Part shown: positions 1 through 64,000 of the stretch, one piece after another
How the letters are laid out: each line of letters starts with the position of its first letter
Numbering within the stretch: the first letter of the stretch is position 1
Assembly: GCA_965204535.1 (NCBI GenBank)
Contig: OZ241996.1
Span: forward strand, 704,001 to 768,000
From: a bacterium
GTDB lineage: Bacteria; UBA8248
Direction of reading: 5' to 3'
DNA length: 64,000 nt
The notes under the pieces: model-generated
Seen by the model: the letters and a program-made list of their open reading frames with translations, nothing else
Database searches by the model: none
Told to the model about the DNA's origin: nothing
Translations under genes and position numbers: made by a program

Positions 1-2
1 GC

Positions 3-743
3 GCCATCACGGCGGTTTATGCGTATTGCCGCATGGCCGACGACATCGCCGATGAGCCAGGCGAGCTATCTGGTAAAAAAATCTCGTTGCGCGAGTGGAA
101 AGAGGCATTGGAGCAGTTGGGCGAGGAGAGTCCAGCCCACCCGATAATCGGGGAACTCGCATGGGCGTCGCGAAAATACGACTTGCCGCCGGAGCATTTC
201 CAGGCGATTTGTGACGGTGTCGCAATGGATTTGGAAGAGAGCCGATTTGAAGATTTCACGGACCTTGAAAATTATTGTGACAAGGTGGCGTCCGCCGTAG
301 GGCTGGCGTGTCTGGGCATCTTTGAGGCGAAATCAGTTTTTGCGAAAGACTACGCCGTTTGTTTGGGCAGAGCGCTACAGATGACGAACATTTTGAGAGA
401 CGTATGGGAAGATGCGGAACAGGGACGCATTTATATTCCGCGAAGCGAAATGGAGAAGTATGGAGTAACGGTATCCGATTTGAGAGACAAAAACGATACT
501 TCCGAGGTTTTAAGCCTTCTTCGGTTCCTGGCGCATCGGGCGCGTGAATACTATGAGGGGGCGAACGAAGCTTTGAGTTGCGAGAAGACAGGAAACCTTC
601 TTCCCGCCAGAATCATGGGCCGAATTTATCGGAGACTTCTGAGCGAGATGGAGGAGAATCATTTTCGACATATGGATTATCGCCCCTCTTTGAAGTCCAG
701 GGAAAAACTCCTGGAAGCGCTTCGCTGTTTTCTGGAAGCATAA
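3..743 (+). CDS. hpnD: Squalene/phytoene synthase family, presqualene diphosphate synthase HpnD-like (5' partial)
   Basis: Frame is open from base 3 (AITAVYAYCRMADDIAD); has the DDxxD motif and QMTNILRDVWED...GRIYIP; abuts hpnE. Confidence 0.8.
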   Translation, partial: AITAVYAYCRMADDIADEPGELSGKKISLREWKEALEQLGEESPAHPIIGELAWASRKYDLPPEHFQAICDGVAMDLEESRFEDFTDLENYCDKVASAVGLACLGIFEAKSVFAKDYAVCLGRALQMTNILRDVWEDAEQGRIYIPRSEMEKYGVTVSDLRDKNDTSEVLSLLRFLAHRAREYYEGANEALSCEKTGNLLPARIMGRIYRRLLSEMEENHFRHMDYRPSLKSREKLLEALRCFLEA

Positions 744-2099
744 ATGCCTGAACCTGTCGGATTCGAGCGACCGGTTGTCATCGTCGGCGGCGGCGCCGCA
801 GGGCTGTCCGCTGCCTTACGCCTTGCCGAGTCGGGCATCAAAGTAATCGTGCTCGAGGCGGGGAAGTTGCTCGGCGGCCGGGCGCGCAGTTTCATTCACT
901 CATCCACGGGTTTGGAGCTGGACTGGGGCCCGCATTTGTTCATGGCGGCCAATCCGGCGTTGCGCTCATTGTTGGAAAGAGTTGGCGCCACTGATGATGT
1001 TTTGTTCTCACCCTCCCTGGAAGTGAGCTACCGGATTCGGGAAGCGGATTCGGCTAGACGCACGCAATTGTCATTTCCGGAAGGTGGAGGAGTTTTGGCG
1101 CAACTCCGGGGCTTGCTCAAATGGCGTGGCCCTCGTCTTGGGGAGAAAGTGAATCTTCTGAAAGGTCTTTCGAAGATAATTTCCGAATCGAATGATGAAA
1201 ACCCGAATGAATCCATGTATGAAATGCTGGGGCGGCTGGGCCAGAAGGATGAAACAGTGCGCTGGTTTTGGGAGCCGTTTGCGCGCGCGGTGTTGAACTT
1301 GCCTTTGGAGCAGGGGAGTGCGGAATTGTTCAAGGCGGTGATTCGGGAAGCCTTCGCCGATGGACCAAAGGGAGCTGCGCTGGGGGTGCCGATGAAGGCT
1401 TTGGGAACGCTTTGGGCGAATAGAGCAGCTCAACGCATCCGGCACCACGGCGGAGAGTTGAGGCTTCAGCAGCCCGCCGTCGGGTTCGACGTCAAGAATT
1501 CAATAATGAGGGGCGTGATTCTGAAAGAGAGCGAGACCTTGCATGCGGCTGCCGTTATTTCCGCCGTGCCGCCTGACGCCCTTGGCAGACTGCTGGGCGG
1601 GGAACTCAGTGAGCGGGCGCCCTTCTCGAATCTGGGAAAACTACGCCCGGGGCCTATTGCCAGCGCCTATTGCTGGCTTGAGGAACCGGATGAGGGGCCT
1701 CCTTTCGAAGCGATTGTAGATGAGGAATGGGACTGGCTGTTTCGCCCGGAATCCAGTGGAAAAGGCGCGAGGAATCTGGTGTGTCTGTTGGCAGGAGCGG
1801 AAGATTCCATCGCATCTGCTGAGCGATCGACTATCGAGTCTTCTGCGAGAGATTGTCTGAATCGAATGATTCCCGGTAACCATATTCGAGATATTTTGGT
1901 GGTGCGGGAGCGCGCCGCTACCTGGGCGAACGGGGTAGCGGAGCAAAGATACCGGGTAGATACGAAAACGCCGATAGAGGGTTTTTTTCTGGCTGGAGAC
2001 TGGACTCGCACGGGATTGCCGGCCACCGTAGAGGGTGCGGTGAGAAGCGGGGAAAATGCAGCACAGGCGGTTTTAGAGTATACCGAGGCCAGCGTGTAG
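744..2099 (+). CDS. hpnE: Hydroxysqualene dehydroxylase, FAD-dependent
   Basis: GGGAAG FAD motif, GGRARS, C-terminal LAGDWTRTGLPATVEGAVRSG; directly follows the hpnD-like gene. Confidence 0.85.
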   Translation: MPEPVGFERPVVIVGGGAAGLSAALRLAESGIKVIVLEAGKLLGGRARSFIHSSTGLELDWGPHLFMAANPALRSLLERVGATDDVLFSPSLEVSYRIREADSARRTQLSFPEGGGVLAQLRGLLKWRGPRLGEKVNLLKGLSKIISESNDENPNESMYEMLGRLGQKDETVRWFWEPFARAVLNLPLEQGSAELFKAVIREAFADGPKGAALGVPMKALGTLWANRAAQRIRHHGGELRLQQPAVGFDVKNSIMRGVILKESETLHAAAVISAVPPDALGRLLGGELSERAPFSNLGKLRPGPIASAYCWLEEPDEGPPFEAIVDEEWDWLFRPESSGKGARNLVCLLAGAEDSIASAERSTIESSARDCLNRMIPGNHIRDILVVRERAATWANGVAEQRYRVDTKTPIEGFFLAGDWTRTGLPATVEGAVRSGENAAQAVLEYTEASV

Positions 2100-2135
2100 C
2101 TTTTACCCGATGAGATACGATGATAGGGAGGAAAG

Positions 2136-2342
2136 TTATTCTTCTTGTTTGGTTACATTCGCCGCCTGAAGTCCTTTGGGACCTTGGGTGATCTCGAATG
2201 TGACCTTTTCACCTTCTTTCAGTGATTTGAATCCATCCGCAACGATGGCGGAAAAGTGAACGAAGATGTCGTCGCCATCTTCCCGAGAAATGAAGCCATA
2301 CCCCTTTTTGTCGCTAAACCACTTCACTGTTCCTTCTGGCAC
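2136..2342 (-). CDS. Cold-shock protein (CspA family)
   Basis: GTVKWF, KGYGFI (RNP1) and IFVHFS (RNP2); 68 aa. Confidence 0.95.
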
Positions 2343-2505
2343 TTACAATCCTCCCGCGCGAGACCCCTCATGAGGTCGAGGATATCATGCCCAGCCCCAG
2401 CCTGGACTCTGATTCACAAGGGAATGCGAACTCCCCCCATCAAAGCGAACGAGATACAGTATAACATGCGTTGTTGAGAAGATTGTGTCAAGCAAAAAAT
2501 TTCCA

Positions 2506-4131
2506 TTACTCTGCGCGAACGTCTTTTGAAGCCACATAGCCGTCAGGATTGATAACGGCGTCGATGACCCAGGGTATATCGGATGAAAATGCACGAGCGA
2601 GTGCATCTTTCAATTCTTTTTCAGTAGAAACTCTCTCGCCCTCACAACCCAGTCCTTTCGCCACCGACGAATAGTCGGAATCTCGGAACTCGGTGCCAAA
2701 ACGCGGGAAAGAGCGGTTGTCTTGTTTGATTTTGATCAGGTTCAGGTAGCGGTCGTTGAATACGACGGTGACGAAGGGGATATTTTCTCGAACGGCGACT
2801 TCCATGTCGCCAATCCGCATGAGAAAACCCCCATCCCCGGTGAGGCAGACAACCGGTGTGTCTGGTTCGATTAACTTGGCGGCCATAGCGGCGGGTGTGG
2901 CAACCGCCATCGAACCCAGCCCGCTGGAGGTCAGATAACCCAGAGGGCGCCTCGTCTCCCAAATGTCATTGGCGAGTACTTTATGGCTCCCTGCATCCGC
3001 GGTCATGATACCGTTGTCGGGGAGACATTCCCGCGCAATCCGAATGACGGCACCGGGCATCAAGCCCTCTCCGGTGGGGAACAATTCGGATTGCCTCATT
3101 TTTTTATAGGAATCCATCTCCTCGGTGTTCCAGGCATGGCTGGGGGAGACGGTAGCGCTCAACTCCCTGAGGATGTCGGCAAGGTGGCCAACGACTTCAA
3201 TTTCCGGCCGAATCAAATCATCGAGATGCGGAACTTCATCGAGATTGATCACTTTCTGGGGATAGTCCCAGTATCCGGGTGCAAACACTTCCACCGTGTC
3301 GAATCCCACCAACAGAAACAAGTCCGACTTGTCTATCAATTCCCGTTCTGAGGGAGCGCCTCGGAAGGTGCCCATGGCAAGGGGATGGTGTTCCGGCAAG
3401 GCGCCTTTCGCCGAAGGTGCGGCGAGAACGGGCGCACCGAGTTTTTCGGCGAATGATATGAATTCTTTTTCCGCTTCTCGTCCCGAGCGGTTTATCTGGA
3501 GTCCTGCTATCACTATCGGGTTTTTCGACTCCGAAATTGCGTTGAGAGTTGCGCCGATGCCAGGGTGTGCCGACCCGGTGCGGCCGATAAATTTTTCTGG
3601 GGTCTCCTTGGGGGGGAAATCGTCTTCTGAAGCGCTTGCCAGCATGACGTCGTAGGGGAGGTCCACATGCACGGGACCCGGCCTTCCCTCCACCGCCAAG
3701 GCCAGTGCCCGCCTGATGGCTACCGCGGCGTTGTCTTTCGCGAGCTTAATCGTACCTTTCGTAATTGGAAGAAATAAACGATCCTGATCGAGTTTTTGCC
3801 GTCCCTGACGTCGAAACTGCTCGTCGGAGAAGCGGTCGGTCAAAATGAGACAGGGAGCACGCTCAAGATAGTTGTTTGCCACGCCGTGGAGGACCGCAGC
3901 CGCCCCCGGGCCGACACCCGTACTCACGACTCCCGGTCGTCCAGTCATGATGCCGTACGTTCCCGCCTTCACGGCTGCGCTGCTCTCGTTGCTGCATAGG
4001 ATGTAGCGGATGTTCCGCTTTCTCGCAGCTTCGATGAGTTCGACGGAACTTAAACTTCCAGGAACCCCGAAAATGAATTCGATGCCCGCGTCTTGAAGGA
4101 CTTCCGCCACAACGTCGGCATACGTAGACAT
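2506..4131 (-). CDS. Thiamine pyrophosphate-binding enzyme (acetolactate synthase-like)
   Basis: IFGVPG, NESSA, GPVHVDLP, GDGGFLM...FND TPP motif; start moved to MSTYAD. Confidence 0.88.
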   Translation of the reverse strand: MSTYADVVAEVLQDAGIEFIFGVPGSLSSVELIEAARKRNIRYILCSNESSAAVKAGTYGIMTGRPGVVSTGVGPGAAAVLHGVANNYLERAPCLILTDRFSDEQFRRQGRQKLDQDRLFLPITKGTIKLAKDNAAVAIRRALALAVEGRPGPVHVDLPYDVMLASASEDDFPPKETPEKFIGRTGSAHPGIGATLNAISESKNPIVIAGLQINRSGREAEKEFISFAEKLGAPVLAAPSAKGALPEHHPLAMGTFRGAPSERELIDKSDLFLLVGFDTVEVFAPGYWDYPQKVINLDEVPHLDDLIRPEIEVVGHLADILRELSATVSPSHAWNTEEMDSYKKMRQSELFPTGEGLMPGAVIRIARECLPDNGIMTADAGSHKVLANDIWETRRPLGYLTSSGLGSMAVATPAAMAAKLIEPDTPVVCLTGDGGFLMRIGDMEVAVRENIPFVTVVFNDRYLNLIKIKQDNRSFPRFGTEFRDSDYSSVAKGLGCEGERVSTEKELKDALARAFSSDIPWVIDAVINPDGYVASKDVRAE

Positions 4132-4235
4132 GCAATTCCTCTTGGCGAGCGCGAATTGTGGATAAGTTCGAATGATAATACCATATTTCAATGGCTGAGA
4201 TAGGGGAAGACGCTCACTAACCGGGGAGTGGCATT

Positions 4236-5078
4236 TTGTCGTTGAGTGACTCGCAATTAGAGGCGGTCTGTCATTTATTCAATGATGGCTCATCGCGTGT
4301 AAGGACGGCTTTGGACCGCCAGGTTGCCGAATTTTCGACTGAGGAGCAGAAAAGACTTCTGGATATGATGAAGAAGCATGAGACGAGCGAGGTGATACTG
4401 CCGCCATCGCTTCGGGAATTTCATTACAGTCAAATCGAGATTGCTTTTTCGGACTGGTCTCTTTCCTCGGTGGATGGTGTGGATCTGGAAGACGCTTGCT
4501 TCTTGTTGGCGTCTTTCGGCCATCCGCTCGAAAACATGGAAACGAAAAGAGACGAACTGCTGGGTATGGAAAATCATTTGCGGAGGCGATTGGAGGGTAT
4601 AGTCAAAGCCGATGCCATTGTCGACGAATTCGTGGAGTATCTACATGGGGAGCTTCGCTTCGATGGCGAGCGGGACAATTATTATGATGCGCAGAACAGT
4701 TTCATGAATCGCGTATTGGAGCGCAGGCGCGGCATCCCCATATCGCTTTCCGCTTTGTATTTGATTTTTGCCGGGCGGTTGGGACTTCCCTTTTACGGAG
4801 TCGGAATGCCGGGACATTTTATCGTGAAATACCAAGGTGATGAGCAACCCATATTTTTGGATCCCTTCGACAGGGGAAAACGCTTAAGCGTAGGGGATTG
4901 CGCGGCGATTGTGCGGAGCTTCGGGTATCATTTCGACATGCGGTTTTTACAGGAAACTCCCCCTCGCCGCATTGTGGAGAGAATGATCAACAATCTGCTT
5001 GGAGTTTATAAACGTGACGGAGAAGAAGAAAAGGCAACCTGCCTGCTTCGCTGTCGAGAACTGGTGCAACGAGTCTAA
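4236..5078 (+). CDS. SirB1 / transglutaminase-like family protein
   Basis: NYYDAQNSFMNRVLERRRGIPISLS and GVGMPGHF motifs. Confidence 0.85.
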   Translation: MSLSDSQLEAVCHLFNDGSSRVRTALDRQVAEFSTEEQKRLLDMMKKHETSEVILPPSLREFHYSQIEIAFSDWSLSSVDGVDLEDACFLLASFGHPLENMETKRDELLGMENHLRRRLEGIVKADAIVDEFVEYLHGELRFDGERDNYYDAQNSFMNRVLERRRGIPISLSALYLIFAGRLGLPFYGVGMPGHFIVKYQGDEQPIFLDPFDRGKRLSVGDCAAIVRSFGYHFDMRFLQETPPRRIVERMINNLLGVYKRDGEEEKATCLLRCRELVQRV

Positions 5079-5101
5079 AACTATCGTCGAGGAAAAGGGG
5101 T

Positions 5102-5566
5102 ATGGACTACTTTGAGTTGGCGGAAAATCTGGTGTTCGGGAGTCAGCCGGACCGGAAGGATATGGAATCTCTGGCGAATAAGGGGATTAAAACCCTGGTC
5201 AATTTGCGTTTCGCCGATGAGGAAGAACCGGAGTTGCCACCCGATGCAGAACGAGAGGCAGCGAGGGAACTGGGAATGGACTTTGTGAATATTCCCGTGA
5301 ACGCCGCCACCATAAACGATGCGTTATCCGGACAAATCCATGAAGCGCTCCATGAGGCCAGGAAAGACGGTCCGGTATACGTTCACTGAAAAGGCGTGGG
5401 GCGAGCCGGGATTTGCTCGCTTGTTCACTTGGCCGAAGAAGAAGGCCTAAGCGGAGACGAAGTGCTGCAAAAAGCCCGAGAGATTGGTTTTGACTGGGCG
5501 GCCTCGTCCATCGGAGGGTATTTCGAGGAATTCGCCAACCGCAAGAAGAATACCGGCGCATCGTAG
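5102..5566 (+). CDS. DUF442/Blh-type sulfurtransferase / phosphatase-like protein, predicted selenoprotein (UGA 5387-5389 = Sec)
   Basis: GSQP...GIKTLVNLR N-terminus; the UGA falls at the catalytic position VYVH-U-KGVGR (family HCxxxxR); frame stays open for 58 more codons to TAG 5564-5566. Confidence 0.8.
5401..5420 (+). promoter_or_regulatory. Putative bacterial SECIS hairpin
   Basis: GCGAGC-CGGGATTT-GCTCGC, starting 11 nt after the UGA. Confidence 0.65.
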
Positions 5567-5587
5567 AATGGCGTCGCAGCTATAAGT

Positions 5588-5620
5588 AAAGAGGGGAGTC
5601 GTTTTCTCCCCTCTTTTTTT
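5588..5620. terminator. Intrinsic terminator between convergent genes
   Basis: AAAGAGGGGAG-loop-CTCCCCTCTTTTTTT. Confidence 0.75.
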
Positions 5621-5631
5621 GTGTTCAACCT

Positions 5632-7323
5632 CTATTCGTCCGTCACGCAACCCTCCGATGCGGAAGATACGCACTTGGCGTACTTGTAGAGTGTGCCCTT
5701 GGTGAATTTAAGCGGGGGCGCACTCCAGTTCTGTCGCCGTCGCTCTATCTCCTCCTCGGGCACTTTGAGTTCCATGACGCGGTTTTGGGCGTCAATCAAA
5801 ACAATGTCGTCGTCTTCAACGAGAGCAAGCAGGCCGCCGGTTTGGGCTTCAGGCGTGACATGTCCGACGACGAAACCATGCGTGCCGCCCGAGAACCTCC
5901 CGTCCGTGATAAGGGCGAGGTCGTTTCCGAGGCCGGCTCCCATGATTGCGGACGTAACCGTCAGCATCTCCCGCATTCCGGGACCGCCCCTGGGGCCTTC
6001 GTAGCGGATGATGACGACGTCTCCTTTTTCAACCCTGTTTTCCTCCAGTCCTTTGAGGGCGTCTTCCTCGGAATCGAAACAACGCGCGGGACCCTCGAAG
6101 CGTTCTCCCTCTTTTCCTGTGATCTTGGCGACGGCGCCCTCACTCGCAAGGTTTCCGTAGAGAATCTGGAGGTGGCCTGTTTTCTTGATGGGAGAAGAAA
6201 GCGGCACGATGACTTTCTGTCCCGTATGAAGGTCAGGCAAGGCTTCGATGTTTTCTCCGAGTGTCTGGCCTGTGACGGTGAGGCAATCGCCGTGGAGAAG
6301 ACCTTTTTTCAAAAGAAGTTTTTGAACGGCCGGCACGCCGCCCACGTCGTGGAGGTCTTCCATGACGAATTTTCCGCTGGGCTTCAAATCTGCAACGTAA
6401 GGCGTTCTGTCGCTGATTTCCTGAAAGTCGTCAATCGTGAGTTCGATCCCGACGGCCTTGGCGATGGCGATGTAGTGTAAGACAGCGTTCGTCGAGCCGC
6501 CGAGCGCCATGATGATGGTGATCGCGTTCTCGAAAGCTTCTCTCGTCATGATGTCGCTGGGCTTGATGTCGTTTTCGAGCAGGTGATAGACGGCTTTCCC
6601 CACGTCGAGACACTCGTTTTTCTTGTCCTCACTCATGGCGGGATTCGATGAACTGTAGGGCAGGCTCATGCCCAGCGTTTCAATGGATGAGGACATCGTG
6701 TTCGCCGTATACATCCCCCCGCAGGCCCCACCGCTCGGGCAGGCATGCCGGATGACCGCCTGGAAGCGTTCTTCGTCGATTTTATCCGAGAAATATTCGC
6801 CATAGGCCTGGAAGGCGGAGACCACGTCCAGCTTGTCTCCATTCAGAAACCCCGGGCTGATGGTGCCGCCATAAACCATCAGGCTGGGCCGGTTGAGCCG
6901 CGCCATCGCCATGATGGAGCCGGGCATGTTCTTATCGCAGCCGGGGAGTGTGACGAGGGCGTCATACCATTGCGCTCCGACGACGGTCTCGATCGAATCG
7001 GCGATGAGGTCCCGGGATTGCAGGGAGTATTTCATGCCCTCCGTGCCCATGGAGATACCGTCGCTCACGCCGATCGTGTTGAAAATGAGACCGACCATTT
7101 TCTTCTCGGCGTTCACGCTTTGCTTGATGTATTCGGCGAGCCGGTTGAGGTGAAAATTGCAGGAATTTCCCTCCCACCACATGCTGGCGATGCCGACCTG
7201 GGGGTTTTTCATGTCGATTTCATCCAGCCCCGCGCCGTAGAGCATGGCCTGTGAGGCGGCCTGTGAGGGCGGCTGAGTGATGCGCCGGCTAAATCGATTC
7301 AGGGCTGTTTTCTGCTCCATCAT
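5632..7323 (-). CDS. ilvD: Dihydroxy-acid dehydratase
   Basis: [37 protein letters not shown] motifs. Confidence 0.97.
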
Positions 7324-7469
7324 TATTTTCTCCTGTTCTCTTCTTTTCTTGCTGAGAAAAACGATTCAAATCGCGTCGCGTTGATTTTTGCGTTTGGGGC
7401 GGAAAAACCCTCACCAGATAGTCGCACAGTTTCTGGCATATCTATATACCAAGGACATCATGAGCGACT

Positions 7470-8750
7470 CTACCACAACCTCAAGAAAATCGCGGAGGGG
7501 AAGCTCTCAGGCGTAGAAGGAAACATTTTTTTCTTCGCTGGCTTCGGAGATACGGGTTTCGAAGGAACCGTGGTGGGGTCTTCCGTTTTTTCAGAATTAT
7601 CCATGAGAGAAGCCGTAACAGGTGCGCGGCTCGGTGATTTTTCGGGATTCGATTTTATTTTTACTCCCGCGGTATTCACTTTTTTCACGATCTGTTGATT
7701 CGTATCCTGCGGCTTCGCGGGGAGATGATTTCTTTTCTCATGGGTGATTTCTTTTTGAGGCTCTTTGGCTGCAGTAGTGACCACGCTTGCCTGGCGGCTT
7801 CGAATAGCCTGGGTTTTTGGCGCAGGATGCGAGCCGTTGCCGTTTAGCGCCGGTTTCGGTGTTTTCTTTTCGGAATTGGTTTTTTTGACGTTTCGGGTTT
7901 TTTCTTCCGGCGGCTTGGGAGAGGGCCTCGTTTTGGGCTTTCCGGCCTCGAGGCTTCTTTTTTCTTTCAGGATTGGTTTTGTTTTTGCGGGCGCCCGAGT
8001 ATGTTTTCGCGGCGTTTGAACTTGAACCGGCTTGGTATGAATCCTTTTCTGTCCACATCCGCGCAGACGGTCGAGATTCTGGGCGTCCAGGGGCTGAGAA
8101 CACACATCGCGCGCATTCGACTTATGGGCGACTTCTATGCCGTCTATGAACCCATCCCCATCACTGTCGGCGAGGAGCGGATTCAAGCCGCGCGAAATTT
8201 CATCCCCATCGTCGAGCAGGTCGCCGTCCGTATCCGCCTTGAGCGGATTGGTCCTGTACCGGCGGATTTCCAAAGAGTCGGATATTTTGTCCTCATCTGT
8301 ATCAGGATTGTCCGGTTTTGTTTTGTATTTTCGGAATTCCACTATATCGGTGAGGCCGTCGGCATCCGTATCGACGCATTGTTTTCTTTGCATCTTCTCT
8401 TCCGCGCGCTTGATGGCCGCCCGCGCCCTCCTGATGAAACGGGTTAGTTGCGCCATGGTGGCGGTTCTTTTCTCCTCCACCGCCTGATAAACGGCGAAAC
8501 GAGCCACTCCGAAGAGCAGCGGAGCGCAAAGTCCCAAGTCGCCTTTTTGGTCAAGTCGGTCGAATTCACGGGTCAGTTGGGTGAATTCTACTTCAATGGC
8601 GTTTTTCAGGATTTTGACGGAGCTTTCCTTGACTTTGGGAAGAAAGGGGTCGGCGCAGCCGGACAGACTTATTCCCAAAGCGAGCAGAATGAAGAGCGTT
8701 GAAGATCTGAAAAAGTGCTTTTTCGTGTCAGACAATTTCCATATCCTCAC
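7470..8750 (-). CDS. Lipoprotein with DxDxDG calcium-binding (TSP3-like) repeats and Lys/Pro-rich tail
   Basis: Lipobox LSGC; repeats DTDADGLTD, DTDEDKISD, DTDGDLLDD, DSDGDGFID. Confidence 0.65.
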   Translation of the reverse strand: MRIWKLSDTKKHFFRSSTLFILLALGISLSGCADPFLPKVKESSVKILKNAIEVEFTQLTREFDRLDQKGDLGLCAPLLFGVARFAVYQAVEEKRTATMAQLTRFIRRARAAIKRAEEKMQRKQCVDTDADGLTDIVEFRKYKTKPDNPDTDEDKISDSLEIRRYRTNPLKADTDGDLLDDGDEISRGLNPLLADSDGDGFIDGIEVAHKSNARDVCSQPLDAQNLDRLRGCGQKRIHTKPVQVQTPRKHTRAPAKTKPILKEKRSLEAGKPKTRPSPKPPEEKTRNVKKTNSEKKTPKPALNGNGSHPAPKTQAIRSRQASVVTTAAKEPQKEITHEKRNHLPAKPQDTNQQIVKKVNTAGVKIKSNPEKSPSRAPVTASLMDNSEKTEDPTTVPSKPVSPKPAKKKMFPSTPESFPSAIFLRLW

Positions 8751-8869
8751 GATTCATCACTTCTTGTTTGCATGCGCTCTATTCTTTCGTACCATACATC
8801 AATTGGCGGCTGAATTTCACATCTCATTGTTGTTATTGCCATTATTTATTTTTCACCCGGGGATGAAGA

Positions 8870-9643
8870 TTGAGTGATTCCCAGCAAAAACTCATCGAGC
8901 AAGCGGCGGCATGGGTTTTGGAATCTCGCTCCACCGTATGCCTTACTGGAGCCGGCATAAGCACTGAAAGCGGCATCCCCGATTTCAGGTCCAAAGGTGG
9001 AATCTGGGATCGGTTCGACCCAAAGGATTTCGAAATTCGTCGATGGCTTGCTTCAGAGGCAATACAAAGACGCTACTGGGAAGTCGCCCAGGACGGGTAC
9101 GATTTGGTCCAAAACGCCACTCCTTCGGGTGGGCATTTCGCCTTGGCGAAATTGTCCCGATACGGTCGTCTGAAATTGCTTGTGACGCAAAATACAGATG
9201 GGCTTCACCAGAAAGCGGGTCATGACCCGGACGAGGTCGTGGAATTGCACGGGACGAGTCATGTGTGCGTTTGTGTGGGTTGCGGGATGAAATTACCTCG
9301 TTCTGAAGTCCACGTACGGGTTCGGGGTGGTGAGGCAATTCCAAAGTGCAAGGACTGTGGGGCCTTGCTGAAACCGGATGCCGTTTTCTTTGGAGAGGGG
9401 TTATCCTCGGCAAAATTATCCCGCGCCGTTGAGGCATCAAGAAAGGCCGAGGTTTTTCTGGTGGCCGGGTCCTCATTGGCGGTCAGGCCGGCAGGAGGAT
9501 TGCCCGAGCGCGCCAGAAAAGCAGGGGCGCGCCTCATCATCGTGAACGAAGGCCCCACCCGTTTCGACGCCAAAGCGGACTTACGGATTCAAGGGAAAAC
9601 GGGCGAGGTGTTGCCTGCGCTCGTAGACGCGATTCTCGCTTGA
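8870..9643 (+). CDS. cobB: NAD-dependent protein deacylase (sirtuin)
   Basis: GAGISTESGIPDFRS, TQNTDGLH, ELHG, two CxxC, GSSL. Confidence 0.88.
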   Translation: MSDSQQKLIEQAAAWVLESRSTVCLTGAGISTESGIPDFRSKGGIWDRFDPKDFEIRRWLASEAIQRRYWEVAQDGYDLVQNATPSGGHFALAKLSRYGRLKLLVTQNTDGLHQKAGHDPDEVVELHGTSHVCVCVGCGMKLPRSEVHVRVRGGEAIPKCKDCGALLKPDAVFFGEGLSSAKLSRAVEASRKAEVFLVAGSSLAVRPAGGLPERARKAGARLIIVNEGPTRFDAKADLRIQGKTGEVLPALVDAILA

Positions 9644-9810
9644 GCTTGTTTGAAGGGTAGATTTTTTGATCTTCAAGGCCCTGGATGATAGAGTCGACGG
9701 CGAATCCTGAACATATCACCGGATGATCATCGCCCGGGGATTCAACTGACGCCTGACGATATCCTTCCAGGATATTTTTGCAGCACAATGATGAAAGGGA
9801 GGGAGTGCTC

Positions 9811-10746
9811 GTGGCCACGCATGAACTGGATACCACCGTCGATACCTGCCATTGGGGCTTTTATGACTCAGCTCTTGCTCCCGTCATGACGATCGCTTCC
9901 GGCGATACGCTCGTCGTGAAAACCGAGTCTGGACGCAAAGATTTTCTGCAAAAACATCCCGAGAGAGTCTCGGATAATCTGAGGCGAATCCTGGAGACGA
10001 TGGAACAGGGACCCGGTGCGCACATCATGACGGGTCCGGTGGCGGTCGAAGGCGCCGAACCCGGCGATGTTCTGGAGATCAAGATTCGTGATATCAGACC
10101 CCGGTATGATTGGGGTTACAACGGTTTCAGGCCCCTGGTGGGTGGTCTGCCGGAGGATTTCCCTTATACGAGGGTTGTGATTGTCGAGGTGGACGAGGAG
10201 AGTGGAACGGGCGACTGGGGCGCGGGTGTCAAGGTGCCGCTCGGGCCTTTTTTCGGAAATTTCGGTGTGGCACCCGCTCCGGTGCTTGGGCGCGTGCCGT
10301 CGTCTCCCCCGGGAGAGTGGGGCGGCAATACGGATTGTAAGGAATTCACGGCCGGCTCGACGATTTATTTACCTGTTTTCACCGAAGGCGCCTTGTTCTC
10401 CGTGGGCGACGGGCATGGCTGCCAAGGGGATGGGGAGGCGAACATCAACGGAATCGAGATGGGCCTCATCGGCACTTTCGGGATGACCGTCCGCAAGGAC
10501 ATGGACATCAAGACCCCGCGCGCGGAGACGGAATCGCACTACATATTGATGGGTTTTGACCCGATTCTCGACAATGCGGCGAAGATGGCCTTACGCGAGA
10601 CGATTCAGTTTCTGGGTGAGCTTCGGGGCATGAGCCGGGATGATGCGTACAGGTTGTGCAGCCTGGCGGTCGACCTGCGCGTGACCCAAATCGTGAACGG
10701 CACCAAGGGCGTTCACGCCATGGTGCCCAAATCTTTATTCGAATAA
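9811..10746 (+). CDS. Acetamidase/formamidase family protein (copy 1)
   Basis: HIMTGPVAVEGAEPGD, GGNTD, GDGHGCQGDGE; GTG start after a GGGAG RBS. Confidence 0.9.
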   Translation: MATHELDTTVDTCHWGFYDSALAPVMTIASGDTLVVKTESGRKDFLQKHPERVSDNLRRILETMEQGPGAHIMTGPVAVEGAEPGDVLEIKIRDIRPRYDWGYNGFRPLVGGLPEDFPYTRVVIVEVDEESGTGDWGAGVKVPLGPFFGNFGVAPAPVLGRVPSSPPGEWGGNTDCKEFTAGSTIYLPVFTEGALFSVGDGHGCQGDGEANINGIEMGLIGTFGMTVRKDMDIKTPRAETESHYILMGFDPILDNAAKMALRETIQFLGELRGMSRDDAYRLCSLAVDLRVTQIVNGTKGVHAMVPKSLFE

Positions 10747-10762
10747 GTTTCATATTTATAAG

Positions 10763-11719
10763 GTGTCATCCTTGGCCGAACATGTGATTGCGCAAATCCC
10801 CGACAACATCCAGTGGGGTTATTATGACGCCGACCTTTCTCCGGTTCTCACCGTCGCTTCAGGCGATGTGCTCGAAATTCACACCGAGCCGGGGATCAGG
10901 ACTCTTGAATCTCCGATATGGGAAAGAGCTTCTGAAAATCTGCGAGAAATCGCCGAGCGCGGTAAGAGGGACCTGGGCGGTCATATCCTCACCGGACCCA
11001 TCGCTGTCGAAGGAGCTGTGGCGGGGGATGTCCTGGAAGTGAGATTTCTGGAAATCTGGCCGCGCTATGATTGGGGTTTTAACGTCATTCGGCCCCTGGC
11101 GGGCGGCTTGCCCGAGGATTTTCCGTATTCGAGAACGGTAATCGTGGAAATAGACAAAGAAGCGAATACGGGGGACTGGGGCGCAGGCGTGAAAGTGCCG
11201 CTCAGGCCTTATTTCGGCAACTTCGGCGTAGCACCACCGAGCGATTTCGGCCGTGTTCCATCCACTCCGCCGGGAATCTGGGGCGGAAACATGGACAACA
11301 AGGAATTTATTGCAGGTTCTCGCGTCTATCTTCCCGTATTTCACGATGGTGCTTTGTTCGCCATAGGTGACGGACACGGATGTCAGGGGGACGGGGAAAG
11401 CTGTCTCTCCGCCCTGGAATGCGGCATGTCCGCGAAAATTGAACTCATCGTCCGAAAGGATTTGAGTCTGAAAATGCCCCGCGCCGAGACACCGACTCAT
11501 CATATCCTCATGGGGTTCGATCCGATTCTCGATAATGCAGCCAAAATGGCGCTCAGGGAGACGATTCGGTTTTTAGGGGAATTGCGCGGCATGAGCAAAG
11601 ATGATGCGTATACACTGTGCAGTCTGGCGGTGGATTTGCGTATCACGCAGATTGTGAACGGGGTCAAAGGCGTTCACGCGATGTTGCCGAAGAGTATTCT
11701 TGATGAAGGAGTGTGTTGA
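10763..11719 (+). CDS. Acetamidase/formamidase family protein (copy 2)
   Basis: HILTGPI, GGNMDNKE, GDGHGCQGDGE. Confidence 0.9.
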   Translation: MSSLAEHVIAQIPDNIQWGYYDADLSPVLTVASGDVLEIHTEPGIRTLESPIWERASENLREIAERGKRDLGGHILTGPIAVEGAVAGDVLEVRFLEIWPRYDWGFNVIRPLAGGLPEDFPYSRTVIVEIDKEANTGDWGAGVKVPLRPYFGNFGVAPPSDFGRVPSTPPGIWGGNMDNKEFIAGSRVYLPVFHDGALFAIGDGHGCQGDGESCLSALECGMSAKIELIVRKDLSLKMPRAETPTHHILMGFDPILDNAAKMALRETIRFLGELRGMSKDDAYTLCSLAVDLRITQIVNGVKGVHAMLPKSILDEGVC

Positions 11720-12654
11720 TGGCGACTCATGAATTGATTGCAAACCCGGATACCGTCCATTGGGGCTATTATGACGCCTCCCTGGAGCCTGTGATGCGCA
11801 TTCGCTCGGGCGACACGCTGGAGGTTCATACGGAATCGGGACGCGAGGAATATCTGGCGGAACTCGGGGACCGGGCGTCCCAAAATTTGAGAAACATCAT
11901 CGCGCAGGTTTCCCAGGAGCTTGGCCCCCATATCATGACGGGTCCTGTGGCTGTAGAAAGCGCGCAGCCCGGAGACGTGCTGGAAGTCCGCATCCACGAG
12001 GTCAAGACGCGCTATGACTGGGGATATAATACCATCCGGCCGATGATGGGGGGATTGCCGGAGGATTTTCCGTATACGCGCACCGTCATCGTGGACCTCG
12101 ATCTGGAAGCGCAAACGGGGGACTGGGGCGCGGGCGTCAGGGTGCCATTGAGGCCTTATTTCGGCAACTTCGGCGTGGCGCCCCCGCCTGCCGTAGGCCG
12201 TGTGGGGAGCTATCCTCCAAGTGCGTGGGGCGGGAATTTGGACAACAAAGAACTCATCTCGGGTTCTGTCGTCTATTTCCCGATTTTTAACGAGGGTGCT
12301 CTGTTTTCCGTAGGCGATGGGCACGGCTGCCAGGGAGACGGGGAAGCCTGTTTGACGGCTATCGAAACGGGTCTCTCGGGGACGATGGAAATCATCGTCA
12401 GAAAGGATATGCAACTCGATAATCCCCGGGCGGAAACCGACACGCATTATATCCTGATGGGCTTTGACCCTATTCTCGATAACGCGGCCAAAATGGCGCT
12501 GCGTGAGACGATTAAATTTCTGGGAGAGTTGCGCGGCATGAGCAGAGATGATGCATATACACTTTGCAGTCTTGCCGTGGACTTGCGGGTCACGCAAATT
12601 GTAAACGGCGTGAAGGGAGTTCACGCCATGCTGCCGAAATCATTGTTTACATGA
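11719..12654 (+). CDS. Acetamidase/formamidase family protein (copy 3)
   Basis: HIMTGPV, GGNLDNKE, GDGHGCQGDGE; TGATG overlap with copy 2. Confidence 0.9.
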   Translation: MATHELIANPDTVHWGYYDASLEPVMRIRSGDTLEVHTESGREEYLAELGDRASQNLRNIIAQVSQELGPHIMTGPVAVESAQPGDVLEVRIHEVKTRYDWGYNTIRPMMGGLPEDFPYTRTVIVDLDLEAQTGDWGAGVRVPLRPYFGNFGVAPPPAVGRVGSYPPSAWGGNLDNKELISGSVVYFPIFNEGALFSVGDGHGCQGDGEACLTAIETGLSGTMEIIVRKDMQLDNPRAETDTHYILMGFDPILDNAAKMALRETIKFLGELRGMSRDDAYTLCSLAVDLRVTQIVNGVKGVHAMLPKSLFT

Positions 12655-12689
12655 TTCACGTGCTTGTTTTCTCATGGGAGGGTTAGAAG

Positions 12690-13052
12690 ATGAGCGAAAA
12701 TGCGACTGGAAGTAGGCCGCCATACATTCCCGGAACGCCTGAGGAGTTGGATGCCGTAATCGCGGCCCCTAACAACCATGAAATAATTTTTGAAAACGAA
12801 AGAGTCCGCGTTTTGCGGGTGACGATTCAGCCGGGCGAGCTTGAAAAAGAGCACACGCACAAATGGGAAAGCGTATTCACTATCATGAGTTTTCCGAAAC
12901 TCACCTATTACAATGAAAAGGGCGAGGCTTGCGCCATAAGCGAAGACCGCAAAGAAGGTGTTCCTTTCTGGCTGGGGAGGGAGGGTTTGCATGCCGTAGA
13001 GAACCATGGAGACAAACCCTTGGAAGCAATTCGCGTCGAGATCAAAGACTAG
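12690..13052 (+). CDS. Cupin domain protein
   Basis: FENERVRVL, HTH...H cupin metal ligands. Confidence 0.75.
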   Translation: MSENATGSRPPYIPGTPEELDAVIAAPNNHEIIFENERVRVLRVTIQPGELEKEHTHKWESVFTIMSFPKLTYYNEKGEACAISEDRKEGVPFWLGREGLHAVENHGDKPLEAIRVEIKD

Positions 13053-13162
13053 CTTTGAGCATTTGGCGATTTTAGGCGCCTGGAATGTTTTCCCGCTAAA
13101 AGGGGCAGTAAGCCTGAAACGCGTCTCTTGAGAATTTCATCGTATTTATTAGGGAGTAATGA

Positions 13163-14284
13163 ATGAACACCGAAAATGGAAAAAAAGCACCAATAGGTTT
13201 GGCCATCATAGGCTGTGGAACGATCGGTAGAATTCGTGCTGAATTCGCCCGTGATTATCCGGGCGTCGAATGGCTGGGCCTTTGTGACATCAACGAGAAA
13301 GTGGGAAAAAAACTCGCCGATGAAACGAATGCCGATTTTTTCACTACGGACTACAAAGAGCTGTTGGCCCGACCGGAGGTGACCGCTTCCATTATCGCCA
13401 CAGAGGAAAACGAGCACGTAGGTCCCATACTGGCCTCTGTGGATGGGGGCCACGATATGTTCATTGAAAAGCCGCTGGCGACGAACGCAGCCGATTCGGC
13501 CCGGGTTCTCAAAGCCATCGAAGACGCAGGTCTGGATGCGGTTATTGGCTATACCCAGCGTTTCAGGAGGCGGTTTCTGGTCGCCAAGGAAAAAATTCGC
13601 ACCGGTCAGCTCGGCGATGTCACCACGGTCGTCACGAGAGCCTTCATGAACCGGCTGGTGCCCATTGCCACGGTGGAGAAAACGGAATACCGCGGCATCC
13701 TCACGCCGATGGTCGTCTCGGGGACGCACAGCCTCGATATCTGCATGTGGCTGATGGACGGGAAAACGCCCGTAGAAATCTATGCGCGCTCGATGGATAA
13801 GGCGCTTGGCGCATCTTACGGCACCAAGGACGCGACCCTTGGAATCTTCACCTTTGATGACGGCACGATATGGAGCATGAATATCTCATGGGCCCTGCCG
13901 ACGGTCTGGCCAGGCTCCGTCTATAGTCTGGAAATCGGCATCGTGGGCACAGAGGGCGTTCTCACCATCGACGACACCCATAGAGACTTGGTTCTTGCCA
14001 GTGAAAATGCGCAACCGGCAGGCTATACGCCCGATGTGAAGCGAAACGTGGATTTTCTGACGAGTTATCCGCCTGGAGACGTTGTATTTGAACAACTCTG
14101 GGGCCCGATGCGCGAAGAAACCAACGCCTGGTTCGGGCGCATCTTCACAGGATTGGAAACGCCGCACGCCACTGTGCAGGATGGTCACAGAAACCTCCTG
14201 CTCACAATGGCAATGGACGTTTCCGCGCAACGAAAAGAGCCGGTCGCGTTGCCCATGTCTATCAGTGAGTACGAGGAATTATAG
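13163..14284 (+). CDS. Gfo/Idh/MocA family oxidoreductase
   Basis: IIGCGTIG Rossmann motif, EKP, HSLD. Confidence 0.9.
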   Translation: MNTENGKKAPIGLAIIGCGTIGRIRAEFARDYPGVEWLGLCDINEKVGKKLADETNADFFTTDYKELLARPEVTASIIATEENEHVGPILASVDGGHDMFIEKPLATNAADSARVLKAIEDAGLDAVIGYTQRFRRRFLVAKEKIRTGQLGDVTTVVTRAFMNRLVPIATVEKTEYRGILTPMVVSGTHSLDICMWLMDGKTPVEIYARSMDKALGASYGTKDATLGIFTFDDGTIWSMNISWALPTVWPGSVYSLEIGIVGTEGVLTIDDTHRDLVLASENAQPAGYTPDVKRNVDFLTSYPPGDVVFEQLWGPMREETNAWFGRIFTGLETPHATVQDGHRNLLLTMAMDVSAQRKEPVALPMSISEYEEL

Positions 14285-14312
14285 GTTTTACGACGAACGG
14301 AGAGGATTGCAC

Positions 14313-14711
14313 ATGCCTTTTTATGAAATTGATGGAATGAAGGAGAGCAACAGCAAGACGAATCCCAAAGTCAGGGCGAAAAGTGTTGTGGGTGAGTTCA
14401 TGAAGGTGGGCATTGTGACAAAGCCGGAAGGGGAGGGACCTCCGCTCCACATGCACCCGAACGAAGAGCAGTTCACGCTTATTCTGGATGGCAAGCTGCA
14501 CTATATACTCGGGGAGGAAGACAAGATCGTGGAGCGTGGAGACTTGATTCACATCCCCAGGTATACGAACCACAGAAGCCGAGCCGTTGATGGCGAAGCC
14601 ACTTTCTTCACCGTGAAATTTCCGGCCGGAACGGGGGAGTTGGATGAGGATTACAATTTGGCGCAAGGGGCCGAGGAAGCAGAAAAGAAATATCCCGGTG
14701 CCTCGGCATAA
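14313..14711 (+). CDS. Cupin domain protein
   Basis: HMHPNEEQ...GDLIHIP...H; ATG after a GAGG RBS. Confidence 0.8.
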   Translation: MPFYEIDGMKESNSKTNPKVRAKSVVGEFMKVGIVTKPEGEGPPLHMHPNEEQFTLILDGKLHYILGEEDKIVERGDLIHIPRYTNHRSRAVDGEATFFTVKFPAGTGELDEDYNLAQGAEEAEKKYPGASA

Positions 14712-14734
14712 CATGAGATTGGATAATTGTTTCT

Positions 14735-15193
14735 ATGAGAGAAAAACATTTTGAGGATTTCAAGACTGGCGAGAAGTTTCATACGAAAGAGAAAACGCTT
14801 TCCACGGAAGAAATCATAGAATTCGCCGAGTTGTACGACCCCCAGCCGTTCCATATTGATGAAAAAGCGGCGGCTGAGTCTCCATACGGTGGGATCATCG
14901 CCAGTGGCTTTCATACTATCGGGACCTCGTTTCGCTTGTTCATTGACACGGGCGTTATCGGGACCACGGGCATGGGTTCGCCCGGCATGGATTCCATCCG
15001 CTGGCTAAAGCCCGTTCGTCCCGGAGACACGTTGCGGGTCGAAGCGGAAGTCATTGAGACAAGAGCGTCCCGCTCGGAGGCTGGACGCGGGATTGTCCTC
15101 ATGGAATTCAGGACATACAACCAGGAAAACGACCTGGTGCTTTCGATGCGATCCGTGAATTTGGTGCGCAGAAGAAATAGCGCAAATATATAG
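14735..15193 (+). CDS. MaoC family dehydratase
   Basis: FEDF, YDPQPFHID, GIIASGFHT, PVRPGD. Confidence 0.9.
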   Translation: MREKHFEDFKTGEKFHTKEKTLSTEEIIEFAELYDPQPFHIDEKAAAESPYGGIIASGFHTIGTSFRLFIDTGVIGTTGMGSPGMDSIRWLKPVRPGDTLRVEAEVIETRASRSEAGRGIVLMEFRTYNQENDLVLSMRSVNLVRRRNSANI

Positions 15194-15323
15194 GCAAAAG
15201 GCTGGTGCCATGTTCGCACATGACGCTAGTGGTAAAGCAAAAAAGAAGCCTTTTTCTCGTCGACTATCAATAAACGGAAGTTACTAGACCTTCGCTCCAG
15301 TAGTTGGTCAAAATTCCCGATGA

Positions 15324-15977
15324 TTAGTGATGGGCATGCGTCATCGCCGCCATGATCGCCTGTTCGATTTCCTGAATCGCTCCACTGACTTCACGTCCGA
15401 TGAGGTCCAGCTTACGGATCTGATCGATACGGGGACGTATCCGACTAATCTCCCTGTCGGAAAATACGTCACGCAGAATGTTGCATGCATCGGCAAGACA
15501 GATTAGAGCGACATCTTTGGGATCCGGAGTTTCATCCGAAAGTAACACGCCGGTGATGCGCAGCTTCACTTCGCGCTCGGCGCGACCATCGATCGTCGGG
15601 TATCTCCGCGCCCGGAAGACCCATAAGAACTTTTCTTCCTGGGATTCCAGAATACCGTTATCGACCAGACCGGACAGGGATTGCTCGCGGATTTCTGTGG
15701 CCTCTCGGGAAATCGTTTCAATCCAGGCCTTGGCATCCCTGGTTTCGTCGGAAGCCGCTATGTTTTCGAGAATCCGATCATGCGGCGAGTGGCCGATCGG
15801 GGTTTTGTCCAGAACCATCAACTGGCTGGGATCGGTGTCGATGCGGTTTGCAAACGCCAGATCCATGAGAACGGCGCCCGCTAGCACATATCCCATCGTG
15901 CTTTCGCGAATGGGAAGAAACGAACCTTTCTCGTCATCGAGCATCAGCAATAAGATTTCATCGACAAATGTCAGCAT
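15324..15977 (-). CDS. GPP34 (GOLPH3/Vps74-like) family protein
   Basis: LTFVDEILLL, LAGAVLMDL, KFLWVF..RRYP pattern. Confidence 0.8.
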   Translation of the reverse strand: MLTFVDEILLLMLDDEKGSFLPIRESTMGYVLAGAVLMDLAFANRIDTDPSQLMVLDKTPIGHSPHDRILENIAASDETRDAKAWIETISREATEIREQSLSGLVDNGILESQEEKFLWVFRARRYPTIDGRAEREVKLRITGVLLSDETPDPKDVALICLADACNILRDVFSDREISRIRPRIDQIRKLDLIGREVSGAIQEIEQAIMAAMTHAHH

Positions 15978-15988
15978 GGAGCGCTCCT

Positions 15989-16327
15989 TTATGAAGCCGC
16001 CGCAAGGGCTGCCTCACGAGTATCGTGGCAATCGATGACAGTATGAAAACCGCTGGTTTCTATCACTGACTTGCAATCGGGCTGTAGCGCGCAGATCATC
16101 AACTTGCCCCCGTTTTGCTGGCATTTTCTGGCGCTCGTGAGAAATATGCGCAGCCCGGCGCTGCTGACATATGTCATTCCTGCACAATCGAACAAGACAT
16201 GCGCATCACCACGGTTGACGATTTCCGAAATCCGGTTTTCCAACTCCGGGGCGGTGGTACCGTCTACACGCCCCTCAATCGCAACGATGACAACAGAATC
16301 CAGCTTTTCTTCCCCGATGTTCATCAT
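15989..16327 (-). CDS. STAS domain protein / anti-sigma factor antagonist
   Basis: GRVD, YVSSAGLR phosphorylation-site motif; start at MMNIGEE. Confidence 0.88.
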   Translation of the reverse strand: MMNIGEEKLDSVVIVAIEGRVDGTTAPELENRISEIVNRGDAHVLFDCAGMTYVSSAGLRIFLTSARKCQQNGGKLMICALQPDCKSVIETSGFHTVIDCHDTREAALAAAS

Positions 16328-16496
16328 GTCGTGGAATTCTCCTCGATGGAGTGAATATCCAGTATTTTTATACAACTTTAGCCCAAGGCCTGACCTTCCG
16401 CAACTTGTTTTTTCCTCCTGCCAGGCTCGTGCGTAATTTTTTGCATGGAAATGAAGGGTTGATTCCAGAGGTTTTTCGTGGAGCTGCCCAAATACC

Positions 16497-17393
16497 TTAT
16501 CCGTTGAAAATCAGGGTAACCGTGCCCGTAAAAATTGCGAGCGCGCCCGCCACGACGCGCCAGTTCATTCTCTCTTCTGATTGAAGAAAAGCCCATGAAA
16601 TAGCGATGGCGAACAAAGGCCTTGATTGCGCGATGGGGAATGCGTAGACGACGGGCGCATTCGCCAACGCGAGATATAAAAACGTAACACCGAGGCTAGC
16701 GGATAGGCCGGCCAGAACGAGGAACCCCCAGTTATTCGGAGTCCAGCTTTTGATTTCGCCAATTTTTCCTTTGCGGAAAAGGAAAGGCAAAAAAGCCGCT
16801 ACCGCGAAAATGTTGGAATAGAAGTTCGCCTCGTTGGCTGAGGTGAAGAACCCCACCGCGGGTCGCACAAGCACTGCGGCTGCTCCGAAGGCCAGCGCGC
16901 AGCCGAGCGCCAATCCCATTCCGATATACAGGTTTTTAGGGGATTCACCCCCCTGGTGATTGGGATGACTCCTGGCGATGAAGAGGTAGCCGACAAACAC
17001 GAGCAGGGCGCCCAGCCCGATAGTGACCGTGAGCGCCTCTCCCAGCAAGGCGACGCCGAAGAATACGGCGAATATCATATTCGTCGCGACGATGGTGCTC
17101 GTGCGCGCGGACCCGATGTGCTGCGTGGCGGCGAAGAGCATGGTGCGCGCAAAGCAGACCCTGAAAATTCCCGCGATGGCGATGAATAGAAGAGGCCAGC
17201 CCAAGCCCGGCCAGGGATCTGAAAAATCTCCCCTCAAAACAGAGACAATCCAGAGAACGGGCAGGCCGATGATGGCGGTAAAGGCCGTTCCGGTGATGGG
17301 GTCTATGCCACGAACTGCAAAGCGTCCGAAGATATCCCTTAGCGCAAGCAAAATTGCTGATATGAGGGCATATACGGCGGCTGTCTCAAACAC
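16497..17393 (-). CDS. DMT/EamA family transporter
   Basis: About 10 hydrophobic segments in two repeats with LLGE and LQSEE motifs. Confidence 0.85.
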   Translation of the reverse strand: MFETAAVYALISAILLALRDIFGRFAVRGIDPITGTAFTAIIGLPVLWIVSVLRGDFSDPWPGLGWPLLFIAIAGIFRVCFARTMLFAATQHIGSARTSTIVATNMIFAVFFGVALLGEALTVTIGLGALLVFVGYLFIARSHPNHQGGESPKNLYIGMGLALGCALAFGAAAVLVRPAVGFFTSANEANFYSNIFAVAAFLPFLFRKGKIGEIKSWTPNNWGFLVLAGLSASLGVTFLYLALANAPVVYAFPIAQSRPLFAIAISWAFLQSEERMNWRVVAGALAIFTGTVTLIFNG

Positions 17394-17445
17394 GCCCCCA
17401 TTATAGAAAAGTATGTAGGCCCATCAAAGCGCTTTGGCCTGAGCA

Positions 17446-18420
17446 CTAAATACTTAGAGCCGGAGCAGGGTGCTGCACGCGATCGAGAATGAAGTCGGCC
17501 ATCAGCGGCCAAGGGTCGAAACCGATGAGATTTTGCGCATCGTCCACGAAATTGGAGAGCGCATTGATGTCATAATAATATATTTCTCCATCCTTGTCGC
17601 TGACCAGATATTCTACGCCGCCGACCTCTATCCCGGCTGTTTGCATGATTTTCTCGACTGTATCGATTACCTCTCTCGGTGGTGTGACCTTCTCAATCAA
17701 AGCGTTTCTGCCGTTCACCCCGCATGCGACCTCCTCGTTGCGGCGGCAGTAACTGCCCGGGCAGAGATTAAAGGAATTCGGGTCCACCAACGCCAGTTGA
17801 ATCGCATAAAGGAACTTGCTGTTCAAAACTTCGACCCGGACGATTTGATCTCCACGCGGCGGGATGTATTCCTGAACGAGCGCCACATTGTCGATGCCGA
17901 AATCGATGCGCGCTTCATCCGCCGCTCGTTGGAGTTCTTCAGGCGTGTCGTATTTTTGTATGCCGGCTCCGCTTCCCCCGATATTCGCTTTCGTGATGAT
18001 GGGAAAACTGAACCCCTCGGCCGCCGCCGGAGCCTGGGAGGGGTGGTTGATCACCCGTGACCTCGGGTGGTTGGCGCCCAGACTGTTAAGCAGACGGGTT
18101 TGACGCACTTTTGAGAATTCATGGAGATAGGCCTTGTAGCCGTTGATCACATTGGCGCCAATCGCCTTGAGGTGCGCGCAATACTCGAGTGTGTAGGGAA
18201 TCGCATGGGTATGCCCGCGCGCCCATGCAGACGGACTCATCCTGTTTACAATCAGCGTATAAGGCGATTCGGTTTCGGTTGGATCGAAGCGATGGTTGTG
18301 GGCTTCTATTTTTTCATATGCCACATCCCTTCTGTCGAGTTCCTCGAAAAGCTTTTTGAACCACTCGGGATGTTCATAATAAATGGCGATGGGGCGGGCG
18401 GACCCGTTTCGGTCAGTCAT
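17446..18420 (-). CDS. ATP-grasp ligase (RimK/glutathione synthetase-like)
   Basis: FPIITKANIGGSGAGI, LVQEYIP, YDINALSNF. Confidence 0.8.
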   Translation of the reverse strand: MTDRNGSARPIAIYYEHPEWFKKLFEELDRRDVAYEKIEAHNHRFDPTETESPYTLIVNRMSPSAWARGHTHAIPYTLEYCAHLKAIGANVINGYKAYLHEFSKVRQTRLLNSLGANHPRSRVINHPSQAPAAAEGFSFPIITKANIGGSGAGIQKYDTPEELQRAADEARIDFGIDNVALVQEYIPPRGDQIVRVEVLNSKFLYAIQLALVDPNSFNLCPGSYCRRNEEVACGVNGRNALIEKVTPPREVIDTVEKIMQTAGIEVGGVEYLVSDKDGEIYYYDINALSNFVDDAQNLIGFDPWPLMADFILDRVQHPAPALSI

Positions 18421-18869
18421 GGGAGCGCATTCTCCTCGAATTTTAGGGTATCGAGCACTTGCTGGATTCGTTCGTCGACGATCTCGATCATCTTGGGATG
18501 GAAGCCGAGATGCGGGCCCAAAATGATGTCGATATCCGGGTATTTCCTCCGGCCTTCATTGATGAAGGCGGGCAAATCTTCTTTTACGTGATTGCCCCTG
18601 AAAAGAAAGTAAGGGATGACGATGATTCTTTCAGCTCCTTTCGCTACGCACAAGTCGATTCCCTCTGGAATGGAGGGGTGGCTGATCTCCAGGAATGCGG
18701 CCTTCAATATGCGATGCGGCCATGCTTTTTGAAAATGGTCCACGACGCGGAAAAGCGCTTCGTTGGCGTTTTGTGCGCGGCTGCCGTGACCGACGAGCAA
18801 AACAGCGATTTTCACCTGATCTTCGGACGCCTCGTCCAAAAATTCCAATTGTTTTTCTAGGCCAGGCAT
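18417..18869 (-). CDS. Sirohydrochlorin chelatase (SirB/CbiX family)
   Basis: LVGHGSR, AFLE, PYFLFRGNHVKEDLP. Confidence 0.88.
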   Translation of the reverse strand: MPGLEKQLEFLDEASEDQVKIAVLLVGHGSRAQNANEALFRVVDHFQKAWPHRILKAAFLEISHPSIPEGIDLCVAKGAERIIVIPYFLFRGNHVKEDLPAFINEGRRKYPDIDIILGPHLGFHPKMIEIVDERIQQVLDTLKFEENALP

Positions 18870-20659
18870 TCGCCTTCTCCTCTCTCCAGAACGTATTGCC
18901 TGTCCTGACTCCAGTCGATGAACAAATCAGAATCGGGCTCGTCATTGAACTGACCGGCAAGGTGAAACTCGTGCAATAAGTCTTCAAAGGACGCATTGCC
19001 CACACGATCCAAAAACTCGTTGAATCGCTCGCCCTCGCTTCTGTTTTCCTGGTAGTGGGACAACATTTTCTTGAGCGCGGCGGGAACGCGTTTTGCGGGA
19101 ATCCGAACCTGAATGCGTTTGCCGATGCGGATTTCTCCATCGGTACTATCGTATTGGCCACCTAGGAAAATTTCATAAGCGGGCAGCATCACGCCGTTCG
19201 CTTTGAGCGTCCCCCCGTGAAAGCCGATGTTGGCGATGTGGTGTTGTCCGCAAGAATTCGGGCAACCGCTCATCTTGATGTGCATCTCCCGCGTGAGAGG
19301 ATCCCGATCAATCTCATGAAGTGTTTCGCGTATGGCGTTGGCCAAGCCCATGGACGAGGTGATGCCGAGTTTGCATGAATCCGTTCCCGGGCAGGAAACC
19401 ACGTCGGATATCTCCCGTGCGCCTTTTTCGGCGAGCCCGATTCTTTGAAGCTCTTTCCAGAGGGGATAAAGTTCGCCTTCGCGCACCCACCTGAGCACGA
19501 GGTTTTGCTCGAAACTCGTCCTTGCGCGTCCTCTCGCGAAACGTCGGGTGAGGTCGGCTAGGGCGAAGAACTGATCCGTATGGATGTTCCCCAATGGGAG
19601 TTTTACATCAACGGCGAAGTAGCCTTCTTGCCTCTGCGCGGTGACGTTCGTTTTTCTCCAGGCGTAATAATCCGCCGAGTCGCCATTCGGGCTTGCCCCC
19701 GCCCCGTTCAGGGTGTTCAAGACGGGGGGGGCGTCGGTTTCTTCGTCATCATTCCAAAGGTAGGGTTCAGGACTGACGGGTTCTTTCGCCCAATCTTTTT
19801 TGAGCTCTTCTTCGACGCGTTCTCGCAGCCCGTCTATCCCTATCCAGCTTACGAGGAACTTGATGCGCGCCTTGAAGCGGGATTTGCGAAGTTCAGTCGC
19901 CTGGTCGAAAACCCGGATGAGGGCTTCACTCACCCTCAGGAAATCGGATACCGGAACGAACTCGTAAAGCACCTCGGCGGTACGCGCGAAGGTAGCGAGG
20001 CCGCCACCGACGAGCATCTTGAAACCGTGTACGGGAGTTCCTTCCATCTCCTTGATAACGGGGATGAAACCGATGTCATGAATTCCGCCGCCGACGCAGT
20101 CCGAACCACAACTGGAGAACGCCACCTTGAATTTGCGCGGCAGGTCCTGGGTAAAATCCTTACGGACGAAGTAACGCGCGAATGCGCCTGCGTAGGGCGT
20201 GGCGTCGAAAACCTGGTCCTTGCAAACACCCGCATAGGGACAGCCAGTGACGTTTCTCACGCAATTTCCACATGCTTCCCGCGTGGTAAGTCCCACTTCG
20301 CCCAGAAGCCTCAGGACATCGGCGGACTGGTCGAGAGGGACGAAATGAAACTGCACGTTTTCCCGTGTCGTCACATGGCCTTTTCCCAACGGCACGTAAT
20401 CGCGCGATACGCGCCCCAGGGCTTCGAGTTGGGATGCGCTCAGACCGCCGAAAGGGATTTTCACGCGCACCATCTGTGCGTCCGCCTGACGCTGGCCATA
20501 TACGCCGCGCCTGAGGCGATAGGGGAGGAACTCGCCGTTATCGAGCTCCCCATTACGGAATCTGGTGGCTTGTGTTTCGAAATCATCGAATTCTTCGGGG
20601 ATCACAGGAATGACGCCTGTTTCCCGAGACAATGGTTTTCGTGATTCTTCATGCATCAC
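18857..20659 (-). CDS. Siroheme nitrite/sulfite reductase
   Basis: GVYGQRQ, LPRKFK, SCPGTDSCKLG and SGCPNSCGQH Fe-S/siroheme motifs. Confidence 0.92.
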   Translation of the reverse strand: MMHEESRKPLSRETGVIPVIPEEFDDFETQATRFRNGELDNGEFLPYRLRRGVYGQRQADAQMVRVKIPFGGLSASQLEALGRVSRDYVPLGKGHVTTRENVQFHFVPLDQSADVLRLLGEVGLTTREACGNCVRNVTGCPYAGVCKDQVFDATPYAGAFARYFVRKDFTQDLPRKFKVAFSSCGSDCVGGGIHDIGFIPVIKEMEGTPVHGFKMLVGGGLATFARTAEVLYEFVPVSDFLRVSEALIRVFDQATELRKSRFKARIKFLVSWIGIDGLRERVEEELKKDWAKEPVSPEPYLWNDDEETDAPPVLNTLNGAGASPNGDSADYYAWRKTNVTAQRQEGYFAVDVKLPLGNIHTDQFFALADLTRRFARGRARTSFEQNLVLRWVREGELYPLWKELQRIGLAEKGAREISDVVSCPGTDSCKLGITSSMGLANAIRETLHEIDRDPLTREMHIKMSGCPNSCGQHHIANIGFHGGTLKANGVMLPAYEIFLGGQYDSTDGEIRIGKRIQVRIPAKRVPAALKKMLSHYQENRSEGERFNEFLDRVGNASFEDLLHEFHLAGQFNDEPDSDLFIDWSQDRQYVLERGEGECLA

Positions 20660-20727
20660 TTACTCCTTACATGAACAACTGTGCACATATTGGATAATGA
20701 ATTAAGTACCGGGCCAAAGCCCGGCAT

Positions 20728-21537
20728 TTACGAAATGACTTTGCTCAGGGATTCTTCCGTGGGACAGCGCCAGGAAATTTCTTGACTTTCATCGGCCTCG
20801 AACCAAACGAGGTCTTCAAGGCCGGCGACGGGTCCGACGAGAAAAACAGCGGGTGGGAATACTTCTTCGCGTTGTGCGAGGCTGGATGCTTCTCCCAAAG
20901 AGCAGCGGTAGGCCAACTGCCTGTTTGTGGTTCCATTTTCAATGATGGCGGCGGGCGTGTCTTTCGACATGCCGTTTTCCATCAAAGCGGCTGATATGCG
21001 TCCGATGGAGCGCGCGCCCATGAGGAAAACGAGTGTTCCTTTGTTTTCTGCCAGATGCGCGTAATCCACTTGCGTTTCTGGTTTTCCGGGGTCTTCATGG
21101 GCTGTTACGACCGTGAACGACGAGGCGAGGTTTCGGTGGGTGACGGGTATTCCGGCATAGGCGGGCACGGCCAGGGCGGAACTGATGCCTGGTATGATCT
21201 CATAATGAATACCGGCTTCTGTCAGTGCTTGCGCTTCCTCGCCGCCACGACCGAACACGAAAGGGTCCCCGCCTTTTAGACGCACCACTTGATAACCGCG
21301 ATGGGCGAAATGGATTAGAGTTTCGTTGATGTCATCTTGGCTCATGGTGTGTCGACCACTGGATTTTCCCGCATTGACGAGTTGGCAGTTTTCCGGGCAA
21401 AGCTCAAGAACCTCAGGGTTCACGAGACGGTCATAAACCACCAAGTCTGCGTTTGAAAGAGCTTTCGCTGCCTTGAGTGTCAGCAAGTCCGGGTCCCCCG
21501 GACCTGCTCCCACAATCTGTACTTTTCCTTGATACAT
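20728..21537 (-). CDS. cobA: Uroporphyrinogen-III C-methyltransferase
   Basis: VGAGPGDPDLLTLKA, RLKGGDPFVFGRGGEE, PGISSA. Confidence 0.95.
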   Translation of the reverse strand: MYQGKVQIVGAGPGDPDLLTLKAAKALSNADLVVYDRLVNPEVLELCPENCQLVNAGKSSGRHTMSQDDINETLIHFAHRGYQVVRLKGGDPFVFGRGGEEAQALTEAGIHYEIIPGISSALAVPAYAGIPVTHRNLASSFTVVTAHEDPGKPETQVDYAHLAENKGTLVFLMGARSIGRISAALMENGMSKDTPAAIIENGTTNRQLAYRCSLGEASSLAQREEVFPPAVFLVGPVAGLEDLVWFEADESQEISWRCPTEESLSKVIS

Positions 21538-21713
21538 GAGAGATTCCCGTATAAAATTCAGTTTTTACTTTTTATTGTTAAGTAGAATACTTAACTTTTC
21601 GTGGAAAATATTTTACTTTCTCACTTTTGTCAACCCAAGCAGGCGTTTATTCTTGAGTAGTCTTGTCTGGAGTGATTCTGGTGATGCTTGTTGCAACTGA
21701 GAAGGTGTAAATC

Positions 21714-22313
21714 ATGAGTGAAGATCCCAAACGTTTTGAAGATGCCTTGCGTCTCATCGATGAGGCGAATTCCGAGGATCCGAACACCGAGAGTTTCGCG
21801 GGCGAAGATTATCCCAAAGAGCTTTTGTATTCGATGAGAATGACGAAATGGCTCGAAACTATAGAGCCGCAAGCCTCAGAGGCCCTTCGTCTGGCTGTGC
21901 GGAGCCAACACATACGCAGATGGGAGATTCCACGTTCGGAATATCCTCTGGGCAGGAGGGGGTATCACCAATGGCGGATCCGCCTTTATGACTATCATGG
22001 GGAGAAAGCGGCCGAGATTCTCAAAAAGGTGGGTTACGATGAGGAAACGATAGCCCAAGTGCGTATGCTTTTGAAAAAGCAGGGCTTGAAATCAAACCCG
22101 GAAACCCAGACGCTTGAGGATGTCGCCTGCCTGGTTTTTCTGGAGAGCTACTTCTGGGATTTCTCCCGGCTTCATGATGAGGAGAAAATCATCGGCATCT
22201 TGCGGAAAACTTGGGCAAAGATGTCCGCGCGCGGGCAGAAGGCCGCCAGGGAGCTTTCGTTGAATGCGGGTGCGCAGGGCTTGTTGAACAAGGCGCTCGC
22301 GCCGGAAAACTAG
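21714..22313 (+). CDS. DUF4202 domain protein
   Basis: IDEANSEDPN, RSQHIRRWEIPR, LEDVACLVFL, KTWAKMS. Confidence 0.85.
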   Translation: MSEDPKRFEDALRLIDEANSEDPNTESFAGEDYPKELLYSMRMTKWLETIEPQASEALRLAVRSQHIRRWEIPRSEYPLGRRGYHQWRIRLYDYHGEKAAEILKKVGYDEETIAQVRMLLKKQGLKSNPETQTLEDVACLVFLESYFWDFSRLHDEEKIIGILRKTWAKMSARGQKAARELSLNAGAQGLLNKALAPEN

Positions 22314-22422
22314 CGAAAAACGTCTACTTTCAAAAGATTTTGCTCTGCTTTTTCATCTGCGAGTTTGTGGTGTATCATTAGCGCGCCATGCTCTTTCATA
22401 ACTCGTTTTTAAGGAGAAAATC

Positions 22423-23082
22423 ATGAACGTCACCATGTGGAACTGCTACGTCTGACCCTACGCCTACCGGGCCATGGAGTGGCTCGTTCGTCTTCAGGAG
22501 AAAAGAAGCGATCTGAAAGTGGATTACAAGGCCTTCGTGCTCGAGCAGGCGAATTTCGGCCCGGCGCGCGGCGAGGACTGGAAGGCCTGGGAAGACAAGA
22601 CCTTCCCGAGCAGGGACCTTCCCCCGCATCAGGCGGCCAAATGCGCGGCTTTGCAGGGCGAGACCCAGTTCGATAAATACCACGTGGCGCTCCACCGGGC
22701 GAGGCACCGCGACGGCAAGGACATCACCAGTGAACTGGTTTTGCGCGATATCGCCGTGGAAGTCGGCCTCGATGTCGATCGATGGGAGGAGGACATGAAA
22801 AGCGGCGCCACCATCCCCCTCATCGCGCAAGAGCATGAGGATGCGGCCGAGCAGGGCATTTTCGGCGTTCCCACGCTCGATTTCGGCGAGGGCAAACCCG
22901 TTTTCGTCAAGCTCGAAGAGGGCGATTGGGAGAGCGAGGGCGACGAGCAGGGTCTCCTGGACGCCGTTCGGGCCACTTCGGCCGAGCGGCCCTGGTTGCT
23001 GGAGCTCAAGACGCCCCAGTCCGCCAAGCTCAGTACCGCCTCATCGAAGAAGTACGAGAAATACGGGATGAAGGCGAGATAA
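22423..23082 (+). CDS. DsbA/FrnE-like thioredoxin-fold protein, predicted selenoprotein (UGA 22453-22455 = Sec)
   Basis: AAGGAG RBS and ATG 22423 are in frame with the tracked ORF; reads MNVTMWNCYV-U-PYAYRAMEW; C-terminal GIFGVPT cis-Pro motif. Confidence 0.82.
22468..22486 (+). promoter_or_regulatory. Putative bacterial SECIS hairpin
   Basis: CGGGCCA-TGGAG-TGGCTCG, starting 12 nt after the UGA. Confidence 0.65.
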
Positions 23083-23116
23083 TGCGCCGTAAACGCCATC
23101 ACGGGGCCGGCGTCTC

Positions 23117-23470
23117 ATGAGCGCGCCGGTCGACAAGGCCCATCCCGTCGATCTCACGGTGGACAAGCCCGCCCGCGAGTTTCGCGTCGAGTGGGCGAGC
23201 GGGGAGAAGAGCGCCTACGGCTTCGACTACCTCGCGGCCCTTTGTCCGTGCGCGAACTGCAAGGAGGAGCGCAAGGCGCGCGAGAAAAACCCCCTCGTTG
23301 TTCTCTCGGGGCCGAGTGGGCCGACTGAGCTCGAAAACGTCGAGATGGTGGGGCGCTACGCCCTCAACTTCATCTGGCGCGGCGGATGCGGGGCGGGCAT
23401 CTATTCTTTTGATTATCTTTACGATATCGCCCCCGAGCGCGCCGGGAGCTCGGGGGGAGAAGAGGGCTGA
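23117..23470 (+). CDS. DUF971 family protein
   Basis: VEW.SG, CPCANC, VGRYAL.F.W..G..GIYSFDYL. Confidence 0.85.
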   Translation: MSAPVDKAHPVDLTVDKPAREFRVEWASGEKSAYGFDYLAALCPCANCKEERKAREKNPLVVLSGPSGPTELENVEMVGRYALNFIWRGGCGAGIYSFDYLYDIAPERAGSSGGEEG

Positions 23471-23733
23471 GCTTTGGAGACCCGCACGCCGAAGCCGGTG
23501 GATGAAAAGCACGAAACGCCGCCGGAGCAACACGCCTGCCCCACCTGAGTCGGCGGGTTGTTCTCCGCCGTGGCGCGGGTTTTGGGGTGGATGAAGAGGA
23601 AGCTGCTGGGATAGCGGGCCGATGAATCACATGAGCTGAATCAGGCGAAACCTTTGATTTTGCGGCCTCTATCTGCAGGCAGGTGTGAGTCGATGAGGTG
23701 AGTGTATCATGAAACTCCCGCGCCGGGGGGGCT

Positions 23734-24096
23734 CTATCGGTTGATGAGCAGGTTCGCGCCCGCGGCGATCACCAGAACGCCCACGATTCTCTTGAGCGTG
23801 AGGGCCGAGAAGGTTTGCAGCAGATGGGCACCCACTACGCCGCCGATGATGGCCCCGATACTTAGATAAACCGCGTAATTCCAGACGATTAGCCCGCTCC
23901 GCACGTTCTCGAACGAGGCGACCAGCGAGTTGAACAGGTAGGCGAGAATCGAGACCGCCACCGCTTGTTGGGGCGTGAGCGAGGGGATGAGGAACAGCGT
24001 CGGCACCATGATGATGCCCCAGCCCACGCCGGTGGCTGCATTCAAGGTGCCCACGACCGCACCCAATACCAGAAGACCCGCCCCTATCCAGTCCAA
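23734..24096 (-). CDS. Half-size TauE/SafE (TSUP) family membrane protein
   Basis: GVGWGIIMVP, QQAVAVS, GAIIGGVVGA; TTG start after GGGGAG; only 120 aa. Confidence 0.7.
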   Translation of the reverse strand: MDWIGAGLLVLGAVVGTLNAATGVGWGIIMVPTLFLIPSLTPQQAVAVSILAYLFNSLVASFENVRSGLIVWNYAVYLSIGAIIGGVVGAHLLQTFSALTLKRIVGVLVIAAGANLLINR

Positions 24097-24596
24097 AACA
24101 CTCCCCTTTTCAGATAGTTATGGTGATTATCGTATGTTTCGCTATAAATTCATCCACCCCCGCAACTCCCCGCATTTGCCGACATCGCGGAAGGCGCGGG
24201 CCATGGCAGAATGCCCCTGCGTCCGGATTTCGCGGCGTCAAAGCCTAAGAATTTAATTTTCGGCAATTTATCGAATAACCCCGTGAATTTATCTATATTT
24301 ATCGAATTTATCAGAAATTCCGAGTGGGATCTTCGCGACTGCGAGCTTCGCTCGGGGAGCCCTGTTCGAAGTCCTGAAATCATCGCCGCTTCGCCTCATC
24401 GTCCTTCCTCCTGCTCCCATCCCGATGCTCTCCCGAAAGCGCCTCCGCCCGCAAGCCGTCGAATCGAACCGGGCAGCGAGCCTTGCGCGCCAGGGTAGCG
24501 AATCCCGGCTGGTGGCCCCTAACCGTAATTGCGGGAAAATGCGCGAGGTGTGTGAAAGGGATTGCCGAGCAAACAAGATTTCTGATTTCACTCTTT

Positions 24597-24723
24597 CCTC
24601 ATCCCGAGTAGGCGTGTTTGCGCGCCGTATCGAGGGTTTGACCCGACCGAGGAGGTAGGGTCAAACGGGGCGCATCGGAAGCGTCCTTCGATACGCCGCC
24701 ATCGGCGGCTACTCAGGGTGAGG
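24597..24723. repeat. REP/MITE-like palindromic element
   Basis: CCTCATCCCGAGTAG...GTATCGAGGG pairs with CCTTCGATAC...CTACTCAGGGTGAGG; internal hairpins. Confidence 0.65.
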
Positions 24724-24895
24724 CCGATACGGGTGGCATGCAAGGCGAGCGTTTGCCGATTGATGAAGGAGTGTTTGCGGGTTTCGCTTTTGCTCGTCTT
24801 AGAGACAAGAGCAGTTTCGGGCATTTTCGATTATCCTGTAAGGTGCTGTAATAAGATTAGTTAACAGGTTGCCATGAATCTTCCCTGGCAGGCCC

Positions 24896-24941
24896 GTAAT
24901 CAAAACGAAAGCGGGTTCATTACAACTCCAGAGCATCCCGG
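24896..24941 (+). repeat. 46-bp integrase-associated motif, copy 1
   Basis: GTAATCAAAACGAAAGCGGGTTCATTACAACTCCAGAGCATCCCGG. Confidence 0.7.
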
Positions 24942-25287
24942 CGGGCGCTCGTCCGTGAGCGCTCGGGCCAATCATTCAGCCAAGCCGTAATAGCAAGTTC
25001 CCGAACAGCGGCAGTTCGAGATACCGTTCACCGCCAATCGCCAGTCATTCGCAGCGACGACTCGCGAAACAGGGCGCCGCGGTGTGAGCGACATTGTTCC
25101 TTTTTTTCCGTAGCGCCCCGCTGCACGTTCTCCGGCGACCTTCGTTTTCTGGAAAACGCCCGTGATTTCAGGCTGAACCGATGAGCGGTCCGCGCACGAA
25201 CGCAGGCGCGGACTCTTCCCGGGTGTACCTTCCGCGCTAGAAACAACGATTGAACGGGCGCTCGTCCTTTCCTTATGTTCGCGCGCC

Positions 25288-26007
25288 ATGACCGCGTTTA
25301 AAGACGATACCGGCGCCCCGCTGGACGAGCGGCTGCGCCGGAGCATTGCGCTCTGGCGCGCGCGCCGAGGGATGAGTGCGAGGCGCTTCGGGGTGGGCGC
25401 GCTGGGGGTTCCCGGCTTCGTGGGCCTGCAGGCCCGGGGGCGGCCCCTGCGGGTCGACACGGCGGACCGGGTGCTCGCGTTCATGGGGTATCCGCCGCTG
25501 GGACCGCTCCTGCGGGCCGAGGTGGAGGCGTTTCTCGTGGTGAGCGGGACCAAGGTCTCGATCCTGGGCGAGGAGACCGTGGGGAATCCCTCCTTCGTGG
25601 GGAGGCTGCGCCGGGGCGCCTCGCCGTATCTCAAGACCTTCGACCGGGTGCGCGCCTGGATGGCGGCCAACGCGACGGGAGAGGAGATCCGCGCCATACG
25701 CGAGAGGCTCGCGGACTTGCCCGACCCGTTCGACGGGACGTGGGACGCCGCCGGGGAACCCGGGGCCGCGGGAGACGCCGATGAGCGCGCGAAGGAGAAC
25801 CACCTGAACACGCGGGAGGCGGCCGCCTGGCTCGGCCTCTCGCCCAAGACGCTGGAGCGCTACCGCGTGAGCGGAGAGGGGCCGGATTTTCTTCGCATCG
25901 GATACCGGGTGCGCTACCTGCTCGAAGACCTCGAGAAGTGGGCCTCCGCCCGGAGGTGGACTTCCACGTCCGAGGAGAGAGCCGCCCGGAGAAAGAAGAG
26001 GCGGTAG
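25288..26007 (+). CDS. DNA-binding protein: two Cro-like repeats plus C-terminal excisionase/AlpA-type HTH
   Basis: Duplicated unit (FG..ALG.PGFV..L..GR..R.DTADRV.AFM / LG...VGNPSFV.RLRRGASP.LKT.DRV.AWM) and LNTREAAAWLGLSPKTLERYRVSGEGPDF...VRY. Confidence 0.7.
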   Translation: MTAFKDDTGAPLDERLRRSIALWRARRGMSARRFGVGALGVPGFVGLQARGRPLRVDTADRVLAFMGYPPLGPLLRAEVEAFLVVSGTKVSILGEETVGNPSFVGRLRRGASPYLKTFDRVRAWMAANATGEEIRAIRERLADLPDPFDGTWDAAGEPGAAGDADERAKENHLNTREAAAWLGLSPKTLERYRVSGEGPDFLRIGYRVRYLLEDLEKWASARRWTSTSEERAARRKKRR

Positions 26008-26036
26008 AGAGATATTCGGGAGAAGACGGGCGGACT

Positions 26037-26273
26037 TCACAGGCCGTGGCGCAGCCTCGCCATCGCGGCCACGGCCGCCGAGTGCCCCCCCTCGCAGAGA
26101 TCCCCCAGGTACGCCGCTATCCCGGCGTCGGTCTCGGGGTTTCCCGAGCGCTCGAATCCCCTGAGCGCCGTCTCGTACGCCCGCCGCGTGTTCTCAGACA
26201 TCGAGGCCTTCGCCAGGTCGGCGGCCGCACGGGCCGGTCGGGCCGGCCTCCTCGTCAAAGCGATGTCCTGCAT
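26037..26273 (-). pseudogene. Truncated N-terminus of a Cre-like tyrosine recombinase
   Basis: ASMSENTRRAYETALRGF...IAAYLGDL resembles the SAM-like N-domain; stops after 78 aa. Confidence 0.6.
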
Positions 26274-26449
26274 CGGGTCGGATGGTCTTGCCCCCGTCGT
26301 CATGCCGAGAAGCCAACCTTCCGGGTCGGCGGCCGTGTCCATTGCCGGGGCCGCTCGAGCGCCTCCTCGATTACCAAGTATGGACGACGGCGGGGAATTT
26401 CCACAAAAAAAGCCGTTTCGCAGGGGAATACCGGCGAAACGGCGGGTTT

Positions 26450-26661
26450 CTGGAGTCCGATAATTGTCGTTATCAGAAAATTTAACACCTCTCACGGCCA
26501 TGTCAAGCGCAATTCCGGGGTCCTCGGAGGGGTTTCGGGCGTCGTTTTGCGCCTTTTTTCGCTTATATTTCGCTCACTTGCGGCCCGAATGCCCTCCGAA
26601 ACGGGTTTTTGGGGGAAAACGGGGCTTCTGGTGTCCCATAACGACAATTAGCGGACTCCAG
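26450..26661. repeat. Inverted pair of lox/res-like recombination sites
   Basis: CTGGAGTCCGATAATTGTCGTTAT (26450-26473) vs 26638-26661 inverted, 23/24 identical; each site is a dyad with a TTGTCG spacer. Confidence 0.75.
26479..26506 (-). promoter_or_regulatory. Sigma70-like promoter inside the inverted sites
   Basis: TTGACA-16 nt-TAAATT with an extended TG. Confidence 0.55.
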
Positions 26662-26920
26662 CCCGGGTTCGAGGTGGCGCATACCGCAGGGATTCTTGTC
26701 TCGCGGAACCACCGGCCCGGACTACGAGTCCGCAAGTCTACCGTATTTCGGGCTGCCCGGGATACGGCGAACCGGCAGTAGCGGTTTCCTCCAGGGGATC
26801 GCCCGGCACGTCCGCCGGGCGGTCCCTGGCGGGAGAAGTATGGCGAATATCAGGCGGATTCGTATTTTTTATTCCGCTCAGACAATTCCACCAGAGGTAC
26901 CAGAGGGAAGGACCCGGAAA

Positions 26921-28453
26921 ATGAAAATAAGACATCGCATGGAGAGGCTTGCAACCGGAGGCGGCATGGTCCGTCATCCGGAAGAGACCGGCAGAAGCCC
27001 TGGGCGGCCGGCAGGCCCGGGTTTATCGAAGGGCTCCTCCCGTCTTTTACAGGCTCAGGACAGGCCTGACGCGCCCAAGCGCTCACGCGACCGCTTCTCC
27101 TTCCTCATCCCCTGCTTCGCGCTGCTGCTTGTCACGCTCGCCGGTTGCGGCGGTGGCTCGTCTTCCCTCTCGGGCGCGCCGCCCATGGAACCCCCACCGC
27201 CGGTGCACGCGGTGGGCCTGCCCGACATGCACGACCTTTCCGGCTGGCTGACGGCCAACCCCGCCGGCACGGTCACCGTTCCCGCTGGCGAGCACCGCGA
27301 CGTGGGCGGGGTGCGCTTCTTCTGCCCTGCGGGCGGGGCGGACTGCGCGGTGACGGTGACCGCCGAGAACGGGACCGTCGCGGCGACCTCGACGGACGGC
27401 ATGGCCACCGCCATGTTGGCGCCGCCGCCGGTGCACGCGGTGGGCCTGCCCGACATGCACGACCTTTCCGGCTGGCTGACGGCCAACCCCGCCGGCACGG
27501 TCACCGTTCCCGCTGGCGAGCACCGCGACGTGGGCGGGGTGCGCTTCTCCTGCCCTGCGGGCGGGGCGGACTGCGCGGTGACGGTGACCGCCGAGGACGG
27601 GACCGTCACGGCGACCTCGACGGACGGCATGGCCTCCACGATGCCGGTGCCGCCGCATGACCGCTGGGAACATATTTATGACATAGCGGATACACTGCTC
27701 CAATCCAGCGACCACCTTCGTTATACCTTCAACTGGACCGGGCGGGGACAAAGCACAAGCGATCATGTGGTCAATAACTATTCGTGCACTGGATCGCGTT
27801 GCGTCAGCGATGAACGGGTGATTACCGTCGAGGACTTTCGGCATCCGGACAACAGGGTCCAGGTGGCCGTGCCGGCGGAGGACTTGGGATCGCAAGGCGG
27901 GTTTGACACTCTTACGGCCTCGGTCGACGTGGACCTTTCATTTCTCTTCGCGGAGACCACCCTCACGGAGTACCCTTCCTACGACACGTATGGCGTCTGG
28001 GGCCAATACGGTGCCTTACATTTGCAAGTTGTTGACGGACCAATGGCCGGCCAAGTCCAGGGCGTGCCGTTCACGGGCGACCTCAACTATGCAGTCGCGT
28101 TCGTCCTGGGCAATGCCACGGGTACCAACCCACAAGGCACGGGGAGTGCAACCTGGCGTGGCGTTGCCGAGGCCGTCTCGACCAGCACGTTCCAGCGGGG
28201 GCAAGGAACCGCGACACTCACCATCGCAGACCTGTCTCGACCGCGGGTTGGAGTTGACGTCGATATTCCCGGGTTTGCTATCGGCTCGCCCCGTTGGTCC
28301 GACATACCGCTGACGGACGGCCGGTTTGCGACCGGAACCGCCGGAACCGACCGTCTTGAAGGCGATTTCCACGGGCCCGCTCACTACGAAGCCTACGGCG
28401 TATTCGATACGGGCCCTTACGTGGGCGGGTTCGGAGCGAAACGGACCCAGTGA
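26921..28453 (+). CDS. Surface lipoprotein with duplicated 76-aa domain and TbpB-like C-terminal barrel (start uncertain)
   Basis: Lipobox LAGC followed by GGGSSS; C-terminal GSATWRG...GDFHGPAHYEAYGVF...GGFGAKR. Confidence 0.65.
   Translation: MKIRHRMERLATGGGMVRHPEETGRSPGRPAGPGLSKGSSRLLQAQDRPDAPKRSRDRFSFLIPCFALLLVTLAGCGGGSSSLSGAPPMEPPPPVHAVGLPDMHDLSGWLTANPAGTVTVPAGEHRDVGGVRFFCPAGGADCAVTVTAENGTVAATSTDGMATAMLAPPPVHAVGLPDMHDLSGWLTANPAGTVTVPAGEHRDVGGVRFSCPAGGADCAVTVTAEDGTVTATSTDGMASTMPVPPHDRWEHIYDIADTLLQSSDHLRYTFNWTGRGQSTSDHVVNNYSCTGSRCVSDERVITVEDFRHPDNRVQVAVPAEDLGSQGGFDTLTASVDVDLSFLFAETTLTEYPSYDTYGVWGQYGALHLQVVDGPMAGQVQGVPFTGDLNYAVAFVLGNATGTNPQGTGSATWRGVAEAVSTSTFQRGQGTATLTIADLSRPRVGVDVDIPGFAIGSPRWSDIPLTDGRFATGTAGTDRLEGDFHGPAHYEAYGVFDTGPYVGGFGAKRTQ
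27197..27652 (+). repeat. Tandem 228-bp near-identical in-frame duplication
   Basis: GTGCACGCGGTGGGCCTGCCCGACATG at 27203 and 27431. Confidence 0.95.
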
Positions 28454-28904
28454 GACGAGCCGATATTTCCCGCCAGTGCGTACCGTAAGGCGCTTCTGAC
28501 TTTCACGCGGTCAACTGGTCCGTACCGATCCTTTCGGTCGCGTATCGCCATGTGCCGCAGACCCCGGCGGCTTGCGTCGCCAGAGCCTCGTGCCGATGGG
28601 TGCATGGACATTCCGTCCATGAGTCGTCCGCCTGCGTCGTCCGCCTGCGCATTGCCGTTTGGCCTTGTGCTTCCTATACTGCCGCCCGGACGCCGCGCGG
28701 CGGTTCGGGGACTGTCTCCGCAAGTGCGCGGCGGGCGCTGCCGCTCAAGCGCCGCTCGGGCTAACTGCCGATTGCAAAACGGTTTTTATCGCCCGACGGT
28801 TTGAGCGGTCAGGAAGCGGGTTGACGACGCCCCGCGGCGTTTTGTTCTCAGACCCCATGCATCGATTCATTTCAGCTGATCGATGCCTGCCCGCAATCCA
28901 CGAC

Positions 28905-29075
28905 ATGAAGCATCCCGCGAGAAACGATATGAGTTCCGTGACGATGTGACGACCGGACTTTGCCTGCGGATTTTCCAGGGCGGCGGGCACGCCTTAACCC
29001 GCAGCCGTATGGTTCGCCAGCGCAGACGCTGCGCCACCATCGACAACGCCGATACGCCGAGCGTGCCGGCGGCGA
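28905..29075 (+). pseudogene. Remnant of an integrase Arm-DNA-binding domain
   Basis: REKRYEFRDDVTTGLCLRIFQGG...RRRCATI...SVPAAR parallels the N-termini of the intact integrases. Confidence 0.55.
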
Positions 29076-29216
29076 GGAGTGGGACTCACAGGCTTTTCCG
29101 CGTGTTTTCAGGGGGCGGGGCGTTTCCAGCGGTTGTAAAATCTCCTGATCCCGTTGATATCATTGAGAAGCATTCATTTCCCCCGGGTCTCGTTCGGAAT
29201 CCACCATTCGCAGCAA

Positions 29217-29262
29217 GTAATCAAAACGCTAACGAGGGGAATCAAATCCCTGCGCATCCCGG
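29217..29262 (+). repeat. 46-bp integrase-associated motif, copy 2
   Basis: GTAATCAAAACGCTAACGAGGGGAATCAAATCCCTGCGCATCCCGG. Confidence 0.7.
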
Positions 29263-29344
29263 GGCGTGCCTGCCGGTAAGCGTTCGGGCGGGCCGTGATG
29301 GTAGTGCCTTGAAGCAGTAGTTCGGGCCGGAATGGGGGATGATT

Positions 29345-30217
29345 TTACCGGTTGAGGACTTGCTTCCAGTTTCTGCGCAACGGTCGTAGCCAGATGTCCT
29401 TTTTCGGTTGGTCTCGTTTCGTGTATCTGTCGTAGCGTCCACGCCCCTGGGTCATACCGACGTGAATCCACCCCGATGCCCTGTAGACGGCGCCGGTGTA
29501 GCGCGGCGTCTCGACGAAGGTCTCGACGAGGACGGGTGTCGTGCCATAGCGCTCGGTCCAGTCCTCGGGCAGGCGCCTGCGGATGATGGCGAGGAGGTGT
29601 GAGCCGAGGTTGAGGATCCTGATCCATGGCAGGATGAGGAACCTCGGGTTGTCGACCACGAGGGGGAGGTTCTTCTCGCGCAGCTGCGGCGTCCAGCCGA
29701 TGAAGCTGTCGCGCGGGGCGAGCTTCCACGCGGCGGTGGAGAAGCCGAGCATGGCGAGGGGCCTGCCGCCCCGGTCGTGGACGGCGTAGCGCATCTGCGC
29801 GCCGACGAGGGTCTTGTAGCCGAGGTAGTGGTAGCGGGCGACGAACTCGTTCCAGAGCCTGCCCTCGCGGGTTCCGCGCACGGCGACGCGCATATCGAGG
29901 GGGCGGACTTCGTCGAGGGTCTCAGGCGCCGGGATGAGGGGAGGTTCGGTGTCGGGTCCGAAGACGATCGGCCCGGGCCGGTTCTGGCGCCACTTCGGTG
30001 GGGGCAGCGTGATCAGGCCGTCCTTGTGCATGGCCAGCATAGTCACCCGGGCCATCATGTCCTTGAGTCCGCCGTCGGGCTTGTACCAGCCGATTCGGCG
30101 GCAGAACTCCTTCGATAGCGCATGGCGGTTGAGCGCAGGTGGACCTGCGATCAGTTCGCGCAGCAGCGCCATCTCTTCCGTCGTGAAGTCGCGTCCGTGG
30201 TAGCGGCACTCGGTCAC
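29345..30217 (-). CDS. DUF4338 (Druantia DruA-like) domain protein
   Basis: RYHYLGY, RDSFIGW, NPRFLILPW, LVETFVE, YRASGW..VGMTQGRG. Confidence 0.85.
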   Translation of the reverse strand: MTECRYHGRDFTTEEMALLRELIAGPPALNRHALSKEFCRRIGWYKPDGGLKDMMARVTMLAMHKDGLITLPPPKWRQNRPGPIVFGPDTEPPLIPAPETLDEVRPLDMRVAVRGTREGRLWNEFVARYHYLGYKTLVGAQMRYAVHDRGGRPLAMLGFSTAAWKLAPRDSFIGWTPQLREKNLPLVVDNPRFLILPWIRILNLGSHLLAIIRRRLPEDWTERYGTTPVLVETFVETPRYTGAVYRASGWIHVGMTQGRGRYDRYTKRDQPKKDIWLRPLRRNWKQVLNR

Positions 30218-30221
30218 GGCG

Positions 30222-32576
30222 TCATCCCGGCGCCGTGAGGGCGCGCCTGCGCTCCGTGCTCATCGACCAGGGCAGCCACGCGGAGAGGTCCCCGGGCGCC
30301 CGGCCGCCGTTCTCCGCGCAGGCCGTGAGCCATGCCTCCAGCCAGCGGAGCGGGTCGACCCCGTTCGACGCGAGGGTTCCGAGGACCGAGTACATCATCG
30401 CCGTAAACCTGGCGCCGGCCTCGCTGTCGGAGCCGAACGAGAGCCGCCTGCCGATCACAGGGCCCCGAAGCGCACGTTCGCTGGCGTTGTTATCCATCGG
30501 CACCGAGGGGCGTTCGATGAAGACGCTCAGCCCCTCGCGGTGGTTCAGCAGCGAGCGAAGCGCCTTGCCCTCGCGCGCCTGCGCGGGCAGAGCGGCCATC
30601 TCCCGTCGGGCCTGCGCGAACAGGTCCTTGAGCGCCTTCTTCAATTCGTCGTGCGCCGCGTCGAACGCCGCATCCTGGCGTTCGACGCCCGGGTCGTAAC
30701 TGGCCAGGCGCGCCTCGTTCAGGCGGTAAAGCAAGGCAATCCGCTCGATCCATCTCTCGCACCACGGCGTCAGCCGCTCATCGCCGGCGGCGCAGTGGAT
30801 ATAATCGCGCCGGACGTGACTCCAGCACCATGCGAGAGTCACCAGACCCCCGGGAATGCGCGCCAGCTTCTTGTAGGCGCTGTAGCGGTCGCAGACGATG
30901 ACCGTATGGGAGCCGGCCGCGCCGAACAGCTTCATCGCGACCTCAGCACTCCGCGAGGGGTCGACGTGGAAGTAGACGGAGTCTGCGCTGACCGAGGTCC
31001 ACAGCCAGGCGCGGCTCGAGCGTCCTTGTTCGCGAAGCGACTGAACGCGCCACGTCGTCTCGTCCCCGTGACGCACCGCCGCTTCGTTCTGGCGGTCGAG
31101 GATCGCCGCAGCCAGCGGCTCGAAGAGCGGCGTGAAGCGGTGCGTGCTGTCGCCCAGTGTGCCTGCAGAGACCGGAAGCCCCTGGTCGGAGAGCCACGCG
31201 GCGACCCGGCGCAGCGGGCGGAAGCAGGCGTAGCGCTCGAACAGGAAGCGCGCCCACACGCTCGTCCCGTAAGGCGTGCCCGCGAACAGGCGCGGCGCGG
31301 CGGGCGCCGACACTTCCACCGGAGACGACGCGCACGCGCATCTCCTGCGCCATCTCGGACGGCGGATGACGCGCTTGTGGGCCGAGACTTCGATCTCGAA
31401 GATGGAGGAGACCTCGGCGCCATTGGCCACGTAGGGCTTCCCGCAACCGGCGCAGACGCGCGCACCGGCCGGCGGGTTGCGAACTTCGGTCCTCTCATCG
31501 AGCGCGGGCCGCGGGGTGCGGCCATGACCGGCGGCGCCGGGTTGCCGGCCGCGCCTGCGCTCCGAGCGCGGCCTCTCCTGCCGTTCGCTCTTGCGCCCGA
31601 ACAGTCTTCTCGCCAGCACCGCTCCGGTGGCGCGAAGCTTCGCGAGATCGGCCTCCAGCCGCGCCCGGATGGTCTCTGACTTGCGGAGCGCCCTGCGAAG
31701 ACGCCCGTTCTCCCTCGACAGCGACCTGAGCGCCGTCTTCTGGCGCCGCGACCTCCCCAGGGCCTTGCGCAGTTCCTCATCTGCACGAGACGGCGACTTC
31801 GAGCGCGCCGCCTCGAGAGCGCGCAGCAACCGCGCCTTCAGCCGTTCGGTCGCAATGCCTACGGCCCCCAGGGAGACTTCAAGACGGTAGACCTCCGCAG
31901 ACAGCGACTCGACCACCTCCGCCTGGTCGCGCAATCGCCTCAACTTCCTGTAGAGCCCGATGGCCTCCTCGTCCAGGCTCCGAATGGTCTCCTTGTCGGT
32001 CGCCGACTTCTGCTTCTCCAGGGCCAGACGATCTTCGAGCCGGGCAACTTCCTTCTCCCGCCGGCCGACCTCCTTGCGCAGGGCATGAATCGTCTCCTTG
32101 CGCTCCTCCAGGGCCTTGCGCAGCCGCCCCGCCTCCCCCGGCGACGGCACGCCCGAGAGCTCCTTGCGAAGCCGGACGACCTCCATGCGCAGCGACATGA
32201 GCGGGCTGCGCTTGCGCGGATCGACCCCCGCCTCCGCAAGCAGCTTCTCCAGCCGCGCCACTTCCGCCTTGAGCGACAGCGCGTCCTTCGCCGCGCGGCG
32301 GGCTTCCTTCGCCTCCCCGGCGGCCGCCTCGAGCTTCTTCCGGCTGGCGTCGAGATGCCGCTTCAGCTTGCCCGCACGGGAGCGGGAATCCACTTCCGCC
32401 CAACGCAACTCCTCGCAGCGCGCCTCCGCCGCCTCCGCGCGCGCACGCTCGCGCTCGTACAGCGAACGCCAGTACGCCTCTGCGGTTGTGGACAACCCGG
32501 GGGAATGAGGCCATGGCTCATCCGGCCTCTCGGCCAACGCCAACTCCGTCTCGACAGCTTCTGCGCGAATCTTCAT
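30222..32576 (-). CDS. IS66-family transposase (TnpC) with long coiled-coil N-terminus
   Basis: LFGRKSE, CAGC zinc finger, HGDETTW, CDRYSAY, CWSHVRR, DNNASERALR. Confidence 0.92.
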   Translation of the reverse strand: MKIRAEAVETELALAERPDEPWPHSPGLSTTAEAYWRSLYERERARAEAAEARCEELRWAEVDSRSRAGKLKRHLDASRKKLEAAAGEAKEARRAAKDALSLKAEVARLEKLLAEAGVDPRKRSPLMSLRMEVVRLRKELSGVPSPGEAGRLRKALEERKETIHALRKEVGRREKEVARLEDRLALEKQKSATDKETIRSLDEEAIGLYRKLRRLRDQAEVVESLSAEVYRLEVSLGAVGIATERLKARLLRALEAARSKSPSRADEELRKALGRSRRQKTALRSLSRENGRLRRALRKSETIRARLEADLAKLRATGAVLARRLFGRKSERQERPRSERRRGRQPGAAGHGRTPRPALDERTEVRNPPAGARVCAGCGKPYVANGAEVSSIFEIEVSAHKRVIRRPRWRRRCACASSPVEVSAPAAPRLFAGTPYGTSVWARFLFERYACFRPLRRVAAWLSDQGLPVSAGTLGDSTHRFTPLFEPLAAAILDRQNEAAVRHGDETTWRVQSLREQGRSSRAWLWTSVSADSVYFHVDPSRSAEVAMKLFGAAGSHTVIVCDRYSAYKKLARIPGGLVTLAWCWSHVRRDYIHCAAGDERLTPWCERWIERIALLYRLNEARLASYDPGVERQDAAFDAAHDELKKALKDLFAQARREMAALPAQAREGKALRSLLNHREGLSVFIERPSVPMDNNASERALRGPVIGRRLSFGSDSEAGARFTAMMYSVLGTLASNGVDPLRWLEAWLTACAENGGRAPGDLSAWLPWSMSTERRRALTAPG

Positions 32577-33103
32577 GCCGACATCATTAGCACATGTCGA
32601 ATCGCGTTACCAGTCGCCCGGGAAAATTCTATCCGATGGAGGCGATGCGCCCGGCGCCGGGTCCATCACGGCCCGCCCGAACGCTTACGCCTGCCGGATC
32701 ATTGCGCCATCACCCTCTTCGGGCCGGCCCGGACAGTCTGCTCGCGACAATACACCGGCACTCCGCAACGTTGATGACCTTCTGAACGGCGCGCTCCGCC
32801 TGGGGCGTAATCGAACAAGTTCCGGCGTTCTTGTTCATGCGCGTCTCTTCTTTCGTCCCGTTCGCTCATCCCGGGTGCATACGGTAGTCCGCACCGCACG
32901 GAAATAAACTGAAAAACCGCCCGTTTGCAAGGGTTTTCGATATCCGCATTCCAGCGCCCGAGGGCCGGGGCGTTCATCGCGCGCCTCCCCCAGGCCCCGC
33001 GCCGGCGAGAGGCCGAGCCTGGCCGCGAGGGGGCGCGGGAGCCAGGCCGGAGAGGCCGGGCGGCGCCCGCGACCCCTTTCTCACAATCCCGGAGGCGCGA
33101 CTC

Positions 33104-33445
33104 ATGAGTAACCAGAATCCATCCCGCTCCGCGAGGCTGCTCGTCCTGGCGGGACCCATCCTCGCGCTCCTCGCCACCATCCTCTCTCTCGCGGCAGGCA
33201 TCGGCCTCCGCCCCCTGGGTGCCGTCTGGGCCTGTTCGGCCCTCTGGTGCCTCCTCACGGCTCTCTTTTGCGCCCTGTGGCGGGGGTTCCGCCACGGGGA
33301 CTGGTCCGCCTTCGCTCGCTACGAACTGCCCGACGGGAAAGAGGAGGACTTCGAGTGGTCCGCCCGGACGGGACGCTACGCCTGGCGCCGCGAGCTGGAG
33401 GAGCAGGAGCTGTTCGGCCAGGACCCGGACGCACCCTTCCCGTAG
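33104..33445 (+). CDS. Small hypothetical membrane protein
   Basis: GGAGG RBS, two hydrophobic segments. Confidence 0.5.
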   Translation: MSNQNPSRSARLLVLAGPILALLATILSLAAGIGLRPLGAVWACSALWCLLTALFCALWRGFRHGDWSAFARYELPDGKEEDFEWSARTGRYAWRRELEEQELFGQDPDAPFP

Positions 33446-33634
33446 AAGGCCCCCAAGCCGAACGAAGACTCCCCTGAACAACCGGACCGCCGTCTTTCCC
33501 GCCGGCGGCGGCTCTGCGCCACCGGGAGGCCGAGGCCGGCCGGGAGGGGGCGGCGGAGGGGAGCCGGGAGGGAGTCTTCTCGCGTTCGTGGCTCGCCTCC
33601 GCCGCCATCATCCACCCACCCAAGGAGGCGCGCG

Positions 33635-33931
33635 ATGCGGAAACCCGGACCCGAAGCGAGTACTTTCCTCACCCATCTCTTCACCCGCGGCCTGGCGGAC
33701 GAGCGCTACGAAGTGAAACGCTACAAGTCCGCCGATGGCGACATCAGGCCCCTCCCCCCGGAAGAGGGCGGGAAACGCAAGGGAAAGCGCGTGACCGCCT
33801 CGCGCCGTACGGTCCGCGAGATGCGTCCCGCGCGGGACGAGCTCATCGTCTGCACGGGGCTCCGGGTCCCCGGCAGCGGCCTGCAGCTGTGGGGCGAGCA
33901 CCTCGTGTGGGCCCGGATGCTCACCCGGTGA
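33635..33931 (+). CDS. Hypothetical protein
   Basis: AAGGAGG RBS, co-oriented with neighbours. Confidence 0.45.
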   Translation: MRKPGPEASTFLTHLFTRGLADERYEVKRYKSADGDIRPLPPEEGGKRKGKRVTASRRTVREMRPARDELIVCTGLRVPGSGLQLWGEHLVWARMLTR

Positions 33932-34025
33932 GGAAGTCCCCCCCGGAAGGACTTCCGTCCGCAAGACGTCTGGCCGGACCGGCGCCGGCCGCACGGATTC
34001 CATCCACCCCAGGGAGGGAGGCGGG

Positions 34026-34832
34026 ATGCCCTACAAGGACCTGGAAAAAGCCCGCGCGTATGAACGCGAGCGCCACCGCAAACGCACCGCCGACCGGCTC
34101 GCGCGGGGCATGTGTCCCCGATGCGGAAAGATTCCTCCCGCGCCCGGGCGCAGCCTGTGCGAGCCCTGCCTCGAGAGGGACCGGGAGACCCGACGCGCCC
34201 GATACGCCGAAGCCCGAGCGGGGGGAGCCCCATATGGTGGACGCGACCCCGAGAGCCGCCGCCGCATGGCGCGCGAGAGGGCGAGGAAGCGCAGGCGCGA
34301 GCGGGTGGAGGCCGGCTTGTGCCCGCGCTGCGGACGCGAAACCGTCGAGGCTGGCGCGGTTTGTGAGACCTGCCGGGAGGCGAGGCGGGCTGAAGAACGG
34401 AAGCTCTACGCCGCCAGGAGAGTGAAAGGGCTTTGCGGACGGTGTGGTGCGGAAGTCGTCGATGAGGCTTCGACGTGCGCTTCGTGCGCCGCAAAAGAAG
34501 AAAAACGCCGTCCGCGCAAGAACGCCGCGAGCCGGAAACGCTATCACGACAGGCGGGCACGGGGGATTTGCGTCGACTGCGGCGCCCATGCGGACGCAGG
34601 GGTGAGATGTACTCCCTGCGCGCGCCGATCGTACCACTCCTCGGCAGAGCACAAGGGGATGCCCGTCTATCCGCCGCGCTACATCGTGGTCGAACTCGCC
34701 ACGGGCGAGGAGCACGGCCCCCTCGACTCCTGGGAGGAGGTGGCCATGTGCCTCGCCTTCGAGAAGCTCTCCCGCGAGCAGGTGGAAATCATCGAAGACG
34801 CGTCGCCTATAGCCAGGTACACCAGCTGGTAG
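34026..34832 (+). CDS. Multi-CxxC (repeated zinc-ribbon-like) basic protein
   Basis: Eight CxxC motifs in four G.CxxCG-x8-9-CxxC units separated by Arg-rich helices; GGAGG RBS. Confidence 0.7.
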   Translation: MPYKDLEKARAYERERHRKRTADRLARGMCPRCGKIPPAPGRSLCEPCLERDRETRRARYAEARAGGAPYGGRDPESRRRMARERARKRRRERVEAGLCPRCGRETVEAGAVCETCREARRAEERKLYAARRVKGLCGRCGAEVVDEASTCASCAAKEEKRRPRKNAASRKRYHDRRARGICVDCGAHADAGVRCTPCARRSYHSSAEHKGMPVYPPRYIVVELATGEEHGPLDSWEEVAMCLAFEKLSREQVEIIEDASPIARYTSW

Positions 34833-35574
34833 GTGCTTGCACCGGCTCGCCGCCTGCACGTGCAGCCGGTAGTACGTACTGCCGTCAGCTCGCCGGCGGG
34901 GGGCAGACCCGGCCGGGGGGAGGGTTTGACGACCGCCCTGCTGCGCAGCCGGCCCGCCGTCGGCATCGGCCCCGAACGCGCCACCGCGCGAGCCGCCACT
35001 CGATAACCCGTGCCGGGGAGTCGCCGGCCGGCCTCGCCTCCGCCGCTCGCCGGATGCGCATCGCCGTCTCGAATCCGTCCGGGTTCCTTCTCGCCCGGAG
35101 CGGGGGGAAGGCCACCCCGCTGCGCCGCCAGCCGAACCCGGGCGCGCCGTGCAGGACGGCAGGCAGGGAGCCCGGCAGCGAGGCCGGATACGACCACACG
35201 GGGCGGCCGCGACCCGGCAGAGCAACCCCGCCACCGGTAACGTCGCCATCGTGACATCGCCGTCCCTGCCGCCTCGGTCGCCGACAACCCGGCATCGGAA
35301 GCCCCGTCGCTCGATACGCCTCCGTTCGCCCAAGCCCCATCCATCTGAATCCTGGACCGCGCGCCGGCCCGGGTGGGCTTTCGCTTCCGTCCGTCTCCGG
35401 AGCTACCCGGTCGAAACAGAGGCCGCTCACGCTCCGTGGGCGGTCATCACCGGACGTGAACCTTCCCGGGGGAGAGGTGGAGCGAAGCGGGGAGCCGGGC
35501 AAAGGCCCGGCAGGGGAGAGGGAGACGGTCTCCAGCTCCCGCTGCCGGCGACAACCCCGATAGGAGGCTTGGCC

Positions 35575-35706
35575 ATGTACGAGAACGACTTCGACGTCGA
35601 TGTTCCCACCACGGACGAACTGCTCGCAGAACTCGGACTCGACGCGTACACGATCCGCAAGTTGCGCGCCGAGGCGGAAGGCGAGGAGGAGTTTTGTAGC
35701 GTGTAG
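35575..35706 (+). CDS. Small acidic protein (43 aa)
   Basis: AGGAGG RBS, MYENDFDVDVPTTDELLAELGLDAY. Confidence 0.4.
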   Translation: MYENDFDVDVPTTDELLAELGLDAYTIRKLRAEAEGEEEFCSV

Positions 35707-35784
35707 GGCGAACCGGGGGGGTAGAGAGAAAGGCTCTCTCCCTCCTGTCACTTTTTCTCACTCACACCACGAAGGAGAATCATC

Positions 35785-36225
35785 ATGGCATTCGGACTCA
35801 ACAGAGCGGAACTGATCGGGCGCCTCGGCGCCGACGTCACCGTCAACCATCTCGCGAGCGGCGGTCGCGTCGCGAATCTTTCCATCGCGACCGACGAGGG
35901 CTACGTCGACAAGCAGTCCGGCGAGCGGGTGGACAAGACCGAGTGGCACCGGGTCGTGACCTTCCAGCCCGGCCTGGTGGATATGTTCGAAAAGCACGCG
36001 AAGAAGGGCCGCCTGATCTACGTCGCGGGCAAGCTCCAGACCCGCCGCTGGAAGAAGGACGGGGAAGACTCGGACCGGTTCTCGACCGAGATCCTCATCG
36101 CGCCGGGCGGACGCGTGCAGTTCCTCGACAAGGTGAACGGGAACGGCAATGGCAACGGTAACGGCGCGCACGCCGAGACGGCGGCGGTGGCGGCAGGCGT
36201 AGCCGGGGACGACATCCCGTTCTAG
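35785..36225 (+). CDS. ssb: Single-stranded DNA-binding protein
   Basis: LNRAELIGRLGAD, KTEWHRVV, GKLQTRRW, C-terminal DDIPF. Confidence 0.95.
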   Translation: MAFGLNRAELIGRLGADVTVNHLASGGRVANLSIATDEGYVDKQSGERVDKTEWHRVVTFQPGLVDMFEKHAKKGRLIYVAGKLQTRRWKKDGEDSDRFSTEILIAPGGRVQFLDKVNGNGNGNGNGAHAETAAVAAGVAGDDIPF

Positions 36226-36232
36226 GCTCACC

Positions 36233-36268
36233 AGGGGTCGGCGCTTCGGCGTCGGCCCCTTTTCTTTT
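36233..36268 (+). terminator. Intrinsic terminator after ssb
   Basis: AGGGGTCGGCGC-TTCG-GCGTCGGCCCCT then TTTCTTTT. Confidence 0.8.
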
Positions 36269-36329
36269 GCTCCTTATCCAGAGAAGGTCCGCTCTGTCGG
36301 CTCTTCTCTAATCGGGACGAGCAAGTCAA

Positions 36330-36560
36330 GTTCCTCTGCCCTGGTTTTTCCGGATCTTTCCGCCTTGGCTTTAGACGATGCTCCATGGGGGTCTCGCTTC
36401 TCTACGTGATCGGCTCCCGGTCCGGGGCCGTCAACAGGATGGGGTCGGAGAACGAGGTGGAACAATCTCTCATACGCCCTCGCACCGTCACCGACGGAGC
36501 GGAACTGAGCCGACAGCGAACTCACCTCGTCCCTCGTCCCCACGGGAGCATCCTCTGCCA
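36330..36560 (-). ncRNA. Predicted bridge/seek RNA (ends approximate)
   Basis: Four segments match the element's own target flanks and circle junction in LTG-RTG-LDG-RDG order, with a hairpin between each pair. Confidence 0.8.
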
Positions 36561-36611
36561 TAGCGGAAGCTACTGTAATTTTCGGATTCTTCTCCTTTTG
36601 GATTCCCGATG

Positions 36612-37652
36612 TCAGGAGGCTACGTCATCCACGCCGTCGCGTTTCCAGCGGAACTCACTGCCGTCCATCCATATGCGGTGCATAATGACGCCGAGCCGGC
36701 GGGCGAGCGCAACCTTCGCGCGCGCCTTGCCGCGACGCTTCGCCACACCCATCGCCCAGGCTTTCAGCCACGACCACCGCGTCGTGCGCCCGAGCAAGGC
36801 GTTGGCGGCTTCGTAGAGCGCCGCGCGCATCATCGCGTCGCCGCACTTGGAGATTCTTCCCGTTCGGTCGACCTCTCCGGATTGCCATTTGCGAGGCACA
36901 AGCCCGAAGTGCGCGCCCACCGAGCGCGAGCGCGCAAAACGCGACGGCACGTCGACGCTCGCCCGGAAGGTCAGCGCCGTCACCGGACCCACGCCGGGGA
37001 CCGTCATCAGGCGACGGCAGACCGGGTCGACGCGCACCGCCTCCAGCATCATCCTGTGCAGCCGGACGTATTCCGCCAGCAACGCAGAGCGAGCCCGCAG
37101 CATCGGCGCCACCAGGCGCGCCAACTCCGGGCGATCCGCGACCAGACCCCCTACCCGCGCCTCCAGCCCGCGGCGGGAGACCTTGCCCATCTTCAGTCCG
37201 AAGTTGCGCAACGTGCCCCGGATGTGGGCCTCGGCGTCGCACAACTGCTTCAGCATGAACCTGCGGTTGGCGAGGAGCATGCGTTTCTCCTGGCTCGACA
37301 CCGTCTTCACGTGCACCGGGCGAATCAGGTTCGCGCGAACCAGCTGGGCGATCCCGCGCGCGTCGTCGCGGTCGCTCTTGTTCACCGTGGCCGAGAGCAC
37401 CGCCTTCAACTGCCGCGTCTCGGCGCAAACCACCGGGAGCCCGGCCTCGGCCAGGCCGTCATGGAGCCACTGCGACAGCGGCCCCGCCTCGAGGCAGATG
37501 CGCTTCACGCCGAAGTCCAGCCCGGTGAAGAACGCCGCGAGGGCCGCGGGTTCGCTCGCGACCTTCGCCTCCCGGACGATCCCGCCGTCCACGTCCACCA
37601 CGCACACACTCGTCCACTCCAACGACACGTCGAGTCCTGCAAAGTAGTTCAT
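36612..37652 (-). CDS. IS110-family recombinase/transposase
   Basis: FAGLDVS, CLEAG, KSDRDDA (DEDD); VPGVG, GLVP...QSG, GRISKCGD. Confidence 0.95.
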   Translation of the reverse strand: MNYFAGLDVSLEWTSVCVVDVDGGIVREAKVASEPAALAAFFTGLDFGVKRICLEAGPLSQWLHDGLAEAGLPVVCAETRQLKAVLSATVNKSDRDDARGIAQLVRANLIRPVHVKTVSSQEKRMLLANRRFMLKQLCDAEAHIRGTLRNFGLKMGKVSRRGLEARVGGLVADRPELARLVAPMLRARSALLAEYVRLHRMMLEAVRVDPVCRRLMTVPGVGPVTALTFRASVDVPSRFARSRSVGAHFGLVPRKWQSGEVDRTGRISKCGDAMMRAALYEAANALLGRTTRWSWLKAWAMGVAKRRGKARAKVALARRLGVIMHRIWMDGSEFRWKRDGVDDVAS

Positions 37653-38058
37653 GGCTGCTCCTCCTGCGGGCGAGAGACACCGGAGCCATCCCGGCCTCGC
37701 CTCGATCATATGACAGAGGAACATCCGCTACACGCGGTAGTTCGAGGGCCAACCCGATTACCCCATCTCTCATCTACCGGGAACACCCGGTAAATCCTCC
37801 GGTCCGTGAACGATGAACCATGTTCACGGAAGTCGGCATGCGCCTGTAATCATTCCCATGCTCCAGATAGTGGCTCGGTCCACCCCCCGCTGCGGGAATT
37901 TCGGGCCGGAAAAGACGGCCCGAAATGACCCTTTCCGCAGCATGAGAGATTGTTTCCCGATGAGCTTCGCCTTCATCGTGAAACACCAAAGGCTCTTGTG
38001 TCCCGGTGGCGGTACTACCCTCTCTCTCTTAGCGTCCTCATTTTAGCACGAACGCCGA

Positions 38059-38195
38059 GCGAATAAAGGGTGGCCGCAGGCGGCCATCATTTGCCGGTGC
38101 CCCCCAAAAAACGTCGAGCGGCGAAAAACAGGAGCGCCGCTCTATGAACCGTGTTTTTCGGGAACCCCCCGGAAAATGACAAGCCCTTGATTCGC
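38059..38195. promoter_or_regulatory. Large branched hairpin, candidate ssDNA (Frpo/ssi-like) element
   Basis: GCGAATAAAGGG pairs with CCCTTGATTCGC (11/12); TCATTTGCCGG pairs with CCGGAAAATGA (10/11); inner hairpins. Confidence 0.5.
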
Positions 38196-38292
38196 CCGCC
38201 TACGGGCATCGGTAACACCGCCCGATGCCCTTACGTGCTGAAAATGGGGCGCTAAGAAGCGCATCCGTTAACTCTCTACGAAGGAGAAAGGC

Positions 38293-38667
38293 ATGGAAAC
38301 CACCGTGGTGAACTTGAACGACTACGTTGCGCCTCAATTCGGAGGCGGATTGCTGGTCAGGATCGACCGCATGACGAAGTGGGGAAACCCCTTCCGCATC
38401 GGCAAGGACGGCGAGCGCGCCGAGGTGATCGAGAAATACCGGCGATGGCTCTGGGAAAGAATCCGGCGCGAGGAGCAGGACCTCTACGAACTCGCCGACC
38501 TGCAAGGCTGCGAGCTCGGCTGCCACTGCCATCCCCTTCCGTGCCACGGCGACGTACTCGCACGCGCCGCCGAGTGGGCCGCCAGGTATCTCGACGAGAT
38601 GCCGAAAGAAGTGGGGCGCAACGAGCGTGGCTACGCTCTTCCCGAATTCAACCATCCCCTCGCTTGA
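38293..38667 (+). CDS. DUF4326 domain protein
   Basis: RIDR.TKWGNPF, L.G.ELGCHCHPLPCHGDVL. Confidence 0.88.
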   Translation: METTVVNLNDYVAPQFGGGLLVRIDRMTKWGNPFRIGKDGERAEVIEKYRRWLWERIRREEQDLYELADLQGCELGCHCHPLPCHGDVLARAAEWAARYLDEMPKEVGRNERGYALPEFNHPLA

Positions 38668-38688
38668 GGACAACGAAAGGAGTGAACG

Positions 38689-39648
38689 ATGACTGCCACC
38701 GCGACACACGACCACAAGGAGAACATCATGCACGAGGTTGACAACATCGAAGCGCAGAACGAATCCTTCACCGCCATGGTATGCGGACAGGCCGCCCTCT
38801 TCGGCGCGACCCCCGGCCCTGACGAGTTCGACAACCGGCCCGTGTGGGGCGAGACCGAGGCCACCGCCGCCGTCCTCAAGGCATTCCACCTGCTCGCAGA
38901 AGCCGCGCCCGACGGAACGCAGCTTGCAGATGAGCGAAGAAACCTCCTGTGGGGCTTCGTCAACACCCTCGACGCCCAGACACAGCGCCTCGACCGCGCC
39001 GCCGACAAACTCATCCCCGGCATCCGTGAACTGCAGCGCGAGCAGGACGGCTCCGAGATCCGCTCCCGCGAACTCGAACTCGCCACCGACCGGGCCGAGA
39101 ATCTCACCGCCCGCCGCGACGCCTTCGAAGGGCTGCGCGACACGGCCGCAGAGGCCTACCGCGTCGAGACCGGCGAGGTATGGCGGCCCCGGCGAGGATC
39201 GCACGTCTCGCAGACCGGCAAGCTCACGTCTGCGGTCATCGAGGCGCGTGATTTCCAGCGCGCGAAAAAGGATCGCGAGAACACGGCCCACCTCCCCCAG
39301 GGAACACTCGTCGCCGTCGCGGGCGGCAAGGAAGCGACCGACGCCGGCAAGATCATCGGCCAGCTCGACAAGCTAAAAGCCAAGTACGCCGACGTCGTCC
39401 TCGTCCACGGCGGTGGCCCGGGTGCTGAGAAGATAGCGGCGGGATGGGCCGAGCGGAACGGCGTCCACCAGATCGTCTGCAAGCCCGACTGGGACGCGCA
39501 CGGTCGGGCCGCTCCCTTCAGGCGGAACGACGAGCTGCTCGGCCTCCTCCCCAAGGGCTTGATCGCGTTCCCCGGCTCGGGCATCACCGACAACCTCGTC
39601 GACAAGGCCAGAGCGCTCGGCATCCCCGTGCAACGCGTGGCCGCCTGA
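38689..39648 (+). CDS. DUF2493 (YspA/SLOG-like) domain protein
   Basis: VAGGK, LVHGG.PGAEKIA..WA, AAPFRRND, FPGSGIT.NL. Confidence 0.85.
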   Translation: MTATATHDHKENIMHEVDNIEAQNESFTAMVCGQAALFGATPGPDEFDNRPVWGETEATAAVLKAFHLLAEAAPDGTQLADERRNLLWGFVNTLDAQTQRLDRAADKLIPGIRELQREQDGSEIRSRELELATDRAENLTARRDAFEGLRDTAAEAYRVETGEVWRPRRGSHVSQTGKLTSAVIEARDFQRAKKDRENTAHLPQGTLVAVAGGKEATDAGKIIGQLDKLKAKYADVVLVHGGGPGAEKIAAGWAERNGVHQIVCKPDWDAHGRAAPFRRNDELLGLLPKGLIAFPGSGITDNLVDKARALGIPVQRVAA

Positions 39649-39683
39649 TGCGAACACTCCTCGGGTCGCGTCGTCGCCGCCCG

Positions 39684-41465
39684 GAGACTGTGAAAGTATT
39701 CCCACGATTCTGGTGGGTGACGCTGGCGAGCGATGCCCGGGTTGTCTGTACATGCTATCTTTACCGGTGAGTGAGATAACCACATAAAGGGTCACCACCA
39801 TGTCCGAGAGACGTTATCAGGAGGTGCAGTCCCGAAGCCAGATGATGCTGCTTCCGCCGTGTCTGGACGACTACGTGTCCGAGCACAATGCGGTGCGCGC
39901 GATCGATGCGTTCGTCGGCACGCTGGACCTGGAGGCGCTGGGGTTCGCGCATGCCGAAGCGAACTGCGGCGCCGGTCAGCCGGCTTTCGACCCGGCGCTG
40001 CTGCTGAAGCTGTATCTGTACGGCTACCAGCACCGGGTACGGAGTTCGCGCCGTCTCGAAGCGGAGACGCGGCGCAATCTGGAAGTGATCTGGCTGTGCC
40101 AGGGTGCGACGCCGAGCTACAAGACGATTGCGGATTTTCGCAAGAACAATGTGGCTGCGCTGCAGGAGGCCAACCGGGAGTTCGTGCTGCTGTGCCGCGA
40201 ACTCTCGCTGCTGGGCGGCAGCCGGGTGGCGGTCGACGGGACTTTTTTGAAGGCCGATGCGAACCTGGACAGCTTCCAAACCAAGCGGTCCCTGGCAAGG
40301 GACCTGAGGCGTTTGGAGAAGAGGATTGCGGCGTATCACCGGCAGTTGGACGAGGCGGATGCGCGCGGGGAGGAGTGTGGGGACGGTTCGGAGGATCCGG
40401 ACCTGCCGGTGAAGCTCAAGGCCTTGATCGAGAGGCAACAAAAGAAGAAGGCACTGCAAGAGCATTTGCAGGAAAGCGGAGAGCGTCAGGTATCGGGGGT
40501 CGATGCAGATGCTCGACTTCTGAGGAACGGCGATATAATGGTGGGCGGATACAACTGCCAGATCGCGGTGGACGACAAGCACAAGCTGATTGTCGCGGAG
40601 GATGTGGTGCAGGACGGCAATGACTCCGCTCAGTTGGAGCCGATGATGACGAAAGCCGGCGAAGCCATGGGCAGCGAACGCCTGGTCGGCCTGGCGGATT
40701 CGGGCTACTTCAACGGCGCACAGTTGAAGAGTTGCGAAGACAAGGGAATGGAGGTGTATGTTCCGATACCGAACCAGACGGCCCGCAAGGGCAAGGACGG
40801 ACGATTCGGCAGCGATGAATTCCGTTACGATGCGCAGGATGACACGTATGTCTGTCCGGCCGGAGAGCGTCTGGTTCGAGGCGGCACGACCACCGTCAGG
40901 GGCAGGCTGTATTACTTTTATCGCGGGACGGCGGCGGTTTGCCGGGACTGTTCGTTGTCGGGCCGATGCCTGACAAAGTCGAGATCGACGCGCAGGATAC
41001 AACGCTGGGAGCATGAGGACGTGGTGGACCGGCATCGCAAGAAGATGAACGCCCGTGTGCCATTGATGCGCGGGCGAAGCACACTCGTCGAACATCCATT
41101 CGGTACGATCAAGCGCTGGGCGGGGATGGATCATTTTGTGATGCGCGGACTCGGCAAATGCCGCGGCGAATTCAGCCTGATGACGCTGGGTTACAACTTC
41201 AAGCGGGTCATGCGTGTGCTGGGCGGAGCTGCATTTGTGGAGCATTGTCTGCAAAAACAGCGGTTGGGGACGAATGGCGTGTGAACTTGAAGCCGATTCT
41301 TCGAGGACTTGACCGCGACCCCGAGCTGACCGGCCGCCGAGACGTTTCTCTCCCGGCTCTGCGGTGTTGTTGCTCCCGAAGTTGAAGACAGTGTCCGGCC
41401 ATCGGGCTGCAAGCGTAAGCGAGCCCTGTTCCGGAGACTGTGAAATCCAATACTCTCACAGTCTC
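39684..41465 (+). mobile_element. IS1182-family element
   Basis: 17-bp TIR GAGACTGTGA(A/G)AGTATT; 9-bp TSD CGCCGCCCG at 39675-39683 and 41466-41474. Confidence 0.92.
39800..41284 (+). CDS. IS1182-family transposase
   Basis: SSRRLEAE, TIADFRK, VDGT, GYNCQ, ADSGY, VEHPFGTIK. Confidence 0.95.
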   Translation: MSERRYQEVQSRSQMMLLPPCLDDYVSEHNAVRAIDAFVGTLDLEALGFAHAEANCGAGQPAFDPALLLKLYLYGYQHRVRSSRRLEAETRRNLEVIWLCQGATPSYKTIADFRKNNVAALQEANREFVLLCRELSLLGGSRVAVDGTFLKADANLDSFQTKRSLARDLRRLEKRIAAYHRQLDEADARGEECGDGSEDPDLPVKLKALIERQQKKKALQEHLQESGERQVSGVDADARLLRNGDIMVGGYNCQIAVDDKHKLIVAEDVVQDGNDSAQLEPMMTKAGEAMGSERLVGLADSGYFNGAQLKSCEDKGMEVYVPIPNQTARKGKDGRFGSDEFRYDAQDDTYVCPAGERLVRGGTTTVRGRLYYFYRGTAAVCRDCSLSGRCLTKSRSTRRIQRWEHEDVVDRHRKKMNARVPLMRGRSTLVEHPFGTIKRWAGMDHFVMRGLGKCRGEFSLMTLGYNFKRVMRVLGGAAFVEHCLQKQRLGTNGV

Positions 41466-41832
41466 CGCCGCCCGGCGGCGCGGCCCGTCGCTTCCCGTGT
41501 CGTTCGTCTGCTTGTGATGTAAAGCGCAAGCTGCAGCGCCTTGTGCGCCCGCTGCTTGTAAATCCAGGCGCAAGCTCCGGCACCCTCACTCCCTCTTGCC
41601 ACTCGCTCTGTCCGCTCAAGCGCCGCGGCGGCTCCCGCTCGCCAGTCTCTCCGGCGCCGGTTCCCCCATCTCTCGTTCTCACGAATTCGGCAATCTGACG
41701 CCCTTCGGCGCTTCGGGTTTCACACCGGACGCATCGCTGATGCTGGTGTCGCGTGGGCTGCGAATGACTGCGATCTCCAACACCTGGCTTTTACGGTTCA
41801 TCCCCCCGCGCACCCCCGTCGTGCCGAAACAA

Positions 41833-41996
41833 GTAATACCAATCTGGTATCACGCTATCTCTTTGAAATCCCTGCGCTTAAAAATGGCGTATGCTCATTG
41901 TAATACGATGTAATACGGGGGTTTTCTGCAAGATACCAGATTGGTAGTACCCGGAGGTGCGCTGCGCTATGATGGCTACCATTTTGGTAGTTCATG
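41833..41996. other. Putative oriT-like region
   Basis: Perfect 15-bp IR TACCAATCTGGTATC (41837-41851 / 41932-41946), tandem TGTAATACG repeats, AGGTGCGCTGCGCTAT beside a CTACCA/TGGTAG hairpin, upstream of an RHH gene. Confidence 0.45.
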
Positions 41997-42121
41997 AAAC
42001 GGCGTCGCGGGTATGATTTTTGGGAGCTCGGCGGATGCGTTTGGTGCAAGAAATGAGAATTTTTGCGGCCGTTTTGCGACTAGAACGGATGAAAATCTTG
42101 TTGATAGGAGCGGCGAAACGA

Positions 42122-42412
42122 ATGGTTCAGACAATACAGAAGAACATCAGAGTCACGCCCGAACAGTGGAAACGAATTGAAAATGAGGCCGAAAAGCGCG
42201 AAATGTCGCCCAACCGGCTGGTAGTAGAGTTCGTGATGGAAGCCCTGGAGCGCCGCGAATGGCCCCACACAGAGGCGGAAATCCACCTGCTTCGCTCCGC
42301 CATGTTCACCACGCAGGCCATCATCCGCGACATGGAGAAGGCGGGACGAGACGAAGAAATCAAGCAAATCAGCCGGAATATCTCTGAAGTTGCGCCTGAA
42401 TTGCTAGGCTAA
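42122..42412 (+). CDS. Ribbon-helix-helix protein (relaxosome accessory/CopG-like)
   Basis: IQKNIRVTPEQWKRIENEAEKREMSPNRLVVEFVMEAL strand-helix-helix pattern. Confidence 0.65.
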   Translation: MVQTIQKNIRVTPEQWKRIENEAEKREMSPNRLVVEFVMEALERREWPHTEAEIHLLRSAMFTTQAIIRDMEKAGRDEEIKQISRNISEVAPELLG

Positions 42413-43184
42413 TCGGAGAAGGGCCCGTGTGATTGGGCAGATTTGGCAAGTGAAGATGCGTAGGTAAAACCTCCGATGTCGGCAAGGACAAACACCAGCT
42501 AGGAAACGTGGATCATCTGGAAAGAATTTTCCTCTATGAGAAATTCGCGCCGAATAGCCATCGAATCGGCGACATCAGCGAAAATATCGCTACAGATATG
42601 TTCAGACTGACACCTCATCCTGCTCACTATGCATTTACCAAGACCGGTGAATAGATTTGTATTAAGTTGATACGAAATGATCGAGTGATGCTTTTTTGAT
42701 AAGAATCGAAACATTTACTCAACTAACACTTGGCCTAGAACTGTTCGATTGAAGTCCTTTTGGAAAGTTTTGGCATCAGGCGGAAATCGGGCAAAATGCT
42801 CAATAGTAGTCTGTCTATCTCGGGCTAAGGAGTATCTTGTTCAAGAATTCTTTGCCCTTTTAACAATGGAATATGCGAGATTCACGAGTTATACAATCAA
42901 GTAGTAGCTGGCAGAGGTTCCATGCTGAAATGTTCTGCTAATGGTTCAGGCATGTTAGTGTTCCGATGCATGCCGCTCGGCACGATATCTCCCTGCGACC
43001 GTGTGATACGGGGGGCAGTTTGCACTCAAGTAAAACGGATCGCGCACACGCAAACATCAACGAACGCGTAGGTAGCGAGGGTCGTCTCCGTAAATTATGC
43101 CTAGAATGTTGCGCGGGTCGGGGTGGTTTTGAAACCAATTGAATCCCGAAGGGCTCCCAATGCTCTCAACACAAGCCAAAAAGG

Positions 43185-43700
43185 ATGAAGATAATGGGCC
43201 GTGAGTTCTGGTGGCAAGTAGCTGCAAACATAGTCGGTGGACTTATACTGATAGCTATGGGGTGGTTTGCAAGAGAAATAAAGTGGAGAGAAATCTATGT
43301 GAGATTAACGAGTAAAAAAGGGCGAGAAAGAGCTAAAGGAATATGGGAGACAACAAAAGGACTAGGCATCCTCATAGGAATCTTGATAGGACTGTCAATC
43401 ATGTATAACAAAGTGGAACAACTCCAGAACGGCGTGATGGTTATATGCAAAAGCAACGAATGTGCAGAAGAAGAAATCCTGAGGGCGAAGATATGCAAAA
43501 CAGATGCGATGGCGTATGGAACAGAGATCACAGCGAATAGCTCAAGGAAAAAATTACCACAACCAGGAAGGGCAGTAAAAAACAAGTTTGAAACATGCAT
43601 ATTGAAAGAAGGACTAAATACAAGAAGATGTAGTCTGGATGAGCAGGGCTGCATCTACTTTCCACTACAACGTGGAGGGTACGGAGGAGGTCTGTTCTAG
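43185..43700 (+). CDS. Hypothetical AT-rich membrane protein with Cys-containing C-domain
   Basis: Two hydrophobic segments; no family recognised. Confidence 0.5.
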   Translation: MKIMGREFWWQVAANIVGGLILIAMGWFAREIKWREIYVRLTSKKGRERAKGIWETTKGLGILIGILIGLSIMYNKVEQLQNGVMVICKSNECAEEEILRAKICKTDAMAYGTEITANSSRKKLPQPGRAVKNKFETCILKEGLNTRRCSLDEQGCIYFPLQRGGYGGGLF

Positions 43701-43734
43701 TCATATTAGAGCAACGGTTTCTCAAGATAGAGTG

Positions 43735-43920
43735 GAGTTACTGTCAAATTTGCTGGATGGCTGTCGTGAATCCATCGGCCTTCCTGTCCATCTTTCCTTC
43801 AACCACCGCATCTATGAACTTCACATCGGCGAGCATGTCAGCCAGTAGATGGAGGCCGGGCAATCGGTCCTCCGCTAAGCACTCAACGACCCTGGGATAC
43901 TTCGCCTCCCAGGTGGCGAG
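43735..43920 (-). pseudogene. Degenerate IS256 3' remnant
   Basis: GAGTTACTGTCAAAT end and GGGATACTTCGCCTCCCAGGTGGC are shared with the element at 49329. Confidence 0.7.
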
Positions 43921-44127
43921 AAATTGATTGTGAGCACCTAAATGTCCTTGATCGGCATCTTAGGCTAGTCGAGCAGATTGAGCCGTTCTTCCTGTCGGAG
44001 TTGTCCGAAGACTATTCGGGAGGAGACAAACTGGCACTTCAGGCGCTGGAATGCTTCGACCTCACTTGTATGCAGAATTAGTGGGACGCGGAGCTGCATC
44101 TGATAGTCGCTGTATCAAGTGGCTTGT

Positions 44128-46238
44128 TCACCGAAGTGCCAAAAAACAGCAGAACTTGACCTTTTCTCCTGACCCACAGGGGCACATTTCATAGGGTTTT
44201 AAGTTATTGGCTTTGCATAGATCATCCAGCAGAAATCGGCTTCGCTTTCGCCAGCTAGCCACTCGTTCTTCCCCGTTACGAAGGTCGCCCCATACGGCAG
44301 GTCGAAGACGCGGGCCAGAGGCTCGCGTCATAAACAGCCCTGAGAGTTGATCCCGAGCTTGTTCAAGAACGGACATCGAGAGCGCTTGACGCAGTCCGGC
44401 ATTCACCGCCGTAATTACCTGCCCCCCTCGTTTGTCGCAAGGCGCTCTGCTACCTCGCGACGAAAACTCTTCCCACTGGCCGATTCCCTAAAGTGCAATA
44501 CTCCACGTAGCAGTTCTGGCTGCTCCTCGATCAAAGCACCCAGATCCGAATTAAACCGACCGGTCAAGACGTAGCTTGCCGCGTCGTCGGCCCACTCCGT
44601 CCCGGCAGAAGCGGAGAAAGCTACGCTCGCCAGCTTTTCACACCCCAAGAGTAGCCGCGTAGCGCTGGCGTTGGTTTGTTGACATATAACTCCCTTGCCT
44701 ACTACTCCAGCCAAGCGCAATACGGGAAAGACCAACCATCGTGGGACGGCGCCTCGCGGTGTTCCCCCGCTAATGCCCAAGAGTCGACGAATGGAGGGAT
44801 GCATCATGGCACTGCGAGTTCTGTCCGACACTTGATCTGTCTTTAGCGCATGCGTCAGATCGACTGAAGACGACTCAAGCATGTCCATCTGTCTTTCCGC
44901 TATTTCTTCTTTGCCCGGTATGGGCGTCAGATGCCGACGAATTCTCTCGGCGACCGTCATCTCCTCGAACGACTCTGTGGAACTAGCCCTAGAGCCCAAC
45001 CTGATTTCCTTTATATGGCCTACCAGAGCGCCCGGTTCCGGAAAGACCACGACGGGTTCTGGCGGTGGGATGACCAGCCGTATCGCCCCGGCTTCGACGA
45101 ACTCCCAAAACCAAGCTGAACCCAGCAGGTTGTGCAACTTTCCCAAGTGGCCGATCGACAGGCAAATCACATCGAAACAGACCAAACCGACGACGATATC
45201 GTGCAATGCCGAGTAGTCGTGAAGAACCACTTCGCCATCTACATAGCCTTCACCGATGATAAGTTCCCGCGTTCCCGAACTGTTCTCCGCGGTCACCGTT
45301 TGCGACGTGGTGAACTTACCCGGAGGTAGTAACTCTCCAATGAAGCAGATGCTCTCACCGTTGCGTTCCTCAATCCCGGTATCCCCCGGAGTTGATGTGG
45401 TCGGACCTGGCTGAGGCCTGATGTCCGCAACGGCTTCAAGTGTCAACAATGCGCTTCGATGGTCCGGCGGGTCGGCGACATAACTGATACGTCTCACACC
45501 TAGAGGAATTTCGGACGATCCTTCCGGAGTGACGATGAAATGCGGACCCGTTCCAAATAGCGGATGGGTTGTCGAACTGTGTTGAAGGGCGGAAATCACG
45601 TGTTGGTCTTGGAAACCATAGCCTAGAAACAGAACCGTTGAATTGGAGAGGACCGAGTGAAGAGAATTCAGGAACGGGATGTCAATTTGAATATCGTCGT
45701 AGTCCTGTTTGGAGAACACCATGGTCTCGACCGCGCTGATCGAACCATGCAGCTTGCATATGAACGCCCTGCCTTCGGCTAGGAGTTGCCGCATACGTTC
45801 GGCGTCGGACCGTTGAACGGTCTCCCGTCCGATTAGGTGATGCTCGAGGGATTCGTCAACGTTGGTGGTCACGATGCCCGTCGGCTTGACCTGCTCCAAT
45901 GCATGCAGCATTCGTCTATAAACAGGGGTTGGTTGCCGATACGAAAAAGCGTCAAGGAGACAAGAGAAATAGAGCTCTGAATCGCATGTCCGCATCTCCT
46001 GAAAAAGCTTTGGGTATGCTTCCGCCGCCAATAGAGCCGAGGTAGTGTTCTTGGAGTAGGTGCTCACCTCTCTTGTAAACCGCCTGTGCATCTGTTCGGC
46101 GAGCTCGCGCCACAATGGGTAGCCCATCCACGCACTAGTGCCAGCACCCAGCCAGACAACTAGAGGACCGCCGCGACTCCGAATCGCCGAATCGAGGGCG
46201 TTTAGGGCATTGAACGTCTCTTGATCTTCGCAGAACAT
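44128..46238 (-). CDS. SIR2-like domain protein with C-terminal SEC-C motif, split by a frameshift at a G6 tract (44422-44427)
   Basis: WLGAGTS...PLWREL, VTTNVD, KLHGS, FLGYG; downstream frame ends CPCGSGEKVKFCC; one extra G fuses the two frames. Confidence 0.75.
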
Positions 46239-46861
46239 GGTTAATTCCTTGGACTATCTGTAGGCGCTTGCGATCATCGGGTTTTGCTCACACGATCTCC
46301 CCTCAATAATTTTATCACTAGATATGAGAGTTCTGGAACCATGGATGAAGGGCGAAGCGGAGCGAAACCCGGAGGCCATGGTTCCTATGTTTCAGGTCCT
46401 AATAAGTTATGCTGCCTGATCCTGTTGTAGATATGCTGTTTTCGCTCCACGAAGAGCCATAGCCCAAAGCCGTACATTGCGTCCACGCAGTCAGGATACC
46501 CGCCGGGGAGAATAGCGGGCCCGCCAGCGGGCCAGGACCGAGCCTGAGCGCTTCCTGGGGTCCCTAGTCTCGACTACGGCGAGAAATTCAGTGGTTCCCA
46601 CGTTCGGACTGTACCAGCAACGAAGTGCATTGGCAGCGGAGGTGTATTTCGGTTCGATTGCAAGATGGAAACTGGATATCAGCAATAAGGGGGCCGTGCA
46701 TAGCTTCTATAAATTTCGGGAGACGTAAACCGTGCAAATTCGAAAAATACTAGGTCAAAAGCGCTTCAACAATACCCTTAGCTACAGCCATAGCACAAGA
46801 ATCCTCTTGAAATTGAGAAAAAGAAGCTGGGGATCTATTCATTCTTGAGCGATATATTTTA

Positions 46862-48202
46862 GGTCAAGTCCTGTAGATGCTGGATAATTTCTTAGGGCGC
46901 ATATCGGCCGAGGGCTGCCTGATGTCGTTTTCCGCCTCGTAGTTCTGGTCCAGTTCCCTTCTGAGGGCGTCCATCTGGCGGCGCTCGAAGCCGGTGACCC
47001 TGAGCGCCCGCCATCGCTCCGAAGCCCGGATCATGGCGGCGAACATGAGCTTGAGCACCGGCTTTTCCCCGAAGGCGTTGGGAATGATCTTCATCCGCCT
47101 CCGCTCCTCGACGAACAGGCGCTCGAGCAGGTTCGTGGTGCGCACGGCGCGGCGGTGGTTGACGGGCGCCCGCAGATGCGCGATGCAGGCTTCGAAGTCG
47201 TCGCGGAAGCACGCCACGGCGCCGGGCAGTTCGGACTCGTAGTCCCTGACTATCCCTTCGGCCAGTTCCCGGGCGATGGCGCGCGAGGTTCCTCATCCGG
47301 TGCGCCAGGCAGCGTTGCCGCTCCGAGCGCGGGAAGCAGGTCTCGATCGCCTTGACGATGCCGGGCGCTCCGTCGCTGACCACCAGCAAAGGGTCGCCCA
47401 GGCCGCGGGCGCGCATGTCGTGGAAGAACGCGCTCACCGTCTCGGCGTCTTCTTTCGAACCCGCCATCAGGTGCAGGAGAACCTTCGCGCCGTTCGCCGT
47501 GAATCCCCAGGCCGCCAGAACCGGCTCGCGCCTGCTCCCCGGGCGGATACGTTCCGCAATCCCGTCGATGAACAGATAGACGACCTCGTGCTCGCCCAGG
47601 TCCCTTGACGCGAACTCCTGGTAGTCTTCCCAGAGGCGTTCGCCGAGTTCGGAGACCGCCGTGCGCGAGAGCAGAAGACGACCGCTCTCGTCGGTGAAGA
47701 CGTCTTCGATGTCGCGCACCGACAGGCCGCGCGCCAGAAGCTCCACCGCCAGCCCCTCGAGCGCCTCGGTGCGCCCCTTGAGGCCCTCGCGTATCTCGGA
47801 GCGGAACCCTTCCTCGCGCCCGGCAATCTGAGGCGCCGCGTACTCGATGAACCCTTCGGCCGTCTTCAGACGACCCGGGCGGTGACCGTTGCGGTAGCCC
47901 TGGCCGGGCTTCGCGCCGTGTTCGTAGTACTCCCGGCCCAAAGCGTCGTGGCTCTCCGCCTCCAGCGCCTCTTCCACGATGAGCCGCGTGGCGAGCTTCA
48001 CCAGATCGGCTCGCGCATCGGGACTCGACAGACGGCCTTCGATCAAGTCGGACAGGGATTGGCGGGTATGTATCGATGCCTGTATTCTCTTCTTCATGGG
48101 GTTGCCTCCTCGGTGGGACGCCGGCGCTCACCGGCACGGGTTCATGGTTCCTCCGCCGAGGATGCACCCCTCCAAAGTTTCCAGCAAGTTTAGGACTTAA
48201 CC
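46862..48202 (-). mobile_element. IS256-family element with internally deleted, frameshifted transposase
   Basis: Imperfect IRs GGTCAAGTCCT.../GGTTAAGTCCT...; YRNG, FIDG, SDGAPG, QRCLAH, TTNLLER; frame breaks near 47283; no TSD seen. Confidence 0.88.
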
Positions 48203-48635
48203 CTCTTTCTCCCCTTCTTCAAGATGAATCGTTTGCATCGCTTTTATTCGGCTCTTGCTATTCATCCCTTGCTTTCAGCCCTAACTTTTGCTGCCGCTTT
48301 AACTCTTGCTATCGCTTGGGATGTTAATAGCTTGTGCTAAACGGAATTGGGAGTCCCGTCTTTAACCACACCTGTAAAGCTTTCAAGCAACGTTAGTAGC
48401 GTTGCAAAGGTAGAAATCCCCGCCTCTTGCCAGAGACTATAGTAATATGAAGAATTCTTCGGAGCTACTAAGAGGTACTTCTAATCAGTTTATATTACTC
48501 CAGTGTCGGTTAAATCAATACGCGGCCTACAGAGTTGGCTACAAAGATTTTCTTCTTTATTGCTGGAGATAGTATAGGTCTTTACATAAAATTCTGTAAG
48601 TTTTTTGAAGAGTTTTATCAAGAAGGATTCAAAAC

Positions 48636-49322
48636 ATGAAACTAGGAACAAATGCAATTCAGTTGTTTTTACAATTTTTTGGTTGGTTTATTTCCACCGA
48701 TCTTATTTGGAATTTTTCAGGGTTTAAAACCAAGCTTAAACTTGCCATACCTCTACTTGAACCTTTCTTTCCAGCCATATCTGTTGCGTTGATTTTTACA
48801 CTTATTGCAATACATTATGGCAAAATTCTCTCGTTGTTTTTTGCTTCAGTAAGATTCCATTCATATTATGAAAAACTACTCGAATGGAGCGATCATGTTA
48901 ACGGAAGAAAACCAAGGGCAGAATCATCTTATTCTTTGTCATACGATGCCTCAAAACAAATAATAGACGTATGTCAAAGATTCAATATCCCTTACCCGAC
49001 ACCCATAGAAAAAGTGGATTTTAAAGCAATGTCTTTTTATGGTGATGAAAAAGCGGATGAGGAAAGATTAGAGATATGGGGTATCTTTGCTGACGATATT
49101 GCACGTTGCGCCAGCAACAAGAATTTGCATAAAGCACAAGAAATTTTAATGAATGAAGATGAGAGAGCAAAAGCAGCTTTGACTAGAAAAAAGCGACTTA
49201 ATCACCTTACTATATGTATCGTTTTGTTAACCATTTTGTTAGTCATTCTGATCAGTATGATCATTAAAAAATGGGATGTTTGGGTATATTTGTTTAATCT
49301 AACATTTAAGGCGGCAAGGTAA
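48636..49322 (+). CDS. Hypothetical AT-rich membrane protein
   Basis: 228-aa ORF with N- and C-terminal hydrophobic segments, between two IS256 copies. Confidence 0.55.
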   Translation: MKLGTNAIQLFLQFFGWFISTDLIWNFSGFKTKLKLAIPLLEPFFPAISVALIFTLIAIHYGKILSLFFASVRFHSYYEKLLEWSDHVNGRKPRAESSYSLSYDASKQIIDVCQRFNIPYPTPIEKVDFKAMSFYGDEKADEERLEIWGIFADDIARCASNKNLHKAQEILMNEDERAKAALTRKKRLNHLTICIVLLTILLVILISMIIKKWDVWVYLFNLTFKAAR

Positions 49323-49328
49323 TTTCCT

Positions 49329-50740
49329 GAGTTACTGTCAAATGTTGTGTATGGCCGTCCTGAATCCAGCGACCTTCCTGCCCGTTTCTATTTCGTTCAC
49401 TCCATCGACGAACCTCACGTCGGCGATTACGTCGGCCAGATGACGGAAGCCGCGTAGCCGGCGCCATCGCTTCTCGGCGCTCATGGCGAGCTGATGCACG
49501 AGGCACAGCGCCGTCTTCTCACTCAAGCAGTTCCTGGTCTTCGCCGTTCGCAAGCGAATGGTGGCGAAGGTCGACTCGATGGGGTTCGTCGTCCGTAGAT
49601 GCCCCCAGTGCGCCGCCGGGAAGTCGTAGAAGGCGAGCAACTCCTCCCGGTCTCTCGCCAAGCATTCGGCCGCCTTGGGATACTTCGCCTCCCAGGTGGC
49701 ACAGAAGCGTTCGAACGCCTTGTGCGCATTCATCCGGGTGTCGGCCCGCCAAATCTCGTGCAGCATCGACTTCGCTTCGCCCTGAACGCATTTGGGCAGC
49801 TTGTTGAGCACGTTCGCCGTCTTGTGAACCCAGCAGCGCTGCGCCCGCGTCTCGGGATACACCTCGGCCAGAGCCGACCAGAACCCTAATCCCCCGTTGC
49901 CCACGGCGAGCTTCGCCGCCTTTACGCCCCGGTCCCGCAGGCTCAACAGAACCGCTTTCCAACTCTCCTTCGATTCCCGGAACCCCGCCTCCAAGGCCAG
50001 GAAGTGCTTGCGGCCACGCACGTCGCACCCCACCACCACCAAAAGACAGCGCCGCTCCTCGCCACGCACGTTCACGTAGATGCCGTCCGCCCACAGATAC
50101 GCGAACTCCTCGCCATGCCATTCCCGCTCACGCCACTCGGCGTACTCACGCTCCCAGCCGCTCTTGAGCCGCGCGATCGTCGCCGGAGACAAACCCCCCA
50201 CCGATTCGCCAAACAGCGCCGTGAGCGCCTCGCCGAAGTCGTTCGTCGATATCCCCTTCAGGTACAGCCACGGAATTACCGCCTCCACACGCCTCGCCTT
50301 CTTCAAATACGGCGGCAGCAACTCCGAGCGGAAACACCGCCCCGCCCCGGACCTGTCCCGCGTCCGCGGAACACGAACCCGCACCGGCCCGATTCCCGTC
50401 AAAATCTCCCGTGACACCAAATAGCTGTTGCGGTAGCCCTGGCCGGGCTTCGCTCCATGCTCGTAGTACTCCCCGCCCAGCGCGTCGTGGCTCTCCGCCT
50501 CGAGCGCTTCCTCCACGATGAGTCGCGTGGCCAGCTCCACCAGGTCGCCCCCGCATCCGATGTCGACAGACGACCTTCGATCAGGGCGGACAGGGTCTGA
50601 CGTGTATGCTCCGATGCCTGTATTCTCTTCTGCATAGGAGTGCCTCCTCGGTTGGATGCCGACGCTTACCGGCACGGTTTTGTGATGCCTCTGCCGAGGA
50701 TGCACCCCTCCAATGTTTCCAGCAAGTTTAGGATTTTACC
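49329..50740 (-). mobile_element. Chimeric, inactivated IS256-family element
   Basis: 5' part resembles 47888-48202; 3' part is a different IS256 (WADGIY, QRCWVH, RTTNPIES); early frameshift; second catalytic Asp reads Asn (AVGNG). Confidence 0.85.
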
Positions 50741-50920
50741 GGCAACGCCGTTGGAATTCACCAAACGCCTCTATACGGGCGTCAAAACAGGATTTGAGCA
50801 AGAATACCCCGCCTTCTTCAATTCAGCACATACACGAGAACTGAACGTATGTTCTTGACACTTATCCCTTTAGCTTGGTAGCAATGCCTCTTGATGAAAT
50901 TTCCAAGCGGGAGGGTTTTA

Positions 50921-51406
50921 ATGCGTTATCTATTTATTGTTTTATGTCTGATTCTTCTTCCCACCCCTGCATTTCCAAATGAGCAATTGGATATAGAAGC
51001 AGTCGAGAAACATTTGCAGCTTGAAAAAGAAGCTCTTCAAATTTACAAGCGAGCAAAAAAACGCGCAGAAAATGCGGTTAAAAAATCTTCACTAGGACGC
51101 GAAATTTCACGGCTTCTTGAGGTGCCGAATGATGAAACAAAAAAAATCACGAAAGGCAAACCTGAGCTGAATTTTGACAAATTACGCAAATCACTACGTA
51201 ATATTATGAAAGTTCATGGGGTCGAAAAAAAATTTGCTAAATTTGTTCGTATAATGACATATAAATTCTTTGGCGATGAAATCAGGGAACTAGGTGAAAA
51301 AAAACGAAACGCATTATTGCGTATTTATGAACAACTACGGCTCTCAGATATCGAGCAGGAACTGTCATATCTTGAGGCTGAAATGGAGTTTTTAAAAGCT
51401 CGGTGA
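50921..51406 (+). CDS. Hypothetical secreted helical protein
   Basis: GGGAGG RBS, signal-like MRYLFIVLCLILLPTPAFP. Confidence 0.55.
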   Translation: MRYLFIVLCLILLPTPAFPNEQLDIEAVEKHLQLEKEALQIYKRAKKRAENAVKKSSLGREISRLLEVPNDETKKITKGKPELNFDKLRKSLRNIMKVHGVEKKFAKFVRIMTYKFFGDEIRELGEKKRNALLRIYEQLRLSDIEQELSYLEAEMEFLKAR

Positions 51407-51503
51407 TATGACACATAGGAGATGCGCTACTCCCGGGCAAGCCATGAACCCGGTACCGTACTCGACCAAGGCGGATGCGTTCAGGGTCAAGTCCTACTTG
51501 ACC

Positions 51504-51760
51504 TTACGTAGCCGCCGCAAAGCTCGGAGGACTGTCGAGGTCAGTAGCAAGACTGTCCGCAACCCGCTCGGCCGCGGCCTTCACCGAGTCCCGCGCAAGG
51601 TGTGCGTAGCGGGCAGTGGTCTGGACTTTGCGACGGCCGAGGAGCTTGCCGATCATCGGCAGGCTTTCGCCGACGGAGAGCGCCCGCGAGGCGTAGCTGT
51701 GCCGCAGATCGTAAATGCGCACGTCTTCCAGTCCCGCCTTTTTGTGGACCACCCCCACGT
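51504..51760 (-). pseudogene. C-terminal fragment of a tyrosine integrase related to the tandem pair
   Basis: AGLEDVRIYDLRHSYASRAL...TTARYAHLARD, with both catalytic His residues substituted. Confidence 0.85.
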
Positions 51761-51951
51761 CGCGTTCAGGTTGCTCAGACGGGCGCCGGGCGCGCATCGT
51801 GGAGTTGAAAACCATGTTTCGCCAAGTCGATGCCGATCATGGGGACCTGTTCCATCTCGTTCCTCCCGCAGGGCGGCGAACTATGTCAACTCGCCCAGTT
51901 TGATGGCACCGGGAAGTCGCGTCCACCCCATCGGATACCGCCAGGGCCTCC

Positions 51952-51997
51952 CTGGGATACGCACGAGTTATAATGAATCCGCTTTCTGCTTGATTAC
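51952..51997 (-). repeat. 46-bp integrase-associated motif, copy 3
   Basis: GTAATCAAGCAGAAAGCGGATTCATTATAACTCGTGCGTATCCCAG; 31/36 identical to 24893-24928. Confidence 0.7.
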
Positions 51998-52402
51998 GGG
52001 TTGTGAAAGGCGCATTCCATCAAAAATGGACATATTATTTAATATCAACAAGATAAATGGATTTTTCCGTTGCCGGAAACAGCTTGAAAAATCTAATTTA
52101 TCGGCTCCCTATAATATCTAACAAACCAACAAGCACACCGTCCATGCCTCAAGAATAGGAACGACTGCGGGGGTGCGGGAGACTAGAAAACCGTTACAGC
52201 CCTAGAAAGGAAGAGCAGGTCATTGCAGGCCTCAAGTACTCCTGTGTCGTTTGGCGGTAGGTTGTCGATGATGCTCGATACCTCGCAGTTAATTGTGCCG
52301 GAATCATGCATGAGGTGCTCCAATATGGCATAGTTCTGTAAGGCTACCTGTAAGCCTTTGGATGCCTACGGACTATATTTGCTGCACAGTGAATTTTCAT
52401 AT

Positions 52403-52440
52403 TGCAGTGAATATATGCTATAAATGCGATATTTACTGTA
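52403..52440 (+). promoter_or_regulatory. Inverted-repeat operator enclosing an extended -10
   Basis: TGCAGTGAATAT / ATATTTACTGTA (10/12) flanking TGCTATAAAT. Confidence 0.5.
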
Positions 52441-52461
52441 CAGAAAAAAGGCAGATTGCTG

Positions 52462-53556
52462 ATGCTTGCCGAAAAGGTTGTGGAAAAACAGTTGCTTGAT
52501 CAGTTCCTGGAAGCCCTGCAGGGGCTGCCCGGGGTGCAAGCGGAGTTGGGTTCACTTATACAGCCAAGTGGTCCGGATCGAGAGTATGACGCCCGGGTTG
52601 CTCTTAGGGCGGGCGGGAAGGCTGCCACTCTGATGATAGTAGTGAAGAAGACCCTCTATCCTCGTGATGTGCGACAGATGCTTTGGCAGTTCCAGGCTTT
52701 TGCACGTAGATGGCCGCAATCGGCGGAAGCACGGCAAACGTTGTTCTTCTTAGTGGCCCAATCAATTTCACCTGGAGCCAAAGACCTGCTGAGGGACGAG
52801 CGGGTTGGCTACTATGACAGCGGGGGCAGCCTGTTTCTCCCTGCTCACAACATCTACGTTTACGTGGACAAGCCGCTCTCGAAGACCTTGTCGAAATCCA
52901 TTCGCTCCTTGTTTTCGGGTCGACGTGCGCAGGTGCTGCACGCGCTCCTGATGCGGCATGGCGAGTGGTTCGGAGTCAAGGAGGTCGCGGCGCAGGCGCG
53001 GGTCTCGCCCGCGACCGCCTCGCAGGTGCTGACTGAACTTGAGAAATACGATTGGGTAGTGTCGCGAGGGCAGGGACCGACCAAGGAACGCGATCTTCGA
53101 GAGCCTGGCGCCTTGCTGAATGAATGGGCCAGGCAACTGGCGGTGATGCCGCCACTTGCAATGCGGCGTTACTTTGTGCCCTCGGTGCGTGCGGAGGGGC
53201 TGGTTCAGAAGTTCGCCGAGGTCTGTGCCGCCCGAAAGGCTGAATACGCGCTCACTCACGAGGCGGCAGGGCAACGGTACGCCCCCTTTCTATCGACTTT
53301 CTCCCAAGTGCGTAGCCGGATGATGGCTGGCGCCACCGCAGATGGAGTCCTGGGCGCACTCGATGCCCACATCGTAGACCAGGGTGCAAACCTCATGATC
53401 ATCGAAGTTAAGACGTCCGGCGATTTTTTGTTTCGAGAGCTGGTGGATGGAACTTGGCTGGCGAGTCCTATACAAGTCTACCTCGACCTGATTCGCGGTG
53501 AGGGCCGCGCCAAAGAAATGGCGAAGCACCTTCGCCAGGAAAGGCTCGGATTCTAG
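52462..53556 (+). CDS. Type IV TA AbiEi-like antitoxin / wHTH regulator
   Basis: HTH GVKEVAAQARVSPATASQVL, LLNEW, ASPIQVYLDL...GRAKE. Confidence 0.75.
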   Translation: MLAEKVVEKQLLDQFLEALQGLPGVQAELGSLIQPSGPDREYDARVALRAGGKAATLMIVVKKTLYPRDVRQMLWQFQAFARRWPQSAEARQTLFFLVAQSISPGAKDLLRDERVGYYDSGGSLFLPAHNIYVYVDKPLSKTLSKSIRSLFSGRRAQVLHALLMRHGEWFGVKEVAAQARVSPATASQVLTELEKYDWVVSRGQGPTKERDLREPGALLNEWARQLAVMPPLAMRRYFVPSVRAEGLVQKFAEVCAARKAEYALTHEAAGQRYAPFLSTFSQVRSRMMAGATADGVLGALDAHIVDQGANLMIIEVKTSGDFLFRELVDGTWLASPIQVYLDLIRGEGRAKEMAKHLRQERLGF

Positions 53557-54452
53557 TGGCGAAGCCTACGACACTGCACGGCTACACCAATCAGCACACA
53601 GTCGATTGCGAGCGCGTTCTCGTTACCCTGCTGCGCGGATTAGGCCCCTGGAAAGAGTCGGTAATTCTGGTTGGCGGCTTGACGCCGAGATATCTGGTGG
53701 CGGCCAGACCACCGGCAGTGCCGGCGCATGCAGGGACGCTCGACTTGGATGTCGTCATCGACCTGCAAATTCTGGCCGAAACCGAGGCGTATAACACGCT
53801 CGAGGACAACCTGCGAAGAATGGCGTTCGAGCCATTCAAGAACGACAGGGGCCAGAGGTCCTCATGGCGGTGGCAGACCCGCACCGAACATGGCGCGCTG
53901 ATTGAGTTGGAGCTGCTCGCCGACGCGCCTGAGATCGCCGGTGGCAGGGTTCAGCCGCTGCCTACGGAAGGGACCATCTCCGCGCTCAACATTCCGCACT
54001 CGTCCATTGTCTTCGATCTCCACCGGGTCACGGAGATTCAGGCAAAGCTCCTTAACAGCGAAGCCATCGCCGTCGAAAAAGTCAAGCACGCAAATCTGGT
54101 GAGTTTCACTTGCCTGAAGGCGTTCGCCTTCGATCAGCGCTTCGAGCGCAAGGACGCGCATGACCTGGTCTATTGCATCGAGCACGCGCCCGAGGGTATC
54201 GACAACGTTGCGGAGATGTTCCGCAACACTTTGGAAGGCAGCCACGGCGCAGTGATCCGGGACTCTCTGGCAATTCTTCGCAATCGCTTCGCACAAGACG
54301 ACGAAGTCGAGGGCTATCGCAAGGACGGTCCCGTGGAGGTGGCCCGCTTCGAACTGGGTGAGGGTGACGAAGCCGACCTGCGCGAAGCTCGCATGCTGCG
54401 CCAACGCGAAGTCAGCAATGTGATCGAGCAGCTCCTGGAACGTATCGGTTAG
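53556..54452 (+). CDS. AbiEii-like nucleotidyltransferase toxin
   Basis: LVGGL, H.GTLDLDV, LKAFA...RKDAHDL; translationally coupled to the antitoxin. Confidence 0.72.
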   Translation: MAKPTTLHGYTNQHTVDCERVLVTLLRGLGPWKESVILVGGLTPRYLVAARPPAVPAHAGTLDLDVVIDLQILAETEAYNTLEDNLRRMAFEPFKNDRGQRSSWRWQTRTEHGALIELELLADAPEIAGGRVQPLPTEGTISALNIPHSSIVFDLHRVTEIQAKLLNSEAIAVEKVKHANLVSFTCLKAFAFDQRFERKDAHDLVYCIEHAPEGIDNVAEMFRNTLEGSHGAVIRDSLAILRNRFAQDDEVEGYRKDGPVEVARFELGEGDEADLREARMLRQREVSNVIEQLLERIG

Positions 54453-54486
54453 GAGGCGGTATGACGCTTAAGGCTGTTTTCACGAT

Positions 54487-54513
54487 ACCATCACGGCCCG
54501 CCCGAACGTTTAC
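54487..54513. repeat. Orphan IS66 terminal repeat
   Basis: ACCATCACGGCCCGCCCGAACGTTTAC, one mismatch to the 29276 end. Confidence 0.85.
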
Positions 54514-54528
54514 ACCGACATAACCCCG

Positions 54529-54574
54529 CAGGTCTACGCTGGAGTTTGAATTCCTCCGTTTCCGTTTTGATTAC
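54529..54574 (-). repeat. 46-bp integrase-associated motif, copy 4
   Basis: GTAATCAAAACGGAAACGGAGGAATTCAAACTCCAGCGTAGACCTG. Confidence 0.7.
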
Positions 54575-54950
54575 TTCCTCCAGAAAGCAAATCCCGAACG
54601 AAGTTTCCAAAAACAAATACCCGCAACAGTTTCAACAAACTACAAGGATTCCCCGCTCGTCGTAATTCCCCCACTGCCTGAAACCACGCGAGGCGCGGGC
54701 GGGACTGCCCGGGATGTTAAAGCCGGGCGCTTTCAGTGCGATGAAGGCGATCCTAGTTGTCCTGCTGCAATAGCAGCGGAAATCAAACAGGTAAGTTGAC
54801 GGGCAATTACCGACACGGCTACCGCCAAGATGGCAAATACGGCAGTAACAGAAATTGAGCTATCGCAAACTGTCCCAGTCCCACCCGCTTTTGCGAATGC
54901 AGAAAGAACAAGGTGATTGGAGTGAAGTTTTCGGGACTCAGGAGAAAGTA

Positions 54951-55076
54951 ATGGCACAATTTATTACGTCAATACGGATAAAAAACTTCCGCTCTGTTGT
55001 CGAGCAGACTTTTTCTCTTAGCGACAAAACTCTTTCGATATTCGTAGGTCGTAATGATGTTAGAAAAACGAGCTAA
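54951..55076 (+). pseudogene. N-terminal remnant of an ABC/OLD-type ATPase
   Basis: AGGAG RBS; ITSIRIKNFRS...IFVGRNDVRKT degenerate Walker A, then stop. Confidence 0.65.
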
Positions 55077-55170
55077 GCGCTTAACTTGGAGAGGTAGAGT
55101 CACAAGAGACTTTCGCCCTTGATCCGAATAAAAATACAAAGTGCAATTTACCAAAAATCAAAACTCATAT

Positions 55171-57618
55171 TCAGTCACCTGCCGTACGATTCTTTTCAAC
55201 TCTGCGTAAGCTATCAATGAAGATTTCATTTTTCGTATTGCTTTCCAGTAGCCCCTTCAACGTAGCCCAATATTCGGTTGATACCGAGCAAGCAATCTTC
55301 GAACAAATTTCAAATGCCATCGTCTCTTCCAATTTCTGCCATTTCTCACTCATAATTATCTGAGTTCTGGAAGAATTCAGATCCAAGTCCATGCTTCCAC
55401 AAACATCTACCACTATCAACATTGGGAATGGCCAATTCAGTTTTACCTGATTTTTTTGCATTCTCCACGATTCTGGAAATAGCGTTGTAGGGACTTCAAT
55501 TCCGTGCAACGAAAGCCAAGATTTCGATTTCCAATGACTACTATATAAATTCGACTGCTCTATTATTCCTCCTTCATCTATAGTGATTGATGTCGTAGAC
55601 TCCTTTATTTCATTACTGACCATCCGCAAACTCTTGTCTAAAGAATAATCTTCACCTTCAATCACAATAGACTTGGACGTCATTTCAATACTAGTGGTCG
55701 GCGAGCCATGAGACTCTAATATCGCTACAATGACGGAGCCAACAAATCCTTTTTCTTGATTATCAAAATCTATGTTAAATACTCTAATATTATCATGCTC
55801 ATCCCATGTATGTTCTCTTAGTTGTTCAGCCTTTATTTCCTTAAACGATTTTTCATCTCTTATTTTTTCTTGAGATTCTGTTTCTATTACTATCTTGAAT
55901 GGCGGGTTTGGCAATACGTTTTCAACGGACTTAATGAACTCGTCTTCGCTCAAATTATCCCACGGATTTACGTTTTTTCTGAGGAATAGTTTGGTTGATG
56001 TTCCGGGTATTGTTCGTTGCCCCGGCTTTATCCAAAATATGCTTTCTTGGCCTTCAATAGTAATATTTATCGCGTCACTCGAATCGTGAGGTCCATAAAC
56101 TCTTCGGGTATCTACTACCAATGTATCAGCCACCATAAAGCAAGACAAAATCCCTATGCCAAATCGAGATATTGGCATAAACTTCGCCTTTGCTATTGAC
56201 TTTAGTTCATAAAAATCAGGAGACATATAAAATGACGATCCGACTTTTGAATAGTATGCGTCGATAATATGCTGATCCATTCCAGTCCCATTATCAATTA
56301 TCTCAAGTACGTCTCCATCGGTTTCAGTTGAATATTTTATGTGTATCTCTGGTTCGTATAAATTGCCCCAACTCTTTTCCATAGCGCTTCGCAGCAAACA
56401 AGCGTCGATCGAATTCTGCAATAACTCTCTAAGAGGAACTTCTGGGTCACCATATAATTTCGTGCCCATTAATAAATCTATAACTTGATTTTTACTCAAG
56501 TTGAACTGTGCTTTTTTATAGAGATAAAGCGGCTGACCATTAATACCTTTCTTTGTTTCAATTTTTGATCTATCCACCTTAAAGGGAATACTAGTTGTAT
56601 GTTCTTTTCCTTGGTTTCTATCGAAATCGTTTATTGATGAAATAATATTATTGCAGGCGCTTAACTCCCGATCGATAATGTCGCAAAAATCGTGAATTGA
56701 TGCTTCTATAGCAGGATGTATGCACTTGGCATGAAATTGAATAGATTCCTCACTGATAGACCATGCTTCAATAGCTCTGTGTTTATTCCATTCGTTGATC
56801 GATATCGGATTCCTTACAAACAGATGCGAGAATAAGACTTCCGGTGTTCTCTTTGCGTCGAAATCAAGAATATCTGCAAGCCTCAATATCACGGCGATTA
56901 GTTGCAAATTAGCATATATACCGTCCCCACAAAGATAGTTTCTGTCGAGTTCCAAAAGTGAGAGAGCGTCATTACTGTGACTGAAACAAATTTCTGCAAA
57001 ATCGACAGTTAAATCGACGTCTCTATACCTTATTTTTTCATTCCAATGTTTTTCAATAATGTCCCTTGCTCGTTCGGCATGTGTAGCTCTAATGTAATCG
57101 GAAACAATGTAATTTTTCAGCAAATCCGCTTCGCTATTTTTCCCCTGCGCGATGTACGATTCAATCTGCGAGTTAAGCTCCGGCTTTGACAAATAGAATC
57201 TTTGAAATTTACTGAACTCATCGTTTTCTTCATCTGATAGCGATGGAGATATGTCCCAAACCTTTCTCCATGAAGTTACATCCTTTTCTTTAGCCGCCAT
57301 TCCAATATCATGAAAAAATGCACTAAGTATCAACAACATCAATTCCGGGACTGAGAGTTCTTTAATTTTGCCCGGAGAAAGTAGCTTCTCCATTAACTTT
57401 AAAACACGGAATAGATGGTCGCCATCATGGAGAGTAAATTCTCCCATGTGCATTAGAATCGTCTTGGTTTTCTGGTATGCAAAAGACGTTGCTTCATCAA
57501 CGAGAGATAAGACCTGATTGCCAGGAGAATTGCCCTCACATTTTTCCCTTAATGCGCAGTAAATAGCACTCTTGTGTAATCGCTCTTGTGTTTCCGCTTT
57601 CCAGTCATCGCCACTCAT
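55171..57618 (-). CDS. HD-CE-type HD domain fused to Hsp90-like GHKL ATPase
   Basis: FTLHDGDH, FHDIGM, LRLADILD; LYGDP..LRELLQNSIDA, DNGTGMD, SRFGIGILSCFM; start reset to MSGDDW. Confidence 0.85.
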   Translation of the reverse strand: MSGDDWKAETQERLHKSAIYCALREKCEGNSPGNQVLSLVDEATSFAYQKTKTILMHMGEFTLHDGDHLFRVLKLMEKLLSPGKIKELSVPELMLLILSAFFHDIGMAAKEKDVTSWRKVWDISPSLSDEENDEFSKFQRFYLSKPELNSQIESYIAQGKNSEADLLKNYIVSDYIRATHAERARDIIEKHWNEKIRYRDVDLTVDFAEICFSHSNDALSLLELDRNYLCGDGIYANLQLIAVILRLADILDFDAKRTPEVLFSHLFVRNPISINEWNKHRAIEAWSISEESIQFHAKCIHPAIEASIHDFCDIIDRELSACNNIISSINDFDRNQGKEHTTSIPFKVDRSKIETKKGINGQPLYLYKKAQFNLSKNQVIDLLMGTKLYGDPEVPLRELLQNSIDACLLRSAMEKSWGNLYEPEIHIKYSTETDGDVLEIIDNGTGMDQHIIDAYYSKVGSSFYMSPDFYELKSIAKAKFMPISRFGIGILSCFMVADTLVVDTRRVYGPHDSSDAINITIEGQESIFWIKPGQRTIPGTSTKLFLRKNVNPWDNLSEDEFIKSVENVLPNPPFKIVIETESQEKIRDEKSFKEIKAEQLREHTWDEHDNIRVFNIDFDNQEKGFVGSVIVAILESHGSPTTSIEMTSKSIVIEGEDYSLDKSLRMVSNEIKESTTSITIDEGGIIEQSNLYSSHWKSKSWLSLHGIEVPTTLFPESWRMQKNQVKLNWPFPMLIVVDVCGSMDLDLNSSRTQIIMSEKWQKLEETMAFEICSKIACSVSTEYWATLKGLLESNTKNEIFIDSLRRVEKNRTAGD

Positions 57619-58431
57619 GATGCCCCATTTCCTCCTTAATGTATCTAATTGTAACTGCACATCGTTTTTGTTCGCCGAGCAAACACCGATATGCAACCAT
57701 GCGTAGGGGTGGAGCCTTTCCTTTTGGTATATCAGAGTAGCACAGGCGGCGGCTGAGGGTGATACTTTTCGGACAGGACGTAGCTTGACCAGAGAACGGT
57801 GCCACCCCCGGTCAAAGAATCCCTTGTGGATCCGGTGCGCGGGTATGCAATCTGTGCACGGACGCATGATGCCCCTTAGGCGGCCTGCGTCGGCGCGACC
57901 TAGTTATTGGGATGAGGTGATGAGCCGCCACCTTCCTGGCCCCAAATACGGCCCAACGCTATGTAGGTGGCGGCTTCACTATGCAGGGCGACGACTCCGA
58001 CATGTTGGCGGAGTGGGTTAAGGCTGACTGGCCGCTGCAGGAGGCAGATGTGGTGACATTGTTCACCGCTGACTTCCACTGTTTATGGCACCGATAACTG
58101 ACTGGTGATGTCGACGGAGTGGCAGGCCATCCATATCATTCCGTACAACTTCTTTATCCATAACCCCGCGCTGAAGATCCGGTCGAAGTAAGGAGACGGG
58201 CGAGGGGCGCCGCTCCGGAGAGGTGGGTCGGGCGAGAATCGAACTCGCGCAAACAAATTTGCAGATTCGGGTGACTGTCCGCTTGGCTATCGACCACGGT
58301 GCTTTTCGCATTTTGAACAGCATCCTGTTCAGCCTTAGGTCTAGATACGGAGTCTGGGATATGGGGTGGCTCGTGGAGTTCATTGAGGAGCGGGACGCGG
58401 TTGATGAGGTACCTTATGGCATTGTTCCTAC

Positions 58432-59271
58432 TCAACCTGACCAATCGTAGCGAAGGCGACGCAAAAAAGTTCGAGCGGTCACGAGAGCAACGTGCAGGCG
58501 GAAAGTGCTGTGCTCTTCGTCAGATAGCCCAGGATGTGGCCCCTCTTTGTGAAGCATCTTAAAAAGGCCGTTGATGTAGTTTTTTCCGTCACTCGTCCAT
58601 TCATTTCGTGCGGATGATAGAAAATCGAGCTTTTCTAATAGAGCTCGACGGGACTCGGAAGTCTGGCGTTTTTGTGCTTCTTCCGGGCTAATCGAATGTG
58701 CGATTCCATCGAACAGGCTCTCAATAAATGTCCGAATCTGGCTGTTGGCCGCTGCCCAATCGCCACGAGTATGGGCCTTGACCGCTTGATCCAGATGTCC
58801 CAACGAAATGGTAAAATTCTTTTCTTTGAGAAGTTTTCGTATTTCATCGTCCGCTTCGGGTAATTCCAACTCGGAATCAGCCGGTAGCGCGGACAATAAT
58901 ATCGGACGATCTTCGTCTTGATCGAAAGAAATCACGTAACCGTCACGAGCAAGACCGCGCTTAAAGTCTGTCCTTAAATTTTTATGATAATGAGCAAGCG
59001 GTGGTCTCATAAATGTGAGTGCCTCTCGGACAACTGCTTCACCAAGTGTCATGGAACCGTCAAATGTTTCGATGCTAAAGTTCGGGTTGTTTACAAGAAT
59101 TCTAGCTAAAAGAGCACATTTCTTTTTGACGCTGACCTTGGTGCTTTCGGTGATGTGATTCTCAAGGTTCAATCGTATAATCATTTGATCAAAATCGGCT
59201 TGGGTATGCCCTTCCAAGAGCTCGGTAGCCGCAACTAAAGTTGGTCTCGTAAATTTCATTTCATACCCCAT
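58432..59271 (-). CDS. Hypothetical protein, possible HEPN/Abi-like C-terminal domain
   Basis: HLDQA...W.AANSQIRTFIE helix and late H..GPHPG motif; defence-type context. Confidence 0.5.
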   Translation of the reverse strand: MGYEMKFTRPTLVAATELLEGHTQADFDQMIIRLNLENHITESTKVSVKKKCALLARILVNNPNFSIETFDGSMTLGEAVVREALTFMRPPLAHYHKNLRTDFKRGLARDGYVISFDQDEDRPILLSALPADSELELPEADDEIRKLLKEKNFTISLGHLDQAVKAHTRGDWAAANSQIRTFIESLFDGIAHSISPEEAQKRQTSESRRALLEKLDFLSSARNEWTSDGKNYINGLFKMLHKEGPHPGLSDEEHSTFRLHVALVTARTFLRRLRYDWSG

Positions 59272-59534
59272 AAAATATTTCTATAGTATCAGTCTTTCTT
59301 TCTCCAATCCCTGTTTTCTCCTTCAATTCCCTCATTCTGTTAAGTTGGGGCGTATTTACAAAATGACGAGCATCATTCATGCCTCAATGTTGCGATATAT
59401 AATCTTTTTCACTGATCACATATCCAGCTACAATCTCAATTCCAAGTCTGCAGTCTTTACGCGTTCATACACCACAGATCCACGGTCCTTCTGCCTTGAA
59501 GCAGGCACGTCCAGTTCCTTCTTGTCGCCAGTCT

Positions 59535-60704
59535 CTACCCTCCGTCCAGCAGGTCGGCCGCGATGCTCGCGGCTATCCGCTCCGCGGCCTCGCGCACCGT
59601 ATCGCGCGCGAGATGCGCGTAGCGCGCCGTGGTCTGTATGTGGGAGTGGCCGAGCAGCTTCGCGATGACGGAAAGTCCTTCTCCCAGCGCCAGCGCTCTC
59701 GAGGCGTAGGAGTGACGCAGGTCGTGGATCCGCACGTCGGAGAGCCCCGCCTGCGCCCGGACCTTTCGCCAGACGTGATCGAGCCCGCTCAGGCGCGCGC
59801 CCGGCTTCCTGCCGGGGAAGACCCAGGGATTTCCGGGAAGACGCGGGAGGGCGGCCAGGAGTCCGGCCGCAGCCGGCGGTAGCGAGACCACGCGCGCGCC
59901 CGTCTTCGAGTCCGCCAGCCTCAGTTCCGATTCCCCGAGCGCCACGTCCTCCCAGCGCAGCCCGAGGACCTCCGACTTCCGGCACCCGGTCAGCATCAGG
60001 AGCCTGATGGCGGCCACGGCGCAGGCGGACGCGCCGCCCTCCGCCTCCAGCGCGTCGAGTGCCAATCCCAGGCGTTCGAACTCCGCCTCCGTGAGGAACC
60101 GCTCCCGCCTGCGAAGGGGGTATTTCACGATGGCGCGGCACGGGTTCGTTCCTTCGGGCAAAAGCCCCCAGTCGCCTGCCGCCTCGAACATCGAGGAGAG
60201 TACCCGCAGCGCCGCGTTCGCCGCCGCCGGCGTCTCGTGGAGTCCCCGGTGGAGCGCCGCCGCCTGCGCCCCCTCAAGCGATGCGAGCGGTATCTTCCCC
60301 AGAGCGGGCAATACGTGGGCCCGCAGCGCCGCCCGGACCGCGGCGGCCGTGCGCGGCTTGCACCTCACCTCGACGTGTTCCGCCATGTAGCGCCCGGCGA
60401 GTTCGGCCACGGTGGGGCCGCCGGCGGATCTCACGGGCGCGGCCTCCCCGCCCGCCTTGATCCGCGCGATGAGGAGCGCCGCGCGTCTTCTCGCCTCCTC
60501 GGAATGGATCACGCCGTGGCGCCCTACCGTCACCCGCCTGGGTCCCTCGGGCCCCCGCGCCTGCGCGATATACACCTTGCTCCCCGTGGAGTAGACACGT
60601 ACGCCGAAGCCGGTGAGCTCCTTGTCCCAGAACACCGTGTCCTTGTGGACCTCGAGTTTCCCCACCATCCGGTTCGAAACCGTTTTCATTGCGGGCTTCG
60701 TCAT
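59535..60704 (-). CDS. Tyrosine recombinase/integrase with Arm-DNA-binding domain (second of pair)
   Basis: FWDKELTGFGVRV; R (TGCRK), K (DSKTG), HDLR, LGH, TTARY all intact. Confidence 0.95.
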   Translation of the reverse strand: MTKPAMKTVSNRMVGKLEVHKDTVFWDKELTGFGVRVYSTGSKVYIAQARGPEGPRRVTVGRHGVIHSEEARRRAALLIARIKAGGEAAPVRSAGGPTVAELAGRYMAEHVEVRCKPRTAAAVRAALRAHVLPALGKIPLASLEGAQAAALHRGLHETPAAANAALRVLSSMFEAAGDWGLLPEGTNPCRAIVKYPLRRRERFLTEAEFERLGLALDALEAEGGASACAVAAIRLLMLTGCRKSEVLGLRWEDVALGESELRLADSKTGARVVSLPPAAAGLLAALPRLPGNPWVFPGRKPGARLSGLDHVWRKVRAQAGLSDVRIHDLRHSYASRALALGEGLSVIAKLLGHSHIQTTARYAHLARDTVREAAERIAASIAADLLDGG

Positions 60705-61864
60705 CGCTCCATCCTCCCGTTCGTGACGTGGACGCCGATGCTCTCCCCCACGCGGGTGGCCGCCGCCCGCTCGGCATCCCGCATCAGGTGCGCGTAGCGC
60801 GCCGTCGTCGCCACCTCGCCGTGTCCGAGCAGCGCCCCGATCACCGGGAGGTTCTCGCCCAGCGCGAGCGCCCGGCTCGCATACGAATGACGCAAGTCAT
60901 GGAGGCGCACGTCTCCGAGCCCCGCACGCGCCCGGAGGGGCTTCCAGTAGTGATAGAGGTTCGTGAGCCTGCCCCCGCCCCGCTGGGCGCGGAACACCCA
61001 GGGACCGTCCCCCCGCGGGGGAAGCGCGTCGAGCAACGGCCCCGTCAGCGGAACCATCCGTGGTCCCGTCTTCGTGTCTCTCAATCTCAGTTCCCCCGCC
61101 GCGCGGTCCACGTCGTCCCACCTGAGGCTCAGCACCTCGTCCCGCCGGCATCCCGTCAGGAGGAGAATCCTGATCGCCGCCACCGCAGGCGGCCACGACG
61201 TATCGTCTTCCCGCAACACACGGCCCAGCCGGCGGTATTCCGCAGGCGTCAGGAACCGCTCCCGCTTGCGCGTCCTGTAGCGGCGAAGCCTCCGGCACGG
61301 GTTCCGGCCGGGCGGTATCAGTTCCCACGCCTCGGCAAGCGTGAACATCCGCTTGAGCACGTCCACCGCGGCGTTCGCCGTCCCCGGCGTCGCGCGCAGG
61401 GCGTGCTGGAGCGCCGCGGCCTCCGCCTTGCCCACGTCACCGAGGTTCATCGAACCCAGCGCCGGCAGGATATGGTTGTCGAGCACGGAGCGGTACTTGG
61501 GCGCCGTGGACGGCTTGCAGCGACTCGCGACGTACTCGCGCATGAAGCGTCCGGCCAGGTCCGCCACCGTGGGCGCGGGTTCCGCCTCTCCGGAGAGGGG
61601 CTCCTCGCCCCGCCTGATCCGGTCGATGACGGGCGCTGCGCGTTTCCTGGCCTCATCGCACGAGAGCGCCCCGTGGCGACCGAGCGTCACGCGCACAGGC
61701 CCGCGCGGTCCTCTCGACTGCACCACGTAGACCTTCCGGCCCGTTGCGTGCACCCGCACCCCGAAACCCGCCAGGTCCCGGTCCCAGAATACGGCGTCCT
61801 TCTCCTTGACCGCGAGCGCGTCGACCGCGCGCTTGGTGAGCTTGAACTCGCTTCTTCTCGGCAT
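60701..61864 (-). CDS. Tyrosine recombinase/integrase with Arm-DNA-binding domain (first of pair)
   Basis: GGAGG RBS, MPRRSEFKLTKRAVD, FWDRDLAGFGVRV; R-K-HxxR-H-Y intact; ATGA overlap with the next integrase. Confidence 0.95.
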   Translation of the reverse strand: MPRRSEFKLTKRAVDALAVKEKDAVFWDRDLAGFGVRVHATGRKVYVVQSRGPRGPVRVTLGRHGALSCDEARKRAAPVIDRIRRGEEPLSGEAEPAPTVADLAGRFMREYVASRCKPSTAPKYRSVLDNHILPALGSMNLGDVGKAEAAALQHALRATPGTANAAVDVLKRMFTLAEAWELIPPGRNPCRRLRRYRTRKRERFLTPAEYRRLGRVLREDDTSWPPAVAAIRILLLTGCRRDEVLSLRWDDVDRAAGELRLRDTKTGPRMVPLTGPLLDALPPRGDGPWVFRAQRGGGRLTNLYHYWKPLRARAGLGDVRLHDLRHSYASRALALGENLPVIGALLGHGEVATTARYAHLMRDAERAAATRVGESIGVHVTNGRMER

Positions 61865-61882
61865 GGTTCCTCCCGGAAATAT

Positions 61883-61928
61883 GTAATCAAAACGCATACA
61901 AGCGGCGTCAAACGAGAGCGTATTCAAG
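61883..61928 (+). repeat. 46-bp integrase-associated motif, copy 5
   Basis: GTAATCAAAACGCATACAAGCGGCGTCAAACGAGAGCGTATTCAAG, 18 nt from the integrase start codon. Confidence 0.65.
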
Positions 61929-62064
61929 CATAAATATGACGAAAACACAAGAGGGGAAATTCGAAAGGTGTGTTATTTAATCAAGTATTATCAGTTATTT
62001 GCATCATCCAGGCGTAGCCAGTCGAACGATTGACATACCGGTCGATTTAAATTATATGTTTGCT

Positions 62065-62205
62065 CGTCATTCCGGCGAATGCCGGAATCCAGAACCGATG
62101 AGAGAACCCGGGGCTCAGGGAATCCCGCCGCCCATATCGGATCGCCAAATGATGGACTTTCTTCCACTCATGCCCGCCTGGATTCCGGCATACGCCGGAA
62201 TGGCG
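62065..62205. repeat. REP/MITE-like palindromic element (GTCATTCC type)
   Basis: CGTCATTCCGGCGAATGCCGGAATCCAG ... CTGGATTCCGGCATACGCCGGAATGGCG. Confidence 0.75.
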
Positions 62206-62299
62206 GCGTTTTGCTTCGGCGTTGACCGGCCAGGAGGACGCGCGTCCCCAAAACGTGCGATATTCCCATTTCCCATCCCACCTCCGAGGAGAAGCCGAC

Positions 62300-62848
62300 A
62301 TGACGAAAACCGAAAGGGCGCCGGGGCCTGGGTCGCTCGAGGCGCGGCTGCGTGATATCGAGGACAGGCTCGAAATCTACAACTTGATCGCCTCGCACCC
62401 GCCGAGCGCGGACACGGGCGCAGATTATTACACCCGCGCCGTCTTCACCGAGGACGGCGTCTTCGACCGGGGGGAGAGTCTCGACTACACGGTCGGAAAC
62501 GAGGCCATCGCCGCCATCACCCGAAGGCCTGAGCATCGAGAGGCCATCCACGGTGGCCTCGCCCACTTCGCCGGGCTGCCGTACGTCGAACTCGACGGCG
62601 ATTCGGCCCGGGTCACCTCCTATTTGCAACTCATCCATCCGGACCACCAGGGCGCAGAGCGCGAACTGCCCAACCACGGCGTCTCGACCGGCTACCGCAT
62701 CCACCGCGTCCTCGCCAACCGCTGGGAGCTCGTGCGCACGCCGGAGGGCTGGAAGATCAAGAGCCGCAAGCTGCGCCCGCTCGACGGCACACCCCCCGCA
62801 CGAGACATCCTCGCCGACGTCCTGGCGCGCCACCGCCCCGCCGATTGA
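62300..62848 (+). CDS. SnoaL-like / NTF2-family protein
   Basis: RLRDIEDRLEIYNLIA, FTEDGVFD, ELVRTPEGWKIKSR. Confidence 0.85.
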   Translation: MTKTERAPGPGSLEARLRDIEDRLEIYNLIASHPPSADTGADYYTRAVFTEDGVFDRGESLDYTVGNEAIAAITRRPEHREAIHGGLAHFAGLPYVELDGDSARVTSYLQLIHPDHQGAERELPNHGVSTGYRIHRVLANRWELVRTPEGWKIKSRKLRPLDGTPPARDILADVLARHRPAD

Positions 62849-62926
62849 GGGGCGAAGCCTGCAAGCGCGCTGCTTCAGGTGAGGTCAAGGAGGAAAAAGA
62901 GAAGGAGAGGCGAAGCCCCCGCCCCC

Positions 62927-63334
62927 TCAGCCGTCCTGCGAGTCGGGCGCCGCGGACGTGCGGCGGATGAGTTCTCTGAGCGCCTCGTTCTGACCTTCGA
63001 TCGCCGCCATGTTTTCCCGATGTTGGCGTTCCATCGCCGTCATGGCTTCTTGGTGTCGGCTGTCCAGCGCCTTCATGGTTTCCCTGTGCTGCGCCATGTT
63101 TTCCCGGTGCTGGGCGTCGCGCTGAACCGCGGCCCGGCGCATGATGTAGAACCCGACTCCGATGAGGCTGCATTGCGCGGCCCCGACGAGGGCAGCGACC
63201 CATACGGAAGCTCGTTGCACGGCGAGCGATGCTTGTTGAAAGGCTAGAGTGGCCTGCTGCAGTGCGAGCGTGTCTTTTTGCAGCGCAAGGGCGGCTTGCT
63301 GCACGGTGAGGCTTGCGGCTTCGTATTCCGTCAT
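62927..63334 (-). CDS. Hypothetical single-TM protein with short internal repeats
   Basis: AGGAG RBS; LAxQQA heptads and QHRE(N/T)M repeats. Confidence 0.55.
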   Translation of the reverse strand: MTEYEAASLTVQQAALALQKDTLALQQATLAFQQASLAVQRASVWVAALVGAAQCSLIGVGFYIMRRAAVQRDAQHRENMAQHRETMKALDSRHQEAMTAMERQHRENMAAIEGQNEALRELIRRTSAAPDSQDG

Positions 63335-63551
63335 TCGGTTCTCTCCTGTCTGTCCTCGTGGAGCAGCCAGTTCCGCCAGTTTCGCCCAGAGAGTGGGATA
63401 AGTCAAAGCGACGGCGCTTTCGGCTCCTCGTCGCCTTGTGCCTCTGAATCCACCACGAGGCGCACGCCTCCTCACAATTCCGCGCGCCCGGTTTTTGGTG
63501 TATACAAAGGCTTTGCGTTCCCGATATGAAAGATTCAGCAAGGAGAACACC

Positions 63552-64000
63552 GTGGGGCAGACGATGGCGGAGAAAATCCTCTCCGCGCACTCAGATAGCG
63601 AGGCCAGGGCGGGCGACCTGGTGATCGCCGAACTCGACTACGTCATGGCGGGCGACGCCAAGGGGCCCAAGGCGGTCGACATCTTCAGGGACGCAGGCTT
63701 CGAGTTCCGGATGGACCCCAAGAAGACCGATTTCGTCATCGATCATTTCGTGCCGGCGCAGGACGTGCTCTGGGCGAACCACCACAAGAAGCTGAGAATC
63801 TTCGGTGAGGAGCACGGCGTCGAGGTATTCGAGCCGGGCGCGGGTGTGTGTCACACCGTCGTGACGGAGGAGGGCCGGGTGGGCCCCGGCGCGCTCGCCG
63901 TGGGGGGCGACAGCCACGTATGCACCTACGGTGCGCTGGGCGCGATGGGCGTGGCGGTCGAGAGCGTGGAAATCGCCTCCGCCTACGCCACCGGCAAGCT
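63552..64000 (+). CDS. 3-isopropylmalate dehydratase / homoaconitase large-subunit family (3' partial)
   Basis: AAGGAG RBS, GTG start; GQTMAEKILSAH, IDHFVP, GVCH, GGDSHVCTYGA. Confidence 0.88.
   Translation, partial: MGQTMAEKILSAHSDSEARAGDLVIAELDYVMAGDAKGPKAVDIFRDAGFEFRMDPKKTDFVIDHFVPAQDVLWANHHKKLRIFGEEHGVEVFEPGAGVCHTVVTEEGRVGPGALAVGGDSHVCTYGALGAMGVAVESVEIASAYATGK

Follow-up and report, generated by a model that had tools for sequence, protein, structure and literature searches.

The closest described systems are DUF442 domains with measured sulfur-transferase activity: in the available sections of the two reports, the DUF442 domain of Blh passes thiosulfate sulfur to cyanide or glutathione (PMC5823870), and a DUF442 domain from Cupriavidus performs similar chemistry through Cys94 (PMC9163753). 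A further protein, NMA1982, has a Cx4R loop and, according to the accessible part of PMC10716126, a weak phosphatase activity that is only halved without Asp71. Here we analyze a bacterial gene whose predicted product resembles these proteins and carries a predicted selenocysteine (Sec, U) at the place of the catalytic Cys.

With the Blh N-domain (Xylella, Agrobacterium; NF040641, PF04273, TIGR01244) and the DUF442 domain of the Cupriavidus pinatubonensis SQR, the predicted protein shares the family match, the fold and the x4-R loop; Thr occupies the would-be acid position both here and in Blh, and identity to plasmid Blh N-domains is 31–34%. It differs from the Blh and SQR domains in having Sec for Cys and an extra Cys105, in standing alone and in scoring below the TIGR01244 cut-off, and the locus shows neither an ETHE1/SQR fusion nor a BigR/TauE neighbourhood. 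The best profile matches among solved structures are NMA1982 (PDB 2f46; E 7e-21) and a Shewanella DUF442 protein (3gxg/3gxh; E 2e-16), both with a Cx4R loop and close to the predicted fold (TM 0.70–0.73, Z 16.4–17.9), whereas sequence identity is 18–26%, the nucleophile here is Sec and Asp71 of NMA1982 is not conserved. The Cys-dependent tyrosine and dual-specificity phosphatases (PTP/DSP) Tk-PTP, TpbA and VHR have the overall fold, the nucleophile and Arg, and the E-loop Glu in common with the predicted protein, but its loop is one residue shorter, a conserved acid Asp is absent and Ala follows the Arg. Finally, the rhodanese-domain selenoproteins (forms 1–5 of a 2026 inventory: PF00581, NF041203, NF045694), one of which is encoded in the same genome, likewise have the predicted catalytic Sec of a sulfur-transfer enzyme; they belong to another family and fold, whereas the DUF442 model matches PTP/DSP structures.

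The gene lies near the start of the window, by which we mean the whole 64,000-nucleotide stretch of DNA that was analyzed (Table 1). From the ATG at 5102 the frame runs for 95 codons to an in-frame TGA and for 58 further codons to a TAG, and translation with TGA as U gives ...PVYVH-U96-KGVG-R101-AGICSL... within 154 residues. Re-reading the sequence agrees with the initial annotation on the coordinates, on a TGA at the place of the catalytic Cys and on a 154-residue read-through to the TAG. A consensus scan found no promoter on the + strand, nor was a terminator-like hairpin found on that strand between the TGA and the TAG.

Table 1. Features of the selenocysteine gene and its immediate surroundings (window coordinates).
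Feature	Position	Strand	Basis or remark
SirB1-like / transglutaminase-core gene	4236..5078	+	PF13369; 23 nt upstream of the Sec gene
Shine-Dalgarno-like GAGGA, 8 nt 5' of the ATG	5089..5093	+	Sequence; purine-rich stretch there in relatives
DUF442/PTP-fold gene (predicted fold)	5102..5566	+	154 aa, one in-frame TGA read through, stop TAG 5564–5566
TGA, predicted Sec96, at the catalytic Cys place	5387..5389	+	TGA in relatives, Cys in homologues
Putative U-x4-R active-site loop, U96-K-G-V-G-R101	5387..5404	+	Aligns with NMA1982 C95-x4-R100 and the Blh Cx4R loop
SECIS-like hairpin	5399..5422	+	Core GCGAGC/GCTCGC, loop CGGGATTT, -11.1 kcal/mol
Cys105 (TGC)	5414..5416	+	No variation in the Sec clade; the hairpin 3' arm begins with its last two bases
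Terminator-like hairpin (5588–5616) plus T run, 3' of the TAG	5588..5626	+	Weak: 3 sites (two overlapping) versus 1.5 expected
ilvD, dihydroxy-acid dehydratase	5632..7323	-	PF00920/PF24877; convergent

The main evidence for selenocysteine is the conservation of the codon. Codon 96 is TGA in 31 of 31 loci at 38–99% identity (30 of 55 matches plus the paralogue described below), and pattern scans that left codon 96 out returned TGA throughout, in 48 of 48 loci from genomes and 17 of 17 from metagenomes; these three sets overlap and are kin, and their counts are not independent. Past the TGA the frame stays open for 49–59 codons in all loci but two, where it meets a second TGA after 35 codons and a contig end after 14, respectively. 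In the alignment column of residue 96, 150 library homologues have 134 Cys, 6 Ser, 3 Asp, 2 Gly and 5 gaps, four of the gap rows being fragments of the Sec clade. The pairing of UGA with Cys among relatives that the initial annotation proposed to look for is therefore present, with TGA in all relative loci checked and Cys in most homologues. A contig from a second study also spans the codon and reads TGA, its five differences all lying elsewhere, so that, at the level of contigs rather than raw reads, a TGC or TGT misread as TGA is not borne out. Two loci depart from the pattern in other ways: in one genome the orthologue has decayed to a pseudogene with a frameshift, the codon reading TGG and the hairpin being eroded (L143; G009:C10:131444), and in another the Trp132 codon of the orthologue is a second TGA (L147; G010:C5:285631). 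The paralogue is kept in both genomes.

A search of 51 genomes of the phylum gave profile matches in 36, all within one family (36 of its 42 genomes). One of these is a distant Cys-type protein, leaving the UGA form in 35 of the 42. The selA gene is present in 49 of the 51 phylum genomes and in 33 of the 35 with the UGA form; both misses are the two least complete genomes (79% and 67%). In the genome under study, selA (572.8 bits), selB (389), selD (331.5) and tRNA-Sec (75.9) all score above cut-off, selA and selB being adjacent, so the set of sel genes whose presence was to be checked is complete, tRNA-Sec included. The selD gene, which was found independently of any hairpin scan, carries an in-frame TGA of its own, followed after 11 nt by a hairpin (GGGUC-CGGAG-GACCU) with the same layout as that of the DUF442 gene.

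These data bear on the simplest alternative, in which no selenocysteine is made and the TGA is a true stop, a sequencing error or a codon read as Trp or Cys. In the genome under study UGA serves as an ordinary terminator: RF2 is present and TGA ends three of nine window genes checked, which indicates that UGA generally means stop and leaves a Trp or Cys reading without support; the sole UCA tRNA among 52 tRNAs is tRNA-Sec. All public gene calls of the clade that we examined end at residue 95, as would be expected of a true stop and as the initial annotation had anticipated for automated pipelines. Among 119 of the 120 database matches listed, 54 are of 100 aa or fewer and 53 of these end one residue before the Sec; in one public record the 53 aa beyond the TGA stand as a protein of their own, and one NCBI record of 95 aa is titled ‘sulfur transferase domain-containing protein’. 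Against a true stop, the 95-residue product would lack the nucleophile, Arg101 and three helices of the predicted structure, the frame beyond the TGA is kept open as described above, and codon 99 is not a conserved start; against an error, the same TGA is found in independent assemblies and in each of the two paralogues. The absence of selenocysteine can thus hardly be credited, and we conclude that the gene is real, conserved and very likely encodes selenocysteine at codon 96.

We analyzed the hairpin behind the TGA in the same manner. GCGAGC (5401–5406) pairs with GCTCGC (5415–5420), so that the core begins 11 nt past the TGA, and two G-U pairs lengthen the stem to 8 bp around an 8-nt loop, CGGGATTT, that starts 17 nt past the TGA. 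The initial annotation was right about a hairpin at 11 nt and right only in part about a G-rich loop, since CGGGAUUU is G-rich in its 5' half alone. The bacterial SECIS consensus (loop 3–9 nt, stem 4–16 bp, a G among the first two loop nucleotides, spacing 16–37 nt, <= -7.5 kcal/mol; PMC13188914) is matched on all four counts (8 nt, 8 bp, C-G, 17 nt, -11.1); 130 of 2000 synonymous shuffles also match this consensus. The fold energy of the 28-nt hairpin has a z of -2.4, whereas four longer stretches after the UGA are not significant (z -1.1, -0.7, -0.8 and +0.7). With the protein sequence kept, synonymous resampling gave an equally stable hairpin in 43 of 2000 draws, and such a hairpin follows 5 of 484 TGA stops of long ORFs.

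Codon choice within the hairpin is frozen: Gly100 is GGG in 28 of 28 loci, and Ala102 (GCC), Gly103 (GGG), Cys105 (TGC) and Ser106 (TCG) are each invariant in 31 of 31, whereas at 11 control codons the commonest form averages 0.57 over 31 loci and the genome uses GGG, GCC and TCG at 0.23, 0.40 and 0.27. Arg101 is encoded by CGA or CGG alone, both of which pair with U. Across 20 sequences the stem is paired in 140 of 140 cells; six of seven pairs are invariant, one alternates between A-U and G-U, and two-sided compensatory changes are absent, so that covariation is neutral, neither for nor against. As judged by these codons, the hairpin is under selection as RNA. Conservation, in the form of the same codon and of frozen synonymous sites, is the strong evidence here, and fold energy alone is weak evidence.

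The assignment to DUF442 with a Cx4R-type loop made in the initial annotation is borne out by the PF04273 match, by the profile and fold matches and by the alignment of the U-x4-R loop. PF04273 (DUF442 / BLH_phosphatase) gives 37.2 bits against a cut-off of 26.1 (32.5 for the 95-residue piece alone); the DSP-like models PF22741, PF22784 and PF22785 are above cut-off as well, and the PF04273 match is therefore not exclusive. Other models stay below their cut-offs: TIGR01244 over residues 5–132 (53 bits versus 85.85; paralogue 48.9), NF040641 (Blh; 66 versus 625, N-domain only) and DSPc (20.1 versus 33.5). PF00581 gave no match at E 0.01, nor did any rhodanese NCBIfam model, including NF041203, at E 0.1. 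A structure model built from a 112-sequence alignment with Cys in place of Sec at position 96 (pLDDT 95) places residue 96 between strand 92–95 and helix 100–114. In a fold search with this model, the DUF442 protein 3gxg/3gxh (Z 17.9, rmsd 2.5 over 140 residues) ties with Tk-PTP (Z 17.6), and NMA1982 follows at Z 16.4; the predicted fold is thus DUF442/PTP.

In the tree, 25 Sec rows group with a lone Cys protein, P0003, on a single branch apart from 74 Cys-type rows, with an SH-aLRT support of 100 in a quick tree and 100/99 in a more careful tree computed without the hairpin columns. This single branch suggests one origin of Sec in the family, followed by duplication. P0003 / P0156, a Cys form of 162 aa, lies inside the Sec clade and retains GRAGVC past the loop. 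We considered whether P0003 is a Sec-to-Cys reversion; it is nested within the clade in both trees, but the reversion is not established, as the AU test keeps a Sec-only clade (p 0.228). A second Sec lineage, proposed through P0270 (a 93-aa record ending at H, outside the clade), finds no support, since P0270 has full-length relatives and one shorter fragment. Second UGA copies also occur in two other genera (L144, G034:C212:23542; L098, G024:C517:2335), and their differing loops (U-REGER, U-MASGR) point to more than one duplication.

As to function, we propose that the 154-residue selenoprotein probably transfers sulfane sulfur with Sec96 as the nucleophile. In the mechanism envisaged, (i) SelB with Sec-tRNA, acting on the hairpin, would very likely decode the UGA as Sec; (ii) the loop backbone and Arg101, set by the invariant Glu40, would by homology hold an anionic donor, e.g. 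thiosulfate or a persulfide; (iii) the selenolate would accept the sulfane sulfur to form an enzyme Se–S adduct; and (iv) this adduct would pass its sulfur to a thiol, sulfite or protein acceptor, as the persulfide of Cys-type DUF442 proteins does. The likely benefit of selenium is a nucleophile already ionised at neutral pH and able to recover from oxidation.

The initial annotation spoke of a sulfurtransferase/phosphatase and left the choice open; sulfur transfer is favoured here by the contexts of the relatives and by an acid Asp that is not conserved. Blh N-domains and ‘sulfur transferase domain’ proteins head the annotated plasmid relatives (31–36% identity), and the two stand-alone relatives examined both have MBL, TauE and ArsR-family genes around them, one of them also YeeE/YedE. 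Two of the 12 best library matches (P0007, P0013) are fused to rhodanese or to MBL plus rhodanese. In the same genome, a mercaptopyruvate-sulfurtransferase-like gene also has an in-frame TGA.

The opposing case, a selenoprotein phosphatase in which Sec96 would attack a phosphoester to give a phospho-selenocysteine, as Cys does in protein tyrosine phosphatases, draws on the PTP/DSP-like fold predicted by the model (Z 17.6 to Tk-PTP, 16.4 to NMA1982), on the retained nucleophile position, Arg101 and E-loop Glu40, the last of which is invariant, and on the Cx4R loop of NMA1982, which hydrolyses a phosphotyrosine mimic. This hydrolysis is slow, however (kcat 4.4e-5 per s; PMC10716126), and the C(X)5R signature of PTP/DSP enzymes is replaced by U(X)4R. 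The general-acid Asp is not conserved either: in the sequence alignment, from which alone this column was read, column 70 is T5/E5/N4/other in 17 clade rows, and the place of Asp71 in NMA1982 is taken by Thr both here (Thr70) and in Agrobacterium Blh. Near Cys relatives, moreover, sit in sulfur gene contexts, and the part of PMC13188914 that lists 119 selenoprotein families names no phosphatase. A phosphatase is distinctly unlikely on this evidence, and so, to a like degree, is its corollary, that the protein would be the first phosphoryl-chemistry selenoenzyme of the protein-tyrosine-phosphatase superfamily, acting on a phosphoprotein, a small phosphoester or selenophosphate; if true, it would be a hydrolytic, non-redox use of selenocysteine.

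Cys105 raises a different alternative, a selenoprotein thiol oxidoreductase in which Sec96 would attack a loop-held peroxide, disulfide or oxyanion (arsenate) and Cys105 would resolve the product as a selenenylsulfide. Cys105 is invariant in 31 of 31 loci and rare in Cys-type homologues, which mostly have F/L/M/V; most selenoproteins in the listed part of PMC13188914 are thought to be redox enzymes; and a selenoprotein of the OsmC-like type adjoins the paralogue in 23 of 25 loci. In its 3' arm, however, the hairpin demands xGC at codon 105, restricting the residue to Cys, Arg, Ser or Gly, and column 105 is F/L/M/V/I in 88 of 95 homologues; Cys being the best suited of the four residues to a hydrophobic column, the RNA can account for Cys105. 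Residue 105 also falls within the modelled helix 100–114. Cys105 probably owes its presence to the hairpin and not to a part in catalysis. The OsmC link is restricted to one paralogue group, mostly of one genus, and no arsenic gene was found among annotated neighbours, most neighbours in other genomes being clustered without annotation. We therefore regard an oxidoreductase as unlikely, and sulfane-sulfur transfer as the better reading of the active site.

The neighbours of the gene and the want of clear partner enzymes weigh against sulfane-sulfur transfer, as do the TIGR01244 score below cut-off and the tie with Tk-PTP in the fold search. The SirB1-like gene lies upstream in 38 of 40 orthologue loci and ilvD downstream in 38 of 40 (co-directional in 9), the misses being short contigs. 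Upstream across the family are a squalene/phytoene synthase gene and a flavin amine-oxidase gene (window 33–2099, + strand), which we take to be hpnD/hpnE-like. The conserved neighbours (hpnD/hpnE-like genes, a TPP enzyme gene, the SirB1-like gene and ilvD) are housekeeping rather than sulfur-oxidation genes. A search of the genome found no clear persulfide dioxygenase (best E 4e-9 and 1e-17, with higher scores as glyoxalase II-like proteins) and no clear SQR (best E 1e-6, with one type III model only). Among longer proteins, the two matches are an apparent chimera with an unrelated domain and a distant methyltransferase fusion; no ETHE1 fusion of the Sec clade was found in this search, which is weak evidence. 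Housekeeping work in sulfur handling is a better fit than an operon dedicated to sulfide detoxification. Elsewhere in the window, three similar tandem genes, the first of the acetamidase/formamidase family, occupy 9778–12654 (+), and ARAGORN places a tRNA with an unassigned two-letter anticodon at 58222–58296 (-).

The genome has a second copy (G000:C2:1923732-1924181), 45% identical and with TGA at the same codon, and two copies are found in most genomes of the genus. The paralogue lies 22 nt behind an OsmC-like gene (NF041052, 168 bits; L124:7205-7765 (-), equal to G000:C2:1924204-1924764) that has its own in-frame TGA, the two forming a two-selenoprotein gene pair; among 25 paralogue loci, the OsmC-like neighbour is at 24–28 nt in 19 and at a greater distance in 4. 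Many genomes of the genus also have, close to the paralogue, two adjacent MBL-like genes and a glyoxalase-family gene (L124:8583-10216, -); one MBL-like gene matches Lactamase_B and, weakly, flavorubredoxin, the other has no match, and by our scans these genes are not ETHE1-like.

The duplication would suit a selenium-carrier role, in which Sec96 would bind the selenium of selenide or selenophosphate as a perselenide and supply a heavy demand for selenium. The host is rich in selenoproteins, as the read-throughs described next suggest, and rhodanese is credited with selenium transport in abstracts. In this genome, however, neither copy has selA/selB, selD or selC nearby, and 15 of the 51 phylum genomes have selA yet no match, so that such a role is highly improbable and sulfane-sulfur transfer remains the function we favour.

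According to the available portion of PMC13326102, BSepDB places UBA8248 organisms among the ten most selenoprotein-rich, with 48–54 genes. Sponge and marine metagenomes are among the listed datasets that contain related sequence, and no RNA dataset is among them. A scan of the genome for TGA plus hairpin kept 117 candidates from 67,734 in-frame TGAs, and of 20 read-throughs hand-picked from these, 18 match a family (GrdB/PrdB-like, AhpD-like, OsmC, UGSC, DsbA, deiodinase-like, DUF3179 and mercaptopyruvate-sulfurtransferase-like) and two match none. Because the scan preselected hairpins it is uninformative on how frequent the SECIS shape is, and it missed the OsmC-like gene beside the paralogue. 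The predicted selenoproteome has several AhpD/CMD-like, three deiodinase-like (GAIT-U-PP), three OsmC-like, two UGSC and two GrdB/PrdB-like members. The window itself holds a second gene with an in-frame TGA, DsbA-like (22402–23079, +; TGA at 22453; PF01323, E 4e-18 as read-through), with the motif CYV-U-PY and a hairpin behind it; its Cys is three residues N-terminal to the Sec, there is no Cys C-terminal to it, and DsbA-like proteins are a listed selenoprotein family. The list of 117 candidates may hold further unlisted selenoprotein families, and the lineage seems to be among the most selenoprotein-rich known.

The suspicion in the initial annotation that DUF442 is not well documented as a selenoprotein family agrees with the inventories. 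Table 1 of PMC13188914, as far as covered here, has no DUF442, TIGR01244 or phosphatase-fold entry among its 119 families, its sulfur-transfer entries being rhodanese-domain, DsrE and YeeE/YedE proteins. The text and four supplements of deep-Sep (PMC12013277) contain no such family, a positive control having passed; the word ‘phosphatase’ does not occur in the main text of PMC9312934 or PMC13745706; and NCBIfam 20 has no selenoprotein model for the DUF442 family. Full-text literature searches, at the level of listings and abstract openings, yielded no description, most subscription papers and the BSepDB family table being outside this scope. The replacement of Cys by Sec in this family and fold is missing from the lists checked. 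Since the gene is truncated in all database records examined, homology-based surveys miss the DUF442 selenoprotein.

The gene is known from uncultured organisms and represents one further Cys-to-Sec replacement of a familiar type, with a putative activity. A natural Sec form of the Cx4R loop would nevertheless give a handle on the choice between sulfur transferase and phosphatase for DUF442 proteins in general, and would test the effect of selenium on PTP-fold catalysis. The locus also illustrates an RNA signal that shapes a protein: the hairpin fixes eight codons beside the active site, and a new cysteine in a helix may be its consequence. Finally, with this finding the bacterial selenoproteome gains a family and, it would seem, a fold as well.

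Follow-up and report, generated by a model that had tools for sequence, protein, structure and literature searches.

A 59-bp motif as the probable arm-type array of lambda-like attachment sites and a fixed-distance target of IS66-DUF4338 insertions

Results

We analysed a 64-kb stretch of a bacterial genome (the window; its source genome is G000, and G002, G010, G012, G016, G020, G022, G028 and others are the genomes compared) that carries an island with five copies of a repeated motif. The motif is probably an arm-type array of about 59 bp, with a 10/20-bp period, within lambda-like att sites, and sequence comparison suggests that an IS66-DUF4338 insertion element finds positions +59–61 and +69–72 by recognising the bound site.

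Extent and distribution of the motif

All five copies lie where the original prediction placed them, at 24896(+), 29217(+), 51997(−), 54574(−) and 61883(+). Four open with the exact 12-mer GTAATCAAAACG, expected by chance 0.006 times in the window against 4 seen and 0.27 times in G000 against 16 seen, and the copy at 51997 opens with GTAATCAAGCAG. Pairwise identity among the five is 25–36 of 46 positions; the 31/36 match proposed for copies 1 and 3 is reached by counting three upstream C's, whereas counting from the G gives 29/36. Leave-one-out matrix scores are 28.7–50.4 bits, compared with top background scores of 12.5–20.9 in 20 block-shuffled windows. The motif is real, but its conservation reaches about +59 and not 46 bp as first described; its autocorrelation has maxima at 20 and 10 bp. 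Nor is it limited to the island: G000 has 49 copies genome-wide, associated with 12 loci of a single family of tyrosine integrases, IntA/IntB. We term attR-side or internal copies type A and copies at the intA start (attL side) type B. IHF-like tracts, called against the general IHF consensus, are well positioned across the family (at −70 to −66 in 75 of 219 type A sites), but the window copies match loosely (1–2 mismatches, 24896 being the weakest).

The 49 dispersed copies, a GTAA start as in IS66 ends and one copy immediately upstream of intA could also point to a promoter or a host regulator's binding site, or to a DDE transposon or MITE with the motif as its terminal repeat. This explanation is largely refuted and we hold it to be highly improbable. 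Of 28 type A copies lying on the element side, 24 have the orientation of the type B copy, no sigma-70-like promoter was found at copy 5 (61883), and conserved sequence extends about 100–120 nt past the 5′ end of the motif to the core, so that the motif is not a terminus. The regulator alternative was set aside, too, on the distribution of the motif: within the genus it is present in 16/16 genomes with a close integrase and in 0/5 without any, counts that are not independent because the genomes are related.

Element boundaries and cores

Copies 24896 and 61883 flank a 37.3-kb element that is bounded by the 10-bp core TTTGCTCGTC, sits within a REP-like repeat and is absent from relatives. The core is common to both ends, 107 nt from copy 24896 and 177 nt from copy 61883. 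At the left boundary, the attR core (24789–24798, +) is a direct repeat of the attL core, and its offset of −107 recurs in five G002 elements. It is followed by the half-site TTAGAGAC on the element side and the spacer from core to motif (24799–24895, +; TT(A/T)(G/C)AGAC repeats at about −105 to −97 of type A sites), and then by copy 1 (24896–24954, +; type A), likely the arm-type repeats of the element's attR. At the right, copy 5 (61883–61941, +; type B), likely the arm-type repeats of attL with the IHF-like TATCAGTTATTTG about 106 nt beyond, precedes the attL core (62059–62068, +). The host half of the target is a REP-like palindrome (62065–62092, +); G000 has 28 core-plus-REP matches, 27 of them unoccupied.

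Contigs of 4/4 runs part from the window at 62059, and the window flanks are adjacent in G016 and G020. For a 95-kb G002 element the empty site is present in G000, where its 12-bp core occurs once. As in lambda-type att sites, the short core is doubled at attL and attR and single in the empty site; each arm has repeated motifs at a fixed distance from the core, and an IHF-like site lies between motif and core. Across G000, G002 and G022, 23 of 27 elements share 8–13 bp near +173 to +185 of the type B copy and upstream of the co-oriented type A copy, where the 27 end pairs were picked by hand, partly once matches were known, four had no shared core, and in two of the 23 the longest reported match differs from the core itself; the G000 integrase loci 561528 and 311387, which have no matching attR, were excluded from the pairing. 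Within the window's subfamily the 10-bp core at +177/−107 is common to 6/6 elements and its C/T variant agrees between both ends (4 C/C, 2 T/T; the chance of the covariation alone is 1 in 15), and a third core variant agrees at both ends in G022. Each integrase clade has a distinct core and a distinct dispersed target, and the motif is common to all clades; at least four different cores are used with it, and the targets are dispersed intergenic repeats and tRNA ends.

Tandem integrases and the motif

The two integrase genes intB (59535–60704, −; 389 aa, with Arm, SAM-like and catalytic domains) and intA (60701–61864, −; 387 aa) overlap by 4 nt, and their products are 52% identical. Both have an intact R-H-R-H-Y set and, by Pfam, a PF13356 Arm domain; an N-terminal Arm domain with intact catalytic residues is a further lambda-type feature. 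The intA start codon lies 18 nt from copy 61883, as predicted, and a type B copy is found at the intA start in 12/12 G000 integrase loci. Deviating cases are G028 (two motif copies, no close integrase, best E 3.6e-22), G010 (four copies, integrase fragment only) and the type B copies C2 1072179 and 1072257, which have no adjoining integrase. IntA and IntB form two clades, the core classes being monophyletic in each, and between core classes the Arm domain is better conserved (0.75/0.80) than the core-binding domain (0.59/0.62). The fixed distance to doubled cores, the co-occurrence with this integrase family and the conserved Arm next to a divergent core-binding domain argue for the motif being part of the tandem integrases' attachment sites and, as was proposed, marking the ends of related elements.

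These ends could be att sites whose motif is bound by an HTH_17 (Xis/AlpA-like) protein or another accessory factor and not by the Arm domains, which we judge unlikely. An HTH_17 gene (25288–26007, +; PF12728), a candidate excisionase gene, adjoins attR and is kept there in most elements; its match to the Xis model is weak and far below cut-off. The type B copy, moreover, overlaps the region upstream of intA and is a possible operator. Against such binding stand the Arm domains of both integrases, the parallel between Arm conservation and the common motif, and the co-orientation of the motif at both ends at fixed core distances; in the lambda model, a Xis site is not needed at both ends. For the doubled motif of HE-PICIs, the available account has its authors leave the choice between Arm and AlpA open (PMC10111431).

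Internal sites and cargo

Copy 2 (29217–29275, +; type A) is internal, with an IHF-like tract at 29147–29159 and a GCG-class core CGCGTGTTTTCAG at 29099–29111 (+), 118 nt 5′ of it. The Arm-domain relic reported before this copy was not found by tblastn (E ≤ 1); the sequence there (28668–28945, +) is 86% identical to the 5′ flank of the G002 site 3575018 and represents a relic of another att-proximal non-coding region, without its motif. Copy 4 (54516–54690, −; G at 54574) is also an internal GCG-class site, with an IHF-like tract and its core at 54678–54690. Copies 29217 and 54574 make up an internal class of their own, in which flanks assort at the core. Copy 3 (51939–52104, −; G at 51997) comprises a T1-class attR arm and core (52093–52104), is 80% identical to C2 1735602 up to +106, and is likely the stranded attR of another subfamily, an orphan end. 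The integrase fragment described near it proved to be a C-terminal piece (51537–51749, −) with 66–69% identity to IntA/IntB.

Between copies 3 and 4 lies a cargo gene pair (52456–54452, +) with homologues in G012, G014, G017 and G021. Its AbiEi/AbiEii-like identity agrees with look-alike clusters; Pfam gave no match and PADLOC a weak match only. Integrase-driven excision of this 52.0–54.6 kb module, as envisaged earlier, is not supported: the flanking sites are both attR-like arms and have different cores. The pair is headed by a lone IS66-type terminal repeat (54486–54513, −) at +61 of copy 4; in G012 it starts at the same repeat, fused to a different att end. A conserved backbone remnant (34026–42412, +; zinc-ribbon gene, SSB, DUF4326, SLOG, NikA-like) is broken up by IS110- and DDE-type transposases and lacks trwB and trwC; neither TrwC nor TrwB was found within 24789–62068. 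In 5/5 genomes tested, TrwC/TrwB were found and VirB4 (PF03135) was absent, and by this gene content the family consists of MOB_F mobilizable elements (relaxase and coupling protein, no mating-pair system).

The idea that cargo is shuffled at internal sites held in part: flanks assort at the internal core and direct-site arrays exist, but there was no clean core-to-core move, and neither a circle nor an attP junction was seen in the assembled contigs. The flank patterns suggest that cargo is likely exchanged at the internal class of copies 29217 and 54574. A less probable reading is that the internal copies are only dead ends at which no recombination now occurs, left when whole elements nested and accreted and were then partly deleted (CIME-like). 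Copy 51997, a T1-class attR adjoining an integrase fragment, fits this history, as do other elements in which attR-plus-Xis blocks from a second subfamily are stranded (C2 2394498, 1587181); units between successive internal sites are mostly unique, shared units mostly start at +51 to +204 and not at the core, and available accounts of IMEs/CIMEs describe such accretion (PMC5704250). Yet GCG is the most frequent internal core class (39 sites in G000 and the retrieved G002 stretches, one being a misassigned REP-type attR), and none of the type B ends compared has a GCG-class core, so that no parent element was seen. One backbone flank, moreover, meets many different arms with the junction precisely at the core (among 61 pairs with like outer flanks, 46 have unlike inner arms), and in G022 ten type A sites of one orientation lie between attL and attR, spaced 1–12 kb apart and mostly without backbone genes.

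IS66-DUF4338 insertions at a fixed distance

At +59 of copy 2 lies an insertion element of 3413 bp (29276–32688, −) with 26-bp perfect terminal repeats and an 8-bp target duplication GCCTGCCG, which encodes a transposase (30222–32576) and a DUF4338 gene (29345–30217). The NF033517 score (286 bits, cut-off 180), GTAA terminal repeats and 8-bp duplication place it in the IS66 family. In G000, 7 of 10 IS66-DUF4338 loci are inserted at +59–61 or +69–72 of a motif (P about 3e-26). The same placement was found in 16/26 congener loci, which had been retrieved via the IS, and in two genomes from a different family the IS adjoins the motif at 7/16 sites. Loci off the hot spot (3/10 in G000, 10/26 elsewhere) include fragments, contig ends and nested copies. 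Either orientation occurs, the end adjoining the motif being the left in four cases and the right in three.

Quite unlikely, in our assessment, is a simple preference for target sequence or for resident IS ends, unrelated to the att complex. Positions +52 to +59 are partly conserved (consensus CCGTGTCG), and tandem dimers and nested terminal repeats exist. However, C1 233892 has an insertion at +60 despite loss of the local consensus (duplication GACAAGGA; the site is empty in G002), the second peak at +69–72 lies one helical turn off in unrelated 8-mers and often without a resident end, in the C2 592780 dimer, by our reading, one member sits at +59 and the other at +60 of a single target, and single copies without neighbours, such as that in the window, occur at +59. 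Recognition of the bound att site remains the preferred explanation, and IS66 landing 59–72 bases from the motif likely helps to load new genes into such islands. Our literature search found no paper on IS66-DUF4338 targeting of the motif, and this fixed-distance targeting is apparently new to the literature. Like the 10-bp cores, the REP target and the genome-wide family, it did not figure in the original prediction.

Discussion

The system is closest to lambda-type att sites with arm repeats, and HE-PICIs with their doubled attP motif provide, in the available account, the nearest written parallel (PMC10111431). In both, a repeated motif stands twice, in the same orientation, at fixed distances on the two sides of the core; the motif is shared while core and target vary, and there is an Arm-domain tyrosine integrase with an HTH_17/AlpA-type gene by the site. 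Unlike these, the present family has two intact paralogous integrases, a 59-bp motif and extra internal sites; its targets are dispersed intergenic repeats and tRNA ends at about 12 loci per genome, and it is a mobilizable element and no phage satellite. The 'Tyr duo' IMEs MTnPi1-3 of Prevotella intermedia, as far as described in the available sources, are mobilizable, multi-copy and carry two tandem tyrosine integrases, both possibly required (PMC4755523, PMC5704250). Tandem integrases are shared, but those of MTnPi lack significant homology whereas IntA and IntB are Arm-domain paralogues; hosts differ, and a MOB_F relaxase with coupling protein is, in the accessible part of the 2017 review, reported for no canonical IME. 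SEs, GInts, Tn554 and RITs likewise carry two or more tyrosine recombinases at a single end (PMC10214605, PMC5385486, as available). Compared with these, there is no Tfp/Srap or third recombinase here, cores are direct repeats and not inverted ends with 6-bp footprints, and arm and IHF-like accessory sites as well as a family relaxase are present. The island is not an SE (intA-tfp-intB-srap between imperfect inverted repeats), as intA directly overlaps intB and the ends are direct repeats, nor a GInt (three recombinases and GinD), as each locus has two recombinases.

Integron and pdif cassette arrays have stacked units with recombination sites between them and defence or toxin-antitoxin cargo. 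Similar arrangements characterise CIME/ICE accretion arrays in the source available (PMC5704250). In contrast to all of these, each internal site here is one attR-like arm with no adjoining attL arm or integrase and is not a Xer site. No attC-like hairpins were found at two internal sites (z = +1.44 and +0.84, one strand each), and a TIGR02249 score of 43–44 bits against a cut-off of 265 shows that the integrases are not IntI-type.

For the insertion element, the nearest counterpart is the ISAba32 subgroup of the IS1202 family, which, in the available text, targets Xer sites (bioRxiv 10.1101/2022.12.17.520857; see PMC10132070). There too an IS inserts again and again, also in tandem, a set distance from the site of a tyrosine recombinase, whatever the exact site sequence. 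Here, however, the IS belongs to the IS66 family, has a DUF4338 partner and lands next to the arm array of an integrase encoded by the island, in both orientations and at two positions one helical turn apart. The xrs-targeting subgroup has an IS1202 transposase, a 5–6-bp duplication and its left end always by the site; with an IS66 transposase, 8-bp duplication and both ends in use, the present element is similar in working and not a member.

We propose that IntA and IntB would act jointly, XerC/D-like, each on one half of the asymmetric core, while their Arm domains grip the motif and IHF bends the spacer. The HTH_17 protein beside attR may drive excision, and mobilization of the excised circle would rely on the family's TrwC/TrwB, for which the window copy no longer codes, together with a secretion system supplied by a helper. 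Just inside the arms, cargo such as the AbiE pair is likely added and rearranged by IS66 ends. A bolder possibility, which we put forward tentatively and consider doubtful, is a cassette platform so far undescribed: heteromeric IntA/IntB would integrate the island at repeat-borne targets and recombine one-armed internal sites, cargo would stack and swap integron-like on lambda-type double-stranded sites, and a dedicated IS66-DUF4338 would dock on the integrase-arm complex as a cargo loader inside each arm.

IS66 target choice is poorly understood, and if an integrase arm array is indeed targeted at a fixed distance and in helical phase, this would be the second case of an IS directed to a recombinase site after IS1202/Xer; it would also give the DUF4338 partner gene a testable role. 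With one motif across clades that use at least four cores, the family lends itself to comparing how tyrosine integrases change targets and why two catalytic paralogues are kept; it may also be a source of integrases for multi-copy repeat targets. In Nitrospinota and alphaproteobacterial MAGs each genome has about a dozen such islands, which carry defence cargo (AbiE, SIR2, restriction genes) and are a plausible main gene-exchange route among these bacteria.

A motif family tied to tandem integrases

The motif copies noted in the window at 24896(+), 29217(+), 51997(-), 54574(-) and 61883(+) (copies 1–5) are all present at these positions and are real: the exact 12-mer occurs four times against 0.006 expected by chance, and leave-one-out matrix scores of the window copies are 29–50 bits, with shuffles scoring at most 21. 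An iterated matrix search of the genome under study (G000, contigs C1 and C2) detected 49 copies above 20 bits, 15 of type B, which resemble 61883, and 34 of type A, which resemble the other four window copies. One integrase family is represented at 12 loci of this genome; 11 of these have an intact pair of the tandem genes intA and intB, and a type B copy lies at the start of intA at every one of the 12. On the element side of intA, 24 of 28 type A copies are co-oriented with type B and 4 are inverted; 4 further type A copies lie on the opposite side of intA. Across the genus, the motif occurs in 16/16 genomes with close integrases and in 0/5 without any integrase, in keeping with its proposed tie to the tandem integrases; G010 has an integrase fragment only and 4 motif near-matches. 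The exception is G028, from another family, with 2 motif copies and no close integrase. The motif is also present in records titled Nitrospinota and, together with several tandem pairs at 50–61% identity, in two MAGs titled Rhodospirillaceae and Alphaproteobacteria.

IntA and IntB are 52% identical; each consists of an Arm, a SAM-like and a catalytic domain, and the catalytic residues are intact. The two fall into separate clades, both fully supported, when 23 integrase pairs (one counted twice) are placed in a tree, and core classes are monophyletic in each clade. Between core classes, identity (IntA/IntB) is 0.75/0.80 in the Arm domain and 0.59/0.62 in the core-binding domain, values that include three IntB rows with over-long starts; higher conservation of the Arm domain is the pattern that would be expected if the clades read one arm motif and different cores. 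A PDB sequence search returned distant Xer/integrase matches only, and plasmid homologues do not exceed 47% identity. The Arm-domain relic proposed beside 29217 was searched for and not found.

Counted from its start, the motif reaches about +59, and its autocorrelation is highest at 20 and 10 bp. Type A conservation runs on about 100–125 nt 5′ of GTAATC and then ends, which argues that the motif is not itself the element end. Of 219 distinct type A sites, taken from G000, from fetched parts of the genomes G002 and G022 and from loci in other genomes, 75 have an IHF-like site, judged by the IHF consensus, that begins at -70..-66, and a half-site TT(A/T)(G/C)AGAC lies near -100 of type A sites. 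A promoter reading of copy 5 was rejected, as no consensus match was found there. An Rfam search of the window gave no match; ARAGORN lists a 'tRNA-???' at 58222–58296.

One subfamily shows tandem repetition of the type B motif region, the period being 78 bp (G000 C2 2697679/2697757 and 1072179/1072257); the second locus is without an integrase. Two records (L025 3001–3356 and L032) hold an inverted type A pair 356 bp apart, with IS66-like remnants in between.

Element boundaries and targets

The 37.3-kb element at 24789–62068 carries the core TTTGCTCGTC at both 24789–24798 and 62059–62068, the left one 107 nt ahead of copy 1 and the right one at 177 nt in the flank of copy 5. In G002, five elements whose integrases are 90–96% identical to those of the window have identical core offsets; within this group, four elements (including the window's) have the C variant of the core at each end and two the T variant, and a third variant is present, again at both ends, in an element of G022. 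A REP-like palindrome makes up the host half of the target, and 27 of the 28 core+REP matches in G000 are unoccupied. Contigs of all four runs depart from the window exactly at 62059, and its two host flanks are contiguous in the genomes G016 and G020 (the REP is not kept in G016), so that the island is absent there. Among 27 elements of G000, G002 and G022, paired by hand and partly after matches were seen, with two partnerless G000 loci left out, 23 share 8–13 bp between both ends at the expected offsets; in 2 of these 23, the longest match is not the core. Two core sequences of other subfamilies, TTTCGATAAAT or ATCGTATT, are located in a 44-copy repeat, another subfamily has the core CTACCCCCCCTT, with an empty site seen, and tRNA 3′ ends are targets of further subfamilies.

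At 24150–24550 lies a dispersed repeat that contains CGATAAATTCACGGGGTTTTTCGATAAATT and has GCATTTGCCC-type repeats and an A-tract on its flanks; there are 44 near-matches genome-wide. The repeat itself looks att-like, and two integrase subfamilies target it, each at its own position. An integrase-less 3.6-kb unit of G002 (1113688–1117289), with two type A sites and sensor/response-regulator-like cargo as read from ORFs, is inserted in this repeat, and its empty counterpart lies at about 369140 of G000 C1. G000 also has near-identical copies of one element at C1 183477–221241 and C2 2956531–34468; since G002 synteny changes contig at this duplicate, these contigs may belong to a single chromosome that recombination or assembly has split there.

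IS66 insertion at a fixed distance from the motif

Copy 2 is followed at +59 by an IS66 element of 3413 bp that carries a DUF4338 gene and is flanked by an 8-bp duplication. G000 has 13 IS66 copies, distributed over 10 loci. Seven of these loci lie at +59/+60 of a type A motif copy (binomial P about 3e-26; three are tandem dimers), and 3 lie elsewhere. Congener loci fetched via the IS (the best 30 matches minus three from G000 and one duplicate) lie at +59–61 or +69–72 in 16 of 26 cases. The terminal-repeat pattern starts at +55..+75 in 28 of the 219 type A sites, with 3 matches elsewhere within 400 nt, and by eye a terminal repeat stands at +59/+60 in 7 of 16 sites fetched from G030 and G032. 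The IS can lie with either of its ends towards the motif. Of the 23 genus genomes, 13 have this element, and no integrase-free genome is among them. There is strong sequence evidence that IS66 targets the motif.

The AbiE pair (52456–54452) had been proposed as a module (52.0–54.6 kb) that the integrases could excise or invert. The cores at 51997 and 54574 differ, and no excision joint at 52.1–54.7 kb is present among the 15 joints listed of 47, which derive from contigs and not reads. The pair begins at a lone IS66-type repeat, +61 of copy 4. This start, together with the unlike cores, makes carriage of the module by IS machinery likelier than excision between 51997 and 54574. The same IS66-type repeat and AbiE pair occur in G012, where the join is to an attL remnant at +66 and a second repeat was not found; G014 and G017 have the pair without the repeat. 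Contigs of run X4 cover the AbiE pair and not 54942–59213, a gap that carries no evidential weight.

Internal sites and cargo

Copy 51997 has the arm and core of a T1 subfamily attR and adjoins an integrase fragment, and is therefore likely a stranded end. Copies 29217 and 54574 belong to an internal class with the core CGCGTG/CGCCCG at -115..-118, which is absent from all type B ends among the matches listed; in many elements the conserved attR-side backbone stops at this core, and in G022 a single element carries ten internal sites, all co-oriented. Among 39 sites with this core, a like outer flank accompanies an unlike inner arm in 46/61 pairs, and a like inner arm an unlike outer flank in 16/40, mostly involving two sites. 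Identity-tract breakpoints cluster at the core (-130..-100), the motif start and +40..+79, and a host-derived transporter gene unit is found in two arrays with different neighbours after each. One contig of run X5 links 54574 to 54667 through a different spacer. At orthologous sites (G002 1853745 against window 54574, and also run X5), both flanks are kept and the spacers, about 100 bp between core and motif, differ, as double exchanges would produce.

Units between internal sites are mostly unique, and shared ones usually begin after +51, which counts against a clean cassette model. The single 100% core-to-core match, 7536 bp in G022, overshoots one core by 3.5 kb and reaches +41 of the other motif, and so is not clean proof of core-to-core mobility. 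When empty counterparts of 21 stand-alone sites were sought, none showed a direct continuation. An attC-like hairpin reading of the internal sites was rejected, folding not being in excess. We judge the chance of active recombination at sites of the 29217/54574 class to be a little better than even, with moderate evidence pointing to internal cargo exchange.

Mobilization genes and mechanism

Complete elements encode TrwC, often TrwB, together with SSB, DUF4326, SLOG, a NikA-like protein and an HTH_17 gene adjoining attR, and no VirB4-family gene was found in the 5 genomes searched; this gene content indicates that the tandem-integrase family consists of mobilizable elements. The window's element has lost trwB and trwC. 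A PF03432 relaxase was considered and is not found in G000, the family's relaxase being TrwC.

In G022, different islands (1155978–1163513 and 3715133–3722668) share, at 100% identity, a mobilization block (NikA, Xis-like, TrwB, TrwC) that is placed between two direct internal sites; the identity ends at motif +41. In the window, a 585-aa ORF (26696–28453) that has a lipoprotein-like signal and contains an internal duplication of 228 bp lies between the Xis block and copy 2, and a segment of about 210 bp (26450–26661), bounded by a 24-bp inverted repeat and in opposite orientation in related elements, is a possible small invertible switch. Low-GC defence-like cargo comprises a SIR2-domain protein (44415–46238) and an HD-CE and HSP90-like ATPase protein (55171–57867).

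The lambda and Xer models provide the general frame for a mechanism. By analogy with them, and upon the established boundaries, cores, targets, spacing, co-occurrence and insertion positions, Arm domains would bind the motif, IHF would bend the DNA, Xis would direct excision, IntA and IntB would cooperate, and IS66 may recognise the bound att site.

In published accounts, HE-PICIs have doubled arm-like motifs at fixed core distances, as here (PMC10111431), MTnPi have tandem integrases in multi-copy IMEs, as here (PMC4755523, PMC5704250), and IS1202 homes on recombinase sites, to which we liken IS66 (bioRxiv 10.1101/2022.12.17.520857). The gene sets of SE (PMC10214605) and GInt (PMC5385486) differ from that of this family. 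Among the main texts searched, with few subscription papers, no paper deals with this integrase-element family or with IS66 targeting of att arms. The att sites represent a new variant of the lambda type, carried by a tandem-integrase IME family that is apparently undescribed so far.

Follow-up and report, generated by a model that had tools for sequence, protein, structure and literature searches.

The window analysed here, a 64,000-nt stretch of bacterial DNA (GCA_965204535.1, contig OZ241996.1, positions 704,001 to 768,000), contains an insertion sequence that an earlier note had read as an intact IS1111-type element with a decodable bridge RNA. The locus prompts one to ask if the short RNA matches at the element's ends are guides that direct its movement. 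We hold with high confidence that this is an intact IS1111-group insertion sequence, present in four identical copies and carrying 3' guides that match its own ends and site, and that its movement is likely guided by bridge RNA.

The element has the protein and the ends of the IS1111 group

As shown in Table 1, the element encodes an IS110-family recombinase, which scored 231.6 bits against NF033542 (cut-off 140) in a profile search. In the alignment to 8WT6, its residues D8/E55/D94/D97 and S258 align with D11/E60/D102/D105/S241 of IS621, and the hallmark of the IS110 family, a DEDD RuvC-like domain joined to a Tnp domain with a catalytic serine, is present. The subterminal inverted repeats are 8 bp long, inside the range of 7-17 bp given for the IS1111 group in PMC11208160, and this repeat, together with the short left end and the long right end, places the element in the IS1111 group as the text of that paper defines it. 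The span of 36294..37773 proposed in the earlier note had the location right but took in target bases, which lie outside the element proper.

The membership features that sequence can decide, namely domains, catalytic residues, guides, covariation of the target guides with insertion sites, repeats and ends of unequal length, support the view, already taken in that note, of a new, intact IS1111-group bridge recombinase that appears recently active. It is a clean new example of an already known mechanism and not a new type of system: 93% of the IS1111s in ISfinder had already been predicted to carry a bridge-type RNA (PMC11208160), and a member of the element's clade may already be listed in ISfinder and in the supplementary tables of that paper. 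The closest relatives fall in records titled Nitrospinota, and many of the runs with related sequence are sponge or marine metagenomes, with shares near 0.3 that make this a habitat hint only.

Table 1. Features of the element and of its insertion site (coordinates of the window)
Feature	Position	Strand	Basis or remark
IS1111-group element	36305..37768	-	1,464 bp, one CT core copy included
Element ends			left end 116 nt, 5' of gene; right end 307 nt, 3' of gene
IS110-family DEDD recombinase, 346 aa	36612..37652	-	PF01548 + PF02371; NF033542; alignment to 8WT6
Subterminal inverted repeat TAATCGGG, right element end	36309..36316	+	sequence
Subterminal inverted repeat CCCGATTA, left element end	37753..37760	+	sequence
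Predicted bridge RNA, ~194 nt	36377..36570	-	RNA ends predicted
Left target guide CUGUCGGCUC, DNA CTGTCGGCTC	36507..36516	-	sense of left target plus first core base
Right target guide AUGAG-AG	36467..36473	-	complements core plus CTCAT
Target-loop handshake dinucleotide AU	36465..36466	-	predicted pairing with donor A6/T7 after strand exchange, cf. IS621 A81/U82
Left donor guide ACCCCAUC, DNA ACCCCATC	36438..36445	-	sequence and RNA alignment
Right donor guide UAGAGAAG, DNA TAGAGAAG	36397..36404	-	sequence and RNA alignment
Predicted -35 box TTGACT	36324..36329	-	17 nt before GAAGAT hexamer; hexamer only across circle junction
Left target CT-GTCGGCT plus core CT (core 36303-36304)	36294..36304	+	
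Left donor ACCCCAT (37760-66), core CT (37767-68), right target CTCAT (37769-73)	37760..37773	+	
Host backbone left of insertion: ssb gene (35785-36225), intrinsic terminator (36233-36270)	35785..36270	+	PF00436; terminator scan
Host backbone right of insertion: conserved intergenic stretch with hairpins, DUF4326 gene (38293-38667), SLOG/YAcAr gene (38689-39648)	37774..39648	+	

Four guides match the target and donor around a predicted CT core

The four guides lie on the minus strand exactly where, and in the order in which, the earlier note had placed them. In 200,000 random 282-nt windows of the same genome, core-touching matches of 10, 7, 8 and 8 nt occurred at rates of 0.0007, 0.038, 0.011 and 0.003, respectively, which multiply to ~9e-10; nine of the random windows held all four matches, roughly the number that could come from the four copies of the element itself. 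The left element junction reads CTGTCGGCT-CT-TCTCTAAT and the right one TTACCCCAT-CT-CTCAT. IS621 numbering (the register described in PMC11208158) gives GTCGGCT-CT-CTCAT as target and ACCCCAT-CT-TCTCT as donor. Seen from the gene, the guide that comes first is complementary to the top strand, an order also described for the seekRNAs of IS1111 elements (PMC11187229); the left donor guide has 8 nt, the last of them at the core C.

Comparison with siblings identifies the predicted crossover core as the CT dinucleotide at 36303-04 and 37767-68, a test in which only the neighbouring base is independent because the pattern used to find the ends demanded AG at both of them. The core TCT proposed earlier was ruled out: the siblings have only CT in common with the donor, and those with 95% identity carry C instead of T before the core in their targets (for example, GGTCGGC-CT-TTCCT in L003), so the T at this position is a coincidence of the element's site. 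The DNA at minus-strand 36473-36466, ATGAGAGA, had been taken whole as the right target guide; seven of its bases do complement core and target, but the eighth is the first handshake base in the IS621 register. The two bases behind the right target guide, AU, are the same in all aligned RNAs (38 of 38) and suit donor A6/T7 in the way that A81/U82 of IS621 do.

The register of the left target guide is not the same throughout the close clade. In L001-L006 and L009 the left target stands at guide positions 2-8 and is followed by both core bases; in the window's element and L010 it stands at positions 3-9 and is followed by the core C only, with a loop as long as in the siblings. A relic RNA in the same genome apparently has the register of the window's element. 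Holding one register fixed across the close clade gave a poorer fit (110 of 40,320 permutations scored as high), which is how the one-base slip was found. The window's left guide differs from that of L002 by two substitutions at the 3' end and reuses its GUCGGC seed at a site where an extra base precedes the core. Insertions in the target are tolerated among the IS621 off-targets reported in PMC11208160; the slip seen here, as read from guides and flanks, is unlike that tolerance a cognate and apparently fixed state.

Guides covary with flanks, and siblings have been retargeted

The earlier note had named covariation of guides with flanks across homologous copies as the check on its reading. 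From 141 loci of relatives found in two collection scans, 140 and the window were parsed, and among these 141 entries an RNA could be recognised in 107, a left end in 81 and both ends in 66; the 34 without RNA were dropped. Ends were called from the terminal motif and inverted repeat, not from the target guides. Across 35 distinct guide pairs, the right target guide agreed with the flank of its own element at 3.83 of 5 positions (1.53 permuted) and the left one at 5.89 of 7 (3.45 permuted), both scores being the best of four registers. None of 20,000 permutations reached the observed value for either arm; because the relatives are kin, such p-values overstate the significance. With G-U wobble allowed, both arms matched in 46 of 65 relatives with both ends, one arm in 17 and neither in two.

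Siblings with 95-97% identical proteins carry different guides and sit at other sites that match those guides, and this retargeting is, judging from protein identity, recent; ISEc11 and ISXne4, the retargeted pair described in PMC11187229, are 72% identical. L001-L003, L005 and L006 sit in a repeat with 27-49 matching copies in the source genome, L009 elsewhere in the same mobile backbone as the window's element, ~65 bp downstream of its target, L010 in a group II intron (Rfam RF02005) and L012, a 79% relative, between the two reading frames of an IS5-type transposase. The word 'reprogrammable' in the earlier note thus holds for natural retargeting among relatives, by sequence only, and no further. 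Three 95-96% siblings, L007, L008 and L015, are found at sites whose fit to their own guides is poor or confined to one arm, which could reflect off-target insertion, half-match recombination (as described in 10.64898/2026.08.31.748434) or trans mobilisation by a sibling RNA with the same donor loop.

The same relatives bear on whether the guide matches might be coincidence or leftovers of duplication, with the protein or DNA structure picking the site. A target stem-loop helps ISPpu10 (10.64898/2026.03.19.712850), and a 7-bp hairpin lies 1 nt to the right of the window's target. Against this, 95-97% identical siblings are found at unrelated sites that match their own guides, and 31 natural targets of the clade show no general hairpin excess (mean z -0.04 to -0.67), which gives no support to a conserved target stem-loop of the ISPpu10 dual-match type. 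We find site choice independent of the guides scarcely credible.

In a soil clade (L023, L076, L086-L088, L091-L093, L095, L100, L115 and L127) the targets resemble tRNA 3' ends (GTTCGAGTCC...CCA) and may be att remnants; among 65 rebuilt target sites of relatives, ARAGORN detected no complete tRNA.

Copies of the element occupy guide-matched sites in a repeated backbone

The genome holds four full copies, identical over the whole element. Three of them lie at one site just 3' of the ssb terminator of a repeated backbone, each at a guide-matched site, and the fourth lies in an unrelated locus, where the target departs from the guides by one distal mismatch and one wobble. The same RNA at unrelated targets, which the earlier note had held to speak against its reading, was thus not what we found. 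Eleven backbone sites are present, of which two in the same 15-kb duplication were counted once, giving ten. (Two 15-kb C1 blocks within C1:183067-215427 of G000 are 99.6-99.9% identical to both C2 ends, a possible assembly or strain duplication.) The ssb and SLOG genes are neighbours at 10 of 10 sites and DUF4326 at 9 of 10; for 8 of 10 sites a TrwC relaxase lies less than 40 kb away, and for 8 of 10 a tyrosine integrase does. The backbone is hence likely to be part of integrated mobilisable elements. In the window itself, the backbone copy lacks a relaxase at this distance. The intergenic target stretch is present in 13 of 23 genomes of the genus, the source genome included.

Occupancy of the backbone sites follows the guides. 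True mismatches are absent from the filled sites, whose wobbles number 0, 1 and 1, and each of the seven empty ones has at least one true mismatch; 3 of 3 mismatch-free sites are therefore filled compared with 0 of 7 mismatched ones (Fisher p = 0.008, for classes set after seeing the data). The genome no longer offers a perfect 14-nt target that is empty, only one single-mismatch site is empty, and seven wobble-only sites elsewhere (2-4 wobbles) are all empty.

On a rival view, a single insertion was followed by passive spread of the copies along with the mobile backbone, and the element is now inactive; that three of the four occupy the same backbone site speaks for it. Also consistent with such inactivity, no circle junction was found in the assembled contigs of public runs X1, X2, X3 and X21, contigs being a form in which rare variants are dropped, or for the fourth copy in X1-X4; three skip joints in the contigs of X1, X2, X3 and X21 proved to be mismatched empty paralogues. 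However, between filled sites 14-19 of 250 nt of flanking backbone are different although the elements are identical, so the insertions appear recent and independent. Moreover, the paralogue closest to one of the filled sites, with 5 differences, is mismatched and holds no element, and the fourth copy sits outside the backbone. We consider passive spread very improbable.

The 5' end of a large cadherin-like gene holds the fourth copy (L166, G000:C2:559142-560668), which lies in a (CTCGGCT)n heptamer tract, likely one for phase variation. The rebuilt empty site of this copy is 2 nt (CT) longer than the empty paralogue L165 (G000:C2:26224-26335), through either slippage at insertion or prior divergence; its empty allele was not found in X1-X4. 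Four (CGGATGA)n heptamer tracts of 11-21 units (G000:C1:217921, C2:17025, C2:31092 and C2:1574089) are likely further phase-variation tracts.

Decayed relatives are also present in the genome. L163 (G000:C2:374338-374546) is an orphan decayed bridge-RNA region with the right end of a sibling and no recombinase gene after it; its right target guide is that of L001-L006, and its donor loop is damaged. L161 (G000:C2:480677-480889) is the truncated left end of a 97.7% identical copy that abuts a relic of a second lineage's RNA gene, and its right target, CGCAT, fits the guide of L010, not that of the window's element. Inserts at the target site in genomes G022 and G006 were ruled out as insertion sequences, being a longer form of the backbone with a TraI/primase-like gene. 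In this longer form, recorded from two genomes other than the source genome (L198:373-1365 and L199:327-1319), the TraI/primase-like gene lies between the ssb terminator and the target, a position in which the source genome's backbone copies have none.

Elsewhere in the window, an IS66-type transposase is followed by a DruA-family gene at 29345-32576 (-), a unit repeated ~12 times in the genome. Island genes at 39800-41284 (+), 44418-46238 (-), 46895-50705 (-) and 55174-57867 (-) comprise a DUF772/DDE transposase (~13 copies), a SIR2-like protein, two Mutator-type transposases and an HD-CE/HSP90-like ATPase protein; some of this cargo is possibly defence genes.

Stems of the predicted RNA covary, and a junction promoter is predicted

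The predicted bridge RNA consists of a 5' hairpin, a closing stem, a target-binding internal loop and donor guides in a multiloop, the last a feature noted for many IS1111s in PMC11208160. Its region folds with z = -2.84, and hairpins lie between each pair of guides, as had been proposed. The structure model was drawn from the window's sequence, and the alignment comprised 38 sequences, all that passed a filter on loop length and 93% identity but L024 and L135. In these RNAs the target-loop stem is 92-93% paired, 8 of 14 pairs of the closing stem have changed on both sides, and the inner hairpin aligns poorly (51% paired). Over all stems, both-side change affects 19 of 42 pairs compared with 12.5 +/- 1.9 in shuffled and 7-13 in slid controls. 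An Rfam scan of the RNA gave no family at the gathering score and two weak matches.

The target guides vary in the alignment (commonest letter 34-58% at variable columns), and the donor guides are fixed. This pattern bears on a version of the mechanism in which only a short processed RNA with the two target guides works, the protein recognises the ends mainly through the subterminal repeats and the matches of the donor guides play a secondary part. For ISEc11 to move, an 82-nt seekRNA was enough (PMC11187229). In the present clade, donor guides barely vary, right ends are near invariant (AGAGAAG in 64 of 66) and donor covariation is thin, with one clear case of co-change, L065, in which the end and the right donor guide both read AAAGAAG. 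Likewise, the donor-loop handshake dinucleotide, CG in most cases, shows no covariation with target positions 6-7, whereas such covariation is reported for IS621 orthologues (PMC11208158). On the other hand, the donor guides are kept at 79-100% per column down to ~60% protein identity and lie within the covarying closing stem, a conservation that implies function. We therefore regard the reduced role of the donor guides as unlikely and retain the full bridge RNA as the preferred reading.

The TTGACT that the earlier note had seen near the right end is present, and its TTGAC is kept 16-17 nt before the junction hexamer in 32 of 33 distinct right ends; the junction promoter that it would form with GAAGAT stays a prediction. 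Because this -10 hexamer has 3 of the 6 consensus bases, conservation is the evidence that backs the promoter. A sigma-70 scan of the integrated form did not flag it, the promoter being absent from that form, and RNA run X21 gave only scattered low-depth pieces and no usable expression signal. Junction promoters are documented for ISEc11 and IS621 (PMC11187229, PMC13626964).

A proposed cycle

By analogy to IS621 and ISEc11, we infer a cycle that extends from the anatomy, guide-flank covariation and occupancy pattern, which were observed directly, to expression, a circle, catalysis and a benefit of the site. Rare read-through transcription would yield recombinase and RNA, and the element ends would be joined at the CT core into a circle. 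Joining would set TTGACT 17 nt before the new GAAGAT hexamer and so create a promoter for gene and RNA. The donor guides would then open ACCCCAT-CT-TCTCT and the target guides GTCGGCT-CT-CTCAT, and strand exchange by the DEDD and serine active sites would take place at CT, an AU handshake to donor A6/T7 favouring insertion. By specifying a site in non-coding DNA just past the ssb terminator, in a mobilisable-element backbone, the guide may give the element a renewable, multi-copy landing pad that spares host genes.

Comparison with known systems

IS621 and ISCro4 (IS622; PDB 8WT6 and 9T56), as described in PMC11208160 and PMC11208158, share with the element the DEDD and serine active site, the guide order LTG-RTG-LDG-RDG, a 14-nt target and donor with a CT core, an 8-nt left donor guide ending at the core C, the AU handshake with donor A6/T7 and a junction promoter, the last two being predictions for the element. 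The element is distant from IS621 in sequence (phmmer E ~1e-13), its RNA lies 3' of the gene whereas that of IS621 lies 5', and its target orientation is opposite to the gene. Unlike IS621, it has 8-bp subterminal repeats, donor guides in a multiloop and a left target guide that ends at the first core base.

The seekRNA elements ISEc11, ISKpn4, ISPa11 and ISPst6, as presented in PMC11187229, resemble it in their short left end, long 3' non-coding region and subterminal inverted repeats, in a top-strand match 5' of the bottom-strand match relative to the element, and in a junction promoter (predicted for the element), natural retargeting (ISEc11 versus ISXne4) and targets in repeated or mobile DNA. 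This is a likeness of layout; the target itself differs, being here the ssb-downstream site of an integrated mobilisable backbone. An IS110-family transposase of an alphaproteobacterial plasmid, WP_040138479.1 (Azospirillum argentinense), is 62% identical over 98% of the protein. Relatives at that distance have the same RNA layout, and the alphaproteobacterial-plasmid relatives of this type, annotated only as IS110 family transposase, have guides and targets different from the element's.

Some relatives carry guides aimed at another IS110 lineage

A second IS110 lineage, L200/L201 (341 aa, NF033542, CG core), is 30% identical over 245 aa. In another genome L200 (L200:370-1745) lies 45 bp downstream of the target used by the window's element, within the same intergenic stretch of the backbone, and one 100-bp intergenic stretch thus serves at least three guide sets (those of the window's element, L009 and L200). 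The guides of L008, a 95% sibling of the window's element, specify a 14-nt site in the bridge-RNA gene of the second lineage, L201 and L203 among them. When 100 predicted targets of the first lineage were compared with 12 second-lineage RNA genes, only that of L008 matched (2 exact, 2 with one mismatch). A further sibling, L016 (L016:1178-1390), is inserted at a site matched by the L008 guides, and L209:1420-3855 and L210:1420-3394 are nested in second-lineage siblings at right-donor-guide DNA, with their own target guides matching the site. Separately, at L231 (G011:C1:4139961-4140037) a 70-bp duplication of an element end lies at the DNA for its own right donor guide, as if that DNA had been used as a donor half-site.

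These observations can be read as a guide-level contest in which the clade are hyperparasites and bridge recombinases compete by RNA guidance, as opposed to neutral use of a conserved landing pad. Three points favour it: retargeting has taken place among multi-copy mobile DNA (the mobilisable-element backbone, a REP-like repeat, a group II intron and an IS5 frameshift site), in one genus no fewer than three guide sets (L008, L209 and L210) aim at another element's right-donor-guide DNA, and nested insertions (L016, L209 and L210) are actually present there. We put it forward tentatively, as possible rather than probable. IS1111s that target other mobile elements have long been known, to judge from reference titles in PMC11208160; a weak phrase search of the literature found nothing on guides aimed at another IS110's RNA gene. 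If the reading is true, insertions into right-donor-guide DNA would disable the resident's donor recognition, and guides aimed at another IS110's bridge-RNA gene would matter more as true competition.

Because the mechanism is already published, the element by itself is simply a further orthologue, and its worth lies in being a natural data set: a CT-core IS1111 recombinase that looks active and whose RNA is fully decoded, siblings (95-97% identical protein) whose targeting has already shifted to at least five other sites, ten paralogous targets within a single genome sorted by guide match, and a natural one-base change in arm spacing. Overall, these form a panel for the specificity rules of IS1111-type elements, which are studied less than those of IS621 in the papers cited here.
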